Below are positions 1 to 64,000 of a stretch of DNA of 64,000 nucleotides, one piece after another. A model generated the notes under the pieces. It saw nothing but the letters and a program-made list of their open reading frames with translations. It was not told the DNA's origin and did not search any database. This stretch comes from an uncultured Acidobacteriota bacterium (lineage in GTDB: Bacteria > Acidobacteriota > Thermoanaerobaculia > Gp7-AA8), in contig CAWGHO010000003.1 in the NCBI GenBank assembly GCA_963822445.1, positions 1,312,001-1,376,000 of the forward strand, in the 5' to 3' direction. Position numbers and translations under genes: made by a program. Each line of letters begins with the position of its first letter. Positions within the stretch are counted from its first letter, which is position 1.

Positions 1-3000
1 TCCGGCGAAGCCGTAGATGGCCAGGCCGCGGATGACATGGGAGTCGCCATCGACGTTGAGGCCGGACGAGCCGGGGTTCGCGCTGGTGCCGTCGATCTCG
101 ATCAGCGGCACGCGCGTGGTGGCGTTGTAGCCCGGCTGGGTGGTGCCGTCGATGGTGAGGTTCAGCACGTCGGCGACCGGGAGCGGGCCGGCGATCGGCG
201 TCAGCGTGGCGATGTTGAAGGTGATCGTGCAGGGCGACGGGCAGACGCCGGCGTCGGCATCGAGCATTGCCTGGAAGAGTGAGCCGGTGCCGGACGCATT
301 GCTGTTCGTGACGACGAGGGTGTTGTCACCGGTGATGGTGACCGTTGCCGTGCCGACGTCGTTGGCGTTGTTCGGATCGGCTTCAGTTGCCGAGGCCGCG
401 ACTGAATTGGTGCGCGTGCCGCCTTCATTCGCGGTCGCGTTGATGGCGACGGTCACGGTGTTGCCGACGCCGATCGTGCCGACGTTGCAGGTGACGACGC
501 TGCCGACGGTGTTGCACGAGCCGGTGCTCGGGGTCGCGCCGGTCACGGTCTGACCGGCCGGCAGCGTGTCGGTGATGACGACGCTCGTCGCCGGCGAGGG
601 ACCGTTGTTGAGGACGTTGAGGTTCCAGGTGACGGTGCCGCCGAGGGCCACGGTGCCGACGGCCGCGCTCTTGGTGACGGCGAGATCGGCCTGCGCCGCA
701 CCGACGTTGGTGACGGCGGTGGAGGTGTTGTCGCCGCCGCTGGAGTCGTTGCTCGCGGTCATGTTGGCGACGTTGCTGATGGCCTGCGGCGCTGACGGCG
801 CGGTGACGTCGAACGTGATGGTGTGCGTGCCCGCGGCGAGGGTCGCCGCGGTGCAGGTGAGCGTCGTCGTGCCGGTGCAGGTGAAGGAAGGCGCGGAGAG
901 GTTCGACGGAACCATGCCCGCCTGCATCACGTCGGTGACGCTGACGTTGCTGCCCGGGTCGGGGCCGGCGTTGACGACGGTGATGGTGTACGTGAAGACC
1001 TCGTTCGCGGCGACGTTCGCCGCGGCGGTCTTGGTGATCGACAGAGCAGCCGCCGCCGAGGCGGTGAGGGTGATGTTGGTGGGGTTGAGGCCGTAGTTGA
1101 GCGTGCCGCCGGTGAAGGTCAACCCGTTCTTCGTGGTGAAGTCGCCGCTGCGGCTGCCGAAGGAGAGGATCTGGTAGGTGTCGGCGTTCGCGGGCGTGTA
1201 GCCAATGCCGTAATTGATGTTGAGCGTGCCGGCGAGGTTGGCCTGGGCGCTGGTGGTCAGGCGCGAGAACTGGCCGGCGCCCGTGCCGGCGAGCTTCAGG
1301 GTGAGCGCGCCGGTGCCGGTCTGCGTGTAGTTCTGCGCGAATTGCAGCGTGCCGCTGATGATGTCGATGGTGCCGGTGTTGTTGACGACCCAGTTGGTGT
1401 CGAACGCGCTGGCGCCCGTGCCGACGGTCTTGTTCAGCGTGCCGCTGTTGTTGATGGTGACGCCGACCGCGCCGCTGGTGTTGTACGAGCCGAAGGGAAT
1501 GTCGCCGGCCAGCGTGAAGGTGCCGCCGTTGGCGAAGATCGCGCCGATGGACGCGCGCGAGTTGAGGCTGCCGCCGGTGACGTTCACGACGCCGTTGTTG
1601 GTGAGATTCGAGCCGGTCTCGAAGTTGATCGCGCCCGAGCTGAGAGTGAGGGTGTTGCCCGGGTCGATGGTGAGGGACGTCCGCAGCTCCGCGCTGCCGG
1701 CCCAAGTGTGAGACGGGGAGGGGCCGGCCAGGGTCAGACCGCCGGAGCCGGAGATCGTGCCGCCGGTGACGGTGAGGAGGTTCGTCGTCGCGGCTGTATT
1801 GAAGAAGACGTTGCCGGCGCTGACGAGTGTTGCGCCCGGCGCGTACGTGTTCGCGATGGTGGCGGTGCCGCCCGTCATGCGGAATGAGCCGGAGCCGGCG
1901 ATCGAGCCGGTGGTATTCGCGAAGGAGCCGCCGGCGACTTCGAACCCGCCCGGCGAGGTAACCGTGATTGCGCCTGCGTTCGTGCTGCCGCTGCCCTCGA
2001 GGCGGAGGATGCCGCTGGTGATGGCGATCGTGCCGGTTGCGCCGTTGCTGACCGCCCAGGTGGAGTCGAGCGTGGAGGTGGCGGCACCGGCGGTTTTGTT
2101 GATGTTGCCGCTGTTCACGATCGTCGTGCCGACCGCGCCGCTGGTGTTCCAGGAGCCGAACTGCACGTCGTTCGAGAGATTGACCACGCCGGGGTTGAGC
2201 CAGGTCGCGCCGATGGAGGCGCGCGAGTTGAAGCCGCCACCGGTGACGTTGAACGTCCCGTTGTTGGTGAGGTTGGAGCCGGTGTCGAAGACGAACGCGC
2301 CGCCGCTCATGGTCAGCGTGTTGCCCGGGTTGATGGTGAGCGCGGTCTGGACGACGGTGCTGCCGGTCCAGGTGTGGGTAGTGCCGGCGAGGGTAAGGCT
2401 GCCGGTGCCGGCGATCGTGCCGCCGGATGCGGTGAGGAGCGCGGTCGTTGCGGCGGTGTCGAAGGTCAGGGTGCCGGCGGTGATCGCGGTGCCGACGTTA
2501 TAGGTGCTGCTGATGGTCGAGGTGCCGCCGGCGCTGCGGAAGGTACCCGTTCCGGACAGCGATCCGGCGGTGCTGGAGAACGATCCCGTTCCGACCTCGA
2601 AGATGCCCGGCGAGGTGATGGTGATCGGGCCGGTGTTGGTGTTGCCGCTGCCGTCGAGGCGGAGCGTTCCGTCGGTCACGGTCAGCGCGCCGCTGTTGTT
2701 GAGGGCCCAGTTCACGTCGAAGCCGGTCGTGCCCGCGCCGGCGGATTTGGTGATCGTGCCGGTGCCGGTGTTGTTGATGGTGACGCCGACGCTTCCGCTG
2801 GTGTTGAACGAGCCGAAAGAGACGTTGCCGGTAATGTTGAAGGTGGCGTTGTTGGTGAGCGTGGAGCCGATGCCCGCGGGCGTGGCCACGGTGGCGCCGG
2901 CGAGGGTCAGCGTTCCGTTGTTGGTCAGGGACGCTCCCGGCTCGAACCGTAGCGTGCCGGTGACCGACAGCGCACCCGTGGCCGCGATGGTGCTGGGTCC

Positions 3001-6000
3001 GGTGAGGATGAGCGTTGCCGAGCCTACGCTCAGCGTTGCCCCGGCACCGACATGCACTCCGGTCACGGTCTGGTTGATGCCGCTCATGGTGACCGTGTAC
3101 GTGCCGGTGGCGTCGAGGTACGCCGTCTGCGCGGACGTCGGGACCACACCGGTGCTCCAGTTGGCGGCGGTGTTCCAGTTTCCGCTGACAGGATTGAGCC
3201 AGTGCGGATCGGCCGAGTAGACGTAGCCATTCGTCAGGGTCGCGTCAGCGGAGTCGGGGTGGGTGACGACGACATCGACCGTGCCGGCGGCATGGGCCGG
3301 CGTGGTCGCGGTGATGGTGCTGGTGTTGACGACGGTGATCGACGTCGCAGCGACGCCGTCGAAGGTTACGCCGGCGCCGGCGTGGAAGTTCGTGCCGCTG
3401 ATGGTGACGCTTTGACCACCCGCCGGCGAGCCGATGGCCGGCGCGATGCCGGTGACGGTGACGACCGGGCCGGTGAGCGGAGTGATGGTCGCGGCAATCC
3501 CCGTGCTGTCGTCGAGGTAGTTCCCATTGCCGTAGCCGACGGTCAGCTCGACGACGTCGCCGAGGTTCAGAGACCTGCGCAGGACGAAGCTCTGCGGCAC
3601 GTTGTAGGCGGTGACGTTGCCGCTGAACTGTTCGATGCCCCCGATGAGGACCGCCACGTCGGTAGTGGTCGGAGCCTGATCGACGCCCGTGAATGCGCCG
3701 CTGATCTGCCACTGACCGGCCGCGGGGGCCGTCCAGCGCACCACTGAGTTTTCCCCGGCCGCGCCGGAATGCCCGCCGAACGTGCCGGCGGGAACGGTGA
3801 CGTCGCCGGAGTGCGTGATTGGCGAGGCCGTCGGATTGTGGAACGCCGTCGGCGCCGCACCGACGTACCAGTAATCGTAGCCACTGCCATGGGTGGTGGA
3901 CGTCGTGAAGAGATTGAACGCGCTTCCGCGTGTGGCTGACCATCCGTAGGACCACGGTCCGGTCGGATTCACGGTCCTGGAGAAGTCCCGGGCGACGTCC
4001 CAGTTGTCGTTGTACGCGAACGCGCCGTTGGCGGAGCCGGCGGGGTTGGTGACGGAGACGACGATGTTGCCGGCGGCGTGTGCAGGCGCGATGACCTCGA
4101 GCAACGTCGCCGTCTGGTTGACGATCGTCGCGGGCGTGGAGTCGAAGACGATTGACGTGACCGTGTCGAGCGCGGTGCCGTCGATGTAAATGGTGGTGCC
4201 GCCGGCGACGTTGGCGTTGTTCGGACGCAACGCACTGACCGTCGGACCGGAGGTCGCGAGATAGGTGAAGCCGCCGACGCTGGTGGCCGGCTGGCCGTCA
4301 GGATTCGTGACGACGACGTCGATTGCCGCCGGAGCGGTTCCGCCGAACGCGGGCGTCGTGGCGGTGATCTGCGTCGGGCTGTTGAACGTGACCGAGGCCA
4401 CGACGCCGTCGAAAGTCACCGTGGGCGTGGCCGCGAAGCCGGTGCCGACGATGACGACGCTCGTGCCGCCGAACTCCGTGCCGGAATTCGGGGTGAGGCT
4501 GGTGATGGTCGGGCCGCTGGCGGTGAGCAGAACGCTGCTGCTGCCCGGATAGCTGACACCGAACGAGCGGCCGGCGCCGAAGCTGGTGCTGGTCGTGCCG
4601 AAGGTGCCGCTGACCGGCGACATGACCGACCAGGTCTGTCCGCCCTGCGGAACGAACGGGCCGACGACGTACGCGGTGAGCTGCGCACCGCCGATGTTCG
4701 GCGTGCCGGTGAAGGTCATCGTGCCGGCGGTGGTCGCGCTGCTGACGCCGAACTTGTAATGCGAGCTGGCGTTGCCAGCGATCGACTGGGTGTAGTTGAT
4801 GGCACCGCTCTCGACGTCGACGATGCCGCCGCTGTTGTCGGAGTTCACGCCCATCGTGAACGTGCCCGCGCCGGCCGTCTTCTTGATCGTGCCGGTGTTC
4901 ATCACCCAGGAGGGGTTGAACCGCGACCACGTTCCATCGACCTGCAGGTCGACCGTGCCGCTGTTGTTGAAGTTGCCGGTCTGGAAGGTGAGGCCGCCCG
5001 TCGATGTGTAAACGATGCTGCCCTGGTTGTTGAGGATGCGCTCCATCACCAGCGGGCTGCTGCCGCTGATCGTGGTCGCGCAAAGGAGGCCGAGAGTCAT
5101 CGTGCCGGCGCCGCTCGTGGAGCCGCCCGTCCAGTTGAAGGTGTCGCTGACGCTCATCGTGCCGGCGCCGTTCATCGTGCCGCTGCTGAAATCGAGGTTC
5201 GCGACGGTGGCGGTACCGCTGGTGGTCACGGTTGCGCCGGAGACCTGCAGCGAGCCGAGGCCGGTTTGCGTGGCGTTGAACGTGCTCCCGCCCGCGTTGT
5301 AGGCGACGGCGGTCCCGGCGGCGGTGGTGAACGTTCCGCTGCTCGTGCCACTGCCGTTCAGATTCAGCGCACCGCTGTTGATGGTGACCTGGTTGTTGTT
5401 GCTGAACGATTCGGAGAAGGTGAGCGTGCCCGCGCCGAGGGTCATCGTGCCGTCGTTGACGAACGTGCCCTGCCAGGTGCTCGAGCCGGTGCCCGTGGTC
5501 TTGTTGAAGTTCGCGCCGGTGGCGTTGGTGAACGTCGTGGCGTTGAAGCGCAGCCAGGTCGCGTTACTGAGCAGATTGAAGATGGCGTTGTTGGTGATGC
5601 TGCCCGTCTGCAGGGTGAACGAGCCGGTCATGTCGAAGTTGACGATGCCGTCGTTCGTAGCGACGCGCTCCATGGCCCGGTTGTTCGCGCCGGTGATGGT
5701 CGTCGTGCAGCCGCCACCGAGAATGAGCACGCCGCCACCGGTGAAGTCACCACCGCTCCAGAGGAAGGTGGTGTCGACGGTGAGGGCCGTGCCATTGATC
5801 GTGCCGCCGGTGAGCTCGAGGTTATTGGCGGCCGCACCGTTCGCCGAAACGGTTCCGCCGGTGACCTGCAGCTTCCCGCCGCTCGATTGAAGTCCACCGA
5901 AGGTGTGAGAGCCGGCGTTGTACGCGACCACCGTTCCTGCGACGGTGTCGAAAGTACCGGTGCTGGTGCCGCTGCCGTTCAGGTTCAGCGTTCCGCTGTT

Positions 6001-9000
6001 GACGGTAACGAGGTTGTTGTTGCTGAAGGACTCGGAGAACGTGAGCGTGCCCGCGCCGAGCGTCATCGTGCCGTCATTGACGAACGTGCCCTGCCACGTG
6101 CTCGTGCCGGCGGCGGTGGTCTTGTTGAAGTTTCCGCCGCTGGCGTTGGTGAAGATGGGCGCATTGAAGCGCAGCCAGGTGGCATTGCTCTGGAGGTTGA
6201 AGGTGCCGTTGTTGGTGAAGTTGCCGGTATTGAGGGTGAAGGCGCCGGTCACATCGAAGTTGATCGTGCCATTGTTCACCACCGTCGCGACGACGCGTGG
6301 CGAGGCGCCGCTGATCGTGGTCGTGCAGGTGCTGGCGAGGGTGAGAGCGTCGCTGACGAAGTCGCCGGCCGTCCATTGGAGAGAATCGTTGATGGCGAAC
6401 GCCGATGTGCCGGTCATCGTGCCCGCGGTGAGCTCGACGTTCGACGCCGTACCGCTCACAGTCACCGTCGCGCCCGATCCTCGGAGTTTCCCGCTGCCGG
6501 TGAACGCGCCGCTGAATGTGTGACTGCCGGCGGAGTACTCGACGATGCCCGTACCTGCGCCGGTGGCGAACGTGCCACTGCTCGAGCCGCTGCCGCTGAG
6601 TTTCAACGTGCCGGCGGTGACATTCACCAGGTTCGTGTTGCCGAAGGTCTCGGTGAAGTTCAGCGTGCCCGCGCCGAGGTTCATCGTTCCCGCGTTCGAG
6701 AACGTGCCCTGCCATGTAGAGGTGCCCGTGGCGAGGGTCTTGTTGAACGTGGCCGTCGCGGTGTTCAGGAAGGACGTGGAGTTGAAGCGCAGCCAGGTGG
6801 CGTCGCTCTGCAGATTGAACGTGCCGTTGTTGGTGAAGTTGCTGGTGTGCTGCGTGTACGTGCCGGTCATGTCGAAGGTGACCGTGCCGTTGTTGGTGAT
6901 GCCACCGGCGCTGTAGCGGGTGGTGGCGCCGGTGATGGTGGAGATCGAGCCCGTGTCGAGGACGAGCGCGGCGCCGAGGTCGCCGCCGTTCCAGGTCATG
7001 CCGCCGGTGACGGTCAGCGTGAATGCACCGCTGAGGCGCGTGCCCGAACCGTTGAAGGTGACGTTGGTCACGGAGCGGTTCGAGTCCAGCGCGACGTCGT
7101 GGTTGATGACGGCGCTGTCGTACGACTGCGGGAAGCTGCCCGCGCCCCAGGTGGCGGGATTGTTCCAGGCGCCGTTGGTGACGCTGGTGTACGTGGTGGC
7201 GGCGATGAAGGCGAATCCGTTCGTGAGCGAGCCCGTTCCGGCCGCGGTGGTGACGTCGACGTTGTACGTGCCGGAGGCGGTGGCAACGGTGGTCGCAGTG
7301 ATCTGCGACTGGGTGTTCGTGCCGATGCTGATGGGATTGCCGACGGTCACCGAGGCGCCGCTCATCGAGCTGCCGGCGATCGTGACGCCGGTGCCGCCCG
7401 CGGTGGTGCCGCTGGTGGGGTTGATGCTCAGAACGGTGGGCGCCGCCGGATAGCACTTACCAGCGTCGTCCGCATCGTAAATCGCCAGCACCTCGGCAGC
7501 AGAAAGAGCGCGGTTGTAGACCGAGACCTCATCGATCGAGCCGTTGAAGAAGTAGGCCAGGGATTCGTTCTCGTACTCGGCGCCGATCGTGAGCGGATGC
7601 GTGTCGTACGCGATCGACGCGAGCTCCGCGGCGCTCAGGGCGAGCTGGCCGTCGACGTAGAGGCGGATGTCGTTTGCGGCGTCATCGAAGGTCAGCGCGA
7701 CGTGGTACCAGACGCCGGTGGACGGCGTGAAGGCCGTGGTCTTGTAGGTGATGCCGCCCGGACCACCGACGCCGAAGTAGAGCAGGTTGTCCTTGTACGA
7801 GACGCCGTAGGACTCGAACGTGCCCGTGCCCGCCGTCTTGCCGAACAACATCGCGTAATTGCCCACCGGGACGCTGTTGAACTTGACCCATCCCTCGATG
7901 GTCACGTTCGGGGCGGGACGGCTCCAGACGGAGTCCGGGACGCTGACATGCTGGGTGCCGTTGAGAGCGAAGGCCTGCCCGACACGGCCCGCTGCATAGC
8001 CGCCGTTGTTGGTGCCGTTCGTTCCACCGGCGCCGTCGGTCGCATCTCCTTCGCCTCGGAACCACGACACGACGCCACTGGTGGTGATGTCGCAAAGCGC
8101 GGCGGCGTAACTGAACGCGCTGGTCAACGTGTCCGACCCGTCTGGATTGGTGACGGTGACGTTGACCGTGCCCGCGCCGGCCGGTGTGCGCACTTTGAGG
8201 ATCGGTGAGGTCGAGAGGATGGTGGCGTTGCTCGCTCCGAACTGAACCTGCGTGACGCTGCTGAGGTTCGTGCCGGAGATCTCGGTGTAGGTTCCGCCGT
8301 TGACCGTGCCGCTGGTGACGGAGAGCGCGGTGATCGTCGGCGAGCTCGCGTTGTACGTGAACGCATTGAGCTTCGTGTGCGCTTCGGTGTTCGCGTTGGT
8401 GACGGTGACATTGACCGCGCCCGCGGCGTGGGCGGGGGAGGTCGCGGTGAGCTCGGTCGCGCTCTGCCAGAGAACCGGCGTCGCGAAGGTCGTGTCGAAT
8501 TTGACCGTGCCGGTGAAGTTCTCGCCGGGCGTGGTGCCGGTGAAGCCGGTGCCGGTGATGGTGACCGCCGTGCCGCCGGTGAGGCCGCCCGACATCGGGG
8601 ACAGCGTGGTGATGGTCGGGCCACTCGCGGTCAGCGTGAGATCGTTCGCGTTGTAGGTCTCGGCCAGCGTACGCGTGCCGGCGAAGGTGTAGTTCTTGGT
8701 GATGAAGTCGCCGCTGCGACCGCCGAACGTCAGCACCTGGAACGCGGTGCCGCCATCGGGGACGTAGCCGATGTTCACTTCCGGAGTCGACGTTCCGGAA
8801 AGCGTCACGGTGCCGGTGACGGCGATGCGGCCGAAGTCCGTCAGCGGCGTCGGGCCGTTGATGGGGAACTTCAGCGTGCCGTTGCTGGTCAGGCCGCTGG
8901 GGAAGGCGAGGATGCCCGTGGCCGCGCCGATGGTGCCCGTCGCGGTGTTCGTGCAGACGCCGCCGCAATGAACGTTGCTCGTGCCGGTGCCTCCGGTCTT

Positions 9001-12000
9001 GCCGAAGAGACCACTGAGGCCGAAGGTGCCGGCGCCGCCGGTGCCGTCGTACCCGAAGTCGTGATCGCCGGTGATGGCCAGCGAGGCCAGAGCACCGGCG
9101 AGGCTGAAGGAGCCGCCGTTGCGGAAGCCAACCGTGGTGCCGGCGTTCATCGAGCCGGCGATGGTGATCGTTCCACCGTCGACCTTCGGGGTCTGCGTAC
9201 CGGCGACGGCGTTCAGCGTCGCGCCGCTGTCGATGGTCAGACCGCTGCCGGCGATCGATGCTTCCTTCCAGGTGAGGATGCCCGTCAGCGTGACGCCGTT
9301 GAAGGTCATCGTGTTCGCGCCGCGCAGCATCAGCACGCCGGTCGTCGGCGCGGCGATGTTGCCGGCGAAGCTCGCCGCGCTGTTGACGTCGTGCGTGCCG
9401 TTGCCGATGAAGCTCGCGCCGGTCAGGAAGGTCGCGCCGTTGCTGAAGCGAACGGTCGCGCCAGCCGCCGCGTTGAACGTGCCGTCGCTCGTGATCGGCG
9501 AAGTGATCTCGATGATTCCGCTGTCGGACTGGATCGTGCCCGAGCCGCTGAGCGTCGCGCCGCCGCCGAGGGACATCGGCAGCGAGCCGCCGCTCTTGAG
9601 GATCGTTCCGGAGTTGTCGATCGAGGCGACGAGGCCGACGCCGTCCCAGCGGAAGTCGCGATCGTCCTGGATGTCGACGAGACCGCCGATGTCCATCGAG
9701 GAGCCGTTGGTGAAATGGACGGCGGCGCCCTGGAGCTCGAGCGTGCCGTTGTTCTGCCACGCCAGTCCGTCAGCGATCTTCACCGTGCCGCCGCTGATGG
9801 TGGTGATGACCGTTCCCGGCGGGGTCTGCAGGGTGTTGCCGATGAACGTGGCGTCCTTCCACTCCAGATTGCCGGTGAAGGTGGCCGTGGTCCAGGTGAT
9901 GTTCGCGATCGCGTCGATCCGGAAGATGGTCGCGCTCGCGGAGATCGAGCCCTTGAGCTCGACCGCGCTGTTGATGAGGATCGTGCCCGTGCCGGTGAAG
10001 TCGGTGCCGGTCTCGAAGGTGCCGCCGGTCGAGAACTGCATCGTGGCGCCGTTGAGCACCTGGAAGGTTTGCGAGGCCGCGGGGTTCGCGGAGATCCTGC
10101 GGCCGCTGGTGGCGCTGCCAATGATGAAGCCGGCGGTGGTGATGTCGCTGGTGATGTTCAGCGTCCCCGACTCGCCGCTGATGAAGCCGATGTTGTTCAG
10201 CTCCGCGCCGCCGCCGAGCGAGCTCAGTCCCGCCCCGGCGATCTTCTTGATGATGCCGCTGTCGTTGTTGTCGATCTGAACGATGGCGCCTGCGCCGTTC
10301 CACATCAGGTCGAAATCGCCGTTGATGTTGATCGTCCCGTCGTTGTTCAGCGATGCCCCGTTTGACAGATGGAGGCTGGCCGCGTTGAGGTTGATCGTGC
10401 CGTCGTTGACGAGCGGCGAGAACTCGATGGTGTGGGTGACTGCAGTGGCGATGTTGAGAATCGACCCGTTGGAGATGGTCAGGCCCGCGGAGATCGTTCC
10501 GCTGTTCCAGGCCATCGTCCCGTCGACGGTGAGGTCGAGGGAGCCCCAGAGATTGGCGTTGAGCTGAATGTCGTTGATCGTCGCGCTGACGTCGACGGTC
10601 ACGTCGTGATTGACGACGACGTTGTCCCACGCGTTGGGAACGACGCCGCCCTGCCAGGTGGCCGTGCTCGACCAGTTGCCCGGACTCTGCGTCTGAATGG
10701 TCTGGGGCAGGGCGACGGTGAAGGACTTGAAGCTGGTGCCGATGGTGGAGGCGGTGACGCTGATCGTGCCCGTGGTCGCTCCGGCGGGGACGGTGGCGTA
10801 GATCTCGGTGTCCCCGCTGATCCCGAAGCCGGGGTCGGAGACGCCGTTGAACTTCACGTCGGTCGCGCCGGTGAAGTTCGAGCCGTAGAGGGTGACCGCG
10901 GTTCCGGTCGCGCCAATGGTCGGCGTGAAGCTGGCCACGGACGGATCAGTCGCGCCCCATTGCTGAGCGATGCCGGCGCCCCATTCCGTGGCGTAACTCG
11001 CCACCCCATTCACCTCGGCGAAAAGATTCGTCGTGTCGACCCAGCCCGCGGGAAACGTGGGAGTGGTTCCGAAGTCGCGAATGGGGACGAACGTCCGGAT
11101 GTCGCCACTCCAGTTGAGATTCGGCCAGTAGTACTTCAGGTCGACCGTGGACGGATCGCCGCTGAGGTTCCAGAGGAAGTTCACGCGTGACGTCGAGGTG
11201 ACGTCGGTGACCAGCACGTTGATCGTAGCCGCGGAGGCGGAGGTGATCTCGATCGGCGCGTATCCACCGGAGAGATCGCTGATGGTCTCGAACCTGCGCA
11301 TCTGTCCGGCGGGAATGGCGATGGAGAGGTTGCCCTGCACGCCGCCGAAGGTCCGGCTGATCGTTCCTGTCGAGGCAACGGTCAGCTTCCGCGGCGACTC
11401 GATCACGATGTTGCCGCCGCCGCTCAGATCCACGAGGTTGGTGACGGTGAGGTCGTAGCCGGCGAACGAGTCGAGCTCCATCCCGTAAGTGCCGGTGATG
11501 CGAAGAGTGGGAATCGAGATCGCGGCGGTGGACGCGCCGCTCAGCTCGCCCCACCACGAGGAGGCGGTGATCCAGAGCTCGCCGGTCGTGCCGCCGTTGA
11601 AAGCGCCGTCGATGATCAGGTAGGCGGCGATCTTCAGAATGCCGCTGTTCAGCTCGAGCGTGCCGGGCGTGTCGATGAGGACGACGTCCTGCGAGTCGAT
11701 CGCGAAGCTGCCGAGATTGAAGGTGCCGTCGAGGATGAACAGCTCGTCGGCGACGCTGGCGTTGCCGGCCAGCGTCGCCGTGCCGGAGGATTTGTCGATG
11801 GTCAGATCTTCGTACGCCGTGCCGCGGACGATCTGCGCGCCGGTGCCGTTGTAGGTGACGCCGGAGGAGTTGCTGACGAACGTGCCGGTGTGCAGAAAGT
11901 CGCCGCCGATCTCGAGCAGGCCAAGGCTCAGCACCAGCGCGCCATTGCCGGTCACGTCGCCGGTCACCACGGCGCCCCTGCTATTGAGGTCCAACGTGGC

Positions 12001-14244
12001 GAGGCCCGGTCCGTTGACGATGGCCAGCGATGCAGCGTTCAGCGCCGCAGGCGCGAAGCCGCTCAGAGTCTTGGTGGCGGCGGTGGCGCCGGTGGTGACG
12101 ATCACATGCCCGTAGAGCGGGGTGATGTCGATGATCTGGTTGCCGTCGGCCTCGTAGATGACGGTGCTGGTCGGATCGGTGATGTGCGTGCCGGCCGGCA
12201 TCGTCGCGCCGATGCGCAGGGTGGTGTTCGCGCCGAGGTTGACCGTGCCGTTGCTGGTGAGGGTGAAGCCGCCGTCGAAGAGCGTGCCGGCGGTGAGGGT
12301 GAGGATCGTCGCGGTGGCGGCGCCGCCGAGCGTGGCCGTGCCTGCGCTCTTGTTGATGGTCAGCGCGTCGTACAGCGTGCCGCGGATGGTCTGGGCATTC
12401 CCGCCGGAGAAGGTGATGTCGTAAGTCGGGGTGATCGTTCCGGAGAAGGCGGTGTTGCTTCCCTCGAGGATGACCAGGCCTCCGGCGCTCTTGGTGATCT
12501 CCCCCGCGCCGATGAGCGAGCCGTCGATGGTGAGGGTGTTGCTGCCGATGTCGAAGACGACCGTGGAATTGTTCTGATCGACTTCGAGCGAGCCGTTGAT
12601 CGAGATCGAACCGCTCGCGGTCTTGGTCACGTTCACCGCCGGCAGTCCGAACGCGGTGATGGTCAGGTTCTCGTAAAGAATGTTGGCGATGGTCTGGTTC
12701 GCACGGGCGTCGTAAGTGATGGTGCTGGTCGGAGAGAGGGCGTAGCTCTGGAAGACCGGCAGGGACGTGCCGTTCCCCGGTTGCGCGCCGGACGTGGTGC
12801 CGATGCGCAGCACCGCCCCGGCATTCATGAGCAGCGTGCCGCTGGTTCCCGGCCCTGTGATCTGGTAACCCTGGTCTTCGAGATAGCCGTCGATGCTGAG
12901 GTTGCCGTTGATGGTGGTGACGCCGCCGAGAAGGCGCGTTTCGAGCGCGCCGGTCGTGGTGAGATGGTGGTAGGTCGTGCCACGAACCGCGACGGGCGTG
13001 CCGGTGTAGTTGACGGTGTTTCCGCCGGCGCTGGCGTTGAAGGTGCCGACGGTGATCTGCCCTTCGACGTTCAGCGTGCCCGTCGAGCCCTGATTCCACG
13101 TGCCGCCCCCGGCGAGACCGGAGGCGTCGGTGAGCGTGATCGTGCCGTTGTTGAGGACCGATCCCGCAACGGTGATCGTGTTGGTGAGGGTCAGCGATTC
13201 GCCGGAGGGGATCTCGCGCGGCGTGCCGGTATCGAAGTACACCGGCGCGTTGATCGTGCCCAGTCCGATGAGCTGCGCGCCGGTGGTGCCGGGGAGGGTG
13301 AGGTCGGCCGTGCCGTTGATCGTTCCGGCGACGGTAGCGGTCCTGGTGACGGTCATGCCGAACGAGGACAGGTCGAGGACGCCCAGAACGGTCAAGTTGT
13401 TGACCGTCACGGAAGCGGTGTCGACGGTGACGGTGTGGCTGCCGTTGATCTGGACGTCGTCGATGCTGGTCGGGACCAGGCCGTTGTTCCAGGTCGACGG
13501 CGAGCTCCAGTTGCCGGAAGCGATGCTGGTGATCGGGCCGTCGGCCTGCGCCGCGAAGTGCGCGGCGATGCGCGCAGGGGAGAGAGCCGTGTTGTAGATC
13601 GCGACTTCATCGACCGCTCCGTTGAGGAAGCGGCCGGGGTTCTGGCCCATCCCGATGCGTACGTCGCCGGCGAGGTCGATGGAGGTGAACGTGCTGGCGT
13701 TCGAGCCGGTCTGCACGCCGTCGACGTAGAGCTTGGAGCCGCCGGTGGTGACGACGAGGACGACGTGATGCCACGCCGCCGGGGAGTCGGGAACGCTGCT
13801 GAGGTTCTGCTGGCTGCCGTCGAGATAGAGCTCGCAGAAACCGGTGCCGGCCTGCAGATGAACGAAGTCGGTCGTGGTGGCCGCGACGATGGCCTGGGTG
13901 CCGTTGGGATTGTCGACGTGGACCCAGGCCTCGATGGTGATCGCCGAGCCGCCGCCCCAGTTGCCGGGAAGCTGGACGTAGCTGGAGCCGCCGTCGAACG
14001 CGGCGGCGGTGGTGGCGCTGCCGAGGGCGCCGGCTGTCAGGATGACGTTGTTGTACGTGCCGTGGAGGCTGTTCCCGGAGATGTCGGTGGCAGTTGCGCC
14101 GGACGCGTCGTCGAGCGGGTAGTAGGCGACCGGGTTGTCGGACAGAACGACGGCGCGGTATTCACCGGAGGCTGCGAAGAGGGGGGTGGTCAGCAGCGCC
14201 GCCGCGACCAGCACAACCAAAGCACGACTGAACACACGGCTCAT
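1..14244 (-). CDS. Giant secreted surface protein/adhesin (>4748 aa, 3' end outside window): signal peptide, 2x LamG, about 7x IPT/TIG, 4 beta-helix modules, 2x DUF11, start of a parallel beta-helix domain
   Basis: ATG at 14244 after GGAGC RBS reads MSRVFSRALVVLVAAALLTTPLFAASGEYRAVVLSDNPVAYYPLDDASG. The same frame reads ...HVIRGLAIYGFAG at positions 39-1. The ORF track lists no stop-terminated ORF in this frame, consistent with a continuous ORF. LamG motifs (ITIEAWV...WHHVVLV...LYVDG...NGAVDEVAIYNTALS) at ~14160-13560 and ~8090-7460. Modules open with GNWS..TW..G.VP caps. DUF11-like ADLAVTK/NNGPS at ~1040-330. Confidence 0.93.
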   Translation of the reverse strand, partial: MSRVFSRALVVLVAAALLTTPLFAASGEYRAVVLSDNPVAYYPLDDASGATATDISGNSLHGTYNNVILTAGALGSATTAAAFDGGSSYVQLPGNWGGGSAITIEAWVHVDNPNGTQAIVAATTTDFVHLQAGTGFCELYLDGSQQNLSSVPDSPAAWHHVVLVVTTGGSKLYVDGVQTGSNASTFTSIDLAGDVRIGMGQNPGRFLNGAVDEVAIYNTALSPARIAAHFAAQADGPITSIASGNWSSPSTWNNGLVPTSIDDVQINGSHTVTVDTASVTVNNLTVLGVLDLSSFGMTVTRTATVAGTINGTADLTLPGTTGAQLIGLGTINAPVYFDTGTPREIPSGESLTLTNTITVAGSVLNNGTITLTDASGLAGGGTWNQGSTGTLNVEGQITVGTFNASAGGNTVNYTGTPVAVRGTTYHHLTTTGALETRLLGGVTTINGNLSIDGYLEDQGYQITGPGTSGTLLMNAGAVLRIGTTSGAQPGNGTSLPVFQSYALSPTSTITYDARANQTIANILYENLTITAFGLPAVNVTKTASGSISINGSLEVDQNNSTVVFDIGSNTLTIDGSLIGAGEITKSAGGLVILEGSNTAFSGTITPTYDITFSGGNAQTIRGTLYDALTINKSAGTATLGGAATATILTLTAGTLFDGGFTLTSNGTVNLGANTTLRIGATMPAGTHITDPTSTVIYEADGNQIIDITPLYGHVIVTTGATAATKTLSGFAPAALNAASLAIVNGPGLATLDLNSRGAVVTGDVTGNGALVLSLGLLEIGGDFLHTGTFVSNSSGVTYNGTGAQIVRGTAYEDLTIDKSSGTATLAGNASVADELFILDGTFNLGSFAIDSQDVVLIDTPGTLELNSGILKIAAYLIIDGAFNGGTTGELWITASSWWGELSGASTAAISIPTLRITGTYGMELDSFAGYDLTVTNLVDLSGGGNIVIESPRKLTVASTGTISRTFGGVQGNLSIAIPAGQMRRFETISDLSGGYAPIEITSASAATINVLVTDVTSTSRVNFLWNLSGDPSTVDLKYYWPNLNWSGDIRTFVPIRDFGTTPTFPAGWVDTTNLFAEVNGVASYATEWGAGIAQQWGATDPSVASFTPTIGATGTAVTLYGSNFTGATDVKFNGVSDPGFGISGDTEIYATVPAGATTGTISVTASTIGTSFKSFTVALPQTIQTQSPGNWSSTATWQGGVVPNAWDNVVVNHDVTVDVSATINDIQLNANLWGSLDLTVDGTMAWNSGTISAGLTISNGSILNIATAVTHTIEFSPLVNDGTINLNAASLHLSNGASLNNDGTININGDFDLMWNGAGAIVQIDNNDSGIIKKIAGAGLSSLGGGAELNNIGFISGESGTLNITSDITTAGFIIGSATSGRRISANPAASQTFQVLNGATMQFSTGGTFETGTDFTGTGTILINSAVELKGSISASATIFRIDAIANITWTTATFTGNLEWKDATFIGNTLQTPPGTVITTISGGTVKIADGLAWQNNGTLELQGAAVHFTNGSSMDIGGLVDIQDDRDFRWDGVGLVASIDNSGTILKSGGSLPMSLGGGATLSGSGTIQSDSGIIEITSPITSDGTFNAAAGATVRFSNGATFLTGASFIGNGTHDVNSAASFAGNIAAPTTGVLMLRGANTMTFNGVTLTGILTWKEASIAGSGLTIDSGATLNAVAGTQTPKVDGGTITIAGSMNAGTTVGFRNGGSFSLAGALASLAITGDHDFGYDGTGGAGTFGLSGLFGKTGGTGTSNVHCGGVCTNTATGTIGAATGILAFPSGLTSNGTLKFPINGPTPLTDFGRIAVTGTVTLSGTSTPEVNIGYVPDGGTAFQVLTFGGRSGDFITKNYTFAGTRTLAETYNANDLTLTASGPTITTLSPMSGGLTGGTAVTITGTGFTGTTPGENFTGTVKFDTTFATPVLWQSATELTATSPAHAAGAVNVTVTNANTEAHTKLNAFTYNASSPTITALSVTSGTVNGGTYTEISGTNLSSVTQVQFGASNATILSTSPILKVRTPAGAGTVNVTVTNPDGSDTLTSAFSYAAALCDITTSGVVSWFRGEGDATDGAGGTNGTNNGGYAAGRVGQAFALNGTQHVSVPDSVWSRPAPNVTIEGWVKFNSVPVGNYAMLFGKTAGTGTFESYGVSYKDNLLYFGVGGPGGITYKTTAFTPSTGVWYHVALTFDDAANDIRLYVDGQLALSAAELASIAYDTHPLTIGAEYENESLAYFFNGSIDEVSVYNRALSAAEVLAIYDADDAGKCYPAAPTVLSINPTSGTTAGGTGVTIAGSSMSGASVTVGNPISIGTNTQSQITATTVATASGTYNVDVTTAAGTGSLTNGFAFIAATTYTSVTNGAWNNPATWGAGSFPQSYDSAVINHDVALDSNRSVTNVTFNGSGTRLSGAFTLTVTGGMTWNGGDLGAALVLDTGSISTITGATTRYSAGGITNNGTVTFDMTGTYTQHTSNFTNNGTFNLQSDATWLRFNSTSFLNTATATFNKTLATGTSTWQGTFSNAGTMNLGAGTLNFTETFGNTNLVNVTAGTLKLSGSGSSSGTFATGAGTGIVEYSAGSHTFSGAFTGSGKLRGSGATVTVSGTASNVELTAGTMTGTSAFAINDSLQWTAGDFVSDALTLASTCTTTISGASPRVVATVVNNGTINFDVTGAFTLNTGNFTNNGTFNLQSNATWLRFNAPIFTNASGGNFNKTTAAGTSTWQGTFVNDGTMTLGAGTLTFSESFSNNNLVTVNSGTLNLNGSGTSTGTFDTVAGTVVAYNAGSHTFGGLQSSGGKLQVTGGTVSANGAAANNLELTGGTINGTALTVDTTFLWSGGDFTGGGVLILGGGCTTTITGANNRAMERVATNDGIVNFDMTGSFTLQTGSITNNAIFNLLSNATWLRFNATTFTNATGANFNKTTGTGSSTWQGTFVNDGTMTLGAGTLTFSESFSNNNQVTINSGALNLNGSGTSSGTFTTAAGTAVAYNAGGSTFNATQTGLGSLQVSGATVTTSGTATVANLDFSSGTMNGAGTMSVSDTFNWTGGSTSGAGTMTLGLLCATTISGSSPLVMERILNNQGSIVYTSTGGLTFQTGNFNNSGTVDLQVDGTWSRFNPSWVMNTGTIKKTAGAGTFTMGVNSDNSGGIVDVESGAINYTQSIAGNASSHYKFGVSSATTAGTMTFTGTPNIGGAQLTAYVVGPFVPQGGQTWSVMSPVSGTFGTTSTSFGAGRSFGVSYPGSSSVLLTASGPTITSLTPNSGTEFGGTSVVIVGTGFAATPTVTFDGVVASVTFNSPTQITATTPAFGGTAPAAIDVVVTNPDGQPATSVGGFTYLATSGPTVSALRPNNANVAGGTTIYIDGTALDTVTSIVFDSTPATIVNQTATLLEVIAPAHAAGNIVVSVTNPAGSANGAFAYNDNWDVARDFSRTVNPTGPWSYGWSATRGSAFNLFTTSTTHGSGYDYWYVGAAPTAFHNPTASPITHSGDVTVPAGTFGGHSGAAGENSVVRWTAPAAGQWQISGAFTGVDQAPTTTDVAVLIGGIEQFSGNVTAYNVPQSFVLRRSLNLGDVVELTVGYGNGNYLDDSTGIAATITPLTGPVVTVTGIAPAIGSPAGGQSVTISGTNFHAGAGVTFDGVAATSITVVNTSTITATTPAHAAGTVDVVVTHPDSADATLTNGYVYSADPHWLNPVSGNWNTAANWSTGVVPTSAQTAYLDATGTYTVTMSGINQTVTGVHVGAGATLSVGSATLILTGPSTIAATGALSVTGTLRFEPGASLTNNGTLTLAGATVATPAGIGSTLTNNATFNITGNVSFGSFNTSGSVGVTINNTGTGTITKSAGAGTTGFDVNWALNNSGALTVTDGTLRLDGSGNTNTGPITITSPGIFEVGTGSFSSTAGSLSGTGTFRSAGGTSTISSTYNVGTAITAGTLTFDTAATTALLTASGGTIAGTGSLTLAGTTHTWTGSTVVQTALTINPGNTLTMSGGAFVFDTGSNLTNNGTFNVTGGGFNSRASIGATWLNPGVVNLSNDVQFGSWNTSGAVGTTIVNSGNINKTAGAATSTLDSTWAVSNGATGTIAITSGILRLEGSGSTNAGAITVTSPGGFEVAGGSFANTTGSIAGSGSFRMTGGTATIANTYAPGATLVSAGNVFFNTAATTNLLTVTGGTISGSGGLTLAGPSPSHTWAGSAELRTSLTIDPGNTLTLSSGAINFETGSNLTNNGVVNVTGGSLNSRASIGAIFANGGTFTLAGDIPFGSYNTSGAVGVTINNSGTLNKTVGTGASAFDTNWVVNNTGTIDIISGTLQFAQNYTQTGTGALTLKLAGTGAGQFSRLTTSAQANLAGTLNINYGIGYTPANADTYQILSFGSRSGDFTTKNGLTFTGGTLNYGLNPTNITLTASAAAALSITKTAAANVAANEVFTYTITVVNAGPDPGSNVSVTDVMQAGMVPSNLSAPSFTCTGTTTLTCTAATLAAGTHTITFDVTAPSAPQAISNVANMTASNDSSGGDNTSTAVTNVGAAQADLAVTKSAAVGTVALGGTVTWNLNVLNNGPSPATSVVITDTLPAGQTVTGATPSTGSCNTVGSVVTCNVGTIGVGNTVTVAINATANEGGTRTNSVAASATEADPNNANDVGTATVTITGDNTLVVTNSNASGTGSLFQAMLDADAGVCPSPCTITFNIATLTPIAGPLPVADVLNLTIDGTTQPGYNATTRVPLIEIDGTSANPGSSGLNVDGDSHVIRGLAIYGFAG
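5400..6900 (-). repeat. Three internal ~620-bp (~207 aa) repeats within the giant gene
   Basis: Near-identical blocks (gttgaagcgcagccaggt; gagcgtgcccgcgccgag) recur at offsets ~5401, ~6022 and ~6640. A second set with ~666-bp period lies at ~1490, ~2150 and ~2810. Confidence 0.8.
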
Positions 14245-14499
14245 TCATCAGCTCCGAACGGCGCGGAGACAGCTCTCCACGCGAGGCAGATTGTTCACAC
14301 CGGGGGATTGGACCTTCGCACGCACGCGGACCCACGCGTGCACACGGAAAACTCTCTCTGGTAATGCGTGCCGGCGATTCTACCACCGGTTATTTGTGGA
14401 AACTATGGCCCTGAGGATAGGGCAAGGCGGGCGGGAGGCTGGTGAGGGGGATCACCAGGGACGCGAGTCACGCCGCGATGGCGGATGTCTCTCTCTGAT

Positions 14500-15196
14500 T
14501 CACTTCAGCCTGTAATTGATGGTGAGGCAGAAAGTCGATTCCACCGCTGCGCCATCCACCATCGCAGGCTTGAACCGCCATCGACGGAGGGCCTCGAGCG
14601 CGGCGTACGCCAACGGCGTGGGCAATGGCTTCACGACCCGCGGTTCGGTCACGCTGCCGTCCGCGCCGATCTTGGCCGCAACGATCAGAAGCCCCTGATT
14701 GCCAAAAGCGACCGCACCTCGGGGGTAACTCGGCTCGGCCGTGGAGATGACGGCGGGCGGAGTGGTTGCTTCCGACGGCGGTCGAGGGCACTTCTCCGGG
14801 TTGGGCGAGGGGAGGATGTTGTTCTTGAGAATGACGCCGGGCTCGCCGAACGCGGACAGATCGCTTTCCGCGCTCTTCGGGAAGAGGGTCTGGGCCATGT
14901 GCCAATGCCACAGCCCGGCCGCGCGATCTCCGCTACCGACTTCGGCCAGCGCCGTCTGGATCAGCGGGACGACCAGGACGTAGGTCGTCTCATCGCTGGG
15001 ACCGAGCGCATCGAGCATCTCCGCATTCAGCTTCTTGAATGGGGAGCGCCTCGCGGTACGAGCCCTTCTTGAGGAGGATCGAAGTCTTCTCGAGCCGCTT
15101 CGTCCATTCCTGCGCGCGCCATTTCGGGAGCGCGGCGGCGGCGTCGAGCGCGAGCAGAGAGGCGATGAGCCAGGGGAGCGATCGCTTCTTAGTCAC
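14500..15196 (-). CDS. TonB C-terminal domain protein with N-terminal signal/TM; one frameshift near 15040
   Basis: GTG 15196 reads VTKKRSLPWLIASLLAL...REALPI, then a frame change gives KKLNAEMLDALG...EPSYPRGA...KIGADGSVTEPRVVK...AALEALRRWRFKPAMVDG (TonB_C signature). Confidence 0.75.
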
Positions 15197-15261
15197 GGCA
15201 CAGCATTCGTGCAACACCGCAGCCACTCGGATCACGTTCAACCCGCTATTAGACTTGCCGC

Positions 15262-16371
15262 GTGAACCGGACCACGGCACTCCTGCTCGAGAAATGGGCG
15301 ATCTGGATCTCCCTGATCGGCATCCTCTTTCTTCTCCGCCATCTGTTCCCGATCTTCTTCCTTACGTTCGTGCTCTCGTACATGGGCAATACGGCCGTGA
15401 ATGCGCTTTCGAAACGCTTCCCGCGCCGCAGACTGAACGTGGTCCTGGTTTACGCGACGTTTCTGGCGGTGCTCGCCGGCGTGACCGTGCTGGTCGTGCC
15501 CAGGATGCTCAACGAGGCCAGGGGGCTGGCGCGGCAATACATCGCTGCCGAGGCGGCTCGGGAGGAGGGTGGGGAGACATTCATCCGCCGGGAAGCGCGC
15601 GACCTCGTGGATTCGGTCGGTCTGGGCATCGCCGGTACGGAGACGTTTCAGGATTTCAGGCAGTCCGACGCGTACGTGGCCATCGTCGACCGGCTCGCGG
15701 AGGCGATGACGACGACCAGCCGCCGGATCACTGTCGAGGTCACGCAATTTGCGAACGTCGCGCTGATCCTGGCCTTTCAATTCGTCCTGGCGATGATCCT
15801 GTCGTTCGTGCTGATCTGGGACCTGCCGAAGATGAAGGAACGGCTCCGGCAGTTCTCGAAAGGCCGGACCGCTGAAATTTACGCCGAGATCACTCCCAGC
15901 CTCAGCGCGTTCGGAACGATGCTCGGCCGCGCGTTCGAGGCCCAGAGTGTAGTGGCCGTGGTCAACGCGATTCTCTCCGTAATCGTGTTCCTTCTCCTCG
16001 GCCTCCCCTCAATCGCGCTCCTGGCCATGATCGTGTTCGTCTGTTCGTACATCCCGGTCATGGGCATGATCCTGTCGACGCTGCCGGCAGCGTTTCTCGC
16101 ATTGAAGATAGGCGGCGTGACCCGTGTGCTGTGGCTCGTCGCCGGCATCCTGATCATTCACGCGATCGAGGCGTACATGCTCAATCCGCTGATCTATGGA
16201 CGGCACCTGCGGCTGCATCCGGTGGCCGTTTTGCTGATCCTGATCATTGCCGAACACCTTTTCGGCGTATGGGGACTGCTCCTGGGCGTTCCCATCGCGG
16301 CGTTTGTGGTGAAGTACGTGATCGAGGGGCAGCCGATCGGGCCTGCGGCGGAAGGTTCGGTAGCGGCCTAG
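15262..16371 (+). CDS. AI-2E family transporter
   Basis: Multi-TM 369 aa protein with SYIPVMG, IEAYMLNPLIYGRHLRLHP and FGVWGLLLGVP motifs. Confidence 0.9.
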   Translation: MNRTTALLLEKWAIWISLIGILFLLRHLFPIFFLTFVLSYMGNTAVNALSKRFPRRRLNVVLVYATFLAVLAGVTVLVVPRMLNEARGLARQYIAAEAAREEGGETFIRREARDLVDSVGLGIAGTETFQDFRQSDAYVAIVDRLAEAMTTTSRRITVEVTQFANVALILAFQFVLAMILSFVLIWDLPKMKERLRQFSKGRTAEIYAEITPSLSAFGTMLGRAFEAQSVVAVVNAILSVIVFLLLGLPSIALLAMIVFVCSYIPVMGMILSTLPAAFLALKIGGVTRVLWLVAGILIIHAIEAYMLNPLIYGRHLRLHPVAVLLILIIAEHLFGVWGLLLGVPIAAFVVKYVIEGQPIGPAAEGSVAA

Positions 16372-16425
16372 GTTTTCGCTCGGTCGCGGTCACAGAAATG
16401 AGAGCTCTTTTAGTCGGTGTCTCCG
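16318..16425. repeat. Direct repeat copy 1 (108 bp): convergent 3' ends of the AI-2E and archaemetzincin genes
   Basis: gtgatcgaggggcagccgatcggg...tagtcggtgtctccg matches 18328-18435 with scattered substitutions. Confidence 0.95.
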
Positions 16426-17625
16426 TTAGCGTTTCTTAGCGTGCTCCTCGAGGTCTTCCAATGTGCCCTTGAAGGTGAATGTGATTGTCGATCCACCGTC
16501 CTTGACCTCCTGCTCGAGCGACACACGCGACCAGCCGTGAGGAAGTTGCTCGAACTTCGTCAGCCAGAGAGGGTAGGAACCGAACGTGTCGTCGAAGTTC
16601 GCGTTCCACGAATCAGTCGTCACGTAAATGAACGGACGCTTTCCGGTGAGCTGCCGGATTCGGTCGAGGTATCGATGCAAGCGGGCACTGAGGTCTTTCG
16701 TTGGTTGATTGCCGCTTTGAAGCGGCGATACGTTCACTCCTAACAGCACGTCGTACTCCGACGGTTTGACAGTCTGGATGAATCGGTCCGCTTGTGCTAT
16801 CGGATCGCGTATGTCGTATAACACCTGATAGGCTCCGCCAATCAGATTTCGAGAGCGCACTTCCTCCCGCATTCGCGAAAACTCCGGTTGATCGGCATCG
16901 ACGAAGGCGAAGGACACATCTCGTAGCTCCGGATTGGCCCAATCACGGTTCTTCATATATCCGACGTCGACTCCCACGGGGTTGATTGTCGACACCAGTG
17001 GTGGCGACGGTGAAGGCGCGCGTCCGGTATTGGACGTATCGGTCCCTACATCGGCGCCCACCCATTTCTTCGTGGCCATGAAGACCAAGGCCAGCGCCAG
17101 CATCACCGCGAGAGCTGCAAAGACGGTCCGTTGCGTGAACAGCGGCGACGGGTTCCGCTTCTTCCGTCGCACGATCTCCTTACGGATTGACTTGGCGAGA
17201 TGCTCATAATCGGCACGCCAGTGACGGTCCGTCATCTCCATCATCTGCCGGCCCAGGAACGACTTTAACTCGCCCGGCAGAACTGCGGCACTTGGCAACG
17301 TGGCGTCGTTGACGAGCACTGGAATGATCCGCACGTCGCGTTCGAGCGCGCTGGAGATCTCGCGGCGCACGATATCCTCCGGATCGGCCAGCCGAGCCGG
17401 CCGCCAGTTGGTACCGATCATGACTATGAGCGCCGCACACGATTCGAGCCGCTCATCGATGACCTGCTTCCAGTCGTCCCCTGCGTCAATGCCACCGCCG
17501 CGGTCGAAGAACACGTTGTCTTCGCCGAAGTCATTGCACAAGGCGTCGTTCAATCGCCCGGCGTACGCTCCAGTATCGTCGCGTCGATAGCAGATGAAGA
17601 TTTGCCGGGCCGGTCTAGCTCGCAT
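16426..17625 (-). CDS. TIR_2 domain - TM helix - degenerate GH25 (lysozyme-like) domain fusion
   Basis: IFICYRRDD...VFFD...DIVRREISSALERDVRIIPVLV (TIR); TM VFAALAVMLALALVFMA; GVDVGY...DW...FAFV...IGGAY...QADRF...TGKRPFIY...YPLWL (GH25). Probable ATG 17625 lies inside track ORF 16426..17829. Confidence 0.85.
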   Translation of the reverse strand: MRARPARQIFICYRRDDTGAYAGRLNDALCNDFGEDNVFFDRGGGIDAGDDWKQVIDERLESCAALIVMIGTNWRPARLADPEDIVRREISSALERDVRIIPVLVNDATLPSAAVLPGELKSFLGRQMMEMTDRHWRADYEHLAKSIRKEIVRRKKRNPSPLFTQRTVFAALAVMLALALVFMATKKWVGADVGTDTSNTGRAPSPSPPLVSTINPVGVDVGYMKNRDWANPELRDVSFAFVDADQPEFSRMREEVRSRNLIGGAYQVLYDIRDPIAQADRFIQTVKPSEYDVLLGVNVSPLQSGNQPTKDLSARLHRYLDRIRQLTGKRPFIYVTTDSWNANFDDTFGSYPLWLTKFEQLPHGWSRVSLEQEVKDGGSTITFTFKGTLEDLEEHAKKR

Positions 17626-17702
17626 CAGGGTTTCGGTTCGACGTTTACCACATTGTCGATCGGAATCACAGTTCAGGGAACCTGCGGAGGACGATCGGGC
17701 CG

Positions 17703-17770
17703 ACGGATGATGTAGGCGCTTTAGCGCCGCACCGAAGCCGAGCCGCGACGCCTTCTGGCAGTAGTTGAGC
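17703..17770 (+). mobile_element. Truncated right arm of the attC-like element
   Basis: Small hairpin GGCGCTTTAGCGCC, then accgaagccg...CTTCTGGCAGTA-GTTGAGC, matching the 3' ends of the full copies. Confidence 0.6.
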
Positions 17771-17907
17771 GCCGGCCGAACGGAACCACTTCTTCGTGGC
17801 CTCAGCGAGTTCCGGTCGGCGGGGCTCAAGCGTCACGACGATCGGGATGCTCACTTTCCTTCTCGCGCAGGTACTTGCACAAAGCCGCCAGGGCCACCAA
17901 GAAATAG

Positions 17908-18282
17908 TCAAGGCTCGAAATCAGGGTCACCCAGTTCAATGTAGCGGCGGAAGCGTCCGTCTACAAAGATAATCTCGCAGTCGAAGCTGTCCGTCACACC
18001 CGATGGGTCAAGGCAGGCCTGCAGCGTGGTGGGAGTCTTATCGCTACCGAGGCTGACCAATTAGTAGCTTCGACCTTTCGTCGTGACGACGTATGGGGTA
18101 CCCCACGGATCCTCGATTGGAAGAGCTGTACCGAGCAATCTATTCGCGTGCGCCACGCCCGAGAGCGTCGGATACCCATTTACTGTCGACAGAACTGCCG
18201 CCTTCCAGGACCGTCGTCGAACGAGCACGTAACCAGCCACCGCAGGAATGATCACGAGCGCTATCAAGACCGCGAAAATCAA
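17908..18282 (-). pseudogene. T2SS GspG/pseudopilin-like gene interrupted by an in-frame stop
   Basis: N-terminal TM, then LPIEDPWGTPY...RSY*LVSLGSD...FDCEIIFVDGRF. TAA at 18061-18063 interrupts; the frame continues to TGA at 17908. Confidence 0.6.
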
Positions 18283-18327
18283 AGGATATGTGATGGCCGA
18301 ATATTAGCGTGGCGTACCGGTCTGGCA

Positions 18328-18435
18328 GTGATCGAGGGCCAGCCGATTGGGCCTGCAGCGGAAGGTTCGGTACCTGCCTAGGTTTTCACTCGCTCGCGGT
18401 TACAGAAATGAGAGCTCTTGTAGTCGGTGTCTCCG
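18328..18435. repeat. Direct repeat copy 2 (108 bp)
   Basis: gtgatcgagggccagccgattggg...tagtcggtgtctccg; supplies the intact 3' end of the archaemetzincin gene. Confidence 0.95.
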
Positions 18436-18980
18436 AGGGAGTTCGAAAAGTGCATGACGCACGTTCGATCGGGACAGTGGGCGAATCCGAAGGTGTGGCC
18501 CAACTCGTGAGCGGTCTCCTTGACGACCCGCTCGCGAAGCCGGCCAGGATCTTCGGGCCATCCTCGGAATGACTCGCGAAGACGCGGCAGAGCGACCACT
18601 GCGAACCGGCCCGGCTTCTGGGCCTGGCCGAAGATGAAGTTGAGCCCTGGCGCGTACGCATCGGCATCGATGATTCCGACGATCCGATCGGCATCCGCAA
18701 CGTCCTGCCGCGCGAGGTCTTCGAGAAGAGCGGTCCCTCGATATTGCCGCCGCGACGGATCGAGCGCTTGTTCGGGGAGAGGCACCGCGGCTCCGACGAC
18801 GACGTCCCGTTTCACGATCGCCGGTAACTCTCTCTGCAGATGGCTCAGAACATCCTGCGGAACTGGTCCAATGGGGATGATGACGATGCGGCGCGACACC
18901 TGGCGATCGTCGCCCGAACAGCCGATGAGGGCAAGAACGACGACTACGAACCGCGCAATGCGCCCGGGGATGTTCGTCAT
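18378..18980 (-). CDS. Archaemetzincin family Zn-metalloprotease (M54), lipoprotein-like
   Basis: KETAHELGHTFGFAHCPDRTCVMHFSNS and LNFIFGQA motifs; lipobox-like LIGC. Confidence 0.9.
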   Translation of the reverse strand: MTNIPGRIARFVVVVLALIGCSGDDRQVSRRIVIIPIGPVPQDVLSHLQRELPAIVKRDVVVGAAVPLPEQALDPSRRQYRGTALLEDLARQDVADADRIVGIIDADAYAPGLNFIFGQAQKPGRFAVVALPRLRESFRGWPEDPGRLRERVVKETAHELGHTFGFAHCPDRTCVMHFSNSLGDTDYKSSHFCNRERVKT

Positions 18981-19084
18981 GGAATGATGACGCTTACGGA
19001 CGATTACAGGTTTCGTCCTGCCTCGGCCACCGCAAGAAATCGATATAACAACCATCCGTTGGTGATGGGGCGATCAGCACCGCA

Positions 19085-19245
19085 CCAAGCGGTGGCATCC
19101 TGCCCTGCAGCATTCCGTGAAGCGTTCCGGGACGATACAGATCGAAGTAGTCGCCGTAGACGTAACAGAACATCACGCTCACCCATAGACTGGCAATCTT
19201 CAGTCGCACGGATGCAGGCGCGTCGTGAAGCGTGTTCGATTTCAT
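19085..19245 (-). pseudogene. Truncated DUF6326-like membrane protein fragment
   Basis: MKSNTLHDAPASVRLKIASLWVSVMFCYVYGDYFDLYRPG; family-like sequence stops abruptly. Confidence 0.55.
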
Positions 19246-19298
19246 GGGCTTCCGGTCGTTACGGTGAGGTGAGACCAGCGCGGATGAAGCCAGGCAGC

Positions 19299-19949
19299 CT
19301 ATGTGTCGGCAGGCGCGTCGTCCCAGTCCATGACCTGCCGATCGCATATCCATTCGAGCGCCTTTCGGCGTTCCACGATGACATCGAGGTTGAAGACGCC
19401 GGTATCGTAACCCCCTAGTTGCCCGTCGCGCGCGTACCAGTGCGCACGGTAATACAAGTCGAGCATCGGGTAAATCTGATCGAAAGGACGGAGAGAGAAG
19501 CGAGCACGAAACCGTTCCCCGGTTTCGCCGACCTGCAGATTCGGAAGTAGCGACGCCAGATGGTCACCCACGGGCTGAGGGATCGGAACGTCCGGTATGA
19601 GCTGGCCGGCCCACACCAGAGTCCAGAGAGATTCTACGTACCAATAGAGATCGACCTTGTCCTGTTCGCTCAACTGGGCGTTCGATCTCCGAAGAATCTG
19701 CGACTCACGCCGGGAGAGAGAACCTCGAAGACCATTGGATGTGATCCACCCGTCGATGACGTTTATCGGCGCGCCAAAGTAGATCTGCAGTAACGCATTC
19801 ATGACCAATGCGCGATCGGCGACCTGTCCGGATTCGCGCGGCTGCGTCCTGTCGAGCCAGGGGAGCGCGTCGAGAACCTCTCCTCCCAGGGTTCGGATGA
19901 TGCGCTCGGATTCCGCTTTGACGTCGTGAGGCAGGGTGCTGTTTGCCAT
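19299..19949 (-). CDS. DUF4272 domain protein
   Basis: WYVESLWTLVWA and LDLYYRAHWYARD...VIVERRKALEW...WDD motifs. Confidence 0.8.
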   Translation of the reverse strand: MANSTLPHDVKAESERIIRTLGGEVLDALPWLDRTQPRESGQVADRALVMNALLQIYFGAPINVIDGWITSNGLRGSLSRRESQILRRSNAQLSEQDKVDLYWYVESLWTLVWAGQLIPDVPIPQPVGDHLASLLPNLQVGETGERFRARFSLRPFDQIYPMLDLYYRAHWYARDGQLGGYDTGVFNLDVIVERRKALEWICDRQVMDWDDAPADT

Positions 19950-20012
19950 GCGCGAATGTTCGCACGACGGCAGGTCGCCGTCAGAGAACGTCTATGCCTC
20001 GAGATGCACCCG

Positions 20013-21482
20013 CTATTTTCTCACCGACCGACGACGCGGCCGGTCGTCGTCATAGAGCGTCAAGGTCAGGATGTTGGTCTCGAGGACGGAGCCGCCGGTC
20101 GGACTCGCCAGCGTGATGATGACGGTCTTCGAGTCGCCGATTACTTCGTTGTTGAAGACCGGAACCGTAAACGTCTTGCTGGCGGCATCACCATCAATCC
20201 AGCTCAAGACACCGCTCACACTCTGATAGTCGATCCCATCTACAGCGGTGCCGCCCGTGACGGCATACGCCACGCTCACCGCGCCGTCGGAGCCGTCGGT
20301 TCGCTGCACCTCGATGGTGGCGCTGCCGGCGCTCTCTACGACGCTGAACGCCGGTGATGAAAAGGACAGCGTTCCAGGTACGGGATCCGCCAATCCGACC
20401 GCTGGCCGGTACACCTGGTTGAGAGTGCTGCCGGAGCTGCCCCCGATACCGGTGCCGCCACCGGTCGCCCAGATCAGACCGTCCACGAAGGCTGAGCCGA
20501 CAATGCCATGAACCGGGATAGGCATGTCGGGGAGTTCTGTCCATGTGTTGGTCTGAGGGTTGTAGTAGTCATGGTCGGGGAACATGCCGGCCGGCCCCTC
20601 GCCGCCCCAGATGTGGAACAAACCGCGGGCCATGACCCCGTTCATGCCGCTGCGGGGTTCCACCATGGGGGCGGCGGTCGTCCAGCTTTGCGTTTGAGGG
20701 TCAAAAACTTCGTGCGCGGTCGTCATGAGGGGCGACAATCCATTGCCTTGCCGCCCGCCGACGTAGTGGATGCGGCCGTTGATCGCCGCGCCGGTGAAGT
20801 GGTTGCGCTGCGTGGGCAGGTTCGGCAGCACCTGCCAGGTATTGGCCGCCGGGTCGTAGACGGCGAAGTCGGATCCACGCGGCAATCGTCCACCGGCGAC
20901 GTAGATCTGGCCGTCGTGCACAACGGCAACGCCGGAGCTGCGCGCCGTGGGCATCGGGGCCTTCGTGACCCATACACCGACGGCGGGATCCAGTTCGTAG
21001 ACGGTGTTCACGTAGCTGTTCGTGTTCGGGGGGTCATCGGCGTTCAACTGGCCGCCGAGGAGGTAGATCTTCCCGTTCACGCTGGCCGCCATCCCGTGGT
21101 TGTTGGGCAGCGGGAGCTGTGGACCGTAGGCCCAGCTGTCAGTGGCGATGTCGTAAATCTGGACCGTACGGGCGGTCACCCGATTCGGCGGATAGCCGCC
21201 CATGAGGTAGAGCTTGCCGTTCGCTTCCGCGAGGGCCAACTCGGAGAGGGGTTCGAGCGTCGAGGCTCGCATCCCCCATTCGCCGGGGGCCGGCTGCTGC
21301 GCTGTCGCCGCCGAGGCGAGGCCGAGCAGTGCGAGGCACGGAGCGATGCGGACGAGAAGCCTCGCAGCGCGAGATGTACGAGAACCCAGTTCAATGACGC
21401 GCCGACGATGAGCAACAACGGCGCTGGTGGCGTCGATCGAGACAGCAGCAAACCTGTTGGTTAGAGTGGCCATTGTGCGCAT
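20013..21482 (-). CDS. Secreted Kelch-repeat beta-propeller + Calx-beta domain protein with C-terminal RPRRRSVRK tail (start uncertain)
   Basis: Six GG-containing Kelch repeats (GKLYLMGG, GKIYLLGG, GQIYVAGG...); Calx-beta SVVESAGSATIEVQRTDGSDGAVSVAY...GTAVDGIDY. Confidence 0.88.
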   Translation of the reverse strand: MRTMATLTNRFAAVSIDATSAVVAHRRRVIELGSRTSRAARLLVRIAPCLALLGLASAATAQQPAPGEWGMRASTLEPLSELALAEANGKLYLMGGYPPNRVTARTVQIYDIATDSWAYGPQLPLPNNHGMAASVNGKIYLLGGQLNADDPPNTNSYVNTVYELDPAVGVWVTKAPMPTARSSGVAVVHDGQIYVAGGRLPRGSDFAVYDPAANTWQVLPNLPTQRNHFTGAAINGRIHYVGGRQGNGLSPLMTTAHEVFDPQTQSWTTAAPMVEPRSGMNGVMARGLFHIWGGEGPAGMFPDHDYYNPQTNTWTELPDMPIPVHGIVGSAFVDGLIWATGGGTGIGGSSGSTLNQVYRPAVGLADPVPGTLSFSSPAFSVVESAGSATIEVQRTDGSDGAVSVAYAVTGGTAVDGIDYQSVSGVLSWIDGDAASKTFTVPVFNNEVIGDSKTVIITLASPTGGSVLETNILTLTLYDDDRPRRRSVRK

Positions 21483-21650
21483 GGAACCGCGAGTTTAATC
21501 TCCGGTCCCGCCTCGCCACGGATTCACATTGGTTACAACCTGCTACGTGCGCTGGGCTGCCCGATCGGATCACAGGAACGACCGACGCTGAGCATTGCGA
21601 GTACGCGGAATTCATGGAAGCGTGCAATACGCGTCACCTGTAATTCGTCC

Positions 21651-21836
21651 GGCCGACGTCTGTCGCCTAAGCTGCGGCGAGCCCCACGCGCGTGCGGGCA
21701 GAGCGGCACGCCGGTCGCCGCGATTGACGTCGACCGATCTGCGAGCGGCGTGCCGCCGCGCATCTTGAAAGAATCGAGGGGCTTCAGCCCCGGGCGCGGT
21801 AAACGGGTCGCTGACGGTTGCTGGCAGGACTTGGGC
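21651..21836 (+). mobile_element. attC-like element (degenerate copy)
   Basis: ggccgacgtctgtcgcctaagctgcggcg...ggggcttcagcccc...ttgctggcaggacttgggc; homologous to the other copies but with decayed core sites. Confidence 0.7.
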
Positions 21837-21907
21837 GGCTTTGTCACGGTCTACCCGGACTTGATGTTTCGGGTAGGGATAAATCGTCCGGCGTCACTCC
21901 TATCGAT

Positions 21908-22939
21908 GTGAGCGATGACATCGATCGAAGCTCCATCGCCGAGCAGATCCGCGATGTGCTTCAGAACAACTACAAAGACGTGCGCCACGTTGAGCTTGAG
22001 ACCGCCGCGGCAATCGCGAACCGCGTCATGGGTTGGGCGAAAGTCTTCGGCTTCTTTGCCGGTATTCCACTCGTGCTAATCGCAGTGTGGCTTGGCTGGA
22101 TCGGTTACAAGTCGATCAGCGATTTGGAAAAGCTCCAGGACCAGATTGCCGCGTTGCAGACCGACGTCATATCCAAACAGGCGCAGCTAGCAAAGCTAAA
22201 GGAGCTCGACTCGCTCGAACAGCGGCTAACAAGTCTTGCCACTCGAGTGAAATCGCTCGAAGTGAAATTCAGCGGCTCGGCGGACGTCGGAACCGACGCA
22301 AGGCGCCGTATCGAAGACGTCCTCACTCGATATCAGGCTCATTTCGCCTCCCTCGGGGTCCGTTTCGCCGCGAATCAGGAAACGAACATCCGCATTGAGA
22401 AGTCAGACGTGATGGCCGAGAAGAATTCACTCGCGTATTACGATCCGGAGAAAAATGAGATGGTCGTCAGTGAAGACTATATCGCTAACGACGACGTCGT
22501 GCTCCGCGAGTATACGCACCTCGTTCTCGCGCTCGCAAATCCAGACGCAAAAGCAATGGGCACGCCGAATCTCTATGCACTCGAATCTGGTCTCGCTGAC
22601 TACTTTTCGCGAAGCTTCGCTGGCTCTCCCGCATACGAATCGCTCCCTGAACGCACTCTCGCGAACGACTTGAAAATTCGATCTGCGCGCGACTTCGCTG
22701 ACGCGCACACCGTCGGATTGGCTTGGGGTGCATTCGCGTGGGACTTGCGAGAAAAACTGGGCACAGAAGCCACCGACAGGCTCCTCTTGGAGGTCTGGAA
22801 AACGCCCGGGTGGAGTCGCGCGTCCAATCTCGTCGAGAGCTTTGTAACCGCGCTCTTCAATGTTGATGACGTCTTCAACGAAGGCGCGAACGAGAAATTA
22901 CTCCGGACTCTGCTTGTGAAACACGGCGTCGTGGACTGA
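21908..22939 (+). CDS. Cassette-borne membrane-anchored coiled-coil protein with a degenerate M4/M36-like peptidase domain (start uncertain)
   Basis: TM, coiled coil, then AYYD...DDVVLREYTHLVL...ALESGLADYF (HEXXH appears as REYTH). Confidence 0.65.
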   Translation: MSDDIDRSSIAEQIRDVLQNNYKDVRHVELETAAAIANRVMGWAKVFGFFAGIPLVLIAVWLGWIGYKSISDLEKLQDQIAALQTDVISKQAQLAKLKELDSLEQRLTSLATRVKSLEVKFSGSADVGTDARRRIEDVLTRYQAHFASLGVRFAANQETNIRIEKSDVMAEKNSLAYYDPEKNEMVVSEDYIANDDVVLREYTHLVLALANPDAKAMGTPNLYALESGLADYFSRSFAGSPAYESLPERTLANDLKIRSARDFADAHTVGLAWGAFAWDLREKLGTEATDRLLLEVWKTPGWSRASNLVESFVTALFNVDDVFNEGANEKLLRTLLVKHGVVD

Positions 22940-22985
22940 TACGGCCGAGGGATGTCGAGTCGTGTACTCTGCTCGTCTCGGGTCC

Positions 22986-23180
22986 GCCCAACGTCTATCG
23001 CCTCAGCGGCGGCGAGGCCCCGCGTGCCTACCGGGAAGCGGCGCGCCGCTTGCCGCAACTAACGAGATGTCGGCGGGCGCGATCTGCAAGCGGCGTGACG
23101 CCGTGCATCTTGGGACGAAACAGGGGCTTCAGCCCCGGGTCAGCGAACGGCCCGCCGTCCGCTGCTGGCAGTAGTTAGGC
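22986..23180 (+). mobile_element. attC-like recombination site (195 bp)
   Basis: Inverse core GCCCAAC and core GTTAGGC; outer stem GCCTCAGCGGCGGCG/CGCCGTCCGCTGCTGGC with bulged bases; lies 46 bp after a gene stop. Confidence 0.85.
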
Positions 23181-23224
23181 GGCGCCTATACTTGAATCCG
23201 TTCGCGGAGGCGCGACGTTAAATC

Positions 23225-24034
23225 ATGACAGATTCTTCAGTTCTGGAGACGGTTGTGGATGCGGCTCGTCGCCCGGTGATTCCGCTGTTTGCCGCTCGTA
23301 GTCGCCGGCGTTTCGAACACGTCGGTTCCGCCGTTCTCGTCCGAACACGTGCACGTCGATTTGTGATCGTCACGGCCGGTCACGTGCTCGATAACGTAAT
23401 TCCAGATCCGCTTCTGACATGGGGCACGTCCGAGTCGGGTGCGATCCGCCTGCGGTACCGCGACGCGCTAACTAGTGAACCACGCTCGTTCAGACGCCGT
23501 GCCGATCGTGTCGACCTGGCAGCCTTCATCCTCGATGATCGTACAGCCGACAGGCTTAGTTCCATCGGTGCCGTTTTCGTGTCGGAACTCTTGTTCACCG
23601 ACCGTATCAACACTGAGGCGATCTACGCATTCGTAGGATACCCGCGCTCAGTGAACAAGGTTGACCGCGTTAAAACGGCCGGTGGACGCCTCCGGCAAAT
23701 GCTTCCAAATACCGCCGCGTTCATGCCGGCGCAGGCATCCGAACAAAGGGCGTACGAACTTGTGAACGCGATCGCAAGTGTGAACTTCGTTGCGCGGTTT
23801 GATCGTGATAACTCCCAGCGATACGACGACGCGCGAAGGCCTCTACCCGACCCCAACGGAATGAGCGGCGGAGCTGTGTATTGCTTCGGGAACTCCGTCG
23901 CCGATGATTGGTACGCACTCGATCATTTACAGCTTGTGGGTGTTGGCACGGAGTACCACCGACGCGAACGATTATTCGTCGCAGCGAACTCGCGTGCGGT
24001 TCAGCACTTGCTTCGCGCACTTGATCAAAGCTAA
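23225..24034 (+). CDS. Cassette-borne trypsin-like serine protease
   Basis: Catalytic triad motifs VTAGHV, VDLAAF and GMSGGAV. Confidence 0.75.
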   Translation: MTDSSVLETVVDAARRPVIPLFAARSRRRFEHVGSAVLVRTRARRFVIVTAGHVLDNVIPDPLLTWGTSESGAIRLRYRDALTSEPRSFRRRADRVDLAAFILDDRTADRLSSIGAVFVSELLFTDRINTEAIYAFVGYPRSVNKVDRVKTAGGRLRQMLPNTAAFMPAQASEQRAYELVNAIASVNFVARFDRDNSQRYDDARRPLPDPNGMSGGAVYCFGNSVADDWYALDHLQLVGVGTEYHRRERLFVAANSRAVQHLLRALDQS

Positions 24035-24144
24035 CGATCCGATCGCACGCGAACCGCAGCAGGAAATGACCTTGAGCGGCCTCCATGTTGGTCCATTCGC
24101 GGAGCTTCATGGAAGCGTGCGAAAACACAACTTTTGATTCGTCC

Positions 24145-24343
24145 GCCTAACGTCTGTCGCCTAAGCTGCGGCGGGTGCGCGAGTGCAACCGGCTGAGCGG
24201 CGCGGCCGTTGCCGCGACTAACGCCTTTTCAGGCAGGAGCGATCTGCAACGGCCGTGACGCCGCGCAGATTGGAGTCGGCCGAGTCGGCTCGGCCGACGG
24301 GCCACGGAGACAGCCCGCCGACAGCTTCTGGCAGTAGTTAGGC
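24145..24343 (+). mobile_element. attC-like recombination site (199 bp)
   Basis: Perfectly complementary GCCTAAC...GTTAGGC; stem GCCTAAGCTGCGGCGGG/CCCGCCGACAGCTTCTGGC. Confidence 0.85.
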
Positions 24344-24379
24344 GGCTCCATTCATACTAAACAGTGTCGTAAGCGATCC

Positions 24380-24895
24380 TTAACGCGAAATACTTTCCGG
24401 GAAACACTGAATGACGACCGCGAGCGCCACGTCCGCCACAGCCAGAACTACTGATAGCGCAACGTTCAAGCGAGCGGCGCGAAACGGGGCCGGCCATTGT
24501 GGACGAGGCGCAAGACGGAAGGGCTTGACCGTCGGATCGCCGTGATCGTCGCCGGTTCGGCGAAGTAATTCAGAAGGGACGCCTTGCCCGATGTACTTCT
24601 TCGAGAGCTCGTAACCAAGCCACGTGAGTAAGTGGCCGTTGGCATCTCGAATCTTCGCATCGCGGAGCATCATAAAGACGAGTGCGATCGTTAGAATCGC
24701 CGCGGCGACGAGTAACACCGCGGAGAGCCAGTCGGTTCGAAGAGAAAGTGCTCCACCGAGTGCACCGGCTTGAATCGCGAGTATTATTTGCACCCGACTC
24801 CACATGAGCGCGTCCTGATGACAAAAGTGCGCCATCAGAGTTGCGAACAGATTGGCGTCGGGCTCCGGTTTGTTTTCCGGTGATGCGTTGGTCAT
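24380..24895 (-). CDS. Hypothetical 3-TM membrane protein (cassette-like)
   Basis: 171 aa ORF with HQDALMWSRVQIILAIQAGAL and hydrophobic helices; lies between attC-like sites. Confidence 0.6.
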   Translation of the reverse strand: MTNASPENKPEPDANLFATLMAHFCHQDALMWSRVQIILAIQAGALGGALSLRTDWLSAVLLVAAAILTIALVFMMLRDAKIRDANGHLLTWLGYELSKKYIGQGVPSELLRRTGDDHGDPTVKPFRLAPRPQWPAPFRAARLNVALSVVLAVADVALAVVIQCFPESISR

Positions 24896-25122
24896 CGATC
24901 CTCGCAGACGGCAACGACGGTTCCATGAATTCTAGCGAACGTTGCGGCCAATCGAATGGGCGATTACCTATTTTGACACAATTGCGCATTTCGGTTGTTT
25001 GGAGCTGGTCTGCCGGAGCGATTGCGCTGCCTTGCCTGGTAGGATAGGACGATTGGCTCGAACAAGCGTCTGTCACGCGCTCGGACGAACGTCGGGCCAC
25101 CTCTGGATTCTCGCTCCAGTCC

Positions 25123-25140
25123 GCCTAACTCCTGATTAGC
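25123..25140. mobile_element. Isolated integron-type core site (GCCTAAC; minus strand TAATCAGGAGTTAGGC), possible array end or attI-like remnant
   Basis: Same gtccGCCTAAC context as the 24145 copy but without the attC stem; lies ~70 bp from the 3' end of the VWA gene. Confidence 0.4.
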
Positions 25141-25210
25141 CAGCGTAGCCGGCCCCCGGCGTCCACTCGGGTTGGAGGCAAGGTAGCAGCCGACGGTTAG
25201 CGAACGCGTC

Positions 25211-27529
25211 TCACCACGGCGCGTAATACCCAGCCGGTGCTCGTACCTCGCGACCCCGCCCGGCCACATCGACGTCGATCGTCCGCCAGTCGTTCTCACT
25301 CCTGCCTGGATCGGTGCGAATCACGACCAGGGATTGCGCACGCAGGGCGGCGGCGATCTTCTCGTATACCTCGGGGAGCTCTGTGAGGTTGCGGAGGGAA
25401 TGGGTGTTGCCGCCGGTCGAGCGGATCACGTTTACGAAACCGGCGAAGTTGATCGACCAGGAATCGCCGGCGACGGACTGCACCGTGAAACCGTCGCGGG
25501 AATTGGGGCCGGCCGCGCGCGTGGGCGCGTTGGCGAAGGGGCGGGCGGTGGGTGGGGCGGCGATCAGGTAAATGGGGATGTTGCTGCGCCTGGCCAGGTC
25601 CTCGACGTGTTTCGTCTCGTAGCGGCTGACCCGGTCGTCGCCGTCGCTGAAGACGATCATGGCTCGCCGGCCTTTGATTCCTTCGAATTGCAGGAGGCCG
25701 AGGATCATGGCGTCGTAGAGAGCGGTATCGCCTTGTGTGCGCAGCGCCATGATCTTGTTGCGCAATAAGGCGCGATCGGAGGTTGGTGTCTGAATTAAGC
25801 GCGCTGTAGTGTCGAACGTAATCAGAAAGGCGCGGTCATTGGGGCCGAGGGCTGTATCGAGAAAGCGGATGGCGGCTTCCTGCACGTCGAGCAGGTTCTT
25901 GTACATGCTCCCGGACGTGTCGAAGACGAGGCCCACCGTCAATGGGGCGTCGCTCCCGCTGATGACTGACTCAATGGCGCGTTTCATCCGGCCTTCGCGG
26001 ACCGTCACATCCTTCGTCGTAAGGCGGACAGGGGCGCCGTCATCCGTGATCGTGACCGGAAGCTCGACGAGCAGCACATTGGACTGCTCGACGTAACCCG
26101 TCGTGTTGAGCAGCACCGCGTCTTCCGTGGTGCGGCCATCATCGAGCTCCGCGACCGCTTTCAGGATTCCGAGCTCCGTCGGGATGCGAACATCCGCTTG
26201 CCAGGGCTCTCTGGTGATCACCGCGCGTTCGGCGTCATTCCAGGAAACGACCACGCGTTTCACATTACGGCCGGCCGGCGCGCGCATGGTCGTGGTCACG
26301 CGCACATTGCCGCTGGCCTTGCCCGCTCGCGGCTCGATCAGCCGGAGCCAGAACATGTCGCCGGCATGGTTGACGGTCAGCTCATGCCGCCCGATCTCTT
26401 TCCCCTTCACGTTGAATGCGACGGCACGAATGGTTTTCGCCTGCGGGATGCGCCCGAAATCGACGCTCGTCGAAAACGGCGGCCGATCGACAGCCGCTTT
26501 CTGATCGCCGTCGACGGTGAACACGACCCGCGCGACGTGGGTCGACGAAACGGAGGTCAGGATGCGCTGCGGTCCGGTGACGATCTGTTCCTGCGGCGGA
26601 ATGATCCGGATCGGCGTCGACTGCGGAGCTGCGGCCGCCGGCTGGAGCGACGCCAGGGCCTCGCTGGCGCTGGCGCGCGTGCCGCTGCCGCGCGGCGCGA
26701 GCTCGATCGCTTTCCTGTACGCCTGCGTCGCTTCATCGGTTGCACCTGCACTGCGATGAATGGTCGCGATTCCCATCCACGCCGTCGCAGCCGCCTCGGT
26801 ATTGCTCGCGTTGGCGGCCAGCGTCTGCAGGGACTGCAAGGCCTCGCTTCGCTTCGGCCCGTTCGAGTCGAGCATGGCCAGCGCCACGATCGCCATCTCC
26901 CGCGTGGACGCACTTCCGTGCAAGCTGGCGCGCTCGATGGCGGCGCGACCTTCGTCGCCGCGTCCGAGGATGTACAGGGCGGTTGCCAGTTCGAGCTCGC
27001 CTTCATGCGGACCTTTGGTTTCCGCGAGCGCGGCTGCGTTCTCGAGATTCGGTTTGGCCGACACGATGCCGTCGAGCATCGCCGCGAAGACGGTGTTGTC
27101 GGCCGGAAGTCCTCCGAGCCTGGCTACGGGTTTCCCGCGACGATCGTGCAGAACCAGGTCGCTGATCTGCATTTCCGGCGGCCCGAAGAGCGGCCGCGTC
27201 ACGAACACGATCTCGGCCAGACGCCGCTGAACGCCGGGGTGTTTCAGCAGTTTGTCTTCGAAGTCGGCGCAGCGGCGTTGCGCCTTGCACTTGGCCGGTT
27301 TCTCGAAGAGCAGGATCGGCTTCTTCTCGCGTCCGGCGCGCTCCAGCGCCTCGCGCCACGAAGCATCGGTCGCGGGATCGACGGCCGGAGGCTCGGCTTC
27401 GACCTCGTCATCGCTCTCGTCATGGATCTCGATCTCGCCCATCGAGACCGCCGGCTTCGGCGCGGGCTGCTGTGCGGGAAGAGGAACGGCGAATATCGAA
27501 ACGAGAACAGCGACTGACCAGAGTCGCAC
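25211..27529 (-). CDS. Secreted TPR + Ig-like + VWA domain protein (acidobacterial VWFA-related)
   Basis: Signal peptide; MIDAS VFDTSGSM; TALYDA; AMIVFSDGDD; WRTIDV...VRAPAGYYA. Confidence 0.88.
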   Translation of the reverse strand: MRLWSVAVLVSIFAVPLPAQQPAPKPAVSMGEIEIHDESDDEVEAEPPAVDPATDASWREALERAGREKKPILLFEKPAKCKAQRRCADFEDKLLKHPGVQRRLAEIVFVTRPLFGPPEMQISDLVLHDRRGKPVARLGGLPADNTVFAAMLDGIVSAKPNLENAAALAETKGPHEGELELATALYILGRGDEGRAAIERASLHGSASTREMAIVALAMLDSNGPKRSEALQSLQTLAANASNTEAAATAWMGIATIHRSAGATDEATQAYRKAIELAPRGSGTRASASEALASLQPAAAAPQSTPIRIIPPQEQIVTGPQRILTSVSSTHVARVVFTVDGDQKAAVDRPPFSTSVDFGRIPQAKTIRAVAFNVKGKEIGRHELTVNHAGDMFWLRLIEPRAGKASGNVRVTTTMRAPAGRNVKRVVVSWNDAERAVITREPWQADVRIPTELGILKAVAELDDGRTTEDAVLLNTTGYVEQSNVLLVELPVTITDDGAPVRLTTKDVTVREGRMKRAIESVISGSDAPLTVGLVFDTSGSMYKNLLDVQEAAIRFLDTALGPNDRAFLITFDTTARLIQTPTSDRALLRNKIMALRTQGDTALYDAMILGLLQFEGIKGRRAMIVFSDGDDRVSRYETKHVEDLARRSNIPIYLIAAPPTARPFANAPTRAAGPNSRDGFTVQSVAGDSWSINFAGFVNVIRSTGGNTHSLRNLTELPEVYEKIAAALRAQSLVVIRTDPGRSENDWRTIDVDVAGRGREVRAPAGYYAPW

Positions 27530-27534
27530 TGTGT

Positions 27535-29469
27535 TTAGCCCTCCGCGGCTGCCTTCTTCGCTTTCTTCGCCATTACCTCACGCTGGGAGTGGTCCAGAAC
27601 AGTCTTGCGGATGCGAATTGACTCAGGCGTAACTTCCACCAGCTCGTCATCTTCGATCCACTCCAGGCACTGCTCGAGCGTCAGCTGCTTCGGCGGGGTG
27701 AGCCGCACGGCCATGTCCGATCCCGAGGCGCGCATGTTGGTGAGGTGCTTGGCGCGGCAGACCTGGACGACCATGTCGCTGTCGCGCGAGTTCTCCCCGA
27801 CGACCTGCCCGCCGTAAACCTTGACGCCCGGTCCGAGGAAGAAGGTGGTGCGCTCCTGCAGCGGCTCGATTGCGTAGGCGGTGGTGTCCCCGGTCTCCTT
27901 GGCCACGAGCGCGCCGCGATTGCGCGAGGCCAGCTCGCCGCGATACGGACCGTATTCGAGGAAGGTGTGAAACAGCAGGCCCGTGCCGCGCGTCTCGGTC
28001 AGGAACTCGGTGCGGATGCCGAAGAGGCCGCGCGTCGGAATCTTGAACTCGATGCGCACGCGACCGGTGCCGGGATTGACCATGTCCGTCATCTCGCCGC
28101 GGCGCTCCTGGATCTTCTCCATGATCGCGCCGGTGTGCGCTTCTTCGATGTCGACGACCAGGGCCTCGTACGGCTCCATGGTCTGGCCGCCGATGTTCTT
28201 GAGGATGACCTGCGGCCGCGACAGCGCGAACTCGTAGCCCTCGCGGCGCATGTTCTCGGCGAGGATCGACAGGTGGAGCTCGCCCCGTCCCGACACTTCG
28301 AAGCGATCGGCCTGACCGGTCTCTTTGACGCGCAGCGCGACGTCTTTGCGCAGCTCGCGCTCGAGGCGGTCTTTGATGTTGCGGGAGGTGACGTACTTGC
28401 CTTCCGTGCCGGCGAACGGGGAGTCGTTGACCATCCAGAACATGGACACGGTCGGCTCGTCGATGGCGATCGGCTCGAGGCGTTCCGGCGCATCGATGGC
28501 GGAGAAGGTCTCGCCGATCTCCACGTCGGTGAATCCGGCGATGGCCACGATCTCTCCAGCTGCCGCTTCCTCGACCTCGGTCCGCTTGAGACCTTCGAAG
28601 ACCGTCAGCTTGGTGACGCGGCCTTTCTTGTGCGTGCCGTCGCGGCGGATGAGGACGACGTCGGAGGCCTGGCGGATCGTGCCACGCTGGATGCGGCCTA
28701 CGCCGAGGCGGCCGACGTATTCGTTGTAGTCGACGGAGCTGACCAGGAGCTGCAGCGCGCCCTCGGCATTGCCGGGCGGGGGCGGGATGCGCTTGAGCAC
28801 GGCATCGAACAGCGGCCGGCAGTCTTCGGTAGTGTCGGCGAGCTCGGTTCGGACGATGCCCTTGCGGCCGATGGCGTAGAGGATGGGGAAGTCGAGCTGT
28901 TCGTCGGACGCGCCGAGCTCGATCATCAGATCGAACACTTCGTTCACGACCTCGGTCGGCCGCGCGTCGGAGCGATCGATCTTGTTGATGACGACGATCG
29001 GCAGGAGGCCGAGGATGAGCGCTTTCCGCAGGACGAACCGCGTCTGCGGCATCGGCCCCTCGGCGGCATCGACGAGGAGGATGACCCCTTCGACCATCGA
29101 CAGCACACGCTCCACTTCGCCGCCGAAGTCGGCATGGCCGGGGGTGTCGACGATGTTGATCTTCACTTCGCTGGGGTGGACGAACTCCGCGGGAAGGTCG
29201 TGTCCGCTGGCCGTGTGGGTGGCCTCGTGATGGACCGGGTGGCCGAGGGCGTCTGGCTGGTCGACGAGGTAGCGGACGGAAGTGTTCTTGGCGAGGATGG
29301 TGATCCCGCGCTCCTTCTCGAGGTCGTTCGAGTCCATGACGCGCTCATCCATGTGCTGGTTCGCACGGACGGCGCCGGACTGCTTGAGAAGCGCGTCGAC
29401 GAGCGTGGTTTTCCCGTGGTCGACGTGCGCGATGATGGCTACGTTTCTGATGTCGTGTCTAAACTGCAT
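27535..29469 (-). CDS. typA: Translational GTPase TypA/BipA
   Basis: [78 protein letters not shown]. Confidence 0.98.
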
Positions 29470-29569
29470 GCCCGACCCTTAACGCTCTGAGTCTTCAGAC
29501 ATTCCGGTCGCACTTGCCGAAAACGGAATGTCGTGCACAATAGGCGCGGTTCTCCATCCACACACCCAT

Positions 29570-30238
29570 ATGTCGAACGTACTTCTCGAGCCGGATGAGC
29601 GCCGGCAGTTTGGTCGCGTAACGCCCGTCCAGCGGATTCGCGGGATGGTCGGGACCGTGCCGATCTACGTCCTGGACGTGTCGCTGGCGGGCGTGCGCGT
29701 GGCGCATCAGGACCCGCTTCCGGCGATCGGCCAGACGGCGACGCTGGTCTTCGAATGGCAAGGCCGCCGCTTCACCGGGAAGGCCGAAGTGCGGCGGACG
29801 AAGGTCGAGAAGGCGGCGCGATCGAGGTACGAGAAGTCGCTGCATCACTCCGGCCTCTTCATCACGCCGAACGACGCGTTTTCGCAGGCGATCATCAAGG
29901 ACATCATCGAGAGCTGCTACGAGCGGGCGATGGACGAGCAGCGCGCGAACGCGGAAGGCATTCCGGCGATCGCCGCGCAGTCGTTCCAGACCGGCAAGGG
30001 CGATAACTTCGTCCGCTGCGAGCTCCGCGCGACGGGGTGGATGAAGTTCGATACGAAAGACCCGCAACAGCCGCCGAACGGCTTCACCATCTCGGCGAGC
30101 GAAACGCCGGCGAAGATCGCGACGCTGTGCAGGACCTGGGAGATCGGCGACGCCGAAGCGCGCCGGCTGATCAAGACCTTCGCGGCGTTGAGTATCTCGA
30201 AGACCGAGGGGATACCGACGCGGCGCTACGCGCCTTAG
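29570..30238 (+). CDS. PilZ domain protein (c-di-GMP receptor-like)
   Basis: RRQFGR (RxxxR) and DVSLAG (DxSxxG). Confidence 0.75.
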   Translation: MSNVLLEPDERRQFGRVTPVQRIRGMVGTVPIYVLDVSLAGVRVAHQDPLPAIGQTATLVFEWQGRRFTGKAEVRRTKVEKAARSRYEKSLHHSGLFITPNDAFSQAIIKDIIESCYERAMDEQRANAEGIPAIAAQSFQTGKGDNFVRCELRATGWMKFDTKDPQQPPNGFTISASETPAKIATLCRTWEIGDAEARRLIKTFAALSISKTEGIPTRRYAP

Positions 30239-30270
30239 TTGCGGGGTTTCGGGGTTACGAGGTTTCGGGG
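30238..30270. repeat. Octamer tandem repeat (GTTNCGGG)x4, intergenic
   Basis: gttgcggg gtttcggg gttacgag gtttcggg. Confidence 0.8.
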
Positions 30271-30271
30271 T

Positions 30272-31060
30272 ATGCGAATCGCTCTCCTTCTCCTTCTCGC
30301 CACGTCCGCGTTCGCGCAAGAGCGCGACATGTCGCGCATCAACTGGATGGAGTTCCGAGAGACGGTTCCTTCGAAAATCAAGACGGTCCTCCTGCCCACG
30401 GGCACGCTCGAGCCGCATGGCGTGATCAACAACGGTGCGGACATTACCGCGCCGGTGGCGATGGCCAATGCGATTGCGCCGCGGGTGAACGCGATGATCG
30501 CGCCGGCGGTGCCGTATGGGATCACCGGCTCGATGGAGGCGTATCCCGGTGCGTTTCAGATCCCTGAGGCCGCGTACCGCCCGTACATCAAGGCTGTGCT
30601 GGAAGGGCTGGCGAAGAATGGCTTCCGCAGCATCATCATCCTCAACGGCCATGGCGGACCGCAGACCGCGGTGCTGAATGCCGTCGCCGCGGAAGTAGCC
30701 ACGGAAAAGCGCGTGCGCACGCTGGTCATCAACTGGTGGTCCTTCGCGTCGGACGTCACGAAGGAAGTGTTCGGCGAAGACGGCGGGCACGCCGGCTGGA
30801 ACGAGACCGCGTACGTGCAGGCCGCGGATCGCACGCTCGTGCATCCCGAACGCTACAGCGACAAGCTAGCGACCGCGTATCCCGCGCCGGGAACGTGGTC
30901 GGCGGTGCCATTCCCCTCGTCGATCGGGCTGTATCAGCCGGGGCAGGGCTATCCGAAGTTCGATCAGGCCAAAGCGGATGAGTACTTCCGCAAGGTGAAC
31001 GACAAGGTCGCGGCGCTGATCCGCGACACGATCGAAAAGTGGGACGCGGCCGGGCTGTGA
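30272..31060 (+). CDS. Creatininase family protein with signal peptide
   Basis: [16 protein letters not shown] and GHAGWNET motifs. Confidence 0.88.
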
Positions 31061-31641
31061 TTCGGAGAATCTGCGTCTTCTGCGGATCGAACAGCGGATC
31101 GGATCCTGCGTACGCCGAGGCGGCGCGGTCGCTGGGGCGGCTTCTCGCTCGGGACGGGATCGGTCTCGTGTACGGCGGCGGGAGCGTCGGCCTGATGGGC
31201 GAGGTCGCCGACGCCGCGCTGCACGCGGGTGGGGAAGTGATCGGCGTGATTCCGCACGCGCTCTGGGCGCGCGAGGTCGGTCATCGCGGCCTCACCGATC
31301 TGCGCATCGTCGAGACCATGCACGAGCGCAAGGCGATGATGGCCGATCTCGCCGATGCCTTCATCGCGCTGCCCGGCGGACTGGGAACGCTGGAAGAGAT
31401 CTTCGAGATCTGGACCTGGGCCCAGCTCGGGCTGCATGCGAAACCGCTCGGCTTTCTCGATGTGAACGGCTTCTTCACACCGCTGATGGTCTTCCTCGAC
31501 CGCGCCGTCCGCGAGCGTTTCGTGAAAGAGCCTTATCGCTCGATCGCCTTGCTCGATGCCGACGCCGAACGGCTCCTGCGCCGCTTCGACGAATGGAAGC
31601 CGCCCCGCGTGGAGAAGTGGATCACGCGGGACGAGACATGA
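31057..31641 (+). CDS. LOG family nucleotide phosphoribohydrolase (TIGR00730-like)
   Basis: [35 protein letters not shown]. Confidence 0.93.
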
Positions 31642-32234
31642 AGCGCATCGCCCTCTGGTTCGGCGTCGCCGTTCCCATCCTCTATTACGGGACGCAGTTC
31701 GCGGCCATGCCGTTCTATCCCGGGTATCGCATCCTCCGTCAGGTCGCGAGCGAGCTCGGATCGAATCAGTCGACGAATCCCACGGTCTTCAACGCCGGCG
31801 CGGTGGCAACCGGGATCGCCGCGTTGATCGCGGCATTCGGGTTCCTGCACGCGCTCGGAACGCGGCGCGTGCTGAGCTGGCTCGTGTTTCTGGCGATGCT
31901 GTCGAACGGCGCCGCGGGGATCTGGGCCGGCATGCATCCGTTGCCCGATCCGCGGCACAACCCCGGCGCCATCGGCGCGGGGATGTTCGCGCTGCCGTTC
32001 CTCTTCCTCTTCGTGGCCTGGCGCACAGGCTCGCGGTTTCTGAAGGGGTACACGATCGCGAACGCGATCCTCTTCCTGATCCTGATGCCGGTCATGAGCG
32101 GCGCGACGGCGTTTTCACTCGATGAGTACCGCGGGATCCTCCAGCGCGTGGCCGCGCTGGTGATGTACGTGCCGATCGGTGTCGTGGCGGCGGTGTTGTT
32201 GCGCGTCGATACGTCACGAGGGTCATTTGAGTGA
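31638..32234 (+). CDS. DUF998 family membrane protein
   Basis: PGY...QVASELG and GILQRV motifs; 5-6 TM helices. Confidence 0.75.
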
Positions 32235-32470
32235 AGAAGAGGCAGTCAGTCGATATCGCCAGCGCCGACCGACAGGCCGCACTCTTGCCGCTGCTGGATG
32301 ACATCAACGCTCATGCGAGAGCATGGTCGGCGGCCCACGCTCTGGAGTTCGCACCAGAACGCGGCGAGGCTGTTTTGAACCGTCTCGCAAGCGGCAGCCC
32401 GAGCCTCGTCCGGCTCAACGCGGAGATGACACTCTCTGAATGGAAGAAGGGATCACTGGCGTTCCCCTAG
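32227..32470 (+). pseudogene. DUF2019-like (immunity-type) gene, apparently internally deleted
   Basis: [12 protein letters not shown] in one frame jumps to RQAALLPLLDD...AWSAAHAL...AEMTLSEWKKG in another. Confidence 0.5.
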
Positions 32471-32490
32471 GCAAGATCAGGGTTCGTTCA

Positions 32491-32802
32491 ATGGCACGCT
32501 TGCTACTTCCGGAAGACTTTGATGAAAGGGCGGAGGTCGAGGCCGAGTTGCGCGGCTATTTGAGCCACGCCCGGGTTCAGCTCGACGACGGCCGCATCTT
32601 TCCGGTCTTCTTCGTCGACCCGGTACGCCTTCGCCAGGAGCTCGAGGACTCGGACCCGCCAGTCTTCGCGGAAGTGGGGCTCATTGTCGTGCCGGACGTT
32701 ACACGCCGCGCCATGGAAGCGGCGGTTGCCTTCCTGGCGTGCGGCCGATTCTTCGAATTCTTACGGCCGCTGCAGGAGGGTGATCGTCCATGGGAACCAT
32801 GA
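32491..32802 (+). CDS. Small hypothetical protein, polymorphic-toxin immunity-like
   Basis: RGYLSHARVQLDDGRIFPVFFVDPVRLRQELE...FAEVGLIVVPDVT; intact ORF in tandem with immunity-like neighbours. Confidence 0.55.
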   Translation: MARLLLPEDFDERAEVEAELRGYLSHARVQLDDGRIFPVFFVDPVRLRQELEDSDPPVFAEVGLIVVPDVTRRAMEAAVAFLACGRFFEFLRPLQEGDRPWEP

Positions 32803-32818
32803 AAGTGATCATGATCCG

Positions 32819-33277
32819 ATGAGGCACGCTGCCGTTTACCGACGACGTGACAAGTTCATTGTGCATCCCGATGGGAAGACGACCGCGGGCGTCTACATCG
32901 CGATCGAGCCTTTCATCGTGCTGCCGGCGTCAGCGGACGCGGCGGCGATAGGAAGTGCTCTTCGAAGGGCTTTGGCGGCCTTCAAAGACGGTCTGAGACA
33001 TCCGCTGCCTCACGAGTGGGACGCGCTTGCGATGCCCTTGTATGCAGCGGCTGGCGTGAAGAGTTGGGGAGTGTTCGCGAGAGGCGCGGACCTGACGCAT
33101 GTCGAAGGCTACGATGATGTGATCCGTCTTCTGCCACAGGAGAACCGCGGAGCGCGGAATGGTTTTCAACCGATGGGACTGCCGGTGCTCGAAGTGCCGC
33201 CAACGATCTCGGACCACGAGCTGGGATCGGCGGTCCTCAACGCTCTCGATCTCGCTCGCTCGGATGGAAGCGCGTGA
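32819..33277 (+). CDS. CdiI-like immunity protein
   Basis: AIGSALRRAL...AGVKSW..F...ELGSAVLNALD pattern resembling CdiI (DUF1436-type) immunity proteins. Confidence 0.55.
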   Translation: MRHAAVYRRRDKFIVHPDGKTTAGVYIAIEPFIVLPASADAAAIGSALRRALAAFKDGLRHPLPHEWDALAMPLYAAAGVKSWGVFARGADLTHVEGYDDVIRLLPQENRGARNGFQPMGLPVLEVPPTISDHELGSAVLNALDLARSDGSA

Positions 33278-33280
33278 ACG

Positions 33281-36200
33281 TCACGACACGTCGTCGATCG
33301 CCGCGATCAGCGCCGCCGCGTCATACGGCTTGAACAGGAACGACACTGTCGGTTTGGACAGGTACTGGTCGAGGCGCGATGCATCGGCGTGACCGGTCGA
33401 GAAGATCACCGGCAGCTCCGGATGCGCCTCGGCGATCACGTCATACACGGCCGGGCCCTCCATGTCCGGAAGGCCGACGTCGAGCACTATCACATCGGGA
33501 GGTGCGGCCCTGACGGCTTCGATCGCGGCCGCGCCCGAGCCCGCCGTCTCGACGATCAGCCCTTCCAGCTCCAGCAGGGAGGCGATGCCCGCGGCCACGG
33601 ACGGCTCATCTTCCACCAGCAACACCCGCCGCTTTCGCACGTGCGGCCGCTTTTCGGTTTGCGGCTTTGCGTCGGCGGCGGACGTCATCTCCTCGCCGGC
33701 CGCCGGAACGAAGATGTGGAACGTCGTCCCGGCGCCGAGAGCGCTTTCCACGAAAATCTCCCCGCCGTGGCGCATCACGATCTGGTGTGCGAGCGCGAGG
33801 CCGAGTCCCGTTCCCGTTTTCTTCGTCGTGAAGAGAAGATCGAAGATGTGCCGGCGCGTCTCGGCGCTCATGCCTTCGCCGGTGTCACGCACCATGAGGT
33901 GGATGAATCGTTCCGGCCGTTCGACGACGCCGAACGCGAATTTCGCATCCGGCGCCTCGCGCAACGCCCGAATCGTCAGCATGCCGCCGGAGGGCATCGC
34001 GTCGCGCGCGTTGAGGATCAGATTCGTCAGCATCTGATGGAGTTGCGTGACGTCGCCGTCGATCGCCAGCCCCTCGTCCGACACGACGTCGAGCGTGATC
34101 CCTGCCGGGAGCAGCGAGTGCGCCTCCGCGGTCACCGCGCGAAGCCACTCGCTCACGTCGACGCGCGCCCGGGACGGTTCGGCCGGTTGGGTGAAGCGAA
34201 GGATCTCACTGGTGATCCGCTTGCCGCGGGCGATGGACTGCGTAATCTGGCCGAGGGAGCTGTCGATGCGGTCCCGCGCGGTCGTACGCCGGATCACTTC
34301 CACGAACGGCGCGATGCCCATGAGCACGTTGTTGAACTCGTGGGCGACCGTCGCCGCCAGCCGGCCGAGGCTGGAAAGGCGATTGGCCTGTTCCAGCTTC
34401 CTCTCCAGTTTCCGCCGTTCGGTGATGTCGCTGAACGTGACCACCACGCCGAGCGTCCGCCCGTCATCGATCAGCGGCGAGGCCGAGTACTCGACCGGGA
34501 AAGGGGTGTCGTCCATCCGCCAGAACGTGTCCTCGGCCACGACCAGCGTCGCGCCGTTGTGAAGGACCTCCATGATCGGGCATTCCGCCAGCGGCCGCGC
34601 CGAGCCGTCCGCATACTTCGAGTGACAGAGTGCGTGCATCTTCCTGCCGGCCAGCTCTTCGACGGACGAGCCGAGCATGCGCGCCGCGGAGCCGTTGATC
34701 AACTGGCAACGGCCCTCGTCGTCGACGGCAACGATTCCCTCGGCAGTCGACTCGAGAAGGAGTTGCAGACTGGCGGTCAGCTGCTGGCGCTCCCGTTCGA
34801 TGCGCCGTCGTTCGGTCACGTCGCGGGCGAAACCGTGCATGGAGACGACCTCGCCGTTCACGACCTTCGGCACCAGGGTCAGGTCGAGAAGGAGCGGCGT
34901 CCCATCGGCGCGGAGCGCGGTGGCTTCCCACGTCAGCGTCTTCCGGTCTCTCTTCAGCTCCGCGAACAGCTCCCGGGCCTGCTGTTGGTCGTCGCCGTGG
35001 AAGAGGTCCCCGAACGGCCTTCCGATGAGAGGCTCGCCGCTGCGGCCGGTGAAGGTGTCGAACGCGCGGTTGATCGCGCAGATGACGCCGTCGCTGTCGA
35101 CGTCGAAGATGATCTCCGAGGCGCCCTCGACGACGGAGCGATAACGCTCTTCCGATGCCACGAGAGCCCGCGTGGTCCGTTCGCGCTCCATCGCTTCGGC
35201 CAGTGCATTCGCCAGCGACTGCATGAAGTGCACGTCGGCCTGCGTGAACGCGCGGGCCATGCTGCCGTAGGCGCTCAGCACACCGAAGAACGTCTTCGAG
35301 CCGACCAGCGGGACCGACATCCCGCTTCGTACGCCTGCTGCCGCGGCTGAGGCTTTAACCTCCCTGCTGAACCTTCCGTCCTGAAAATAGTCCGTGACCA
35401 CGACCGGCTGCCTGGTCATCGCCGTCTTTCCGGTTTGCGAATCGTCGCCGACCACGGTGATGGCTTTCAGGTCGGGATGCCACACCTCGCCGGCGCGGAC
35501 GACGAGCTTTCCATTCGTGCGGGCATGGAGCAGCGCGTGCTCGACGCGGAGACCGATCCGGACCAGCTCGCACGCGCGGTCGAGTGTCTTCTGATCGACG
35601 CTGGTGAACGCCAGCGCTCCGAGCTCGGCGATCGCGCTTTCCTGCATGGCGCGAACGCGCAGCTCCACATCGGCGCCGGCCCGCTCGATCGATTGGCCGA
35701 GGATCGTTGCGATCGTGCTCAAGAACTCGATCTCGCTGTGCTCGAGAACGCGTTGCGCGTGCGAGTACGCGCCGATGAATCCCCAGGCCTCGCCGCCGGC
35801 TCCGATCGGCACCGTCGCGCCGCCGTGGAGTCCATGACGCAGGAGCAGGTCGGCGGGGCGAAAGCGATCATCGGTGGCGATGTCGCGGCTGATGATCGCC
35901 GTGCGCTCGCGGAGGGTGTAGGTGGCCAGGGAAAGTGGTCCGGCCGGACGCGCGTCATTGACGGTGCCCGGTTCCCAGCCGACTCCGGCGACCATGACCA
36001 GACGATCGCCAGAGGCCTTCGTCACTTCGCAGGCATCGACCTTCAGCACCTCGCCGGCGAACGCCGCGGCCTCGTGAAACAACTCGGTCATGCCCGCGCC
36101 GCTGAGAGCGAGATGGCTGAGGTTCGCAATCGCCGATTGCTGGATCGCGTAGCGGCGGATGCCTTCCTCGGCGCGGCGGGCGTCGGTGACGTCCTGGGCC

Positions 36201-37687
36201 ACGGTGATGACTTCCTGCGCCGCTCCCCGTGCGTCCGTCATCACGCGCGTGGATGCGTGAAGCGTCCGGACGTCCCCGTCCGGCAACACGATCCTGCAGT
36301 CCGTCTCGACGGGGACCTTCAGGCTCAGAGCGTGGCGGGCGAGGGACGTCACCCGCTCGCGATCGGCCGGATGAAGCATCGAGCGCATCTCGGTGACGTT
36401 CAGGACGATGCCCGGCGGGAGGCCGAACATCCGCGACATCTCGTCCGACCAGGTTTGCGCGCCGGTCGCGAGCACGTACTGCCAGCTTCCAATCCCGGCC
36501 AGCCGCTGCGCCTCCGCGAGCTGTTCCTTGTGTGCGCGCAGCTCGTGCTCGGCGCGTTTCGTGGTCGAGATGTCGTTGGACACGGTCACGACTCCGGTGA
36601 TCGCTCCCTGTTCGTCGTGGATCGGGGCGGCCACGACCCAGGCCGGGAAGTGGGAGCCGTCCCGGCGCTGCAGCATCAGCTCGCCGGTCCAGCTCTCGCC
36701 GGCCCGCAATCGATCGAGCGTCTCCGCAGCCAGCGGCTTCACGTAGGACGGCGCGGTCACCTCCAGGATGTTCCGGTCCCGCACCTCCGCCGCCTCCCAA
36801 CCGTACAGCTCCTCGGCATGGCGGTTCCAGTAGGTGATCCGGTCCTGCAGATCGGTGGCAACGACTGCCTGTTCGACCGAGTCGAGCAGGCGCGCCTGAA
36901 GAGCGAGCCGTTCGGTGGTCGCGTGCCGTTCGCTGACGTCGTCGACCAGCACGATGATCTCCTCGAGACTCTCGTCGGTGCCGATCATCGGCGTGATGGT
37001 GAGGTGGACGCGGACCGTACGGCCGGCACTGTGAAGGAATCGCGTCTCGCCCTCCGTCGGCAAGCGCGCGGAGAACCGCGCCTCGGCCTCGGCGGCGTCG
37101 TCAGGATGAAGGAGAGTGGTGAAGCGGCGCCCGATCAGCTCCCGCTTCGTGTAACCCACGACCGACGCGAAATGCTCGTTCACGCTGGTGAGGCGGCCGG
37201 AGGCGCTGACGTTTGCGATCCCGATCGGAGCCTGCTCGAAGGTGCGCCGGTAACGCTCCCTGTTCTGGCGCAGCTCGGCGAAGAGGTGAGTGCGCTCGTC
37301 GCGCGTCGCCGCGTCGCGAAGTTCCCGGCGCACGGTTCCCGCGAGGCGGGGGAGCTGGTCCTTCCTCACGTAATCGTTCGCGCCGGTACGGATCGCTTCC
37401 GCGGCGTGCTCTTCGCCGTCGCCGGAGAGCATCACGAAGGGAAGATTCGGGGAGAACTCGCGGACGAGCTTCAACGCGTCGAAGCCGGACCAGCCAGTGA
37501 GCTTCTCCTCGGCGATGACGATGCTCCAGGACGCCTTCTCGAGCGCCTGGGCGACGGAGTGGCTGTCGAAAGCGGTCCGCCAGCTGGCCTCGATCCCGTC
37601 CCGCCGGAGCTGGCCGATGACAGCTTCGCCGTCCCGCTCCCGGCCGATGTACAGCAAGCGCACCATGAGTTTGTCGTCCAACGTCAT
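33281..37687 (-). CDS. Hybrid sensor histidine kinase (REC-PASx3-GAFx2-PASx2-HisKA-HATPase-REC)
   Basis: AHEFNN H-box; NLILNARDAM; DTGEGM; GTGLGL; C-terminal REC VLLVEDE...VLDVGLP. Confidence 0.93.
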   Translation of the reverse strand: MTLDDKLMVRLLYIGRERDGEAVIGQLRRDGIEASWRTAFDSHSVAQALEKASWSIVIAEEKLTGWSGFDALKLVREFSPNLPFVMLSGDGEEHAAEAIRTGANDYVRKDQLPRLAGTVRRELRDAATRDERTHLFAELRQNRERYRRTFEQAPIGIANVSASGRLTSVNEHFASVVGYTKRELIGRRFTTLLHPDDAAEAEARFSARLPTEGETRFLHSAGRTVRVHLTITPMIGTDESLEEIIVLVDDVSERHATTERLALQARLLDSVEQAVVATDLQDRITYWNRHAEELYGWEAAEVRDRNILEVTAPSYVKPLAAETLDRLRAGESWTGELMLQRRDGSHFPAWVVAAPIHDEQGAITGVVTVSNDISTTKRAEHELRAHKEQLAEAQRLAGIGSWQYVLATGAQTWSDEMSRMFGLPPGIVLNVTEMRSMLHPADRERVTSLARHALSLKVPVETDCRIVLPDGDVRTLHASTRVMTDARGAAQEVITVAQDVTDARRAEEGIRRYAIQQSAIANLSHLALSGAGMTELFHEAAAFAGEVLKVDACEVTKASGDRLVMVAGVGWEPGTVNDARPAGPLSLATYTLRERTAIISRDIATDDRFRPADLLLRHGLHGGATVPIGAGGEAWGFIGAYSHAQRVLEHSEIEFLSTIATILGQSIERAGADVELRVRAMQESAIAELGALAFTSVDQKTLDRACELVRIGLRVEHALLHARTNGKLVVRAGEVWHPDLKAITVVGDDSQTGKTAMTRQPVVVTDYFQDGRFSREVKASAAAAGVRSGMSVPLVGSKTFFGVLSAYGSMARAFTQADVHFMQSLANALAEAMERERTTRALVASEERYRSVVEGASEIIFDVDSDGVICAINRAFDTFTGRSGEPLIGRPFGDLFHGDDQQQARELFAELKRDRKTLTWEATALRADGTPLLLDLTLVPKVVNGEVVSMHGFARDVTERRRIERERQQLTASLQLLLESTAEGIVAVDDEGRCQLINGSAARMLGSSVEELAGRKMHALCHSKYADGSARPLAECPIMEVLHNGATLVVAEDTFWRMDDTPFPVEYSASPLIDDGRTLGVVVTFSDITERRKLERKLEQANRLSSLGRLAATVAHEFNNVLMGIAPFVEVIRRTTARDRIDSSLGQITQSIARGKRITSEILRFTQPAEPSRARVDVSEWLRAVTAEAHSLLPAGITLDVVSDEGLAIDGDVTQLHQMLTNLILNARDAMPSGGMLTIRALREAPDAKFAFGVVERPERFIHLMVRDTGEGMSAETRRHIFDLLFTTKKTGTGLGLALAHQIVMRHGGEIFVESALGAGTTFHIFVPAAGEEMTSAADAKPQTEKRPHVRKRRVLLVEDEPSVAAGIASLLELEGLIVETAGSGAAAIEAVRAAPPDVIVLDVGLPDMEGPAVYDVIAEAHPELPVIFSTGHADASRLDQYLSKPTVSFLFKPYDAAALIAAIDDVS

Positions 37688-37752
37688 TCCGGGCAGCGGG
37701 ACTTATGGCAGTTAATTAGGCACCCGCCTATCGGAGCGTACGTACAAAGCGC

Positions 37753-37768
37753 GTAAGACACGTCTTAC
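37753..37768. promoter_or_regulatory. Perfect palindrome GTAAGAC-AC-GTCTTAC, probable response-regulator binding site
   Basis: 7-2-7 inverted repeat between a NarL-type regulator and the kinase; the loop is too short for a terminator. Confidence 0.55.
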
Positions 37769-37778
37769 ACGCGGCGTT

Positions 37779-38417
37779 TCAAATCAGTTTGTTTCTGATT
37801 GCGTAACCCACGATGTCCGCGTTCGAACTGAAGCCGGCTTTCTCGAGAATCCGCGCGCGATACGTGCTCACCGTTTTCACGCTGAGGTTCAACATCCCCG
37901 CGATCTCGGTAGGGGACCTGCCGAGCGACAGGAGCCGGAAGACCTCGAACTCGCGCGCTGACAATCGCTCGTGCGGCTGCTTCACGCCGTCTTTTTCGAG
38001 GCTTCGTGCAACCTCCTCGGCCACGGCCGGCGTCACATACCGCCGCCCGCCGGCCACCCCGGCAATCGCGCTGAGAATCTCCGCCGGCTCCGTGTTGCGT
38101 CGCAGAAACGCGTTCGCACCCGCGCGGAGAAAAGGGATCGCGTACTGCGATTCCGGATAGGTCGAGAGGACGATCAGCGACACGGCAGGGAACTCCGCAC
38201 GAATGCGAGTGACGACGTCGAGACCGCTGCTCGAGCCGAGCGGCACGTCGAGGACGACCACGTCGAACGGCTCGTTGCGAAGACAGCCGGCCAGCTCATC
38301 GGCGCTGGCCGCTTCCCCCGCTACGGCCCATTCCGGGCGTGCCCGGACGATCTCGCGCAGACCCTTGCGAACGATCGGATCATCCCCGGCAACCAGCAAC
38401 CTCACTGAAGTCATCAT
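37779..38417 (-). CDS. NarL/LuxR family response regulator
   Basis: REC domain + HTH LSAREFEVFRLL...LSVKTVSTYRARILEK. Confidence 0.92.
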   Translation of the reverse strand: MMTSVRLLVAGDDPIVRKGLREIVRARPEWAVAGEAASADELAGCLRNEPFDVVVLDVPLGSSSGLDVVTRIRAEFPAVSLIVLSTYPESQYAIPFLRAGANAFLRRNTEPAEILSAIAGVAGGRRYVTPAVAEEVARSLEKDGVKQPHERLSAREFEVFRLLSLGRSPTEIAGMLNLSVKTVSTYRARILEKAGFSSNADIVGYAIRNKLI

Positions 38418-38485
38418 CGCGGCGCCACGTCGGCAGACACATAATTCCGCAGAACCATCGTTATGCGGTGTAAAGAAATCGTGGG

Positions 38486-39616
38486 TCATGCCGCCGCCGC
38501 GCTCCAGTGCGAAGCCTCGCGAGGGATGCTGAAGTAGTAGCCCTGGGCCAGCTCGATGCCCAGCTCTCCTGCCGCGGCGGCCGTGGCCTCGGTCTCAATG
38601 CCCTCGAGGACCGTCGTGCAACCGAAGTCCCGGGCCAGGGACAGGACGTTGCGCACCACCCGCCGTTTGTCATGGTCCGACTCGAAGTCCGTTCCGAAGA
38701 CATTGCTGATCTTGAAGAAGGATGGACGCGTCATCGAGATCGTGCCGATGTGCGAGTACGCCGAAGCGTGATCGTCGAGGGCGAAGCGCACTCCGGCCTC
38801 GCGCAGCGCGCTGAACGTGCCCGCGCATACCGGATCCCCGGAAAGGGAGCTGCGCTCGGTGATCTCCAGAACGATCCTGCTCAGCGGGATGCCCGAACGC
38901 GCGGCCGTTGCCACGACTTCACCGGCCAGCAAAGGGTCACTGAAGGTCGGCGGATCGACGTTGATGAACACGAGCGATTCCCGCGGCAGCGCCGCGGCCG
39001 AGCGGATTGCCGAAACGATCGCCGCACGGTTGAGTGTGACCGCTCGCCCGGACCGCACCGCGTATTCGAAGAGCGCCTGGACGCCGCCGAGCGGCCATCC
39101 TCCGCGCAGGCGGGTCAGGGCCTCGAACGCATAGGGTGCTCCACGTTCACCACCCGTTCGAACGATCGGCTGAAACGCCGTCTCGATCCGCGCCTCCGCC
39201 AGGACCTCATCGATGTCAGGAACGCGAACGACCCTGTACGGCGAGTCCTCCAGCGCGGCACGGCCGATGATGGCTTCGAGCTCCGACGTGTCGAACGGCT
39301 TGCTGAGGATCGCAGTCACGCCGTAACCCGAAACGGCTCCGCGTAGGGCGTCGGAGAGGAACCCGGTCATGAGAACGATGCGCGCGCCCGGCACGCGCGT
39401 CCGGATCCGATCGACGAAATGAAGTCCCTCGAAGCCGAACAGCCCCGAAAACTGCACGTCGGAGACGATGTCGGTGACGGGGAAGGTCTTGAGCGCGAGC
39501 TCGGCCGCGTGCACGTCGGGGCAGATCACAACCGTCCGCCCCGGGCGCTCGAGCGCGACGGCCATGGCCTCGGTGATGAGGCGCTCGTCGTCGATCAGAA
39601 GGATGGTCTGGCGCAT
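38486..39616 (-). CDS. REC-EAL c-di-GMP phosphodiesterase-like response regulator
   Basis: ILLIDDE REC; FQPIV, EALTR, LEITE, ALDD, EGIET and QGYYF motifs. Confidence 0.9.
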   Translation of the reverse strand: MRQTILLIDDERLITEAMAVALERPGRTVVICPDVHAAELALKTFPVTDIVSDVQFSGLFGFEGLHFVDRIRTRVPGARIVLMTGFLSDALRGAVSGYGVTAILSKPFDTSELEAIIGRAALEDSPYRVVRVPDIDEVLAEARIETAFQPIVRTGGERGAPYAFEALTRLRGGWPLGGVQALFEYAVRSGRAVTLNRAAIVSAIRSAAALPRESLVFINVDPPTFSDPLLAGEVVATAARSGIPLSRIVLEITERSSLSGDPVCAGTFSALREAGVRFALDDHASAYSHIGTISMTRPSFFKISNVFGTDFESDHDKRRVVRNVLSLARDFGCTTVLEGIETEATAAAAGELGIELAQGYYFSIPREASHWSAAAA

Positions 39617-39624
39617 GGGCTTCC

Positions 39625-39984
39625 TTACGCGATCCGCGCGAGCTCCCGGGTGTTTGCGGCCAGGCCGTGGGTCTTCAGGTAGAAATCGACGTCGCCTGCA
39701 GCGAGCGCATACAGCACCCGATCTCCGCCGCGACCGACCGAGCTCAGAAACGCCGCGCCGTCCTGCTGGACCAGCATCACGTCGCCGGCAATCTCGTGCG
39801 GCAGGGAGGCGAGAAACTGCAGATACTCGTCGGCCGAGGCGCAGCGGTCGATGATGACGCGCTCCACGTCATGCACAGCGGCGGCCTCCCTCAGTCGCGC
39901 GAGAGAGCCGACGTAGAGCGTCCCCGGATGCTTCCAGGAATGCTTCGCGTCATTCGAAACGATCAGAGTCAGGCGCTTGGTCAT
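39625..39984 (-). CDS. Hypothetical 119 aa protein (possibly degenerate receiver fold)
   Basis: Co-oriented operon ORF with typical codon use; VERVIIDR...DVMLV beta/alpha pattern. Confidence 0.65.
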   Translation of the reverse strand: MTKRLTLIVSNDAKHSWKHPGTLYVGSLARLREAAAVHDVERVIIDRCASADEYLQFLASLPHEIAGDVMLVQQDGAAFLSSVGRGGDRVLYALAAGDVDFYLKTHGLAANTRELARIA

Positions 39985-39999
39985 GGCGGCCGCTTTCTC

Positions 40000-40131
40000 T
40001 CAGTGCAGATGCTTGAGCGTGAACGTGAGGACCGTGATCGCGAGCGCCGGGGCGCAGAGCGCGACGAACACGCGCCAGCTTTCGCGGCCGTGGCGGAGGT
40101 CGGTGAGGGTCTCGGTCATGAATCGGCTCAT
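40000..40131 (-). CDS. 43 aa single-TM microprotein (below ORF-track cutoff)
   Basis: AGGAG RBS; ATGA overlap with the upstream stop; MSRFMTETLTDLRHGRESWRVFVALCAPALAITVLTFTLKHLH*. Confidence 0.65.
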   Translation of the reverse strand: MSRFMTETLTDLRHGRESWRVFVALCAPALAITVLTFTLKHLH

Positions 40132-40472
40132 TTCAGGTCTCCTTCTTGATTGGCGGGGGATGGAAGAGGAACTTCACGGAATCCGAACTGGTCGCGCGGC
40201 CATACTTCGAGCGGCAACGAACGGCCATTGATGGTGTAGCTGGTGCGGCGGCGCGAGGCGATCAGCTCGATCGAGCCCTCGGCCGGCACGGTGTAGGTGT
40301 CTCCCGCATACCGGAACTCCTGTCCGGGCCTGCCCATGAAGCGGTAGCCGACCGTGGAGATGTTGCAGGTGACGGCCGGTTCCTGGACGGTCCTGGCCCG
40401 CTTGAAGAGAGCGCCGAGGTCGATCTCGACGTTGATCGAGGCGGTGAGGATGAGGGCTGCTGCGAGGGTCAT
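40128..40472 (-). CDS. Small hypothetical exported protein (114 aa)
   Basis: GGAG RBS; hydrophobic N-terminus; beta-rich body GYRFMGRPGQEFRYAGDTY. Confidence 0.7.
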   Translation of the reverse strand: MTLAAALILTASINVEIDLGALFKRARTVQEPAVTCNISTVGYRFMGRPGQEFRYAGDTYTVPAEGSIELIASRRRTSYTINGRSLPLEVWPRDQFGFREVPLPSPANQEGDLK

Positions 40473-40503
40473 TTGATCTGGGTCTCCGTTGCGCTTCCAC
40501 TAG

Positions 40504-40519
40504 TCCAAGACTGGCACCA
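40504..40519 (-). promoter_or_regulatory. Candidate sigma54 -24/-12 promoter
   Basis: TGGTGC-CAGTC-TTGGA on the minus strand (consensus TGGCAC-N5-TTGCW; the -12 C is replaced); divergent from a sigma54 activator. Confidence 0.4.
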
Positions 40520-40620
40520 CGACCCGAAAAGCGGCCAAACTCAAGACAGGAAGCGACTTATCTACAGACACATCCGTGGCGCTTGTGTTTGACATCAATA
40601 CAAGTGTCTAATTTCCGGTC

Positions 40621-41970
<1,350 letters not shown>

Positions 41971-42009
41971 GGCAGAGCCGCCGCACTCCAACGGCCACAG
42001 CGTCGCCAG

Positions 42010-42336
42010 TCACTTTCCAGGCATCAGGAGTCTGACGCCTGAGTCGACGACCGCCCGAAGTACTTTCATGGCATTGGGGTGCGGATCTGCCGTCGGGTTG
42101 TCTCGCGTGTAAAGCACGCCCCCACCTCTGGCAGCGAGTCTTGTGAGCTCCTGCTTCAATTCTTCGAGCGTCACTTCACGTCCGTCGGCTGTTATGACGC
42201 CGCGCGAGGTTATGTGTACGGCGAGGATCTCCTCGGGAAACGTGGGGCGAGGCGGTTGATCAACCTGAGTACACGCAGCGAGGATGGCCGCGAACAGGAG
42301 GACGAGTGCAACTCGCGCAAACGGCGTGAATTTCAT
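42010..42336 (-). CDS. Small lipoprotein with an ExbD/TolR-like periplasmic domain
   Basis: Lipobox LAAC; VHITSRGVITADGREVTLEELKQEL...AMKVLRAV. Confidence 0.6.
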   Translation of the reverse strand: MKFTPFARVALVLLFAAILAACTQVDQPPRPTFPEEILAVHITSRGVITADGREVTLEELKQELTRLAARGGGVLYTRDNPTADPHPNAMKVLRAVVDSGVRLLMPGK

Positions 42337-42349
42337 AACGCGAGTATAG

Positions 42350-43170
42350 CTACGGTCGCGAGTCGCGAGCAGCTCCCACCAACTCCTCATAGCTGCCTTC
42401 GAAAAATGAGACATTGTGAAACGCTTCTCTTGCGATTGCCTCAGCCACATCTCGAGCCTGCTCTTGATCGCGTCCGAACACGACGACACGCGTATTGTGA
42501 TCGTTCATCGGCAGCCGGCCGTCGTCCTTGGCAGTCTTGATTTCGCCGACATCTTTGCCCGGCAGCACGAGAGACCGGGGAATGTTTCTGGCGCCGGCGA
42601 CCGAGCTCGCGGAGAACTCTGGCCGGTCACGCGCATCTATGAAGACGGCCGTTTCGGTCCTGAGCCAGGACGTAACGGATGCCCTCGGGCTCAATGACCA
42701 TGACCTTTCCCAACGCGCGCCAGACGGGAGCTCCGAGCTGATAACGTCGCATGTCCGAGTAGCCCGCGGCAAGTAGCTCGTCGCTGAGACGCTTGCTCTT
42801 TCCGCAGAAGGGGCCATTGCAGTACAGGATGAGCGGCTGGGCTTTGTTGCCGTTGACGAGCCGTTCGATCTCGGCGACATCCGACACATAAAGCGCTATT
42901 GAGGTATCGGGCTTCGGCGCCACGTTCAAGGCGCCCGGGATGCGGCTGATCGCCCACTCCAGGCGTCGTCGCGTGTCGAGCACGACGACACCACCGCTCC
43001 GAGCTGCGGCCTCCAATCTCTTCCGTCGAGATGTTGCGTGTTGCAACATCCGGTTCGGAAAGCGTTGCCGAAAAAATTGTCTGGGCCTGCTGCTCCCGAT
43101 GATCTCGTATGGCGCACGACACAAGCGCGGACAATGCCATCACAGTAACGAACGTCCGACGCGGCTGCAT
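42350..43170 (-). pseudogene. Tandem rhodanese-domain protein with two frameshifts (pseudogene or sequencing error)
   Basis: Three track ORFs join: NISTEE|LEAAARSGGVVVLDTR...IPGALN...LYCNGPFCGKSKR...|AVFIDARD...GARNIP. Confidence 0.75.
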
Positions 43171-43242
43171 GATGACCATTCGACTGCTGTCAGTCTGCGA
43201 GCGCAGGAATCGCACGCGCGTGGGTTTCTCCGCGCGACGCCG

Positions 43243-44076
43243 CTAATCTGTTCGCACAAGCAGCGCCAGGCTCGTCACGTTTGACCCCAGTTTTGTAGGC
43301 CAAGGTAATCGCCCGAGCGGTAGAACGACGAATGAACTACCCTCCGCCTCGAGCCGTTGTGTCGCCAGAAATGGGCCGGGAATGACCACATTGTTGGACC
43401 ACAATGGTTTCGCTCCGGGGAAGAAGTCGTGAAGCAGGATTACACCATTCGGATTGAGCAATCTCAATGCAGCCGGTATCTCGCGGTAGACCACGTCCGC
43501 GGCATGATTGCCGTCAAGGAAGATGAAATCAAATTTCCTTTTACAGCTCCTCATATAATCCAAGGAACTGGCTGTAACAAACTCAGCGACGTCTGTGCAA
43601 CCCATGCGACCGATCATGTCGGCCGGCGAATTCGCGGTGCCGTGTTGCAACCAGGGCCTCGACACCGGCTCATTTACATCGACAACGTCTACGGAGATCA
43701 GGCAGGCGCCGTCTTCTGCCACGGTATTCCGGCAACTAGTGATGGCGGCGGCGATGTGCACGGTCGACGCACCGATGTGGGTGCCGATTTCCAGGACGGA
43801 ACGGGCCTGGAGATAGCTGACGAGATAAAAGATCGCCCTCCTGTCTCCTGGATTCACGCCCCCGGTCCCGTCCGGTATTTCAAACGCACGAAGCGCCGGC
43901 ATCACCTCCATCCATGCCGTATCGATCTCTCCGGAAGTGAAGATCTCGTCTAACCTGACGCGATCAGCGGCACATAACAATGCCGCGTTGCAGTCGAGGA
44001 CGGACACACGTTTGAGCCGCCTTGTCTCCTGACGTAGCTTCCAGACGTTTCTAAAAGATTCGAACACTCGATTCAC
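43243..44076 (-). CDS. Class I SAM-dependent methyltransferase (Methyltransf_24-like)
   Basis: VLEIGTHIGAST, FDFIFLDGNH and LNPNGVILLHD motifs; lower GC than flanks. Confidence 0.88.
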   Translation of the reverse strand: MNRVFESFRNVWKLRQETRRLKRVSVLDCNAALLCAADRVRLDEIFTSGEIDTAWMEVMPALRAFEIPDGTGGVNPGDRRAIFYLVSYLQARSVLEIGTHIGASTVHIAAAITSCRNTVAEDGACLISVDVVDVNEPVSRPWLQHGTANSPADMIGRMGCTDVAEFVTASSLDYMRSCKRKFDFIFLDGNHAADVVYREIPAALRLLNPNGVILLHDFFPGAKPLWSNNVVIPGPFLATQRLEAEGSSFVVLPLGRLPWPTKLGSNVTSLALLVRTD

Positions 44077-44218
44077 GCCTCACCGAAGTGGGGCATGGTA
44101 TACGAAGCGCCTTGGTCGACTGTCGCTTTCGCTTTGTCTCTCGCAACCATGTTTTGCGCGCAGGAATGTGGAAGCGACCGAGGCGATGACTTTGCGAGGG
44201 TTCTCTGTTCAACGTGTC

Positions 44219-44411
44219 GGCTAACGTCTATCGCCTCAGCGGCGGCGAGGCCCCGGAAGCATGCGGCAAAGCGGCGCGGCGCTTGCCGAAACTAACGAGA
44301 TGTCGGCGGGCGCGATCTGCAAGCGGCGTGACGCCGTGCATTCCACGACACGGCAGGCAGCTCGGCTGCCGGACCGAAGCCGGGCGCACCAGCTACAACG
44401 TGAAGTTAGGC
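44219..44411 (+). mobile_element. attC-like element (193 bp; divergent right arm)
   Basis: GGCTAACGTCTATCGCCTCAGCGGCGGCGAGG...GAAGTTAGGC; left two-thirds nearly identical to the 22986 copy. Confidence 0.8.
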
Positions 44412-44680
44412 CGACGTGATTACAGCGCTTCGAGTAACGGACGATCTCGCTTAGCCGCGCCTCTTCGTACGGCGGCGACGCCGCACCACGTCAGGCGTCG
44501 CGATTTGGTCCGGTTCCGCTTCGAAGCTCGTGCAATTTAGACATGCCTACTCGGTAGTACTCACGCTGCGAGCCCGACTGTTCGTGCGTCACCTCGGTGT
44601 TGCTGGCTCTGTCAGCTGGATGAGTCGGGACATGCGACTCACGCAACGCTGAATCAGGTTCGAGGTAGAATCCGGAGATC

Positions 44681-44902
44681 ATGCGAGTAGCCTCTGGTCG
44701 CGTAATCGATGGGCGAGTTGAGCTGATGGGCACGGAACTTCCTGAGGGTGCAGCTGTTACCGTCCTCCTCAGCGAAGGTGACGAAACGTTTGAGGCAGAT
44801 CCCGAAACCGAACGGATGCTTCTCGCGTCGATCGCGCAGTGCGAGCGCGGACAGACCGTACCGTTCGAAACGGTGCTTGAGGAGCTTCGGCGGCGCGGGT
44901 GA
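44681..44902 (+). CDS. Putative antitoxin
   Basis: 73 aa acidic protein (LLASIAQCERGQTVPFETVLEELR) overlapping the toxin gene by GTGA; TAGAAT -10 just upstream. Confidence 0.75.
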   Translation: MRVASGRVIDGRVELMGTELPEGAAVTVLLSEGDETFEADPETERMLLASIAQCERGQTVPFETVLEELRRRG

Positions 44903-45213
44903 ACGGGCCGTTACACATCGAAGTCAGCGAGCTTGCTGACCGACAGATTCAAGAAGCGGATGTCTGGTGGCGCGAGAACCGTCGAAAGGCACCGAACGCC
45001 ATTCGTGAGGAACTCGAGCGTATCGGTTCGCTCATAGCGTTTCAGCCTCACTTGGGTGCGCGTGCTACGAACGTCAGTCTGCGCGGTGTACGTCGCATTC
45101 ACATCGAACGGATTCACTACGATCTGTATTACAGAACAGTTGGTTCGCCTCCCGAATACGTGGAGATCGTAGCGTTCTGGGGATCGCGCCGTGGGAGTGA
45201 CCCTCCCATCTAG
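44899..45213 (+). CDS. RelE/ParE family toxin
   Basis: IEVSELADRQIQEADVWW...QPHLG...GVRRIHIERIHYDLYYR...VEIVAFW. Confidence 0.82.
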   Translation: MNGPLHIEVSELADRQIQEADVWWRENRRKAPNAIREELERIGSLIAFQPHLGARATNVSLRGVRRIHIERIHYDLYYRTVGSPPEYVEIVAFWGSRRGSDPPI

Positions 45214-45218
45214 CCGCG

Positions 45219-45416
45219 GGCTAACTACTGCCAGCAGCGGACGGCGGGCCGTTCGCCGCGCCCGGCGGCCGAGCCGCCTACTACATCCCGAGACGCACGA
45301 CGTCACGCCGCTTGCAGATCGCGCCCGCCGACATGTTCGTTAGTTGCGGCAAGCGGCGCGCCGCTCTGCCGCTCGCGCGTGGGGCCTCGCCGCCGCTGAG
45401 GCGATAGACGTTAGGC
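45219..45416 (-). mobile_element. attC-like element in inverted orientation (198 bp)
   Basis: Reverse complement reads GCCTAACGTCTATCGCCTCAGCGGCGGCGAGG...CCGTCCGCTGCTGGCAGTAGTTAGCC. Confidence 0.85.
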
Positions 45417-45582
45417 CGCAGCCCCAGTTGCGGGAGGCTTCGGGCAACATAATGGAAGGAACAGTTCCTCGAATGCTTAACTGGTCGGTGACGATGGAGC
45501 GCTGCACCGCGCGGCAAGAACTTCAACCTGTCTCGAGTACCACGATTACGCGCTCAACATGCGTCTCGCGGCGATTTCCCTG

Positions 45583-48500
45583 TTACCGCGGCTGCTCCAC
45601 AATCACGGGTCGCAGGTTGTCCGACCAGTTGCGATCGATGAGGAGCAGCTGCGGATCCACGCCGGCGCGCGCCGGTGTCCCTTTGACCACCACGGAGATT
45701 CTCTGCCGGCCGGAGCGGATGCGATGCTTCTGAAGGTAGAGCGGATCGGCGACCGCATCGCCGTACACTCCGATGTCAACAAAGTCGTTCATCGGGACTT
45801 CCGTCTCTTTCCCGCTTCCGTCGGATCGGAGCTTCTGCGCTTCGATGTCGAGCGTCACGCGCCACGCGCCGTTTCCTGAGGGCTCCGCTGCGATGGCAGT
45901 CGTGCGAAGATTCCAGAGAGTGATGGTCTCCAAAAGGTCCTGCAGCAAATAGTGGTACTCCGGCGGTGTCGCGCCTTTCAGCTCGCGATAGAGATCGCGT
46001 GACGTGGCAAACGGCGGGTGACCGGAACCATGTGCCGCGACGAGCCGGCGCAATGCCGCATTCAGCGGTCCCTCACCGACGTATTGTCGAAGCGCGTACA
46101 TGACCAGTGGTCCCTTTTGGTCAACCACATTCGCGTGGTTCGTGACCTCGAGGAGCGGAACCTCAGGATGATCCGCCTTGCTACGCTGGTTCAGGTACTC
46201 GATACGCGTGTTCCAAAGAAACCGGCGCACCATGTCCATTCCGTAAAGCTTCTCCATGACCATGAGTGCGCCGTGCTGAGCGAGGACCTCGCTGACCGCC
46301 GGCGCCCCTTCGACGGCGGCAGGCATGACCTGAAAACCCCACCACTGGCGCGCGACCTCGCGCGCCACAGTCATCGAAGCGAGATCGAAATCGCGCGACT
46401 GGTCCACTTTCGTCAGCCATCCCGTCGCCTCGGCCTGGGCGATCGTGCCGGGATAGGCGTGGGCCAGATTGGCGTACCGCGGAAACTCGACGATGCGGAT
46501 CTGCCGGTGCGGATAGGGACCGAATGTGTTCGTGTAGTAATCGAGCGAGGCTCGCACACCCCTCGCGAACCGCTCCACGTTGAAGATGTGGGTCGGGTGG
46601 TAGTAAAGCTCGATGACCACACCCTTCCACGTCTCGCGATGCACTGCGTACCTGGCAGAGAAAATGGCAAACGTGTTCCTGACAGGCCGCTCGGTGGCGT
46701 AATGGAAGTAGCGTCGCCCGTTCTCGGTCCAGGTCCGCAGCAACGTTCCCGGAGAGACGGCGGTCTGCTCAGGCGATGTGCCGATCACCGCCTCGAACGT
46801 GATCGTCTCGGCCCCCGCGGCATCTTCCACGAGCGAACGCGGAGGGAGGCCGTGCTCGCGTCGCACGTGAGCGAGTGACAACTCGCGACTCGGCTGATAC
46901 CCGACGAGCGGAAGCCAGCGTCGACGATTCACAGGCCCTCCGCCGTCGTGATCGAAGTACGTGCCATTGCGGACGACCGAAGTATTCGGATTGCTGTTCG
47001 GGAATCCGCGCGGCACGAACCGGACGTCGAACGTCATCTGGAGCGAATGGCCCCGCTCCAGCGCGTGCGCCAGATCCACCGTACGATGCCCGAGTGTGTC
47101 GTCCGCGATGACGACGCGGCTCTCCCGATCGAACGACACGGCGCGAGTCTCGACCTCAGGACTGAGAAAGAGATGAATCGTGCGGATCGGGGCCGCCGTT
47201 TCGTTGACCAGCGTATACGTGCCGCGGACGTCGACGACGCGTCGTTCGGGATAGATCTCCACATGCAACTTCGTGCCTATCACCGTCGGTCGCGGCGCGT
47301 TTTCGAATTTCCCATACCGGCGCTCGTACTCGGCACTTTGCTCGGCCGCCTCGAACGGTGTGCGATACCCGGTAAGGACGTTCGTGTTGTAGAAGATGAA
47401 CCCTCCGGCGCCGATGACGATCAGCGCCGCCAGAGCGGTGGCGACGGCGGCGCGACGACCAAACCGCTGCCGCGCCAGTCTCAGTCGCGTTCTGACTCCT
47501 CGATCGCGTCCGCGGATCCACAGGAGTCCGGCGATCACCGCGAACAACAATGCCCAGCCGCCCCAGTAGAGCCTGAACCAGAGCACGGGCTCGAGGAAGG
47601 GACCGAACTGGCTGATGTCCGAGTAGGTCCACCCGGGTGCGCGGCCGTAGACGAGCAGATTGTGATGCAGGCCGAAGCGCGCCGCGAACATCGTGAAGAG
47701 ATGGCAGATCACGACGACGACGTGCCCGAGGTATTTGTTGTCGACCACGACGTGGACCAGCATCGCCAGCGCGGCGAGGAGCAGGTAGTCCGCAAGCTCG
47801 AGACCGAAGAGGATGCGCAGGTAGAGACCGATCTCGAGATGGAAATACCCGCCCGCAAGTTGTGCGATCAATCCCGACGCCATCAGAATCGCCTGCAGCG
47901 TCACGAGCACCAGCACGAGGGCGGCGAACTTGCCGGCGTAGAGGATCCAGTCGGGGACCGGGGTGGCGTCCGCGATCTCGGCGATCCCCACACTCCGCTC
48001 GCGGTGCACGAGCTCACCCGCATAGAACGTCGTCAGCAGCGCCATCGTTAGCGCGGGAAAAAAGCTCACGAGGTACTCGGTAATGAACTGCGTCAGTGGC
48101 CACAGCGGCGTGCGGAAGTCGTCGCTGATCGTCTCCGTTCCGAGCGACAGGACCATGATCGCCTGAAGGACGGCGATGACCGCGAAGTCGCGGCTGAATA
48201 CGAGCTCCCGCGCCGACTCACCAGCGGTTGCAACGAGCTGGCGGATCCGGGTTCGCCCATCGAACGAGGCGTTGAAGGGTCGCGGCGATAGACGAGCTCG
48301 CGAAACGTCCACCCGATCTTCGCGACGGCCTTTCTGGCGCGCTGAGGCGACATTCGTCCGGAACCGCCATCGCGTGAAGAGCAGGATCGCGGCCGCCGCG
48401 CCGGCCCAGAGCAGGCGGTTCCAGAGGAGTGAGGCGTCGACGTTCAGAGGTCGCGTGTTCTTCTCATGGTTCGTCCAGAACTCCCAATTCTCACTGAGGG

Positions 48501-49149
48501 CGACGAATCCGAGCGGATCACTGAGGGCGGCGAGACCCGCAAGACCGCGTTCTCCTTCGATGTACTCTTCGAGCATCAGCCCGCCGAGAAACACGAATGC
48601 GGCGGTGGCGAAAACGGCAAGCGTGCGCCGGGTGAGAACGCCGACGCCGAACAGAAGTGCGCCGGTGAAGAGAACGTTCGGCAGCAGAAGGACGATCGCG
48701 GGCTGCACATATGCAGCCGCACGGAACGGGCCGAGCAGCTCCGCCTTCACGAACGGGGGCCGCATGAGCAGCATCAACAGAATCGGGACGACGCTCACGA
48801 AGAGAACGTTGACCAGCAGCGTCCCGGCGAAGCGTCCGGCAAGATACTGGGTCTTCGTGATCGGCGAGGTCGCGAACAGCGAAAACATCCGGGTATCGTG
48901 GTCCCGCAGGGCGGCCTCGCTGAAGAGCGCCGCGCTGATCACGAGCCCGAGCATGCTGACCAGAACGGTGGCCATGCCAACCAGCGAAGGAGCGTTCGCG
49001 TGCAGATCGCCTGCGCTCTTCGCCTCACCAACGAGCACTCCCATGGCCATCAGGCAGGCCACAGCGACGAATACCGCGAAGAGGATCCAGGTGTAGGGAC
49101 GGCGCAGCCGGTAGTCGATCTCGAAACGGACGACTTCGAGAAAGTTCAT
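45583..49149 (-). CDS. ABC-2 permease x2 / M1 aminopeptidase-like fusion protein
   Basis: Two multi-TM permease halves, then FGPYPHRQIRIVEFPRY...AREVARQWWG...SEVLAQ...KGPLVMYAL. Confidence 0.9.
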   Translation of the reverse strand: MNFLEVVRFEIDYRLRRPYTWILFAVFVAVACLMAMGVLVGEAKSAGDLHANAPSLVGMATVLVSMLGLVISAALFSEAALRDHDTRMFSLFATSPITKTQYLAGRFAGTLLVNVLFVSVVPILLMLLMRPPFVKAELLGPFRAAAYVQPAIVLLLPNVLFTGALLFGVGVLTRRTLAVFATAAFVFLGGLMLEEYIEGERGLAGLAALSDPLGFVALSENWEFWTNHEKNTRPLNVDASLLWNRLLWAGAAAAILLFTRWRFRTNVASARQKGRREDRVDVSRARLSPRPFNASFDGRTRIRQLVATAGESARELVFSRDFAVIAVLQAIMVLSLGTETISDDFRTPLWPLTQFITEYLVSFFPALTMALLTTFYAGELVHRERSVGIAEIADATPVPDWILYAGKFAALVLVLVTLQAILMASGLIAQLAGGYFHLEIGLYLRILFGLELADYLLLAALAMLVHVVVDNKYLGHVVVVICHLFTMFAARFGLHHNLLVYGRAPGWTYSDISQFGPFLEPVLWFRLYWGGWALLFAVIAGLLWIRGRDRGVRTRLRLARQRFGRRAAVATALAALIVIGAGGFIFYNTNVLTGYRTPFEAAEQSAEYERRYGKFENAPRPTVIGTKLHVEIYPERRVVDVRGTYTLVNETAAPIRTIHLFLSPEVETRAVSFDRESRVVIADDTLGHRTVDLAHALERGHSLQMTFDVRFVPRGFPNSNPNTSVVRNGTYFDHDGGGPVNRRRWLPLVGYQPSRELSLAHVRREHGLPPRSLVEDAAGAETITFEAVIGTSPEQTAVSPGTLLRTWTENGRRYFHYATERPVRNTFAIFSARYAVHRETWKGVVIELYYHPTHIFNVERFARGVRASLDYYTNTFGPYPHRQIRIVEFPRYANLAHAYPGTIAQAEATGWLTKVDQSRDFDLASMTVAREVARQWWGFQVMPAAVEGAPAVSEVLAQHGALMVMEKLYGMDMVRRFLWNTRIEYLNQRSKADHPEVPLLEVTNHANVVDQKGPLVMYALRQYVGEGPLNAALRRLVAAHGSGHPPFATSRDLYRELKGATPPEYHYLLQDLLETITLWNLRTTAIAAEPSGNGAWRVTLDIEAQKLRSDGSGKETEVPMNDFVDIGVYGDAVADPLYLQKHRIRSGRQRISVVVKGTPARAGVDPQLLLIDRNWSDNLRPVIVEQPR

Positions 49150-50045
49150 GACTGCGCCGTTGCGCCCGCGCCGGAGTGGCCTGACATGGCGCTGAAGTAG
49201 ACATCCTCGAGATCGGGTGCGACCGCCTCGAATCCCTCACCGGGCGAGCCGTCGCGGAACACGTGGGCGATGGTCCGCCCGGCCAGGAGCTTCGTGGAGA
49301 TCACTGCGTGCTCGCGCTCGAGCGCCGCCAGTTCGTCCCTGCTGACGACTCGCCTCCAGATCTTCCCCTGAAGATCGCCGACAGCGCGATGCGGCTCACT
49401 CTCCAGAAGAATTCGCCCTCTGTCGATGATCGCCATCCGCGTGCAGAGCTCGGAGACGTCTTCCACGATGTGCGTCGACAGGATGACGACGCTCTTCTCA
49501 CCCAACTCGGCGAGGAGGTTCAGGAAGCGGACGCGCTCTGCTGGATCGAGACCGGCAGTGGGCTCGTCGACGATGAGGAGTCCTGGATTGCCGATCATCG
49601 CAATGGCGACACCGAATCGTTGACGCATTCCACCAGAGAAGCCACCGAGCTTCTGCTTCCGCACGTCCCAGAGATTCGTTTGGCGGAGAAGCGACTCGAC
49701 CACATCCCTCCGCTCCCCTCGCCGCGTAATGCCGCGGAGGACGGCAAAGTGATTCAGCAACCGCTCGGCCGTGGTCTTCGGATAGACGCCGAACTCCTGC
49801 GGCAGGTAGCCCAATGTCTTGCGCACCTCGTCTTTCTGCCGCAGGACATCGAGCGACCCGAGATGGATCTCCCCCTCGTCGGGCTCCTGGAGGGTGGCGA
49901 TCGTGCGCATGAGCGTCGACTTGCCGGCGCCGTTCGGGCCGAGAAGTCCGTACATGCCGGGTGGAATGGTCAGACTGATGCGCTGCAGCGCATGGACGCC
50001 ATTCGGATAGGTTTTCGACACATCGCGGATCCGGAGGTCTGGCAA
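49146..50045 (-). CDS. ABC transporter ATP-binding protein
   Basis: GPNGAGKS, FSGGMRQR, IVDEPTAGLD, LSTH. Confidence 0.95.
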   Translation of the reverse strand: MPDLRIRDVSKTYPNGVHALQRISLTIPPGMYGLLGPNGAGKSTLMRTIATLQEPDEGEIHLGSLDVLRQKDEVRKTLGYLPQEFGVYPKTTAERLLNHFAVLRGITRRGERRDVVESLLRQTNLWDVRKQKLGGFSGGMRQRFGVAIAMIGNPGLLIVDEPTAGLDPAERVRFLNLLAELGEKSVVILSTHIVEDVSELCTRMAIIDRGRILLESEPHRAVGDLQGKIWRRVVSRDELAALEREHAVISTKLLAGRTIAHVFRDGSPGEGFEAVAPDLEDVYFSAMSGHSGAGATAQS

Positions 50046-50229
50046 AGGGTTTCTCCCTGACCATAGTTACGTCCGTCGGGCCAGGAGGTATACAGCGGCG
50101 GCAGCGGAGCTCATTCATGATCGCCGCGTGCGGATCCGTGCGCGCGCGTTCACGTGATCGATGGGCGGTGGGGAAGTCCGATGCTGAAGTCGAAGTCGGG
50201 CATCGCGCTCCAGGGTTCAGCACTCGCTC

Positions 50230-50505
50230 GCCGACGGCTGCGAAGCCGCGCCGATGCCGTGCGGCCCGTGGCGGCGATTCAGAACGAGTACTCGCTGCTC
50301 GAGCGTAGGTCCGAAAGGCAGATCCCCCGATCTGCGAGGAGCTCGGGATCGGCTTCGTGCCGTGAGGTCCGGTCGCGCGCAGCTTTCTCTCCGGCAGATT
50401 CGGCGAAGGCATGCGCTTCGGTTCGGACGACAACCGCGCATCCGTTCCTCGCCTGGAGGGCGATGCCCTGAAGGCGAACATGGCGCTCTTCAACCTCGTG
50501 CGTGT
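50230..50505 (+). pseudogene. Aldo/keto reductase remnant
   Basis: Fragments AVRPVAAIQNEYSLLER, ICEELGIGFVP* and DNRASVPR..ALKANMAL in shifting frames. Confidence 0.65.
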
Positions 50506-50560
50506 CCCATTCCCGGCAGGGAACCCAGGTCGGCATCGAGGCACCGCCGAAAGGTGTGTC

Positions 50561-51074
50561 ATGAATCGCACCGTTCTGCTCGCGGCATTACTCGTGATTG
50601 CATTCACAGGAGCCTGTACAACCATGCACACCCCAGGACAAACCCGAAACAATGAAGACCTCGCAACGAGAATCGCCGCGCTGGAAGACCGGGCGGCCAT
50701 CAAGCAACTCGTCGACAGGTTCTCAGTGCTGGCAGACGTGAAAAAGACTCAGGAGCAGACCGCCCTCTTCACCGAAGACGCAGCGGTATCGACGACGATG
50801 AACGGTCAGGTCGTCTCCTCGCTGCGCGGAGTTCCTTGCCAATTTCGACACCGTCTACCACGCCAACGCCCAACTCGATCTCACCCTCAGCGGCGACACT
50901 GCCTCCGGAGTCTCCTACTGCCTGGTCACGCTCATCGGTCCCGAGAACGGCAAGCGAATGAAGACGTCGATGCTCGTGATCTACAACGACTCGTACGTGC
51001 GACAGGGCGGGACGTGGTTGATCGCGGATCGCAAATCGACGTTCGTGACCCGGGAACAAGAGGAGGTCAGGTGA
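50561..51074 (+). pseudogene. SnoaL-like/NTF2 lipoprotein with an internal deletion/frameshift near 50830
   Basis: LEDRAAIKQLVDRFS...LFTEDA, then a shift to FLANFDTVYHAN...YNDSYVRQGGTWLIADRKS. Confidence 0.75.
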
Positions 51075-51092
51075 CGGGTCTCGCCGACGCGG

Positions 51093-51383
51093 TCAAGTCG
51101 TCTCGATCGTCGCGAGTCGCCGTTCGAGGAAGAACGGGCCCCCCGGCACCACCGCGGCGAGGATTCCCGCGGCGGCGAGGCCGGCGCTGATGGGGACCTT
51201 CACGATCGCGATCAGCAACATGACCACCAGCGCGACGAACAGGGCGCCGTGAATCGACCCGACCACCGTAACGGCGAGCGGGAAACCGGCGAAATACTTG
51301 AGCGGCATCGCAACGAAGAACAGCAGAAGCGTCGAAATGCCTTCGACGATGGCGAGCTGTCTCAACGCACGCATGAAGGTCAC
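51093..51383 (-). CDS. DUF3817 family membrane protein
   Basis: AIVEGISTLLLFFVAMPLKY...GSIHGALF...AVVPGGPF. Confidence 0.85.
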   Translation of the reverse strand: MTFMRALRQLAIVEGISTLLLFFVAMPLKYFAGFPLAVTVVGSIHGALFVALVVMLLIAIVKVPISAGLAAAGILAAVVPGGPFFLERRLATIETT

Positions 51384-51412
51384 GTGGACGATCGTATCAG
51401 CCGGGGGAAACT

Positions 51413-51442
51413 CGCCGGGGGCAGCACAGGCTACCCCCGGCG
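51413..51442 (-). terminator. GC-rich hairpin after the two-gene secreted operon
   Basis: cgccgggggcagc-acag-gctacccccggcg inverted repeat 11 bp after the stop. Confidence 0.55.
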
Positions 51443-51453
51443 TCTTGTGTCGG

Positions 51454-52422
51454 CTACGGCACGAGGAAAGTCAGCGTGTCGGTATCGCGCGCCATACGAC
51501 CGGACGACGTTCTTCCCTGAATGGAGAGCTGCACTTTGGACGTACCCGGCGCCAGATCGAATTTCACCGACTCGATCGCACCCGGCGCGGGATGAAAACG
51601 GGACCGGACGTCCACGCCGTTGAACGTCGCCGTAAAGGTCGCGGCGTCGGTCGTGTCGCCGTACACCACCGTCACCCACGCCGATGTCGCGCCCGCCGGC
51701 AGCGAGGTCCGGGTGTCGGTCGGCGTGACGTAGCGGAGGAACGGGTTCACCTCGGCCGGGCTCTGGCCGCCGCCGTTGAACAGGTTCGACAGGTCGGGAT
51801 CGCTCGGCGCGATGGTCGTGGTCCGGATGTCGAACTTCCCCGCGTCTTTCGGCTCGAACACGATGTCTTCGGTGCTGTCCTGGTAGCCGTCGACGATCGT
51901 GTACCACCCGGAATCGTCCGGACGGATCTCGACCTTCCGCTCGGCGGGAGGGAACTTGCTCTCCAGGACGAAGCCACCGCGGCTTCCACCGGGCGGGATG
52001 GTCGACTCCTCGAACGCGAAGAACACATTGCCGAGAACCGTCAAACCGGCGCTGGTCGTGGCCGGATCGGCGAGCACGATTCCCACCGGGATCGTCGTAT
52101 TCGGCTGGATCTGCCGGCCCGGGAAGCGCACGTAATAGTTGTTCTGCAGGTCGGTATCCGTTTGCGCGCGCGCGACGCGGCCGGAGATGTCGATGAAGAA
52201 CGATTTCACCGGCGCGGCGGCCGTCGCGGGAACGCTCAGCGTGTATTCGTAGCGGTACACCCTCCGCGCCGGGTCGTAGGTGACGTTGGCCTGCAGGGTC
52301 GTTCCGGTGATGGTCAGTGGCGGCAGAGCGATGACGCGCGGGTTTTCTGCTGGAACCTGCGCGGTCGACGCGGCCGCGAGCAGAAGGGTCGCGACGGCGA
52401 GGGTCAGTAGTTTTGCATTCAT
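51454..52422 (-). CDS. Secreted beta-rich hypothetical protein, partner of the upstream endopeptidase
   Basis: ATG 52422 overlaps the upstream TGA (ATGA); AAGGAG RBS; signal peptide MNAKLLTLAVATLLLAAASTAQ. Confidence 0.8.
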   Translation of the reverse strand: MNAKLLTLAVATLLLAAASTAQVPAENPRVIALPPLTITGTTLQANVTYDPARRVYRYEYTLSVPATAAAPVKSFFIDISGRVARAQTDTDLQNNYYVRFPGRQIQPNTTIPVGIVLADPATTSAGLTVLGNVFFAFEESTIPPGGSRGGFVLESKFPPAERKVEIRPDDSGWYTIVDGYQDSTEDIVFEPKDAGKFDIRTTTIAPSDPDLSNLFNGGGQSPAEVNPFLRYVTPTDTRTSLPAGATSAWVTVVYGDTTDAATFTATFNGVDVRSRFHPAPGAIESVKFDLAPGTSKVQLSIQGRTSSGRMARDTDTLTFLVP

Positions 52423-54215
52423 TGTTCGGTCTCCTTCACCGTCGAGAAGGAACAGGTGTCGCACCGAAGGTCCCTGATGATCTCATCGATCAGGGCGTCG
52501 TTCAGGCGGTAGTGAACCGGGGTCTCGGGGACTCGTCGTCCCTGAAGCTCGTTTTCGACGATGGCCGTCATCTTCGCCACTCTCAGGGGGCCTTTGTAAT
52601 TGCCGGCCGCGTCAAAGACCGACCGGTCCACGTCGACGTCCACACCCAGACGGTGCGAGGCGTGGCTGCCGCCCCAGTTCCCGCGGATGTCGAACTTGCC
52701 GCCCAGCGGCGTGCTCATGTCATTGATGCCGAGGCGGCCTTTGTTCGCTGCGGGGATCGTCGCGTCCTCGTTGTACAGAGACGCTGCCAGCTCGATGAAC
52801 GAGTGGAGCTCCGGCCGGCCGTAGTGGCTGACGTCCTTATGGTTGTCGCAGTGATAGATCGTCGACTCGGTGCCGGTCACGGGATCGGTGACCGTCTCAC
52901 CCCCGCAAACGCTGGTCCGATGGCCCGTGAGCTTCACGTAACTCTGCAACACGAGCGGATGAGGGACGTAGTCCCGCAGGATCACGCCGGTGTAAAGGCT
53001 GGCCGGACGTGACGTCACCGGGATCGGCGTCGCCGTCAGGCCGATGTTGTCGGTCGAGGCGCTGTACGTCGTGGCCCCGCCGAACGTGCCCGCTGTAACG
53101 GTGAAGCGCCGCTCTCCGTTGCTGTCGGTCTGGCCGCTCACCGAGGCTGGTGCGTTCGTGAAGGCGCCGGCAGGCGGGGTGACGTTGCCGCTGATCAGGT
53201 GAACGTGCCCGCCACTGCCCGGAGTCGGTTCGGAGGTGAGGGTGAAGGGAACGTTCGGAATCGGCCCGTTGCACTCACTCGACCGGACGACTACTTCCGT
53301 CCGTCCTGCGGGAAGACTCGGGATCTCCGATCCACCGGTCGACGGGACGGCGGGGTTGATGATGCTGTTCGTGAAGCTGACGCTCAGCGCGTCTTCGCGA
53401 GGCCCGAGCGTGAACTGGATTTCCGACACCAACTCGCCCGGTTTGTTCAACCGCAGCGGATTGAGCGTCTGGGGCACTTCGGCAGGCTCCCATTCCTGCG
53501 CGCCGGCCGGCACTTCCTCGGTCGTGCGATATTTCGAGTACCTGTAGAAGACCCTCGAAAAATACTGCGTGCTCAATTTGATGTTGCAGGACGGGTACAC
53601 CTGGACCCACAGTCCCGGCAGCTCGTCGAAATCGAAGCCGTACATATCGCAGTACGCGGCATAGAACGTAAAGCAGGAACGATTGCGCTCGGTCCGGCGG
53701 ATCCACTCGAGGTAATAGTCGCCGTCGCCATAGACATTCGGATCGTCGACTTCCAGCTCATTGTTCGTCACGGGATCGATGTACGAGTGGCGCACGATCC
53801 ACTGCTCGCGCTCTTTGGGCACGAGGTTCCCGTCGGGGCCAGTGAAGTAGCCGCCGCCGTGGGTATTGCTCAGGTATGTGGCGAACGCGTAGTCGCTCCG
53901 GGGCACTACGCCGGTGCCGTCTTCCGGCACAGTGATCGGCCGCCCGTTGTAATAGTCGTTGGGGCGGGGGAAATCAGCTTCGGTCTTGTACCGGTACAAG
54001 AAGACGCGGGACTCGGTCTGCGCGTAATTGGGCGCGACCGCGAACCGGCCGTCGCGGCCGGAACTGCCGCTCGCGGACGGCGGCGGGAGAAGAAACGTGA
54101 CGTTCGGGGCGGACGGCAACTGAAATCCCCCTTCCCGCGGGGGTATGTGGGTTTCCTGTCCCGCGGCGGCAAACGCCACGGCATAGGCCATCAGGGTGAA
54201 CAGGACTCTCTTCAC
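52419..54215 (-). CDS. Secreted protein with an Ig-like domain and a C-terminal MepA/M74-like (LAS) murein endopeptidase domain
   Basis: Signal peptide; HYGRPEL...LGINDMSTPLGGKF...SHASHRLGVDVD...PVHYRL. Confidence 0.75.
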   Translation of the reverse strand: MKRVLFTLMAYAVAFAAAGQETHIPPREGGFQLPSAPNVTFLLPPPSASGSSGRDGRFAVAPNYAQTESRVFLYRYKTEADFPRPNDYYNGRPITVPEDGTGVVPRSDYAFATYLSNTHGGGYFTGPDGNLVPKEREQWIVRHSYIDPVTNNELEVDDPNVYGDGDYYLEWIRRTERNRSCFTFYAAYCDMYGFDFDELPGLWVQVYPSCNIKLSTQYFSRVFYRYSKYRTTEEVPAGAQEWEPAEVPQTLNPLRLNKPGELVSEIQFTLGPREDALSVSFTNSIINPAVPSTGGSEIPSLPAGRTEVVVRSSECNGPIPNVPFTLTSEPTPGSGGHVHLISGNVTPPAGAFTNAPASVSGQTDSNGERRFTVTAGTFGGATTYSASTDNIGLTATPIPVTSRPASLYTGVILRDYVPHPLVLQSYVKLTGHRTSVCGGETVTDPVTGTESTIYHCDNHKDVSHYGRPELHSFIELAASLYNEDATIPAANKGRLGINDMSTPLGGKFDIRGNWGGSHASHRLGVDVDVDRSVFDAAGNYKGPLRVAKMTAIVENELQGRRVPETPVHYRLNDALIDEIIRDLRCDTCSFSTVKETEQ

Positions 54216-54266
54216 GCGAGATCCTCCGAAAAGATTAATGAAATGGATTGGGAAAAGCGGGAGGAC

Positions 54267-54328
54267 AGTCTAGAAGGACAGACACACAGGCGTCAATGAT
54301 TCTTTGAGTGAAATTCGTGTAATTTCAC
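54267..54328 (-). promoter_or_regulatory. Sigma70 promoter plus upstream palindromic operator
   Basis: TTGACG-N18-TAGACT (54296-54267); GTGAAATT-CGTGT-AATTTCAC at 54308-54328; AT-rich island. Confidence 0.65.
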
Positions 54329-54364
54329 GGTCTGGCCGGTCGGTTTGGAAGTTGCCGTAAAGCA

Positions 54365-56383
54365 CTACGAACTGACGACCGCTTCCGCGCCCGCACCCTC
54401 AACCCGCGGCGATGACCTCGGTGGCACCGGCAGCGTCACCCGCACTGTCGTCCCCAGTTCCGAAGACTGAATGTTCATCTGTCCCCGAAGCTCGTGGACC
54501 CGTTCGTTGATGCCGGCGATGCCCACGCCGGACGCCAGGAGGGCGCCGTGGTCGGAGCGGAGGGCGGGCGGGAGGCCGCGGCCGCTGTCGGCGACCTCGA
54601 TCGACAGGCGCTCGCCGTCGCGCTGGAGCGACACGCGGGCGGTGTTGCTGCCGGAATGGCGCTGGACGTTGGTGAGACTCTCCTGCACGATCCGAAAAAC
54701 GGAAGTCTCGACGTCGCGCGGGAGCCGGCCGAGATGATCGTCAGCGTCCAGCGTCGTGGTGATGCCGCTGCGATGCTGGAATCCGTCGGCATACCAGCGC
54801 AGCGCCGTCGCCAGTCCCGCCTGATCGATCATCGGCGGGTGCAGCAGATACGACATCGTCCGCACTTCCGACAACGCATCATCCGCGACGGCGATGCTGT
54901 CGTCGACCATCTCCCCGGCGCCGGGGAGGTCTTTGATCATGCCCAGATTCATGCGCAGGCCGGCCAGACTCTGGGCCACGGTCTCATGCAGGTCGCGGGC
55001 GATGCGCCGGCGGGTCTCGTCCTGAACGCGCAACAGGCGGGCGGACAGGTGTCGCACGGCCTCTTCCGATTTCTTGCGCTCGGTCACGTCCGTCAAGAGC
55101 TGGGCGAACTGGCCATGGCGTGGTGAGAAGCATCGCATCTCGAACCACCGCTCGGACGCGGGGTCGTACTGCTCGTAATGAATCGACGTCCCGGTGATCG
55201 CGACGTCGTAGTTCTTCGCCCGCACATCCTCAGGCCATTGCAGATAACCTGCGTCCCCGGATCGCTTCCCGATCTCGTTGCTCGCGCTGACGCCGAAGAG
55301 CCGCTCCGCCGCCGGATTCATGTCGACGACCTGATGGTCCACGGGCATTTCCCGTTCATCGAAAACCAACCGCATCACCATGATGCCCGTCGTCGTGTTC
55401 ACGTACAACCGCGCCAGCTGGTCCTCGGCGGCGCGTAACTTATGCATGCGCCGCGATCGCAGAACCGCGAACGCCGTCGCCGCCAGCATGACCGACAAGG
55501 CCGCGAACAGTTGCCCGAGCCGCACCGTTTCGTCGACCGAGGTCGCCAGCACTTCCTGCTCGTCGATCTTCGCGAAGACGATCCACGGCGTCCGGGGAAT
55601 CGCCTTCACCACGCCGATCACCGGCCTGTTGTGGCGGTCGGGCATCCGGACGCTTTTCTCTCCGGTCGTGAGCGCCCAGGCAGCGTACTCCCGGGGGATC
55701 TTGCGGCGGATGATCATGGGAGGAAGCGGATCGCCCTTGTACGGATTCAAGGCCACTCCCATGTCGCCGTACAACCCGATGAGATTCGTCTCGCCGCTCT
55801 TCGATGCGACCGCGAAGGTGCTGAACAACGGATAGACGTACTCGTAGGGATCGGAGACGAAGACCAGGCTGCCGTTCTCGAAGCGCGAGGCGGTGAGGAT
55901 TCTCGGTTTCTCCCTGGCAATGCTCACGAAATCGATCCAGGCGCCCGATCGGCTTCCTCCGCGCCTGACGAACTCGGAGATCGTCGCGATATCGGCCTCC
56001 GCGCCGCCCCGCCGGATCACGACCTTGCCTGCGCCATCGAGGATGAACGCGGATTCGTATCCGTATCCGCGCATGAAGTGATCGAGCAGTGTCGGCGCGG
56101 ACCCGTCGCGAATCGCGGGGCCGAGGAGTTTCGTCGCCAGTTCCGCGTCGGACAGCCGTTCCTCGACCCACCCGGCGAGCGCGTTCTGGCGGTCTTTGGC
56201 CAGCAGCGACAGTTGCGCCGGCGCCCTGGCAAAAGCCTCCTCCCGGCGCGCGGGGAAATAGATATAGATCAGATACCAGGCCGCGACCGCATCGACGGCG
56301 AGGAGGATCAGAACGACCAGGATCAGATCCCGTCGTGCCGGCGGCACGCCGCCTGTGCGCCGGAGGGACGAACGCGGCTCCAT
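54365..56383 (-). CDS. Membrane sensor histidine kinase (periplasmic domain, PAS, HisKA_3)
   Basis: Two TMs; RRRIARDLHETVAQ; FRIVQESLTNVQRHS; DSGRG; GVGIAGINERV. Confidence 0.92.
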   Translation of the reverse strand: MEPRSSLRRTGGVPPARRDLILVVLILLAVDAVAAWYLIYIYFPARREEAFARAPAQLSLLAKDRQNALAGWVEERLSDAELATKLLGPAIRDGSAPTLLDHFMRGYGYESAFILDGAGKVVIRRGGAEADIATISEFVRRGGSRSGAWIDFVSIAREKPRILTASRFENGSLVFVSDPYEYVYPLFSTFAVASKSGETNLIGLYGDMGVALNPYKGDPLPPMIIRRKIPREYAAWALTTGEKSVRMPDRHNRPVIGVVKAIPRTPWIVFAKIDEQEVLATSVDETVRLGQLFAALSVMLAATAFAVLRSRRMHKLRAAEDQLARLYVNTTTGIMVMRLVFDEREMPVDHQVVDMNPAAERLFGVSASNEIGKRSGDAGYLQWPEDVRAKNYDVAITGTSIHYEQYDPASERWFEMRCFSPRHGQFAQLLTDVTERKKSEEAVRHLSARLLRVQDETRRRIARDLHETVAQSLAGLRMNLGMIKDLPGAGEMVDDSIAVADDALSEVRTMSYLLHPPMIDQAGLATALRWYADGFQHRSGITTTLDADDHLGRLPRDVETSVFRIVQESLTNVQRHSGSNTARVSLQRDGERLSIEVADSGRGLPPALRSDHGALLASGVGIAGINERVHELRGQMNIQSSELGTTVRVTLPVPPRSSPRVEGAGAEAVVSS

Positions 56384-56462
56384 GCCCCCACGATAGCGCT
56401 GCCGGGCCAGTTTTTGCGGAAACGTCATCGTCGCGTGATCAGGAAGGCGCATGCTGTACGGC

Positions 56463-57095
56463 ATGACGCGGATCGTGATCGCTGATGATCACGCGGTGGT
56501 TCGCAAAGGGTTGCGGTTGATTCTCGCCGATGCGGTGGGGATCGAGGTGGCCGGCGAAGCCGCGTCCGCGGACGAGCTCCTGGCGTTTCTCCGGTTGCAG
56601 CGAGCGGATGCCGTCATTCTCGACGTCGCCCTGGGGGAGCGCGACGGCATCGAAGTCCTCAAGCACGTCCGATCCGAATTTCCGAATGTCCCCGTGCTCA
56701 TGATCAGCATGCACGCCGAAGAGATCTTCGCCGTGCGCGCTTTCCGGGCCGGCGCGGCGGGATACATCGAAAAATCCGCGGCTACGGACGTCCTCCGCGA
56801 CGCCATCCGTACCATCGCCACGGGAGGGACGTACTTCAGCGCCGCGGTCGCGCAGCAGCTGAGGACCGACCTCGGGCGCGGGTGGGCCGATTCGCTTCCT
56901 CACGAACGCCTCACCGACCGCGAATTCGAGATCTTTCGTCTCCTCGGCGCAGGCAACTCTGTCAGCGAGATCGCCCGGGCCATCAATCTCAGCGTCAAGA
57001 CCGTCAGCACCCACCGCACCCGCATCCTCGCGAAAACAGGCCTCGAAACGAACGCGGACATCGTCGCGTACGTGACCGATTACGGCCTTCGCTGA
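56463..57095 (+). CDS. NarL/LuxR family response regulator
   Basis: IVIADDHAVVRKG; LTDREFEIFRLL...LSVKTVSTHRTRILAK. Confidence 0.93.
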   Translation: MTRIVIADDHAVVRKGLRLILADAVGIEVAGEAASADELLAFLRLQRADAVILDVALGERDGIEVLKHVRSEFPNVPVLMISMHAEEIFAVRAFRAGAAGYIEKSAATDVLRDAIRTIATGGTYFSAAVAQQLRTDLGRGWADSLPHERLTDREFEIFRLLGAGNSVSEIARAINLSVKTVSTHRTRILAKTGLETNADIVAYVTDYGLR

Positions 57096-57215
57096 CGCCT
57101 ACGTCCGGTTCGGACAACGTCCTACGCCCTCATCGGATGGAGTTCCGTGTCTCGCCCCCCACTCTGGACGCCATCCTGATTATTAAGACAGCAACGTAAA
57201 CGACCCGGAGGAACC

Positions 57216-60200
57216 ATGTCAGTCACGTTGCTGCTCGTCGAAGATGACCCCAACCAGAGCGAGGCGATGCGCTCGCTGTTCGAGGAGTCCTCAGCCGACA
57301 CCACGGTCATCATCGCGCCCACGTTGAAGGAAGCGCTTTCCCACGAACGAGCCGATGTCGATGCGGTTCTGCTCGACCTCGGCCTGCCCGACAGCAGCGG
57401 CCTGGCGACGCTGACCGCTATCCTGGAGCGTTTTGCGCCGGTGCCGGCGATCGTACTCACGGCGGCCGCGGATGCGAGCCTTGCCGAGGAGGCGCTTGCG
57501 CTCGGAGCGGACGACTACCTGTCGAAGGCACTCATCCCCCCGGCGGCGATCCATCGCGTGGTCCGCTACGCGATCCGCCATTCCGCCGAGCGGCTCGCCG
57601 CCGCGGAGCGCGACGCGCAGAACAGGGCCCTCGCGCAACTCGGCCATCTCGCGCTCACCAACGTGTCAGCCGAAACGGTTCTGGGCACGTTGTGCGAGCT
57701 CGTCGCCGCCGTGCTCGGCGTGCCCAACGCGATGTTCATGGAGCGCACGAATGACGGGTTTCTGGTGGCGAAGGCCACCGTCGGCTGCACAGCCGGGCAA
57801 TGGCCACCGGTGAGCGTCGACGAAGCGAGTCTGCTGGGAGAGGCGATCCGGACGAACCACGCCGTTCGCGTGTATGACGTCCGCGGCAGCGCGGACTCCG
57901 CGACCGTGGAAGTCTTTCGCGAGCTCGAAGCGGTCAGCGTCGTCGCCGTGCCGGTGCGCACCAGTTTCACCGCCGCGGAAGGGCTGCTCGTTGCCTGGCG
58001 GGCCGAGAGGCGTACGTTCACCGACAGCCAGACCTCGTTTCTTTCCGCGGTAGCGAACATTCTCGCGGCGGCGATCCAGCGCGAAGCCACGCAGAAGGCA
58101 TTGCGCGAGAGCCGCACGGAGCTCGAGCAGATTCTCGACGCCGTGCCGGAACGGATCCTCCGTTTCGGCGAGGACCTGCGCGTGCAGTATCTGAATCGGG
58201 CCGGCGTCCGTGGGCTGCCCGTGGCCAGAATGGGCATGCACGTCGACGAGCTCACTGTGCCGACCACGCATCGGGTGCGGTGGCGGTCCATGATCGAGCG
58301 TGCACTGGCCTCGGCCGGAACGGAACGGTTCGACATGGACGGCCTCGAGGCGCCGTCCCGCTTCGACGTGTCGGTCGTGCCGCTCGTTCACGCCGAACGG
58401 CGGTCGGTCGTCGTCGTCCTGCGCGACGTCACCGACCGCGTACAGGCTCAGGCCCGCTACGAGACGCTGTTCGCTTCGAACGTCGTCGGAGTGTTCTTCT
58501 GCGGCTCCGACGGGGTGATCACCGAAGCGAACCGCGCATTCCTCGAAGTCGTCGGGCGGCAGGCCGCGGACGTCGCCGCACGGCGTCTCACGCTTCGAAA
58601 CCTGATGGCACCGACGGCACAGGCCATTCACGCGGCGCGGCAGCGCGAGATCCGCCAGCGGGGAGTTCTCCCGCCGCTTCCGGGAGAGCTGATGCACAGC
58701 AGCGGCGCGGCCGTGCCGGTGCTTCTCGCCTCCGCCATCGTCGAATTGACGCCCGAGGAGATGGTCACGTTCGTTGTCGACGAGACGGCGACGCGCCGGG
58801 CCGAAGTGGAACTGCGGAACCAGACCCTCCTTCTCGACAGCGCGCGCGATGCGATCATCCTGCGCGACAGCGAGGGGCATGTCTGTTTCTGGAATGAGGG
58901 TGCGCATCGTCTCTACGGTTGGAGTCGCGATGAGGCCGTCGGCCGGCGGTTATCCGATCTCATCAACGCGACGATCGATCACACCGCCGCGGTGATCGAC
59001 GAGTCGGTGATGTCCTGCGGCGAATGGCAGGGCGAGCTCAATCAAAACACGCGCGCCGGCGCGCAGATCGTCGTCGACAGCCGCTGCTCGCTCATTCCCT
59101 CGCCGTTCGGTGAGGCGCCGATGATGCTGATCATCAACACCGACATCACCGAAAGAAAATCGCTCGAGCAGCAACTCCTTCATGCCCAGCGGCTGGAGAG
59201 CCTCGGCACACTCGCCGGCGGCATCGCCCACGATCTGAACAACATCCTGATGCCGATCCTGATGGGGGCGGAGCATCTCCGCCGTTCCGGCCTGCCGCCC
59301 GCGGCCGAGGAGACAGTCGATCGGATCGCGAGCAGCTCGCGGCGTGGCGCGGAGATCATCCGGCAGCTGCTCACCTTCGCAAGAGGGCACCGGGTGGACA
59401 GCCAGATGACGAATCCCGCCCGGCTGGTGACCGAGGTCCAGCGCATGCTGCGGGAGACGATCCCGCCGTCGATCGAGATCGAGACGGACGTCGAGCCGGA
59501 GATCTGGTCGATCGCCTGCGATCCCACGCAGTTCCTCCAGGTTCTGCTCAACCTCGGGCTCAACGCGCGCGACGCCATGCCTCACGGCGGCACTCTGTCG
59601 ATCCATGCGGAGAACGTGGAGATCGACGCGCAGTACGCGAACATGAATGTGGGCGCGACGCCCGGAGCCTACGTGCTCCTGTCGGTCTCGGACACCGGAA
59701 CGGGGATCGAGCCGGAGAACCTGGACAAGATCTTCGATCCCTTCTTCAGCACGAAACCGGCCGGAGCCGGCACCGGTCTCGGCCTGGCCACCGCACGCTC
59801 GATCGTCAAGAACCACGGTGGATTCATCAATGTCTACAGCGAACCGGGAGCGACGGAGTTCAGGATCTACATGCCCGCGCTGTATGAGACGGTGGATGAG
59901 GCCGAGGACGCGCCGCCGCCGATCATTTCCGGGAAGGGGGAGCTCATTCTGGTGATCGACGACGAGATGGCCATTCGTGACGTGACCGCGGCGACGCTCA
60001 AGAGCTTCGGCTACCGCGTTCTGACGGCCTCGGACGGCAGCGAAGGGATCGCCCTGTACGCGCGGAACTCCGACGTCGCCGTCGTCGTGACGGACATGCT
60101 CATGCCGGTGCTCGACGGCCCGACGACGATTCGCGCGCTGCGGAAACTCAATCCGAACGTGCGGGTGATCGGCATGAGCGGTTATACGAGGCAGCGGATG

Positions 60201-60290
60201 TCGGGCGCGGCGCCGGACGTTCTTCTGCAGAAGCCTTTCCGCGCCGCCGATCTGCTCAGCGCGATCCACGCGATCCTGACCGCGCGGTAG
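57216..60290 (+). CDS. Hybrid histidine kinase (REC-GAF-PASx3-HisKA-HATPase-REC)
   Basis: LAGGIAHDLNN; NARDAMPHGG; FDPFFSTK; GTGLGL; terminal REC. Confidence 0.93.
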   Translation: MSVTLLLVEDDPNQSEAMRSLFEESSADTTVIIAPTLKEALSHERADVDAVLLDLGLPDSSGLATLTAILERFAPVPAIVLTAAADASLAEEALALGADDYLSKALIPPAAIHRVVRYAIRHSAERLAAAERDAQNRALAQLGHLALTNVSAETVLGTLCELVAAVLGVPNAMFMERTNDGFLVAKATVGCTAGQWPPVSVDEASLLGEAIRTNHAVRVYDVRGSADSATVEVFRELEAVSVVAVPVRTSFTAAEGLLVAWRAERRTFTDSQTSFLSAVANILAAAIQREATQKALRESRTELEQILDAVPERILRFGEDLRVQYLNRAGVRGLPVARMGMHVDELTVPTTHRVRWRSMIERALASAGTERFDMDGLEAPSRFDVSVVPLVHAERRSVVVVLRDVTDRVQAQARYETLFASNVVGVFFCGSDGVITEANRAFLEVVGRQAADVAARRLTLRNLMAPTAQAIHAARQREIRQRGVLPPLPGELMHSSGAAVPVLLASAIVELTPEEMVTFVVDETATRRAEVELRNQTLLLDSARDAIILRDSEGHVCFWNEGAHRLYGWSRDEAVGRRLSDLINATIDHTAAVIDESVMSCGEWQGELNQNTRAGAQIVVDSRCSLIPSPFGEAPMMLIINTDITERKSLEQQLLHAQRLESLGTLAGGIAHDLNNILMPILMGAEHLRRSGLPPAAEETVDRIASSSRRGAEIIRQLLTFARGHRVDSQMTNPARLVTEVQRMLRETIPPSIEIETDVEPEIWSIACDPTQFLQVLLNLGLNARDAMPHGGTLSIHAENVEIDAQYANMNVGATPGAYVLLSVSDTGTGIEPENLDKIFDPFFSTKPAGAGTGLGLATARSIVKNHGGFINVYSEPGATEFRIYMPALYETVDEAEDAPPPIISGKGELILVIDDEMAIRDVTAATLKSFGYRVLTASDGSEGIALYARNSDVAVVVTDMLMPVLDGPTTIRALRKLNPNVRVIGMSGYTRQRMSGAAPDVLLQKPFRAADLLSAIHAILTAR

Positions 60291-60293
60291 CGC

Positions 60294-60851
60294 CTAGTAC
60301 GTCACGCGGTGGTAGTACTTGAACTTCTGCCGCTCGCCTTTGACGATGATCGGATAGAAGCGCGCGGACTTCAGCGCGGCCTCGTTCTGCGATGCGAGGA
60401 TGGCCGAGCCGGTGGTATTGGTGATCATGCGCGTGGACACGACGTCGCCGTCGGTATTCACATCCGCCTCGATGTAGATCTCTCCGCGCGCGCTCGGCGC
60501 GGAAACCGGTAGCGGCATCACCCGGAACTTCGGCTGCGGATCTTCCTCGTTCTGCGTCTTCCCCTCGGCCGTCGTGAGATCAGCCTTCTTCGCCCATCCC
60601 GCGCGATCTCCGGTGCGCACTTCGACCCACTCACCCTTTTCCGAGAGGATGGAAATCGCCTCACCGTTCGAATAGGTGGTGATGACCGCAGCCGTGTCGT
60701 TCGGCTGCTCCCGAACCGGCAACTCCGGCGCGCCGACATACAGAACGCCGATGGCCGGGCGGGTGTCGACGGTTTCGGTGACGGCGGGAGGCTCGGGGGT
60801 ACAGGCGGCGAGGAGGAGAAGGAGTGCGAAGCGCCTCATTTTGGCGAACAT
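60294..60851 (-). CDS. Lipoprotein with bacterial SH3 + TonB C-terminal-like domain
   Basis: Lipobox LAAC; LPVREQP...GEWVEVRTGDRAGW (SH3); IEADVNTDGDV...AALKSARFYP (TonB_C-like). Confidence 0.75.
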   Translation of the reverse strand: MFAKMRRFALLLLLAACTPEPPAVTETVDTRPAIGVLYVGAPELPVREQPNDTAAVITTYSNGEAISILSEKGEWVEVRTGDRAGWAKKADLTTAEGKTQNEEDPQPKFRVMPLPVSAPSARGEIYIEADVNTDGDVVSTRMITNTTGSAILASQNEAALKSARFYPIIVKGERQKFKYYHRVTY

Positions 60852-60860
60852 ACCACGCGC

Positions 60861-60932
60861 GTTACGGGGTCACGGGGTTACGGGGTTACGAGGGAAAAAC
60901 CTCGGAACCCCGCAACCCCGAAACCCCGGAAC
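60861..60932. repeat. Palindromic octamer array (GTTACGGG)x4 / (CCCCGNAA)x4
   Basis: gttacggg gtcacggg gttacggg gttacgag ... cctcggaa ccccgcaa ccccgaaa ccccggaa. Confidence 0.85.
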
Positions 60933-60934
60933 AA

Positions 60935-61029
60935 CGGACATCTGTCCGCGGACACTCGTCAACCGTCCGCCTGTCCGGACACGCTAACTCGTTGAAAACA
61001 CGTGCTTCTTCATTGGCAGCTCCATTGCG
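60935..61029 (+). promoter_or_regulatory. Sigma54 promoter with upstream CGGACA/TGTCCG enhancer-like repeats
   Basis: TGGCAG-CTCCA-TTGCG at 61014-61029; cggaca/tgtccg repeats at 60935-60981. Confidence 0.75.
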
Positions 61030-61048
61030 CTAGGGGAGGTCCAGTCAG

Positions 61049-62317
61049 ATGATCCAGGACACTTCTTCCATGGACCGGCCCGTCGAGGGCTCGCGCGTCA
61101 CCAGACCGATGGTGATCGCGGGGATCGTCGTCATCCTCGCGCTGATTCTCGCCGTCGTTCTCTTTCCATCCGTCCGGAGCTGGGCGCGCGCGGAGACGGC
61201 GGTTGACGCGACGACCCTGCGCATCGCGGCGGTCACGCGCGGCGATCTGCTGCGCGACGTATCCGTGCAGGGCCGCGTCGTCGCTTCGCTCCATCCGACG
61301 CTCTTCAGCCCCGGCCAGGGCATCGTCTCTCTGCGTACGAAAGCGGGCTCGCAGGTCCGCACCGGCGACATCCTCGCGACCATCGACAGTAAAGAACTGC
61401 AGTCCGCGTTCGAACAGGCCCGCGCGCAGATGCTGTCGACGCGCGCGGAGCTCGAGCGCCAGAAGATCCTCGCTCGCCAGTCGGAGCAGCGTGCGCAGCA
61501 GCAGGTCAACCTTCTCAACCTTCGCCTCGAAGCGGCGAAGCGCAACCTCGAGCGCAATCAGCGTCTGTTCAACGAAGGCCTGAGCAACAAGACCGATTTC
61601 GAGTCAGCGCAGGACTCCGTACGCATCGCCACGATGGAGCTCGAACAGGCCCGCCGCGAAGTGCAGCTCTCGCGCGAGACCTTGTCGTTCGAGGTGCAGA
61701 CCCGCGAACAGCAGGTGATCTCCCAGTCGTCCGTCGTCGCCGATCTGCAGAAGCGGGTGACCGAGCTCACCGTCCGCGCGCCGTTCGACGGCATGGTCGC
61801 TTCGGTCGCCGTGCAGAACAGCGACGCGGTCGCGCCGAATCAAGCGATTCTCACGGTCGTCAATCTCGACGCGCTGGAACTGGAGATTGCTTTACCCGAG
61901 GAGTATGGGAGCGAGACAGCGATCGGGACGGCGGCGGCGATTTACTTCAACGGCCGCGAATACGCGGGACGAGTCACGGCGATGTCGCCTGAAGTCGCCG
62001 AGAACCAGGTCGCGGGGATCGTGGCCTTCGTCGGCGAGCAGCCGGCCGGCCTCAAGCAGAACCAGCGGCTCACCACGCGGCTCGTGTTCGAGTCGAAGAA
62101 GAACGTGCTGAAAGTGCCGCGCGGCGCGTTCGTCGACGCCGGCGGCGGCCGCACGGCCTGGGTCGTCGACGGCGACGTCGCCACCCGCCGCGAGATCGCC
62201 CTCGGCGCCACCAGCGCCTCCGAAGTGGAAGTGGTCAGCGGCCTCACTGCAGGTGAACGAATCATCGTCTCCGACACGGCAGCGTTCGGCGACGCCAAGA
62301 CAGTCCTACTCAGGTAA
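61049..62317 (+). CDS. Efflux periplasmic adaptor (MacA/HlyD-like)
   Basis: N-terminal TM; coiled hairpin; VRAPFDG; VEVVSGL..GERII. Confidence 0.92.
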   Translation: MIQDTSSMDRPVEGSRVTRPMVIAGIVVILALILAVVLFPSVRSWARAETAVDATTLRIAAVTRGDLLRDVSVQGRVVASLHPTLFSPGQGIVSLRTKAGSQVRTGDILATIDSKELQSAFEQARAQMLSTRAELERQKILARQSEQRAQQQVNLLNLRLEAAKRNLERNQRLFNEGLSNKTDFESAQDSVRIATMELEQARREVQLSRETLSFEVQTREQQVISQSSVVADLQKRVTELTVRAPFDGMVASVAVQNSDAVAPNQAILTVVNLDALELEIALPEEYGSETAIGTAAAIYFNGREYAGRVTAMSPEVAENQVAGIVAFVGEQPAGLKQNQRLTTRLVFESKKNVLKVPRGAFVDAGGGRTAWVVDGDVATRREIALGATSASEVEVVSGLTAGERIIVSDTAAFGDAKTVLLR

Positions 62318-62330
62318 CGGAGAAAAACCA

Positions 62331-63059
62331 ATGCTCGAAATGAGAAACATCAAGAAGGTCTACCGCACCGACACGATCCAGACCCATGCACTCGAGGACT
62401 TCTCGCTGGTCGTCAATTCAGGCGAGTTCGTTTCGGTGATGGGGCCGTCCGGCTCCGGCAAGACCACGTTCCTGAACGTGGCCGGCCTGCTGGACACCTT
62501 CGACTCCGGCACGTATCTCCTGGCCGGCAAGGACGTCAGCCGTCTGTCGGACAGCGAGATGTCGCGCTTCCGCAATCAGGCCATCGGCTTCGTCTTCCAG
62601 TCGTTCAACCTGATCCCCGACCTGAACGTCTTCGATAACGTCGACGTCCCCCTGCGCTACCGCGGCCTCGGCGCATCCGATCGCAAGGAGCGCATCGAGC
62701 GGTCGCTGGAACTGGTCGGACTCTCGTCGCGCGCGAAACATCTGCCCTCGCAGCTCTCCGGCGGCCAGCAGCAGCGCGTGGCCATCGCGCGCGTCCTGGC
62801 CGGCGATCCGAAACTGATCCTGGCCGACGAGCCGACGGGCAACCTCGACTCGCTCATGGCCCGCGAGATCATGGACCTCCTCGACCGCATCAACGAGGCC
62901 GGCACGACCATCGTCATGGTCACGCACAGCCCCGAATGCGCCGTCCGCGCGCAGCGCCAGATCCACGTGCTCGACGGCCGCGTCGTCGATCTCGAAACCC
63001 CGCGCATGTCCCTGACCGCGCCGGCAGTCGGTGCGGGCATGGCGTCGACGCTGAGATAA
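62331..63059 (+). CDS. MacB/LolD-type ABC ATP-binding protein
   Basis: GPSGSGKT, IGFVFQSFNL, LSGGQQQRVAIAR, LADEPTGNLD. Confidence 0.95.
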   Translation: MLEMRNIKKVYRTDTIQTHALEDFSLVVNSGEFVSVMGPSGSGKTTFLNVAGLLDTFDSGTYLLAGKDVSRLSDSEMSRFRNQAIGFVFQSFNLIPDLNVFDNVDVPLRYRGLGASDRKERIERSLELVGLSSRAKHLPSQLSGGQQQRVAIARVLAGDPKLILADEPTGNLDSLMAREIMDLLDRINEAGTTIVMVTHSPECAVRAQRQIHVLDGRVVDLETPRMSLTAPAVGAGMASTLR

Positions 63060-63065
63060 AGAAGA

Positions 63066-63145
63066 GGTTGCTGGGTTGCTAGGTTGCTGGGTTGCTGGGT
63101 CCCTTCCACCCCGCAGCAACCCAGCAACTCAGCAACCCAGCAACC
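63066..63145. repeat. Palindromic octamer array (GGTTGCTG)x4 / (CAGCAACC)x4
   Basis: ggttgctg ggttgcta ggttgctg ggttgctg ... cagcaacc cagcaact cagcaacc cagcaacc. Confidence 0.88.
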
Positions 63146-63157
63146 AAAGGAAAAACC

Positions 63158-64000
63158 ATGTTCCTCTACAACCTTCGCATCGCCGCCAAAAGCCTTCGCC
63201 GCAATCCCGTTCTGACGACGTTGCTCGTCGGGGCGATTGCGCTCGGCATCTGCGTTTCCACCACCTTCATCGCGCTGCGCCACGTCTACGAAAAAGATCC
63301 GCTGCCGGGCAAGAGCGGAACGATGTTCAACGTCCGGCTCGACACGTGGGATCCGACCCGCGCGTACAACGCGGACGATCCGAAGTCGCTGCCGGTGATG
63401 CTCACGTATCGCGACGCGCGCTCGTTGATGAAGTCGACCATCCCCACGCGCCAGACCGCGACGTACAAGACCACGAGCTTCATCTTCCCCGATCCGAAAC
63501 AGGGCAAGCCGTTCAATCAGGACGTGCGCCTGGTCTTCACCGATTTCTTCGGCATGTTCAACGTGCCGTTCAAACACGGCGGACCGTGGGACAAGGCCGC
63601 GGACGCGAAGCCGGAGCAGGTCGTGGTCATCGACTCGGCCATGAACGAGCGCCTGTTCAAAAACGCGAACAGCGTCGGCAAGACCGTCCGCATCGACGAG
63701 CGCGACTACAAAGTCGTCGGCGTCCTCGACACCTGGAAGCCGGCATTCCGCTACTACGACTCGAACCAGGGCGGTTTCAGCTCGCAGCCCGAGTCGTTCT
63801 TCATCCCCTTCAACTTCACCGAGCCGCTGGAGATCATCACCACCGGCAACAGCGATGGCTGGAAGGGAACGGACGGCGACGGCTATCAGGCCTACCTCAA
63901 CTCCGAGCAGACCTGGCTCATGTACTGGGCGGAGCTGCCGACGCCGGAGAAGCAGCAGGCCTTCCGCGATCTCGTCCGCAGCCACATCCTCGATCAGAAG
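63158..64000 (+). CDS. MacB-like ABC permease (partial, runs off window)
   Basis: ATG 63158 after AAGGA reads MFLYNLRIAAKSLRRNPVLTTLLVGAIALG...VVIDSAMNERLF...SVGKTVRI...VVGVL. Confidence 0.9.
   Translation, partial: MFLYNLRIAAKSLRRNPVLTTLLVGAIALGICVSTTFIALRHVYEKDPLPGKSGTMFNVRLDTWDPTRAYNADDPKSLPVMLTYRDARSLMKSTIPTRQTATYKTTSFIFPDPKQGKPFNQDVRLVFTDFFGMFNVPFKHGGPWDKAADAKPEQVVVIDSAMNERLFKNANSVGKTVRIDERDYKVVGVLDTWKPAFRYYDSNQGGFSSQPESFFIPFNFTEPLEIITTGNSDGWKGTDGDGYQAYLNSEQTWLMYWAELPTPEKQQAFRDLVRSHILDQK

Follow-up and report, generated by a model that had tools for sequence, protein, structure and literature searches.

Could a bacterium watch its own envelope with a receptor built from a cytoplasmic TIR domain and a disabled lysozyme? 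This question is raised by an open reading frame on the minus strand (16426..17625) of the window, the 64,000-nucleotide stretch of DNA analyzed here, which comes from an uncultured Acidobacteriota, a soil bacterium. The gene encodes 399 amino acids plus a stop codon, arranged as a TIR domain, a transmembrane (TM) helix, a linker, and a degenerate GH25 domain. The original prediction took the product for a one-component receptor that binds cell wall fragments outside the cell and activates its TIR domain inside. Pfam, AF2 modeling, Foldseek, and alignments bear out every detail of its description of the reading frame (TIR domain, Glu, TM helix, linker, and GH25 barrel), and its interpretation is partly supported. 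The coding start is an ATG; a longer TTG-initiated frame extends up to 17829, but homologs begin at the same MRA..IFICYRR position as the ATG frame. No public sequencing runs holding the locus, RNA runs included, are listed.

A TIR domain followed by one membrane helix

The N-terminal part of the protein (residues 9–141; 17203..17601, minus strand) is a TIR_2 domain with a SARM1-like fold. Both checks suggested for it at the outset, by HMM and by structure prediction, gave the same answer: the Pfam match has an E value of 2.3e-12 and scores 47.9 bits against a curated cut-off of 28, and the AF2 model, in which block pLDDT over the TIR is mostly 83–94 with one block at 71, superposes on SARM1 TIR structures in a Foldseek search of the PDB with TMt 0.87–0.90 and rmsd 1.5–1.8, the best match being 9mw2 (TMt 0.90, rmsd 1.5). 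Family profiles also match the SARM1 TIR (E 3.8e-14 and 3.7e-10), and by fold and profile together the closest solved structure is this NADase TIR. The Glu of the alphaC helix was said to be retained within DIVRREI (residues 84–90), and it is. Glu89 (codon 17359..17361, minus strand) falls on the DWVHKEI Glu of SARM1 (E642) when the two are aligned. All 19 of the 19 relatives that cover the TIR region have this Glu, and it is likewise invariant in alignment A4 (30 rows). The domain appears to be of the SARM1 type with a catalytic-type Glu; from this we infer NADase activity, of which retention of the Glu is in itself no proof.

The basic stretch RKEIVRRKKR leads, as originally described, into one hydrophobic helix (residues 165–185; 17071..17133, minus strand). 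The Kyte-Doolittle 19-mer maximum is 2.45 at residue 167, and the AF2 model, with a mean pLDDT of 81 over the whole protein, has a helix at residues 161–185. Beyond it lies the expected Pro-rich linker, a Pro/Thr/Ser-rich stretch (residues 186–215; 16981..17070, minus strand) that is disordered, with AF2 pLDDT below 50 at residues 186–212. An N-in/C-out topology fits because there are seven Lys and Arg residues before the helix and three after it, the protein has no signal peptide, and the beta-A strand of the TIR begins at residue 9. Hydropathy, positive-inside counts, and the AF2 helix agree, and from these signals we predict a single-pass N-in/C-out protein. Since the organism is a diderm, "outside" here means the periplasm, beside the cell's own wall.

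A GH25 fold without its catalytic residues

The C-terminal domain (residues 216–399; 16429..16980, minus strand) was described as a GH25-like barrel, and Pfam, Foldseek, and profile comparison all place it there. Glyco_hydro_25 matches residues 225–362 with an E value of 3.6e-12 and 47.4 bits against a cut-off of 27, Foldseek against the PDB returns GH25 muramidases at TMt 0.69–0.75 (6zm8 and 2x8r at 0.75, 1jfx at 0.74), and the family profile matches 2wag at E 5.8e-31 and 1jfx at E 4e-28.

The active site tells a different story. The statement that the first Asp is kept while the DxE motif reads N-V-S proved right: D220 (in GVDVG) is the sole family acid position retained, and N298-V299-S300 (16726..16734, minus strand) stands in place of DxE, a placement given both by alignment to LALDIE of 4kru and by alignment of the family profile to VLDIEH of 1jfx. 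The WQY and DxN motifs, on which the original prediction was silent, are missing as well, WQY being replaced by EQE and DxN by I-T-F (residues 381–383), with Ile381 at the Asp position. The protein has lost three of the family's four acids and lacks the combination of N-terminal Asp, DxE, and DxN Asp expected of an active muramidase. We predict from these residue states that the ectodomain is non-hydrolytic, and we would not class the protein with the active GH25 enzymes.

Conservation of the degenerate state

Loss of DxE could have been a one-off decay in this sequence, and a survey of homologs for this loss had been proposed. We compared 20 TIR-GH25 proteins, drawn in part from the best 150 of 30,651 matches, a sample from which many members may be missing. 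Ten of the 20 lack DxE, WQY, and DxN, and these ten form one side of a branch with support of 100/98, so that the loss is a clade-wide, conserved state. The sister of this clade, P0012, keeps all motifs, and DxE is also kept by six deeper members. The complete set of D, DxE, WQ, and D(x)N is found in seven of the surveyed relatives, so the muramidase was probably still active in the ancestral fusion. Three more have partial sets (P0121 with N-V-E, P0019 with D-F-A, and P0132 with A-V-K). One member that keeps DxE, P0146, has no TM segment (maximum hydropathy 0.89), which would put both of its domains on one side of the membrane.

Among the seven closest members, the dead domain is 65–74% identical whereas the linker is 34–49% identical, a difference that points to continuing selection on the dead domain. 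The dead state extends to P0008, P0009, and P0124, which are only 36–39% identical to the query in the GH25 domain.

A word-index search with the GH25 part alone gave only six close relatives, and a profile search of genome contigs with alignment A3 gave 38 loci, mostly in Actinomycetota MAGs, that match the TIR part only (query residues about 2–174) and include no full TIR-GH25 fusion.

Exchange of ectodomains among TIR relatives

The TIR domain is found with other partners. P0010 and P0011 are 79% identical to the query over the TIR region and have a RicinB lectin instead of GH25, and P0124 has a SPOR domain in addition to its degenerate GH25 domain. SPOR is a septal-wall targeting module. 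In other relatives with an N-terminal TIR, the TM helix is followed by PASTA, Peptidase_M15_4, TonB_C, CHASE2, or Peripla_BP_6/ANF_receptor, and FGE-sulfatase (FGS) domains occur within the TIR subfamily in P0107 and P0162. P0081 has a match to Phage_holin_2 (E 5.5e-07) that falls under the Pfam cut-off. In a crude hydropathy scan of the 113 best matches with an N-terminal TIR, the TIR is followed by one or more hydrophobic segments in 85, by more than one in 21, and by none in 28. The swaps for lectin, SPOR, PASTA, CHASE2, and periplasmic-binding modules fit a binding or sensing role for the position that GH25 occupies in the query.

An acquired gene that stands alone

The TIR-GH25 gene stands by itself in a 2,010-bp insert of low GC (58.3% against 64.4% for the genome) between 108-nt direct repeats. 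The left copy (16318..16425) comprises the 3' end of an AI-2E transporter gene and intergenic DNA and ends one base before the TIR-GH25 stop codon; the right copy (18328..18435) is 92% identical to it and contains the 3' end of an M54 peptidase gene. None of 18 genomes of the same genus has a DNA match to the gene, and the flanking AI-2E gene is present in 15 of these 18 at 67–76% nucleotide identity. In the five congener loci compared in search of the empty site, no other neighbor is syntenic with the AI-2E gene. The setting of the gene is accessory, mobile, and horizontally acquired.

How the gene arrived may be hinted at by a 66-nt integron attC remnant (17706..17771, minus strand; nhmmer E 6.5e-07) that lies 80 nt upstream of the start codon and covers roughly positions 1 to 70 (R'' arm) of this genome's attC family. 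The HMM that found it was built from 68 array attCs and is specific to the attC family of the host genome. The remnant does not fold into a hairpin (z −0.37), no attC follows the stop codon, and the reading frame is not bounded by the functional attC that an integron cassette would have; full attCs lie 4 kb from the gene. An integron-cassette origin is plausible on this evidence. The assignment to mobile cargo in the original prediction is supported in part, by the repeat-bracketed 2-kb insert, its GC of 58% against 64%, the lack of a match in 18 congeners, and the attC remnant. Phage-defense genes are reported in integron cassettes (10.1101/2024.07.02.601719; PMC12614218), and with this locus Acidobacteriota gain another case of a TIR gene that lies with mobile DNA of the integron type.

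Two other candidates in this region were set aside. The remnant read together with GTCGAAC, 17 nt before the ATG, as a short complete attC folds no better than shuffled sequence, and an Xoo5 Rfam match over the remnant (searched in 16000–19000) is sub-threshold at 22 bits against 50.

The neighbors in the window are the AI-2E transporter, the M54 peptidase, and a 73-aa open reading frame, and the gene has no adjacent defense genes, ThsA-type effector, or cyclase partner there. At a metagenome locus with the gene (L024), the neighbors differ, being a beta-propeller and an EAL protein, and no downstream partner is conserved between the two. Neither L024 nor a further metagenome locus, L025, has a match to the attC HMM, whose reach does not include other attC types.

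A possible wall sensor and its alternatives

Hydropathy, Pfam, AF2, and alignments support the architecture that the original prediction assumed, in which a cytoplasmic TIR that keeps its Glu is joined by one TM helix to an extracytoplasmic GH25 fold that has lost its acids. On these grounds we predict, as a tentative call that falls just short of even, a pseudo-muramidase that binds peptidoglycan in the periplasm and is coupled to a TIR NADase in the cytoplasm. The protein would cross the inner membrane once, with a cytoplasmic N terminus and a periplasmic C terminus, and its GH25 fold would be a periplasmic pseudo-enzyme that has kept the muramidase barrel and lost the acids of hydrolysis. 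Since those acids are lost, the ectodomain most likely binds without cutting, and would hold peptidoglycan glycan strands or muropeptides intact. A change in its ligand state, caused perhaps by wall damage or by fragments that a phage lysin, a predator, or the wall-degrading effector of a competitor sets free, might cluster or reorient the protein across its single TM helix. A SARM1-type TIR would cleave NAD+ once TIR domains come together, and their self-association could then consume NAD+ or yield an ADP-ribose-derived signal, arresting the attacked cell. Prediction of the full-length homodimer scored 0.00 and points neither way. The identity of the ligand, the direction of signaling, the NADase activity, and the biological role are all inferred. 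Several observations count against the sensor: an ancestral fusion with an active muramidase would suit an effector or wall-remodeling role at least as well, P0146 would have both domains on one side of the membrane, and the protein fits no defense-system model. A diderm ectodomain also lies permanently next to the wall of its own cell, which makes a simple detector of "foreign fragments" less straightforward, as something would have to set "signal" apart from "rest".

A conserved, non-catalytic ectodomain would be expected equally if the dead GH25 domain serves to tether or localize the protein to the wall, at sites of synthesis or at the septum, while the TIR NADase is triggered from within by some signal in the cytoplasm, for instance a phage protein. 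The SPOR domain added in P0124 is consistent with tethering, the lack of any hydrophobic segment in 28 of the 113 best N-terminal-TIR matches (crude scan) suggests that the subfamily can work without an ectodomain, and a single-gene TIR-STAND-TPR protein is validated as anti-phage in PMC9122126. We nevertheless think this rather unlikely, as tethering leaves unexplained why the ectodomain is exchanged with classical ligand-sensing modules (CHASE2, Peripla_BP_6/ANF_receptor, and PASTA) and gives no reason for anchoring an enzyme with a soluble substrate. If signaling instead ran from the inside out, sensing or oligomerization by the TIR in the ancestral fusions would have clustered an active, tethered muramidase for controlled autolysis or abortive lysis, and the query clade would be an inactivated, weakened, or repurposed remnant, acting, if at all, through its TIR alone. 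The seven complete and three partial catalytic sets in the survey fit such a history, as do holin-like or multi-pass regions in some N-terminal-TIR relatives (P0081; 21 of the 113 with more than one segment). We regard this reading as distinctly improbable: the dead domain is conserved well above the linker across seven clusters, and the dead state is old, reaching P0008, P0009, and P0124, which together argue for a retained function rather than decay, and the closest relatives of the TIR, in which a lectin with no enzymatic function stands in for GH25, speak against an effector role.

Last, the protein may have no part in immunity and may report the state of the cell's own wall, its turnover, growth, or stress, with the TIR as a physiological signaling enzyme or scaffold. 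The ectodomain of a diderm faces its own peptidoglycan, no defense genes adjoin the gene, and PASTA- and CHASE2-type ectodomains, which are typical of housekeeping signal transducers, occur in relatives. This would sit poorly with an accessory gene that was not found in 18 congeners, is low in GC, and lies in a repeat-bracketed insert beside an attC remnant, or with the lack of a cognate downstream partner conserved between the two loci, and we consider it very improbable. A cell wall sensor that couples binding in the periplasm to the TIR, built by analogy like an inverted Toll-like receptor, is a plausible reading, and the family supplies natural controls in its intact and dead ectodomains and in its lectin swaps on a near-identical TIR, which make the sensor idea directly testable.

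The protein may belong to a large class of bacterial "inverted Toll-like receptors", not described so far, that watch the envelope and answer wall attack by NAD+ depletion. In each, a cytoplasmic NADase-type TIR at the N terminus would be joined through one TM helix to a recognition module, periplasmic or extracellular, that can be exchanged for another (dead GH25, SPOR, PASTA, M15 peptidase, ricin lectin, CHASE2, or periplasmic-binding fold). This is a possibility that we would on balance doubt, and with the same reserve we suggest, by analogy, that the dead-muramidase ectodomain would be to bacteria what the dead-amidase PGRP receptors are to animals.

Comparison with known systems

The query shares the TIR fold and the conserved Glu with SARM1-type and bacterial NADase TIRs (Thoeris ThsB, CBASS/Pycsar effectors, and single-gene TIR defenses) and differs from them in that its TIR comes first in the chain, ahead of a TM helix and of a domain outside the cytoplasm. 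It is not a Thoeris protein: ThsB_TIR scores 15.3 bits against 21.2, there is no adjacent effector gene, PADLOC ThsB matches at 20 bits (E 5.5e-05), and NCBIfam Thoeris III ThcB4 reaches 31 bits where 220 are required. None of the defense-system models in PADLOC and NCBIfam assigns the protein to a system. In the bacterial TIR immunity known to us, infection is sensed within the cell. A TIR enzyme linked across the membrane to a pseudo-enzyme that binds the wall would mean that bacteria also couple surface or periplasmic pattern recognition to TIR output.

The openly available literature searched, which includes PMC7075850, 10.64898/2025.12.03.692087, PMC9122126, and PMC8195603, contains no description of a TIR-TM-lysozyme or of a TIR with a periplasmic sensor. 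The closest proposal, in PMC8195603, is computational, of lectin-fold sensors fused to TIR effectors; as in the query subfamily, these pair a glycan-binding-type module with a TIR effector, but they are proposed to be intracellular and often STAND NTPase-regulated, whereas the module of the query lies beyond a TM helix and is muramidase-derived.

With GH25 muramidases (Cellosyl 1jfx, Bacillus anthracis 2wag, phage phiSM101 Psm 4kru, and fungal 6zm8 and 2x8r) the query has the barrel fold in common, but not the residues of catalysis beyond the first Asp. Such a change has a parallel in Drosophila PGRP-LC and PGRP-SA, animal peptidoglycan-recognition receptors on dead hydrolase folds. PGRP and Toll-like receptors combine, like the query, a dead wall-hydrolase fold or other ectodomain with one TM helix and a cytoplasmic immune domain (TIR in TLRs). 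The likeness is an analogy that implies no homology of ectodomains: in the query the TIR is N-terminal, giving the opposite polarity, the ectodomain derives from a GH25 muramidase and not an amidase, and the whole is one bacterial polypeptide. If the proposed sensor is right, its logic would be shared with animal Toll and PGRP systems, and what innate immunity has in common across kingdoms, by descent or by convergence, would reach to the architecture of the receptor.

Domain architecture and catalytic residues

The minus-strand ORF at 16426..17625 encodes 399 residues from an ATG. An alternative, longer TTG-initiated frame extends to 17829; the ATG is the likely start because M-R-A...IFICYRR opens the six closest homologues at the same position. 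The original prediction described an N-terminal TIR domain, one transmembrane (TM) helix after a basic stretch, and a GH25-like barrel that keeps its first Asp and lacks its DxE motif, and this description proved accurate on all points. Pfam assigns residues 9-141 to TIR_2 (E 2.3e-12, 47.9 bits, cut-off 28) and residues 225-362 to Glyco_hydro_25 (E 3.6e-12, 47.4 bits, cut-off 27). An AlphaFold2 model made from an 18-row family alignment (mean pLDDT 81) runs from a TIR alpha/beta unit through a long helix (136-157), a second helix (161-185) and a disordered segment (186-212) to an alpha/beta barrel. Foldseek matches in the PDB form two sets, one of TIR domains from SARM1, an NAD+ hydrolase (TMt 0.87-0.90, rmsd 1.5-1.8), and one of GH25 muramidases (TMt 0.75 for 6zm8 and 2x8r, 0.74 for 1jfx, 0.69 for 4kru). 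The 21-residue hydrophobic helix (Kyte-Doolittle maximum 2.45) directly follows the basic stretch RKEIVRRKKR, with 7 K/R before it and 3 after. Since the TIR beta-A strand begins at residue 9, there is no signal peptide. A neighboring TonB_C gene fits a diderm host.

TIR domains bearing the Glu that is catalytic in SARM1 (E642, within D-W-V-H-K-E-I) cleave NAD+ on self-association. A profile of 30 N-terminal-TIR relatives, whose matches include an entry titled 'NAD+-bound Sarm1 E642A', aligns the family motif D-f-V-R-r-E-i to this segment, making E89 the query counterpart. E89 is invariant in the 30-row alignment and in 19/19 TIR-GH25 relatives having the region. GH25 enzymes, in turn, depend on their acid residues for cleavage of the MurNAc-GlcNAc bond. 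The GH25 family profile aligns to Cellosyl (1jfx) as G-v-D-l-s with GIDVS, v-v-D-v-E-e with VLDIEH, W-q with WQY, and k-v-D-t with DVDRN, and at these four places the query reads GVDVG, GVNVSP, SLEQEV, and TITFTF. D220 is thus kept, while substitutions have removed the DxE pair (now N-V-S), the WQY motif, and the DxN Asp. A pairwise alignment with 2wag moves the DxE register by two residues, which makes no difference because LLGVNVSPLQ contains no acidic residue.

Conservation of the degenerate domain

The original prediction also called for a survey of DxE loss among homologues. Two database searches (one covering the best 150 of 30,651 matches) and a Pfam scan of two-stretch matches gave 20 TIR-GH25 proteins, one N-truncated and one C-truncated. 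Seven (P0012, P0122, P0123, P0129, P0136, P0146, and P0260) keep the first Asp, DxE, WQ, and last Asp, counting as intact P0129, in which Leu replaces the first Asp. Three retain a partial set: P0121 (N-V-E), P0132 (A-V-K), and P0019 (D-F-A), the last carrying a Thermoanaerobaculia name. The remaining 10/20, P0001-P0009 and P0124, have none of DxE. A maximum-likelihood tree separates these ten from the others by a branch with 100/98 support, and their sister, P0012, keeps all motifs, so a single loss is enough to explain them on this midpoint-rooted tree. A hydrophobic 19-mer scoring at least 2.0 is present in 19/20 members, P0146 being the exception. In the seven closest members, the TIR is 77-87% identical to that of the query and the dead GH25 65-74%, compared with 34-49% for the TM-plus-linker, and the dead domain is therefore far more conserved than unconstrained sequence of the same proteins. 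Together, these data describe a SARM1-like TIR, predicted to be cytoplasmic, that a single helix connects to a conserved muramidase fold predicted to be non-catalytic and periplasmic.

Other ectodomains in the TIR subfamily

Two relatives, P0010 and P0011, with TIR domains 79% identical to that of the query, have a ricin-type lectin downstream of the TM helix, and P0124 has a SPOR domain C-terminal to its degenerate GH25. In 20 proteins chosen from database matches, the domains following the TIR in distant members comprised PASTA, Peptidase_M15_4, TonB_C, Sel1, a PQQ propeller, PD40, FGE-sulfatase, CHASE2, and Peripla_BP_6/ANF_receptor. The TIR beta-A motif lies within the first 60 residues in 113 of the 120 best matches, and a crude hydropathy scan, whose rough threshold probably under-calls, found one hydrophobic segment after the TIR in 64 of these 113, several in 21, and none in 28. 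P0081, P0106, and 19 others have 3-7 such segments, not a single TM helix plus ectodomain, and P0081 gives a sub-threshold Phage_holin_2 match; these may constitute a separate, membrane-disrupting branch of the family.

A repeat-bracketed insert in attC-associated DNA

The TIR-GH25 gene stands alone at its locus, between an AI-2E family transporter gene (15262..16371, plus strand) and an M54 peptidase gene (18378..19055, minus strand). It is bracketed exactly by a direct repeat of 108 nt, whose copies at 16318-16425 and 18328-18435 are 92% identical and have a spacing of 2,010. The repeat spans the 3' ends of the transporter and peptidase genes, which converge and have overlapping stop codons (CCTAGG). 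Its length exceeds that of a usual target-site duplication, and it might stem from single-crossover integration of a circle bearing a related junction copy. The 2,010-bp insert has a GC content of 58.3% versus 64.4% for the genome. It also holds a minus-strand 73-aa ORF (18061..18282) with a single, N-terminal hydrophobic segment; it has neither a Pfam match nor a genomic paralogue, and its DPWGTPY motif is reminiscent of type II secretion pseudopilins. The transporter gene occurs in 15/18 same-genus genomes, and the TIR-GH25 gene has no DNA match in these 18, several of which are fragmented assemblies. On L024, the sole metagenome contig with flanks, the homologue adjoins a beta-propeller and an EAL protein, unlike the window neighbors, and the two loci share no conserved partner gene. 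About seven tandem palindromic units (L024:1690-1980, core GTGTAGCAATGCTACAC) lie immediately upstream of that homologue. Elsewhere in the window, a giant minus-strand open frame (1-14244, >4,748 aa) runs off the edge; its N-terminal 1,000 residues match Laminin_G_3 and, weakly, G8.

The stretch 17706-17786 recurs at ~25 places in the genome, and these matches revealed an integron. Its IntI gene lies at C2:2118113-2119048 (TIGR02249, 456 bits, cut-off 265); beyond it, on that strand, come ~70 attC sites, each roughly 225 nt long (GCCTAAC ... GTTAGGC) and spaced 1-3 kb apart over 105 kb. This locus, G000:C2:2118113-2226396, outside the window, is a large sedentary chromosomal integron; smaller attC clusters occur at C1:99-101 kb, C1:1228-1231 kb, C2:480-494 kb, and C3:159-160 kb. 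An HMM built from 68 of its attCs detects five complete sites in the window, at 21629-21843, 22969-23188, 24100-24354, and 44207-44412 on the minus strand and 45211-45418 on the plus strand. With no integrase nearby they are CALIN-like; GC is lowered in the stretches holding them, and the ORFs between them (21818-22939, 23225-24034, and 24380-24895) have no Pfam match. The same HMM also detects a remnant of 66 nt (17706-17771), which lies 80 nt upstream of the start of the TIR-GH25 gene. Whereas a complete attC forms a long hairpin (z -2.4), no hairpin folding is seen for the remnant (z -0.37). The surroundings are therefore attC-associated accessory DNA, yet the gene is not a bounded cassette. 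Its assignment to mobile cargo is supported in part, through this association, the low-GC repeat-bracketed insert, and the lack of a match in 18 congeners.

Possible functions of the fusion

The lectin swap and the SPOR addition suggest that binding is the property selected in the ectodomain, and the classical sensor modules that relatives carry at this position indicate that this TIR subfamily is often the cytoplasmic end of membrane receptors. On these two grounds, we tentatively favor an outside-in wall sensor, in which the ectodomain would read the wall from the outside of the membrane and the signal would pass inward to turn on a putative TIR NADase. In a diderm periplasm, such a sensor would have to tell the cell's own wall from a signal. 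Three other readings would also be compatible with these observations. If the ectodomain instead had an anchor role, the TIR would be triggered from the cytoplasm, a possibility we regard as unlikely. The seven catalytically intact relatives would suit descent, with decay, from an autolysin under TIR control, but the conservation of the dead domain argues against decay, and we consider this improbable. A housekeeping envelope signal fits poorly with an accessory gene, and we think it very doubtful.

Relation to known systems

By sequence, fold, and Glu, the query is a TIR_2 family member. The tests run for Thoeris membership came out negative, with ThsB-type models (PADLOC, NCBIfam) giving only weak matches far under curated scores. 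The other half has a GH25 fold but failed the catalytic-residue test and should therefore not be filed as a lysozyme. In the passages of open literature searched, we found no description of an N-terminal TIR followed by a TM helix and a wall-binding ectodomain. A TIR divergence survey mentions, without particulars, that prokaryotic architectures vary (PMC7075850), TIR proteins are among the listed contents of integron cassettes (PMC11089894), and a preprint from 2025 covers TIR signalling systems whose effectors are separate (10.64898/2025.12.03.692087). A computational study proposes lectin-fold intracellular sensors fused to TIR effectors (PMC8195603); unlike those proposed intracellular sensors, the module of the query lies beyond a TM helix.

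Follow-up and report, generated by a model that had tools for sequence, protein, structure and literature searches.

The repeated elements of about 195 bp in the 64,000-nt stretch of DNA analysed here (the window) are very probably the attC sites of a genus-specific sedentary chromosomal integron, and the clusters that they form in the window are clusters of attC sites lacking an integron integrase (CALINs). The original prediction had read these elements as attC-like and had proposed that they form an undescribed, dispersed system. Its first part is borne out by core boxes at both ends, bodies linked to cassettes and a predicted exchange at G|TT. Its second part was a false lead, since a canonical IntI adjoins an 87-site array of the same family and the clusters fit the CALIN category; the supposed dispersed system is better read as a standard integron with satellite cassette clusters. 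The integron system itself is already known, and what is unusual is only that the middle of the sites is long, branched and conserved.

Integrase, array and site architecture

The absence of an integrase, as originally claimed, holds for the window and for its contig C3, where no IntI matches were found at E ≤ 0.001, but not for the genome. A search for intI, proposed together with the prediction, located the gene on contig C2 (G000:C2:2118113-2119048). Its product matches TIGR02249 with 456.4 bits against a cut-off of 265, over profile positions 2–313 of 315, and is the only one of nine tyrosine-recombinase matches in the genome above that cut-off. Residues 15–319 align with residues 13–318 of VchIntIA (2A3V, E 2e-93), including the IntI-specific extra segment, with one single-residue gap. 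The genome thus encodes a canonical integron integrase. IntI was found above the cut-off in 23 of the 41 genomes searched, this one (G000) counted.

The sequence GTTAGGC, 348 nt past the intI stop, is a candidate attI core. After intI, on the same strand, an array of about 90 cassettes holds 86–87 full attC sites in 106 kb (C2:2120545-2226604); the numerical threshold for a sedentary chromosomal integron is more than 19 attC sites. A nhmmer search of the genome gave 124 matches, of which 99 were near full length, 86 of them in the array and 13 elsewhere (five in the window), and the sites outside the array are scattered over about eight chromosomal places. The family is lineage-wide: in addition to the large chromosomal array here, 22 of 24 genomes of the same genus have the long form of the site, as does, with a weak match, one of 16 genomes of other genera.

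The site bodies behave as parts of cassettes. Bodies are at least 90% identical in 96.6% of the 58 pairs of array sites that resemble each other in the left flank, but in only 7% of the 28 pairs that do so in the right flank; the latter have a median body identity of 0.741 (background 0.739). In 21 pairs with a common downstream cassette, leftward identity extends past the G of GTT to position −4 in 11, to −12 in six and to −20 to −31 in four. Judged from these flanks, the site body belongs to the upstream (left-flank) cassette and exchange takes place at G|TT. Furthermore, over 82 cassettes, the outer six bases of R'' pair better with the starting TTRRRY of their own cassette (5.49/6) than with that of their own site (4.78/6). 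The longest ORF per array interval (n = 86) runs with the array in 55 and against it in 26, five intervals having no ORF; among coding-like ORFs (n = 73) the numbers are 57 and 16. The GC content of the cassettes is 56–58%, compared to 64.5% for the genome. From such patterns in the sequence we infer that the attC sites are active in recombination.

The sites carry the core boxes GSCYAAC and GTTRGSC at their ends, degraded in window copy 21651, with the AAC and GTT columns invariant or more than 90% conserved in the 99-site alignment. The 84 array sites measured are 186–201 bp long and fall outside the 57–141 bp quoted for attC sites in PMC5371416. Length is descriptive rather than defining for an attC site, as the terminal structure is variable by definition. 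When single sequences were folded as DNA, the R box was paired in 43–74 and the L box in 62–89 of the 99 sites, and three sequence types occur among the covarying L-box pairs. Classical sites have a spacer of 5/6 nt, but here it is a bulge of 3 nt confined to the R' arm. The R''-L'' arm holds two partnerless bases (columns 213/214 and 206, about 15–16 and 23 nt from the R'' end), the orientation of the site being fixed from the flank-linkage and exchange-point analyses; they may correspond to the extrahelical bases that mark the bottom strand, but are C/T and a variable base, whereas classical sites have a conserved G and T. Sites of about 200 bp represent an extreme of attC architecture. They lie at the default upper attC limit of IntegronFinder, 200 bp, and surveys may therefore undercount the cassettes of soil Acidobacteriota.

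Based on what is known of the family, the bottom strand would fold into a hairpin in which the R boxes are paired, 3 nt of spacer stay unpaired, the L box spans 7 bp, the R''-L'' arm has two bases without a partner, and there is a further stem of about 14 bp. IntI would then bind the folded attC and cut AA|C, equal to G|TT on the top strand, leading to excision and insertion of cassettes. For four of the window copies this bottom strand is the + strand, on which they were originally read and which is not the sense strand of their cassettes.

Cassette clusters in the window

A covariance model (R1) built from the 99 genome copies was scanned across the whole window with filters off. It recovered five full-length copies and one remnant, exactly the set reported originally, and a repeat search of the window recovered the same copies. 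The other 30 of the 36 matches listed have E values of at least 0.0019; six of these (E 0.0019–0.28) lie on the opposite strand within the five full copies, over the part of the model that covers inner hairpin A. Four of the five copies have an array site as nearest relative (88–92% identity), while the window copies are 71–85% identical among themselves. Overall, the 99 sites have a median pairwise identity of 63% (range 45–99%) and group into few subfamilies in the alignment.

The sequence features described originally can be seen in the window copies: the integron-type ends GSCTAAC/GTTAGSC, the change of the outer stem from CAGCGG/CCGCTG to AAGCTG/CAGCTT, that of the inner stem from CGCCGCTTGC/GCAAGCGGCG to CGGCCGTTGC/GCAACGGCCG, and four sequence versions of the small third hairpin. 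The internal ACTAAC is likewise present in four of them but varies genome-wide (alignment columns 93–100).

Based on the R1 scan and the IntI search, and with the 4-kb attC spacing rule for clusters as quoted in PMC8352920, the copies form a cluster of three sites (21651, 22986 and 24145; CALIN 1, 21651–24343, plus the remnant at 17636) and one of two sites (44219 and 45219; CALIN 2, 44219–45416), on a contig without intI. The suggestion that they are integrase-less clusters therefore stands, and the distant integrase would have to act on them in trans.

The degenerate remnant (17636..17770, − strand; R1 24.2 bits, E 2.6e-4) retains, in the alignment, the R''-L'' arm and small hairpin B. Immediately downstream of it on the − strand is a gene with TIR and glycoside hydrolase 25 domains (16426..17625, − strand; Pfam TIR_2 3.2e-12, Glyco_hydro_25 4.9e-12), the start of which, an in-frame ATG at 17625, was picked by eye. 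This gene has a weak PADLOC match to ThsB (5.5e-5) and a GC content of 0.59, compared to 0.645 for the genome, and is probably an old cassette. The next site (21651..21836, − strand; R1 136 bits, 87.7% identity to an array site) has degraded core boxes (GGCCGAC, CTTGGGC) and closes a cassette that runs from 22991 to 21830 on the − strand, the + strand again being the bottom strand. The cassette has an ORF of 373 aa (21818..22939, + strand) with coding-like GC values at the three codon positions (0.62/0.40/0.65), for which a Pfam search gave sub-threshold matches only and no family above the cut-offs.

Two intact sites follow. The 195-bp site at 22986..23180 (− strand; R1 185.4 bits, 90.4% identity to an array site) reads GCCCAAC ... 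GTTAGGC on the + strand, its bottom strand, and folds as DNA into the outer stem and inner hairpins with −54.8/−55.3 kcal/mol; we infer a crossover between 22992 and 22991. Between it and the next site lies an ORF of 269 aa (23225..24034, + strand; GC 0.67/0.48/0.59) with a serine-protease-like H...D...GMSGG pattern detected by eye and a weak PADLOC match to LmuA (2.9e-6), and with no match in Pfam. Both ORFs between the three tandem sites are opposed to the cassette direction. The 199-bp site at 24145..24343 (− strand; R1 186.9 bits, 92% identity to an array site) belongs to the separate subfamily with the CGGCCGTTGC/GCAACGGCCG inner stem, folds with −68.8/−66.4 kcal/mol and closes a cassette on its right. 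An ORF of 171 aa there (24380..24895, − strand; GC 0.66/0.45/0.61) has the same direction as this cassette; no match was found in Pfam or PADLOC, and no upstream boundary of the cassette was found.

The second cluster starts with a chimeric or degraded site (44219..44411, − strand; R1 129.1 bits, at most 77.7% identity to any other site). According to the alignments, its 5' two thirds resemble the CAGCGG subfamily. A different, foreign arm takes up the last 40 nt or so and ends in GTTAGGC, and this end doubles as the G|TT start of a toxin-antitoxin cassette on the + strand. The cassette (44406–45410) encodes a putative antitoxin of 73 aa (44681..44902, + strand), proposed from its position and its 4-nt overlap with the toxin start and matching nothing in a Pfam search, and a ParE-family toxin of 104 aa (44899..45213, + strand; Pfam ParE_toxin 26 bits, cut-off 23). 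It is closed by an intact site of 198 bp (45219..45416) with its top strand on the + strand, inverted relative to the site at 44219. At 197 bits this site holds the joint best R1 score in the genome, and it is 89.9% identical to an array site.

The conserved inner structure

The roughly 140 nt inside the outer stem form a conserved three-way-junction terminal structure, consisting of hairpin A (about 19 bp) and hairpin B (4–6 bp). That the inner part is conserved, branched and covarying, as first noticed in the window, was confirmed on the 99 sites of the genome: 89.8% of cells pair, against 30–51% with slid partners, 27 of 49 pairs show compensatory change on both sides, against 9–14 when slid, and none of 500 shuffles matched the observed pairing values, with the caveat that related sequences can outdo every shuffle even without structure. 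In 60 sites from 12 other genomes of the genus, in an alignment fitted to the model, the share of paired cells is 89.9%, and compensatory change is seen at 35 of 49 pairs. Hairpins A and B have 94–99% of cells paired in these genomes, with several pair types each (for example UA 31, GC 13 and CG 10 at a single pair), whereas there is almost no sequence variation between species at the hairpin A base or in the motif CGTGACGCC.

We favour the view that the inner part is the variable terminal structure of an attC site enlarged to a three-way junction, which would serve as structural filling, its pairing kept by selection on the single-stranded DNA form. A paired inner part may allow compact folding, reduce access of single-strand-binding protein and give fewer wrong pairings. 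The compensatory changes could instead be mechanical and not selected, produced by template switching or repair in quasi-palindromes, by gene conversion, or by copying of few ancestral subfamilies. Mutation through hairpin correction, with the same strand as template, is well established, the few subfamilies among the sites make cell counts overstate the number of events, and relatedness alone can beat all shuffles. We nevertheless consider this rather unlikely, because the state of each inner pair changes 4–17 times on a tree made from non-hairpin columns, some pairs occur in three standard types, and the slid-partner controls keep relatedness, yet pair in 24–51% of cells against 90%. Only about 200 nt underlie the trees, and these change counts would come out too high if sites recombined with each other.

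The thermodynamic version of structural filling was not supported by the outer-stem test. In 31 sites (every third of the 99, minus those without standard pairs), the median computed probability of outer-stem formation was 0.357 with the native and 0.359 with a shuffled terminal structure, and although the native value was higher in 24 of the 31, this was mostly by under 0.01. Equilibrium folding thus gives no reason for the conservation, and the recombining stem needs no native inner structure at equilibrium. This leaves room for a second job of the junction, as a platform for an accessory or host protein or as an RNA element in cassette transcripts that might, for example, influence their processing or stability or control translation. 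The high pairing of both hairpins across the 12 genomes would be in line with such a role, and the conservation at the hairpin A base would fit protein recognition as well as plain structure. In addition, a homologue of hairpin A is found inside a separate, structured cassette of about 355 nt, which is ORF-less and confined to integron arrays.

On the other hand, neither a protein partner nor a transcript or phenotype is known, no RNA data were found, and no family was matched in an Rfam search. Terminator-like matches at hairpin B were restricted to one subfamily and were not in excess of shuffles, with six found against 3.2 ± 1.6 expected. Because chromosomal integrons usually carry attC sites that are much alike throughout, conserved sequence by itself is to be expected. 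VCR sites are likewise known to have a branched terminal structure, and the account of it in PMC2727003 describes no second function. We therefore regard a second job as distinctly unlikely. Equally improbable in our view is the specific proposal that hairpin A and the three-way junction are a functional module of their own, a structured DNA or RNA element in every attC of the genus read by a dedicated factor. If true, such a factor would control when cassettes fold, recombine or are expressed, a regulatory layer absent from the Vibrio and class 1 integron models. Being conserved and covarying across the genus, the terminal structure offers a natural test case for the purpose of this variable part of attC sites, so far studied mainly on Vibrio VCR sites.

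That the repeats are a MITE or REP-like transposon-type element merely resembling attC, the alternative named with the original prediction and suggested by the dispersal outside the array and the inverted ends, can practically be dismissed: no target duplications of transposon type were seen (72 of the 84 array sites lack a flanking direct repeat of at least 2 nt, 12 have a 2-nt match only, and four of the five window copies have none), 86 of the 99 near-full copies lie head to tail in a single array beside intI, and exchange at G|TT with bodies tied to one flank only also contradicts it.

Comparison with known integrons

Like the VCR of Vibrio, the family is a long, lineage-specific attC repeated along a large chromosomal array; both have a stem built from R and L boxes, with some bases left unmatched on the R''-L'' arm. 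Here these bases lie about 15–16 and 23 nt from the R'' end, close to the positions of G16, T20 and T24 in VCR (PMC2727003). VCR sites also carry a large branched terminal structure, given as 65 nt in VCR2/1 (PMC2727003), whereas the terminal structure here is about 140 nt long with two defined covarying hairpins. The sites measure 186–201 bp, while those of Vibrio-dominated chromosomal integrons are mostly 120–129 bp according to PMC5371416. Also unlike VCR, the family has bases other than G/T at the unmatched positions, a spacer that bulges by 3 nt on one arm only, a median pairwise identity of only 63% among the 99 sites, and an intI gene that faces towards the array and not away from it.

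CALINs, groups of at least two neighbouring attC sites without an intI in the vicinity, have been reported as unexpectedly abundant (Cury 2016, PMC4889954). The clusters in the window differ from a plain CALIN in that a complete integron with sites of this family is present in the same genome, in that one cluster has its sites inverted around the ParE cassette, and in that two sites are decayed.

The closest named IntI is 71% identical and comes from a Thermoanaerobaculia MAG. R1 matches sites of 58–134 nt, by their outer arms only, at eight of 80 intI loci of other taxa, and 17 of the 18 short-site matches follow intI downstream, with the same orientation relative to the gene as in this integron. 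In these short attC sites of other Acidobacteriota, Gemmatimonadota and Eisenbacteria the outer arms match R1 end to end, but little or nothing is present of the inner part that holds hairpins A and B. The outer arms of the long sites thus appear to be those of ordinary attC sites. Ghaly et al. 2021 reported that the sequence and structure of chromosomal attC sites are specific to lineages, and presented covariance models for 11 taxa, Acidobacteria included (PMC8352920).

A family of long attC sites and its integrase

The original prediction placed attC-like repeats of about 195 bp in the window. The family is real and lies where it was placed, as a covariance model built from 99 copies of the genome and run unfiltered across all 64 kb recovered five full-length copies and one remnant. 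The intact copy at 45219-45416 has its top strand on the plus strand (197 bits), and those at 24145-24343 (186.9 bits), 22986-23180 (185.4 bits), 21651-21836 (decayed, 136 bits) and 44219-44411 (chimeric and inverted relative to 45219-45416, 129.1 bits) are on the minus strand. The remnant at 17636-17770 scored 24.2 bits (E 2.6e-4). The remaining 30 of the 36 matches listed in the window had E-values of at least 0.0019, and six of these lay on the opposite strand within the five full copies, over the part of the model that represents hairpin A, one of the two inner hairpins. The copies were also recovered by a repeat search (direct and inverted families D14, D15, D17 and I2-I7), and their common frame is visible in a six-way alignment. 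The compensatory changes quoted in the original prediction can be read directly in the window sequences and in this alignment.

Searching the 6.0-Mb genome with a profile made from the window's five copies gave 124 matches, 99 of them near full length. Of these, 86 are arranged head to tail in one array on contig C2 (2120545-2226604), and the window holds five of the 13 that lie outside it. An integron integrase gene, intI, directly adjoins the array (C2:2118113-2119048). Its product scores 456.4 bits against NCBIfam TIGR02249 (curated cut-off 265), and residues 15-319 align with the Vibrio cholerae integrase structure 2A3V (E 2e-93), and the alignment extends through the segment found specifically in integron integrases. 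Of nine tyrosine-recombinase matches in the genome it alone exceeds the TIGR02249 cut-off, and none of the nine is located on C3, the contig carrying the window. The sites thus lack an integrase in the window but not in the genome. A candidate attI core, GTTAGGC, is found 348 nt past the intI stop. In the first cassette beyond it (L009:3405-4753, on C2), the opposite strand encodes a glyoxalase-family ORF; the cassette also has a fragment that, judged by eye, resembles a GntR N-terminal domain. A lone attC in the array (C2:2205444-2205659) is inverted with respect to the other 93 matches; an unusually long interval of 3.5 kb follows it, perhaps the trace of an inversion or insertion at this place.

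Lengths range from 186 to 201 bp among the 84 array sites. In the bottom-strand consensus, the R box pairs GSCTAAC with GTTAGSC; next come an unpaired GTC on the R' arm and an L box of 7 bp in three covarying versions (TATCGCC, ATCTCAC and TTGGTGT). Inward of the L box there is one extra base on the R''-L'' arm and a 6-bp stem, NAGCTG, and then a second unmatched base on the same arm and a stem of 5-8 bp. Within the inner ~140 nt, linkers connect two hairpins: A has ~19 bp, a 4-nt bulge and a ~25-nt loop, and B has 4-6 bp. An internal ACTAAC was considered as a second core site and rejected; the motif differs between subfamilies. A length-asymmetry argument on the extrahelical bases proved unreliable and was dropped in favour of a published description (PMC2727003), according to which attC sites carry extrahelical bases on the R''-L'' arm. 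On this basis the plan is canonical. Branching of the terminal structure has precedent, and size is the outlier. Our searches on attC size and on Acidobacteria integrons found no report of attC sites longer than 141 bp, although such a report may exist.

Orientation and cassette junctions

The original prediction, and initially we ourselves, took the plus strand as the top strand of the copies from 21651 to 44219. This was reversed by four tests, based on flank linkage, junction position, ORF direction and the strand relative to intI in other taxa. With the plus strand as top, most array ORFs would be antisense, and intI and the array would be convergent, which is why the reading was tested on the 84 array sites. 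Of the 58 pairs with similar left flanks, 96.6% had bodies sharing 90% identity or more, versus only 7% of the 28 pairs with similar right flanks, whose median body identity was 0.741 as against 0.739 over all 3486 pairs. Body identity thus tracks the left and not the right flank, so that each site body belongs to the DNA on its left (C2 plus strand). In 21 array pairs with a shared downstream cassette but different site bodies, identity, followed leftward, stopped 4 nt short of the G of GTT in 11 pairs; in six it stopped at -12, and in the other four beyond that. Furthermore, the six outermost R'' bases are complementary to the TTRRRY that opens their own cassette at 5.49 of 6 positions, compared with 4.78 of 6 for the TTRRRY of their own site (82 cassettes). 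Flank linkage, junction breaks and R'' complementarity are the footprints that cassette exchange at G|TT classically leaves.

The longest ORF of an array interval (n=86) ran with the cassette direction in 55 cases and against it in 26, the other five having none of at least 60 aa. ORFs with a coding-like GC2 dip (n=73) followed the array direction in 57 cases and opposed it in 16. Where loci of other taxa were oriented on intI, 17 of 18 model matches lay downstream of it and on the same relative strand. These tests lead to a layout of intI, candidate attI core and cassettes, all on one strand. We take this to be the "inverted integrase" arrangement known from Treponema and several environmental phyla. 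For four of the window copies, the strand originally described is the bottom strand, on which recombination would act.

Covariation and possible roles of the inner hairpins

The covarying inner structure proposed in the original prediction stands. Standard pairs filled 89.8% of the cells in the 99 sites of the genome itself and 89.9% in 60 sites from 12 other genomes of the genus, the latter in an alignment that is biased towards the structure because it was fitted to the model. When the partners were slid by 1-3 columns, these values fell to 30-51% and 24-44%, respectively. Pairs changed on both sides numbered 27 of 49 in the own genome and 35 of 49 in the others, versus 9-14 and 14-19 with slid partners, and none of 500 shuffles of either sample matched the observed values. 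Hairpin A was paired in 95.7% of its cells in the own genome, with 8 of 15 pairs compensatory, and in 94-98% in the others; for hairpin B the values were 99.2% (two of four pairs compensatory) and 98.7%. Several pairs occur as three standard types, exemplified by one with UA 31, GC 13 and CG 10 among the 60 sites of other genomes. On a tree from the columns outside the hairpins, each inner pair switches state 4-17 times, counts that are rough because the tree rests on ~200 nt.

We favour the reading that the inner hairpins would serve kinetic folding and the exclusion of single-strand-binding protein. A second function of the hairpins is a less likely alternative. The base of hairpin A is near-invariant across species, and a homologue of this hairpin forms part of a separate structured element of ~355 nt, both of which speak for such a function. 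Against it, no Rfam family was found in window 16000-46000 at E <= 0.1, and hairpin B counts as terminator-like only in the GGGGCTTCAGCCCC subfamily (six terminator-like sites, versus 3.2 +/- 1.6 expected). The palindromes may also, though less probably, be kept mechanically, without selection. Our initial expectation of a thermodynamic aid to arm pairing was unsupported in its equilibrium version, the median probability of the outer recombining stem over 31 sites being 0.357 with the native inner part and 0.359 after shuffling of the terminal structure (mononucleotide, 8 shuffles per site). By median, the bottom strand exceeds the top strand in stability by only 1.8 kcal/mol.

The ~355-nt element lacks an ORF and is strongly structured. 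Its eight copies are found only inside the integron array, all in cassette sense, at C2 2150185-2150533 (L010:14685-15033) and at 2157896, 2163913, 2168883, 2188676, 2199273, 2201814 and 2218087. Each is a short cassette of its own between G|TT junctions. Ten sequences, two other genomes included, give a fold of two domains closed by a GCAGC/GCTGC stem, with compensatory pairs in both; domain 1 contains a 22-bp hairpin with many such pairs, and domain 2 carries the homologue of hairpin A. A search for an R''/L'' partner of its 3' core box found none, so the element is not simply a giant attC. It occurs at full length in three other genomes of the genus, and Rfam returned no family for it, only chance matches to miRNA hairpins.

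Window cassettes and relation to known integrons

Read on the minus strand, the first cluster of the window begins with an ORF of 171 aa (24380-24895), followed by the attC at 24145-24343, a cassette whose 269-aa ORF is reversed, the attC at 22986-23180, a cassette whose 373-aa ORF is likewise reversed and the decayed attC at 21651-21836. A look-up of sequencing runs for region 21600-24400 listed no RNA run and three soil or rhizosphere DNA runs, each with 5% of its words. Beyond the decayed attC lie minus-strand genes for a Kelch/Calx-beta protein, a DUF4272 protein and a peptidase M54, then the remnant at 17636-17770 and, directly after it, a TIR+GH25 gene. The minus-strand gene run at 16426-21482, between remnant and cluster, has lowered GC, and its four genes may represent a decayed stretch of cassettes. 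Weak PADLOC matches of the TIR protein (ThsB, 5.5e-5) and the 269-aa cassette protein (LmuA, 2.9e-6) give no more than a hint of defence functions. A 108-nt direct repeat (16318-16425 and 18328-18435, 92% identical) has only these two copies in the genome; one sits just past the TIR+GH25 stop, and the second extends over the 3' end of the gene for peptidase M54. Further along, minus-strand region 1-14400 is very large and repetitive, with tandem-like units of ~620-660 nt and many short G+C-rich repeat families (D1-D13, D18-D20), and looks like a gene for a giant repeat-rich surface protein.

The second cluster holds a complete ParE-type toxin-antitoxin cassette on the plus strand, which spans 44406 (TTAGGCCGAC) to 45410 (the G of R'). 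It has its own intact attC (45219-45416) and abuts the inverted chimeric attC at 44219-44411. Cassette GC is 56-58% versus 64.5% for the genome. Four of the five window sites have an array site as their closest relative (88-92% identity), with identities among the window sites of 71-85%, a pattern consistent with cassettes drawn from a common pool and not with local duplication. The main array contains no close copy of a window cassette, the sole match being 72% over 118 nt to the ParE cassette, and no target duplications flank the sites. The clusters agree with the description of CALINs, attC clusters without an integron integrase, in PMC4889954. Genomes can acquire excised cassettes by integration at non-classical attG sites, according to PMC12614218, and this is one possible route to such clusters.

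Of the 24 other genomes of the genus, 22 carry the long site form, and among 16 genomes from 14 other genera it was found once, weakly (G030); IntI above the cut-off was present in 23 of the 41 genomes searched, the source genome counted. These tallies take in the unpublished genomes G002 and G030, which the alignments leave out. The closest named IntI, from a Thermoanaerobaculia MAG, is 71% identical. Sites beside related IntI in named Acidobacteriota, Gemmatimonadota and Eisenbacteria MAGs match the model end to end at only 58-134 nt, so the outer arms are those of ordinary attC sites, and the enlarged interior is an elaboration specific to this genus. The original interpretation is supported in part: its attC assignment, covarying inner structure and integrase-less clusters hold, but not its undescribed system. 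The system is of a known kind, a chromosomal integron plus CALINs, and its sites are a long, structurally elaborate kind of attC.
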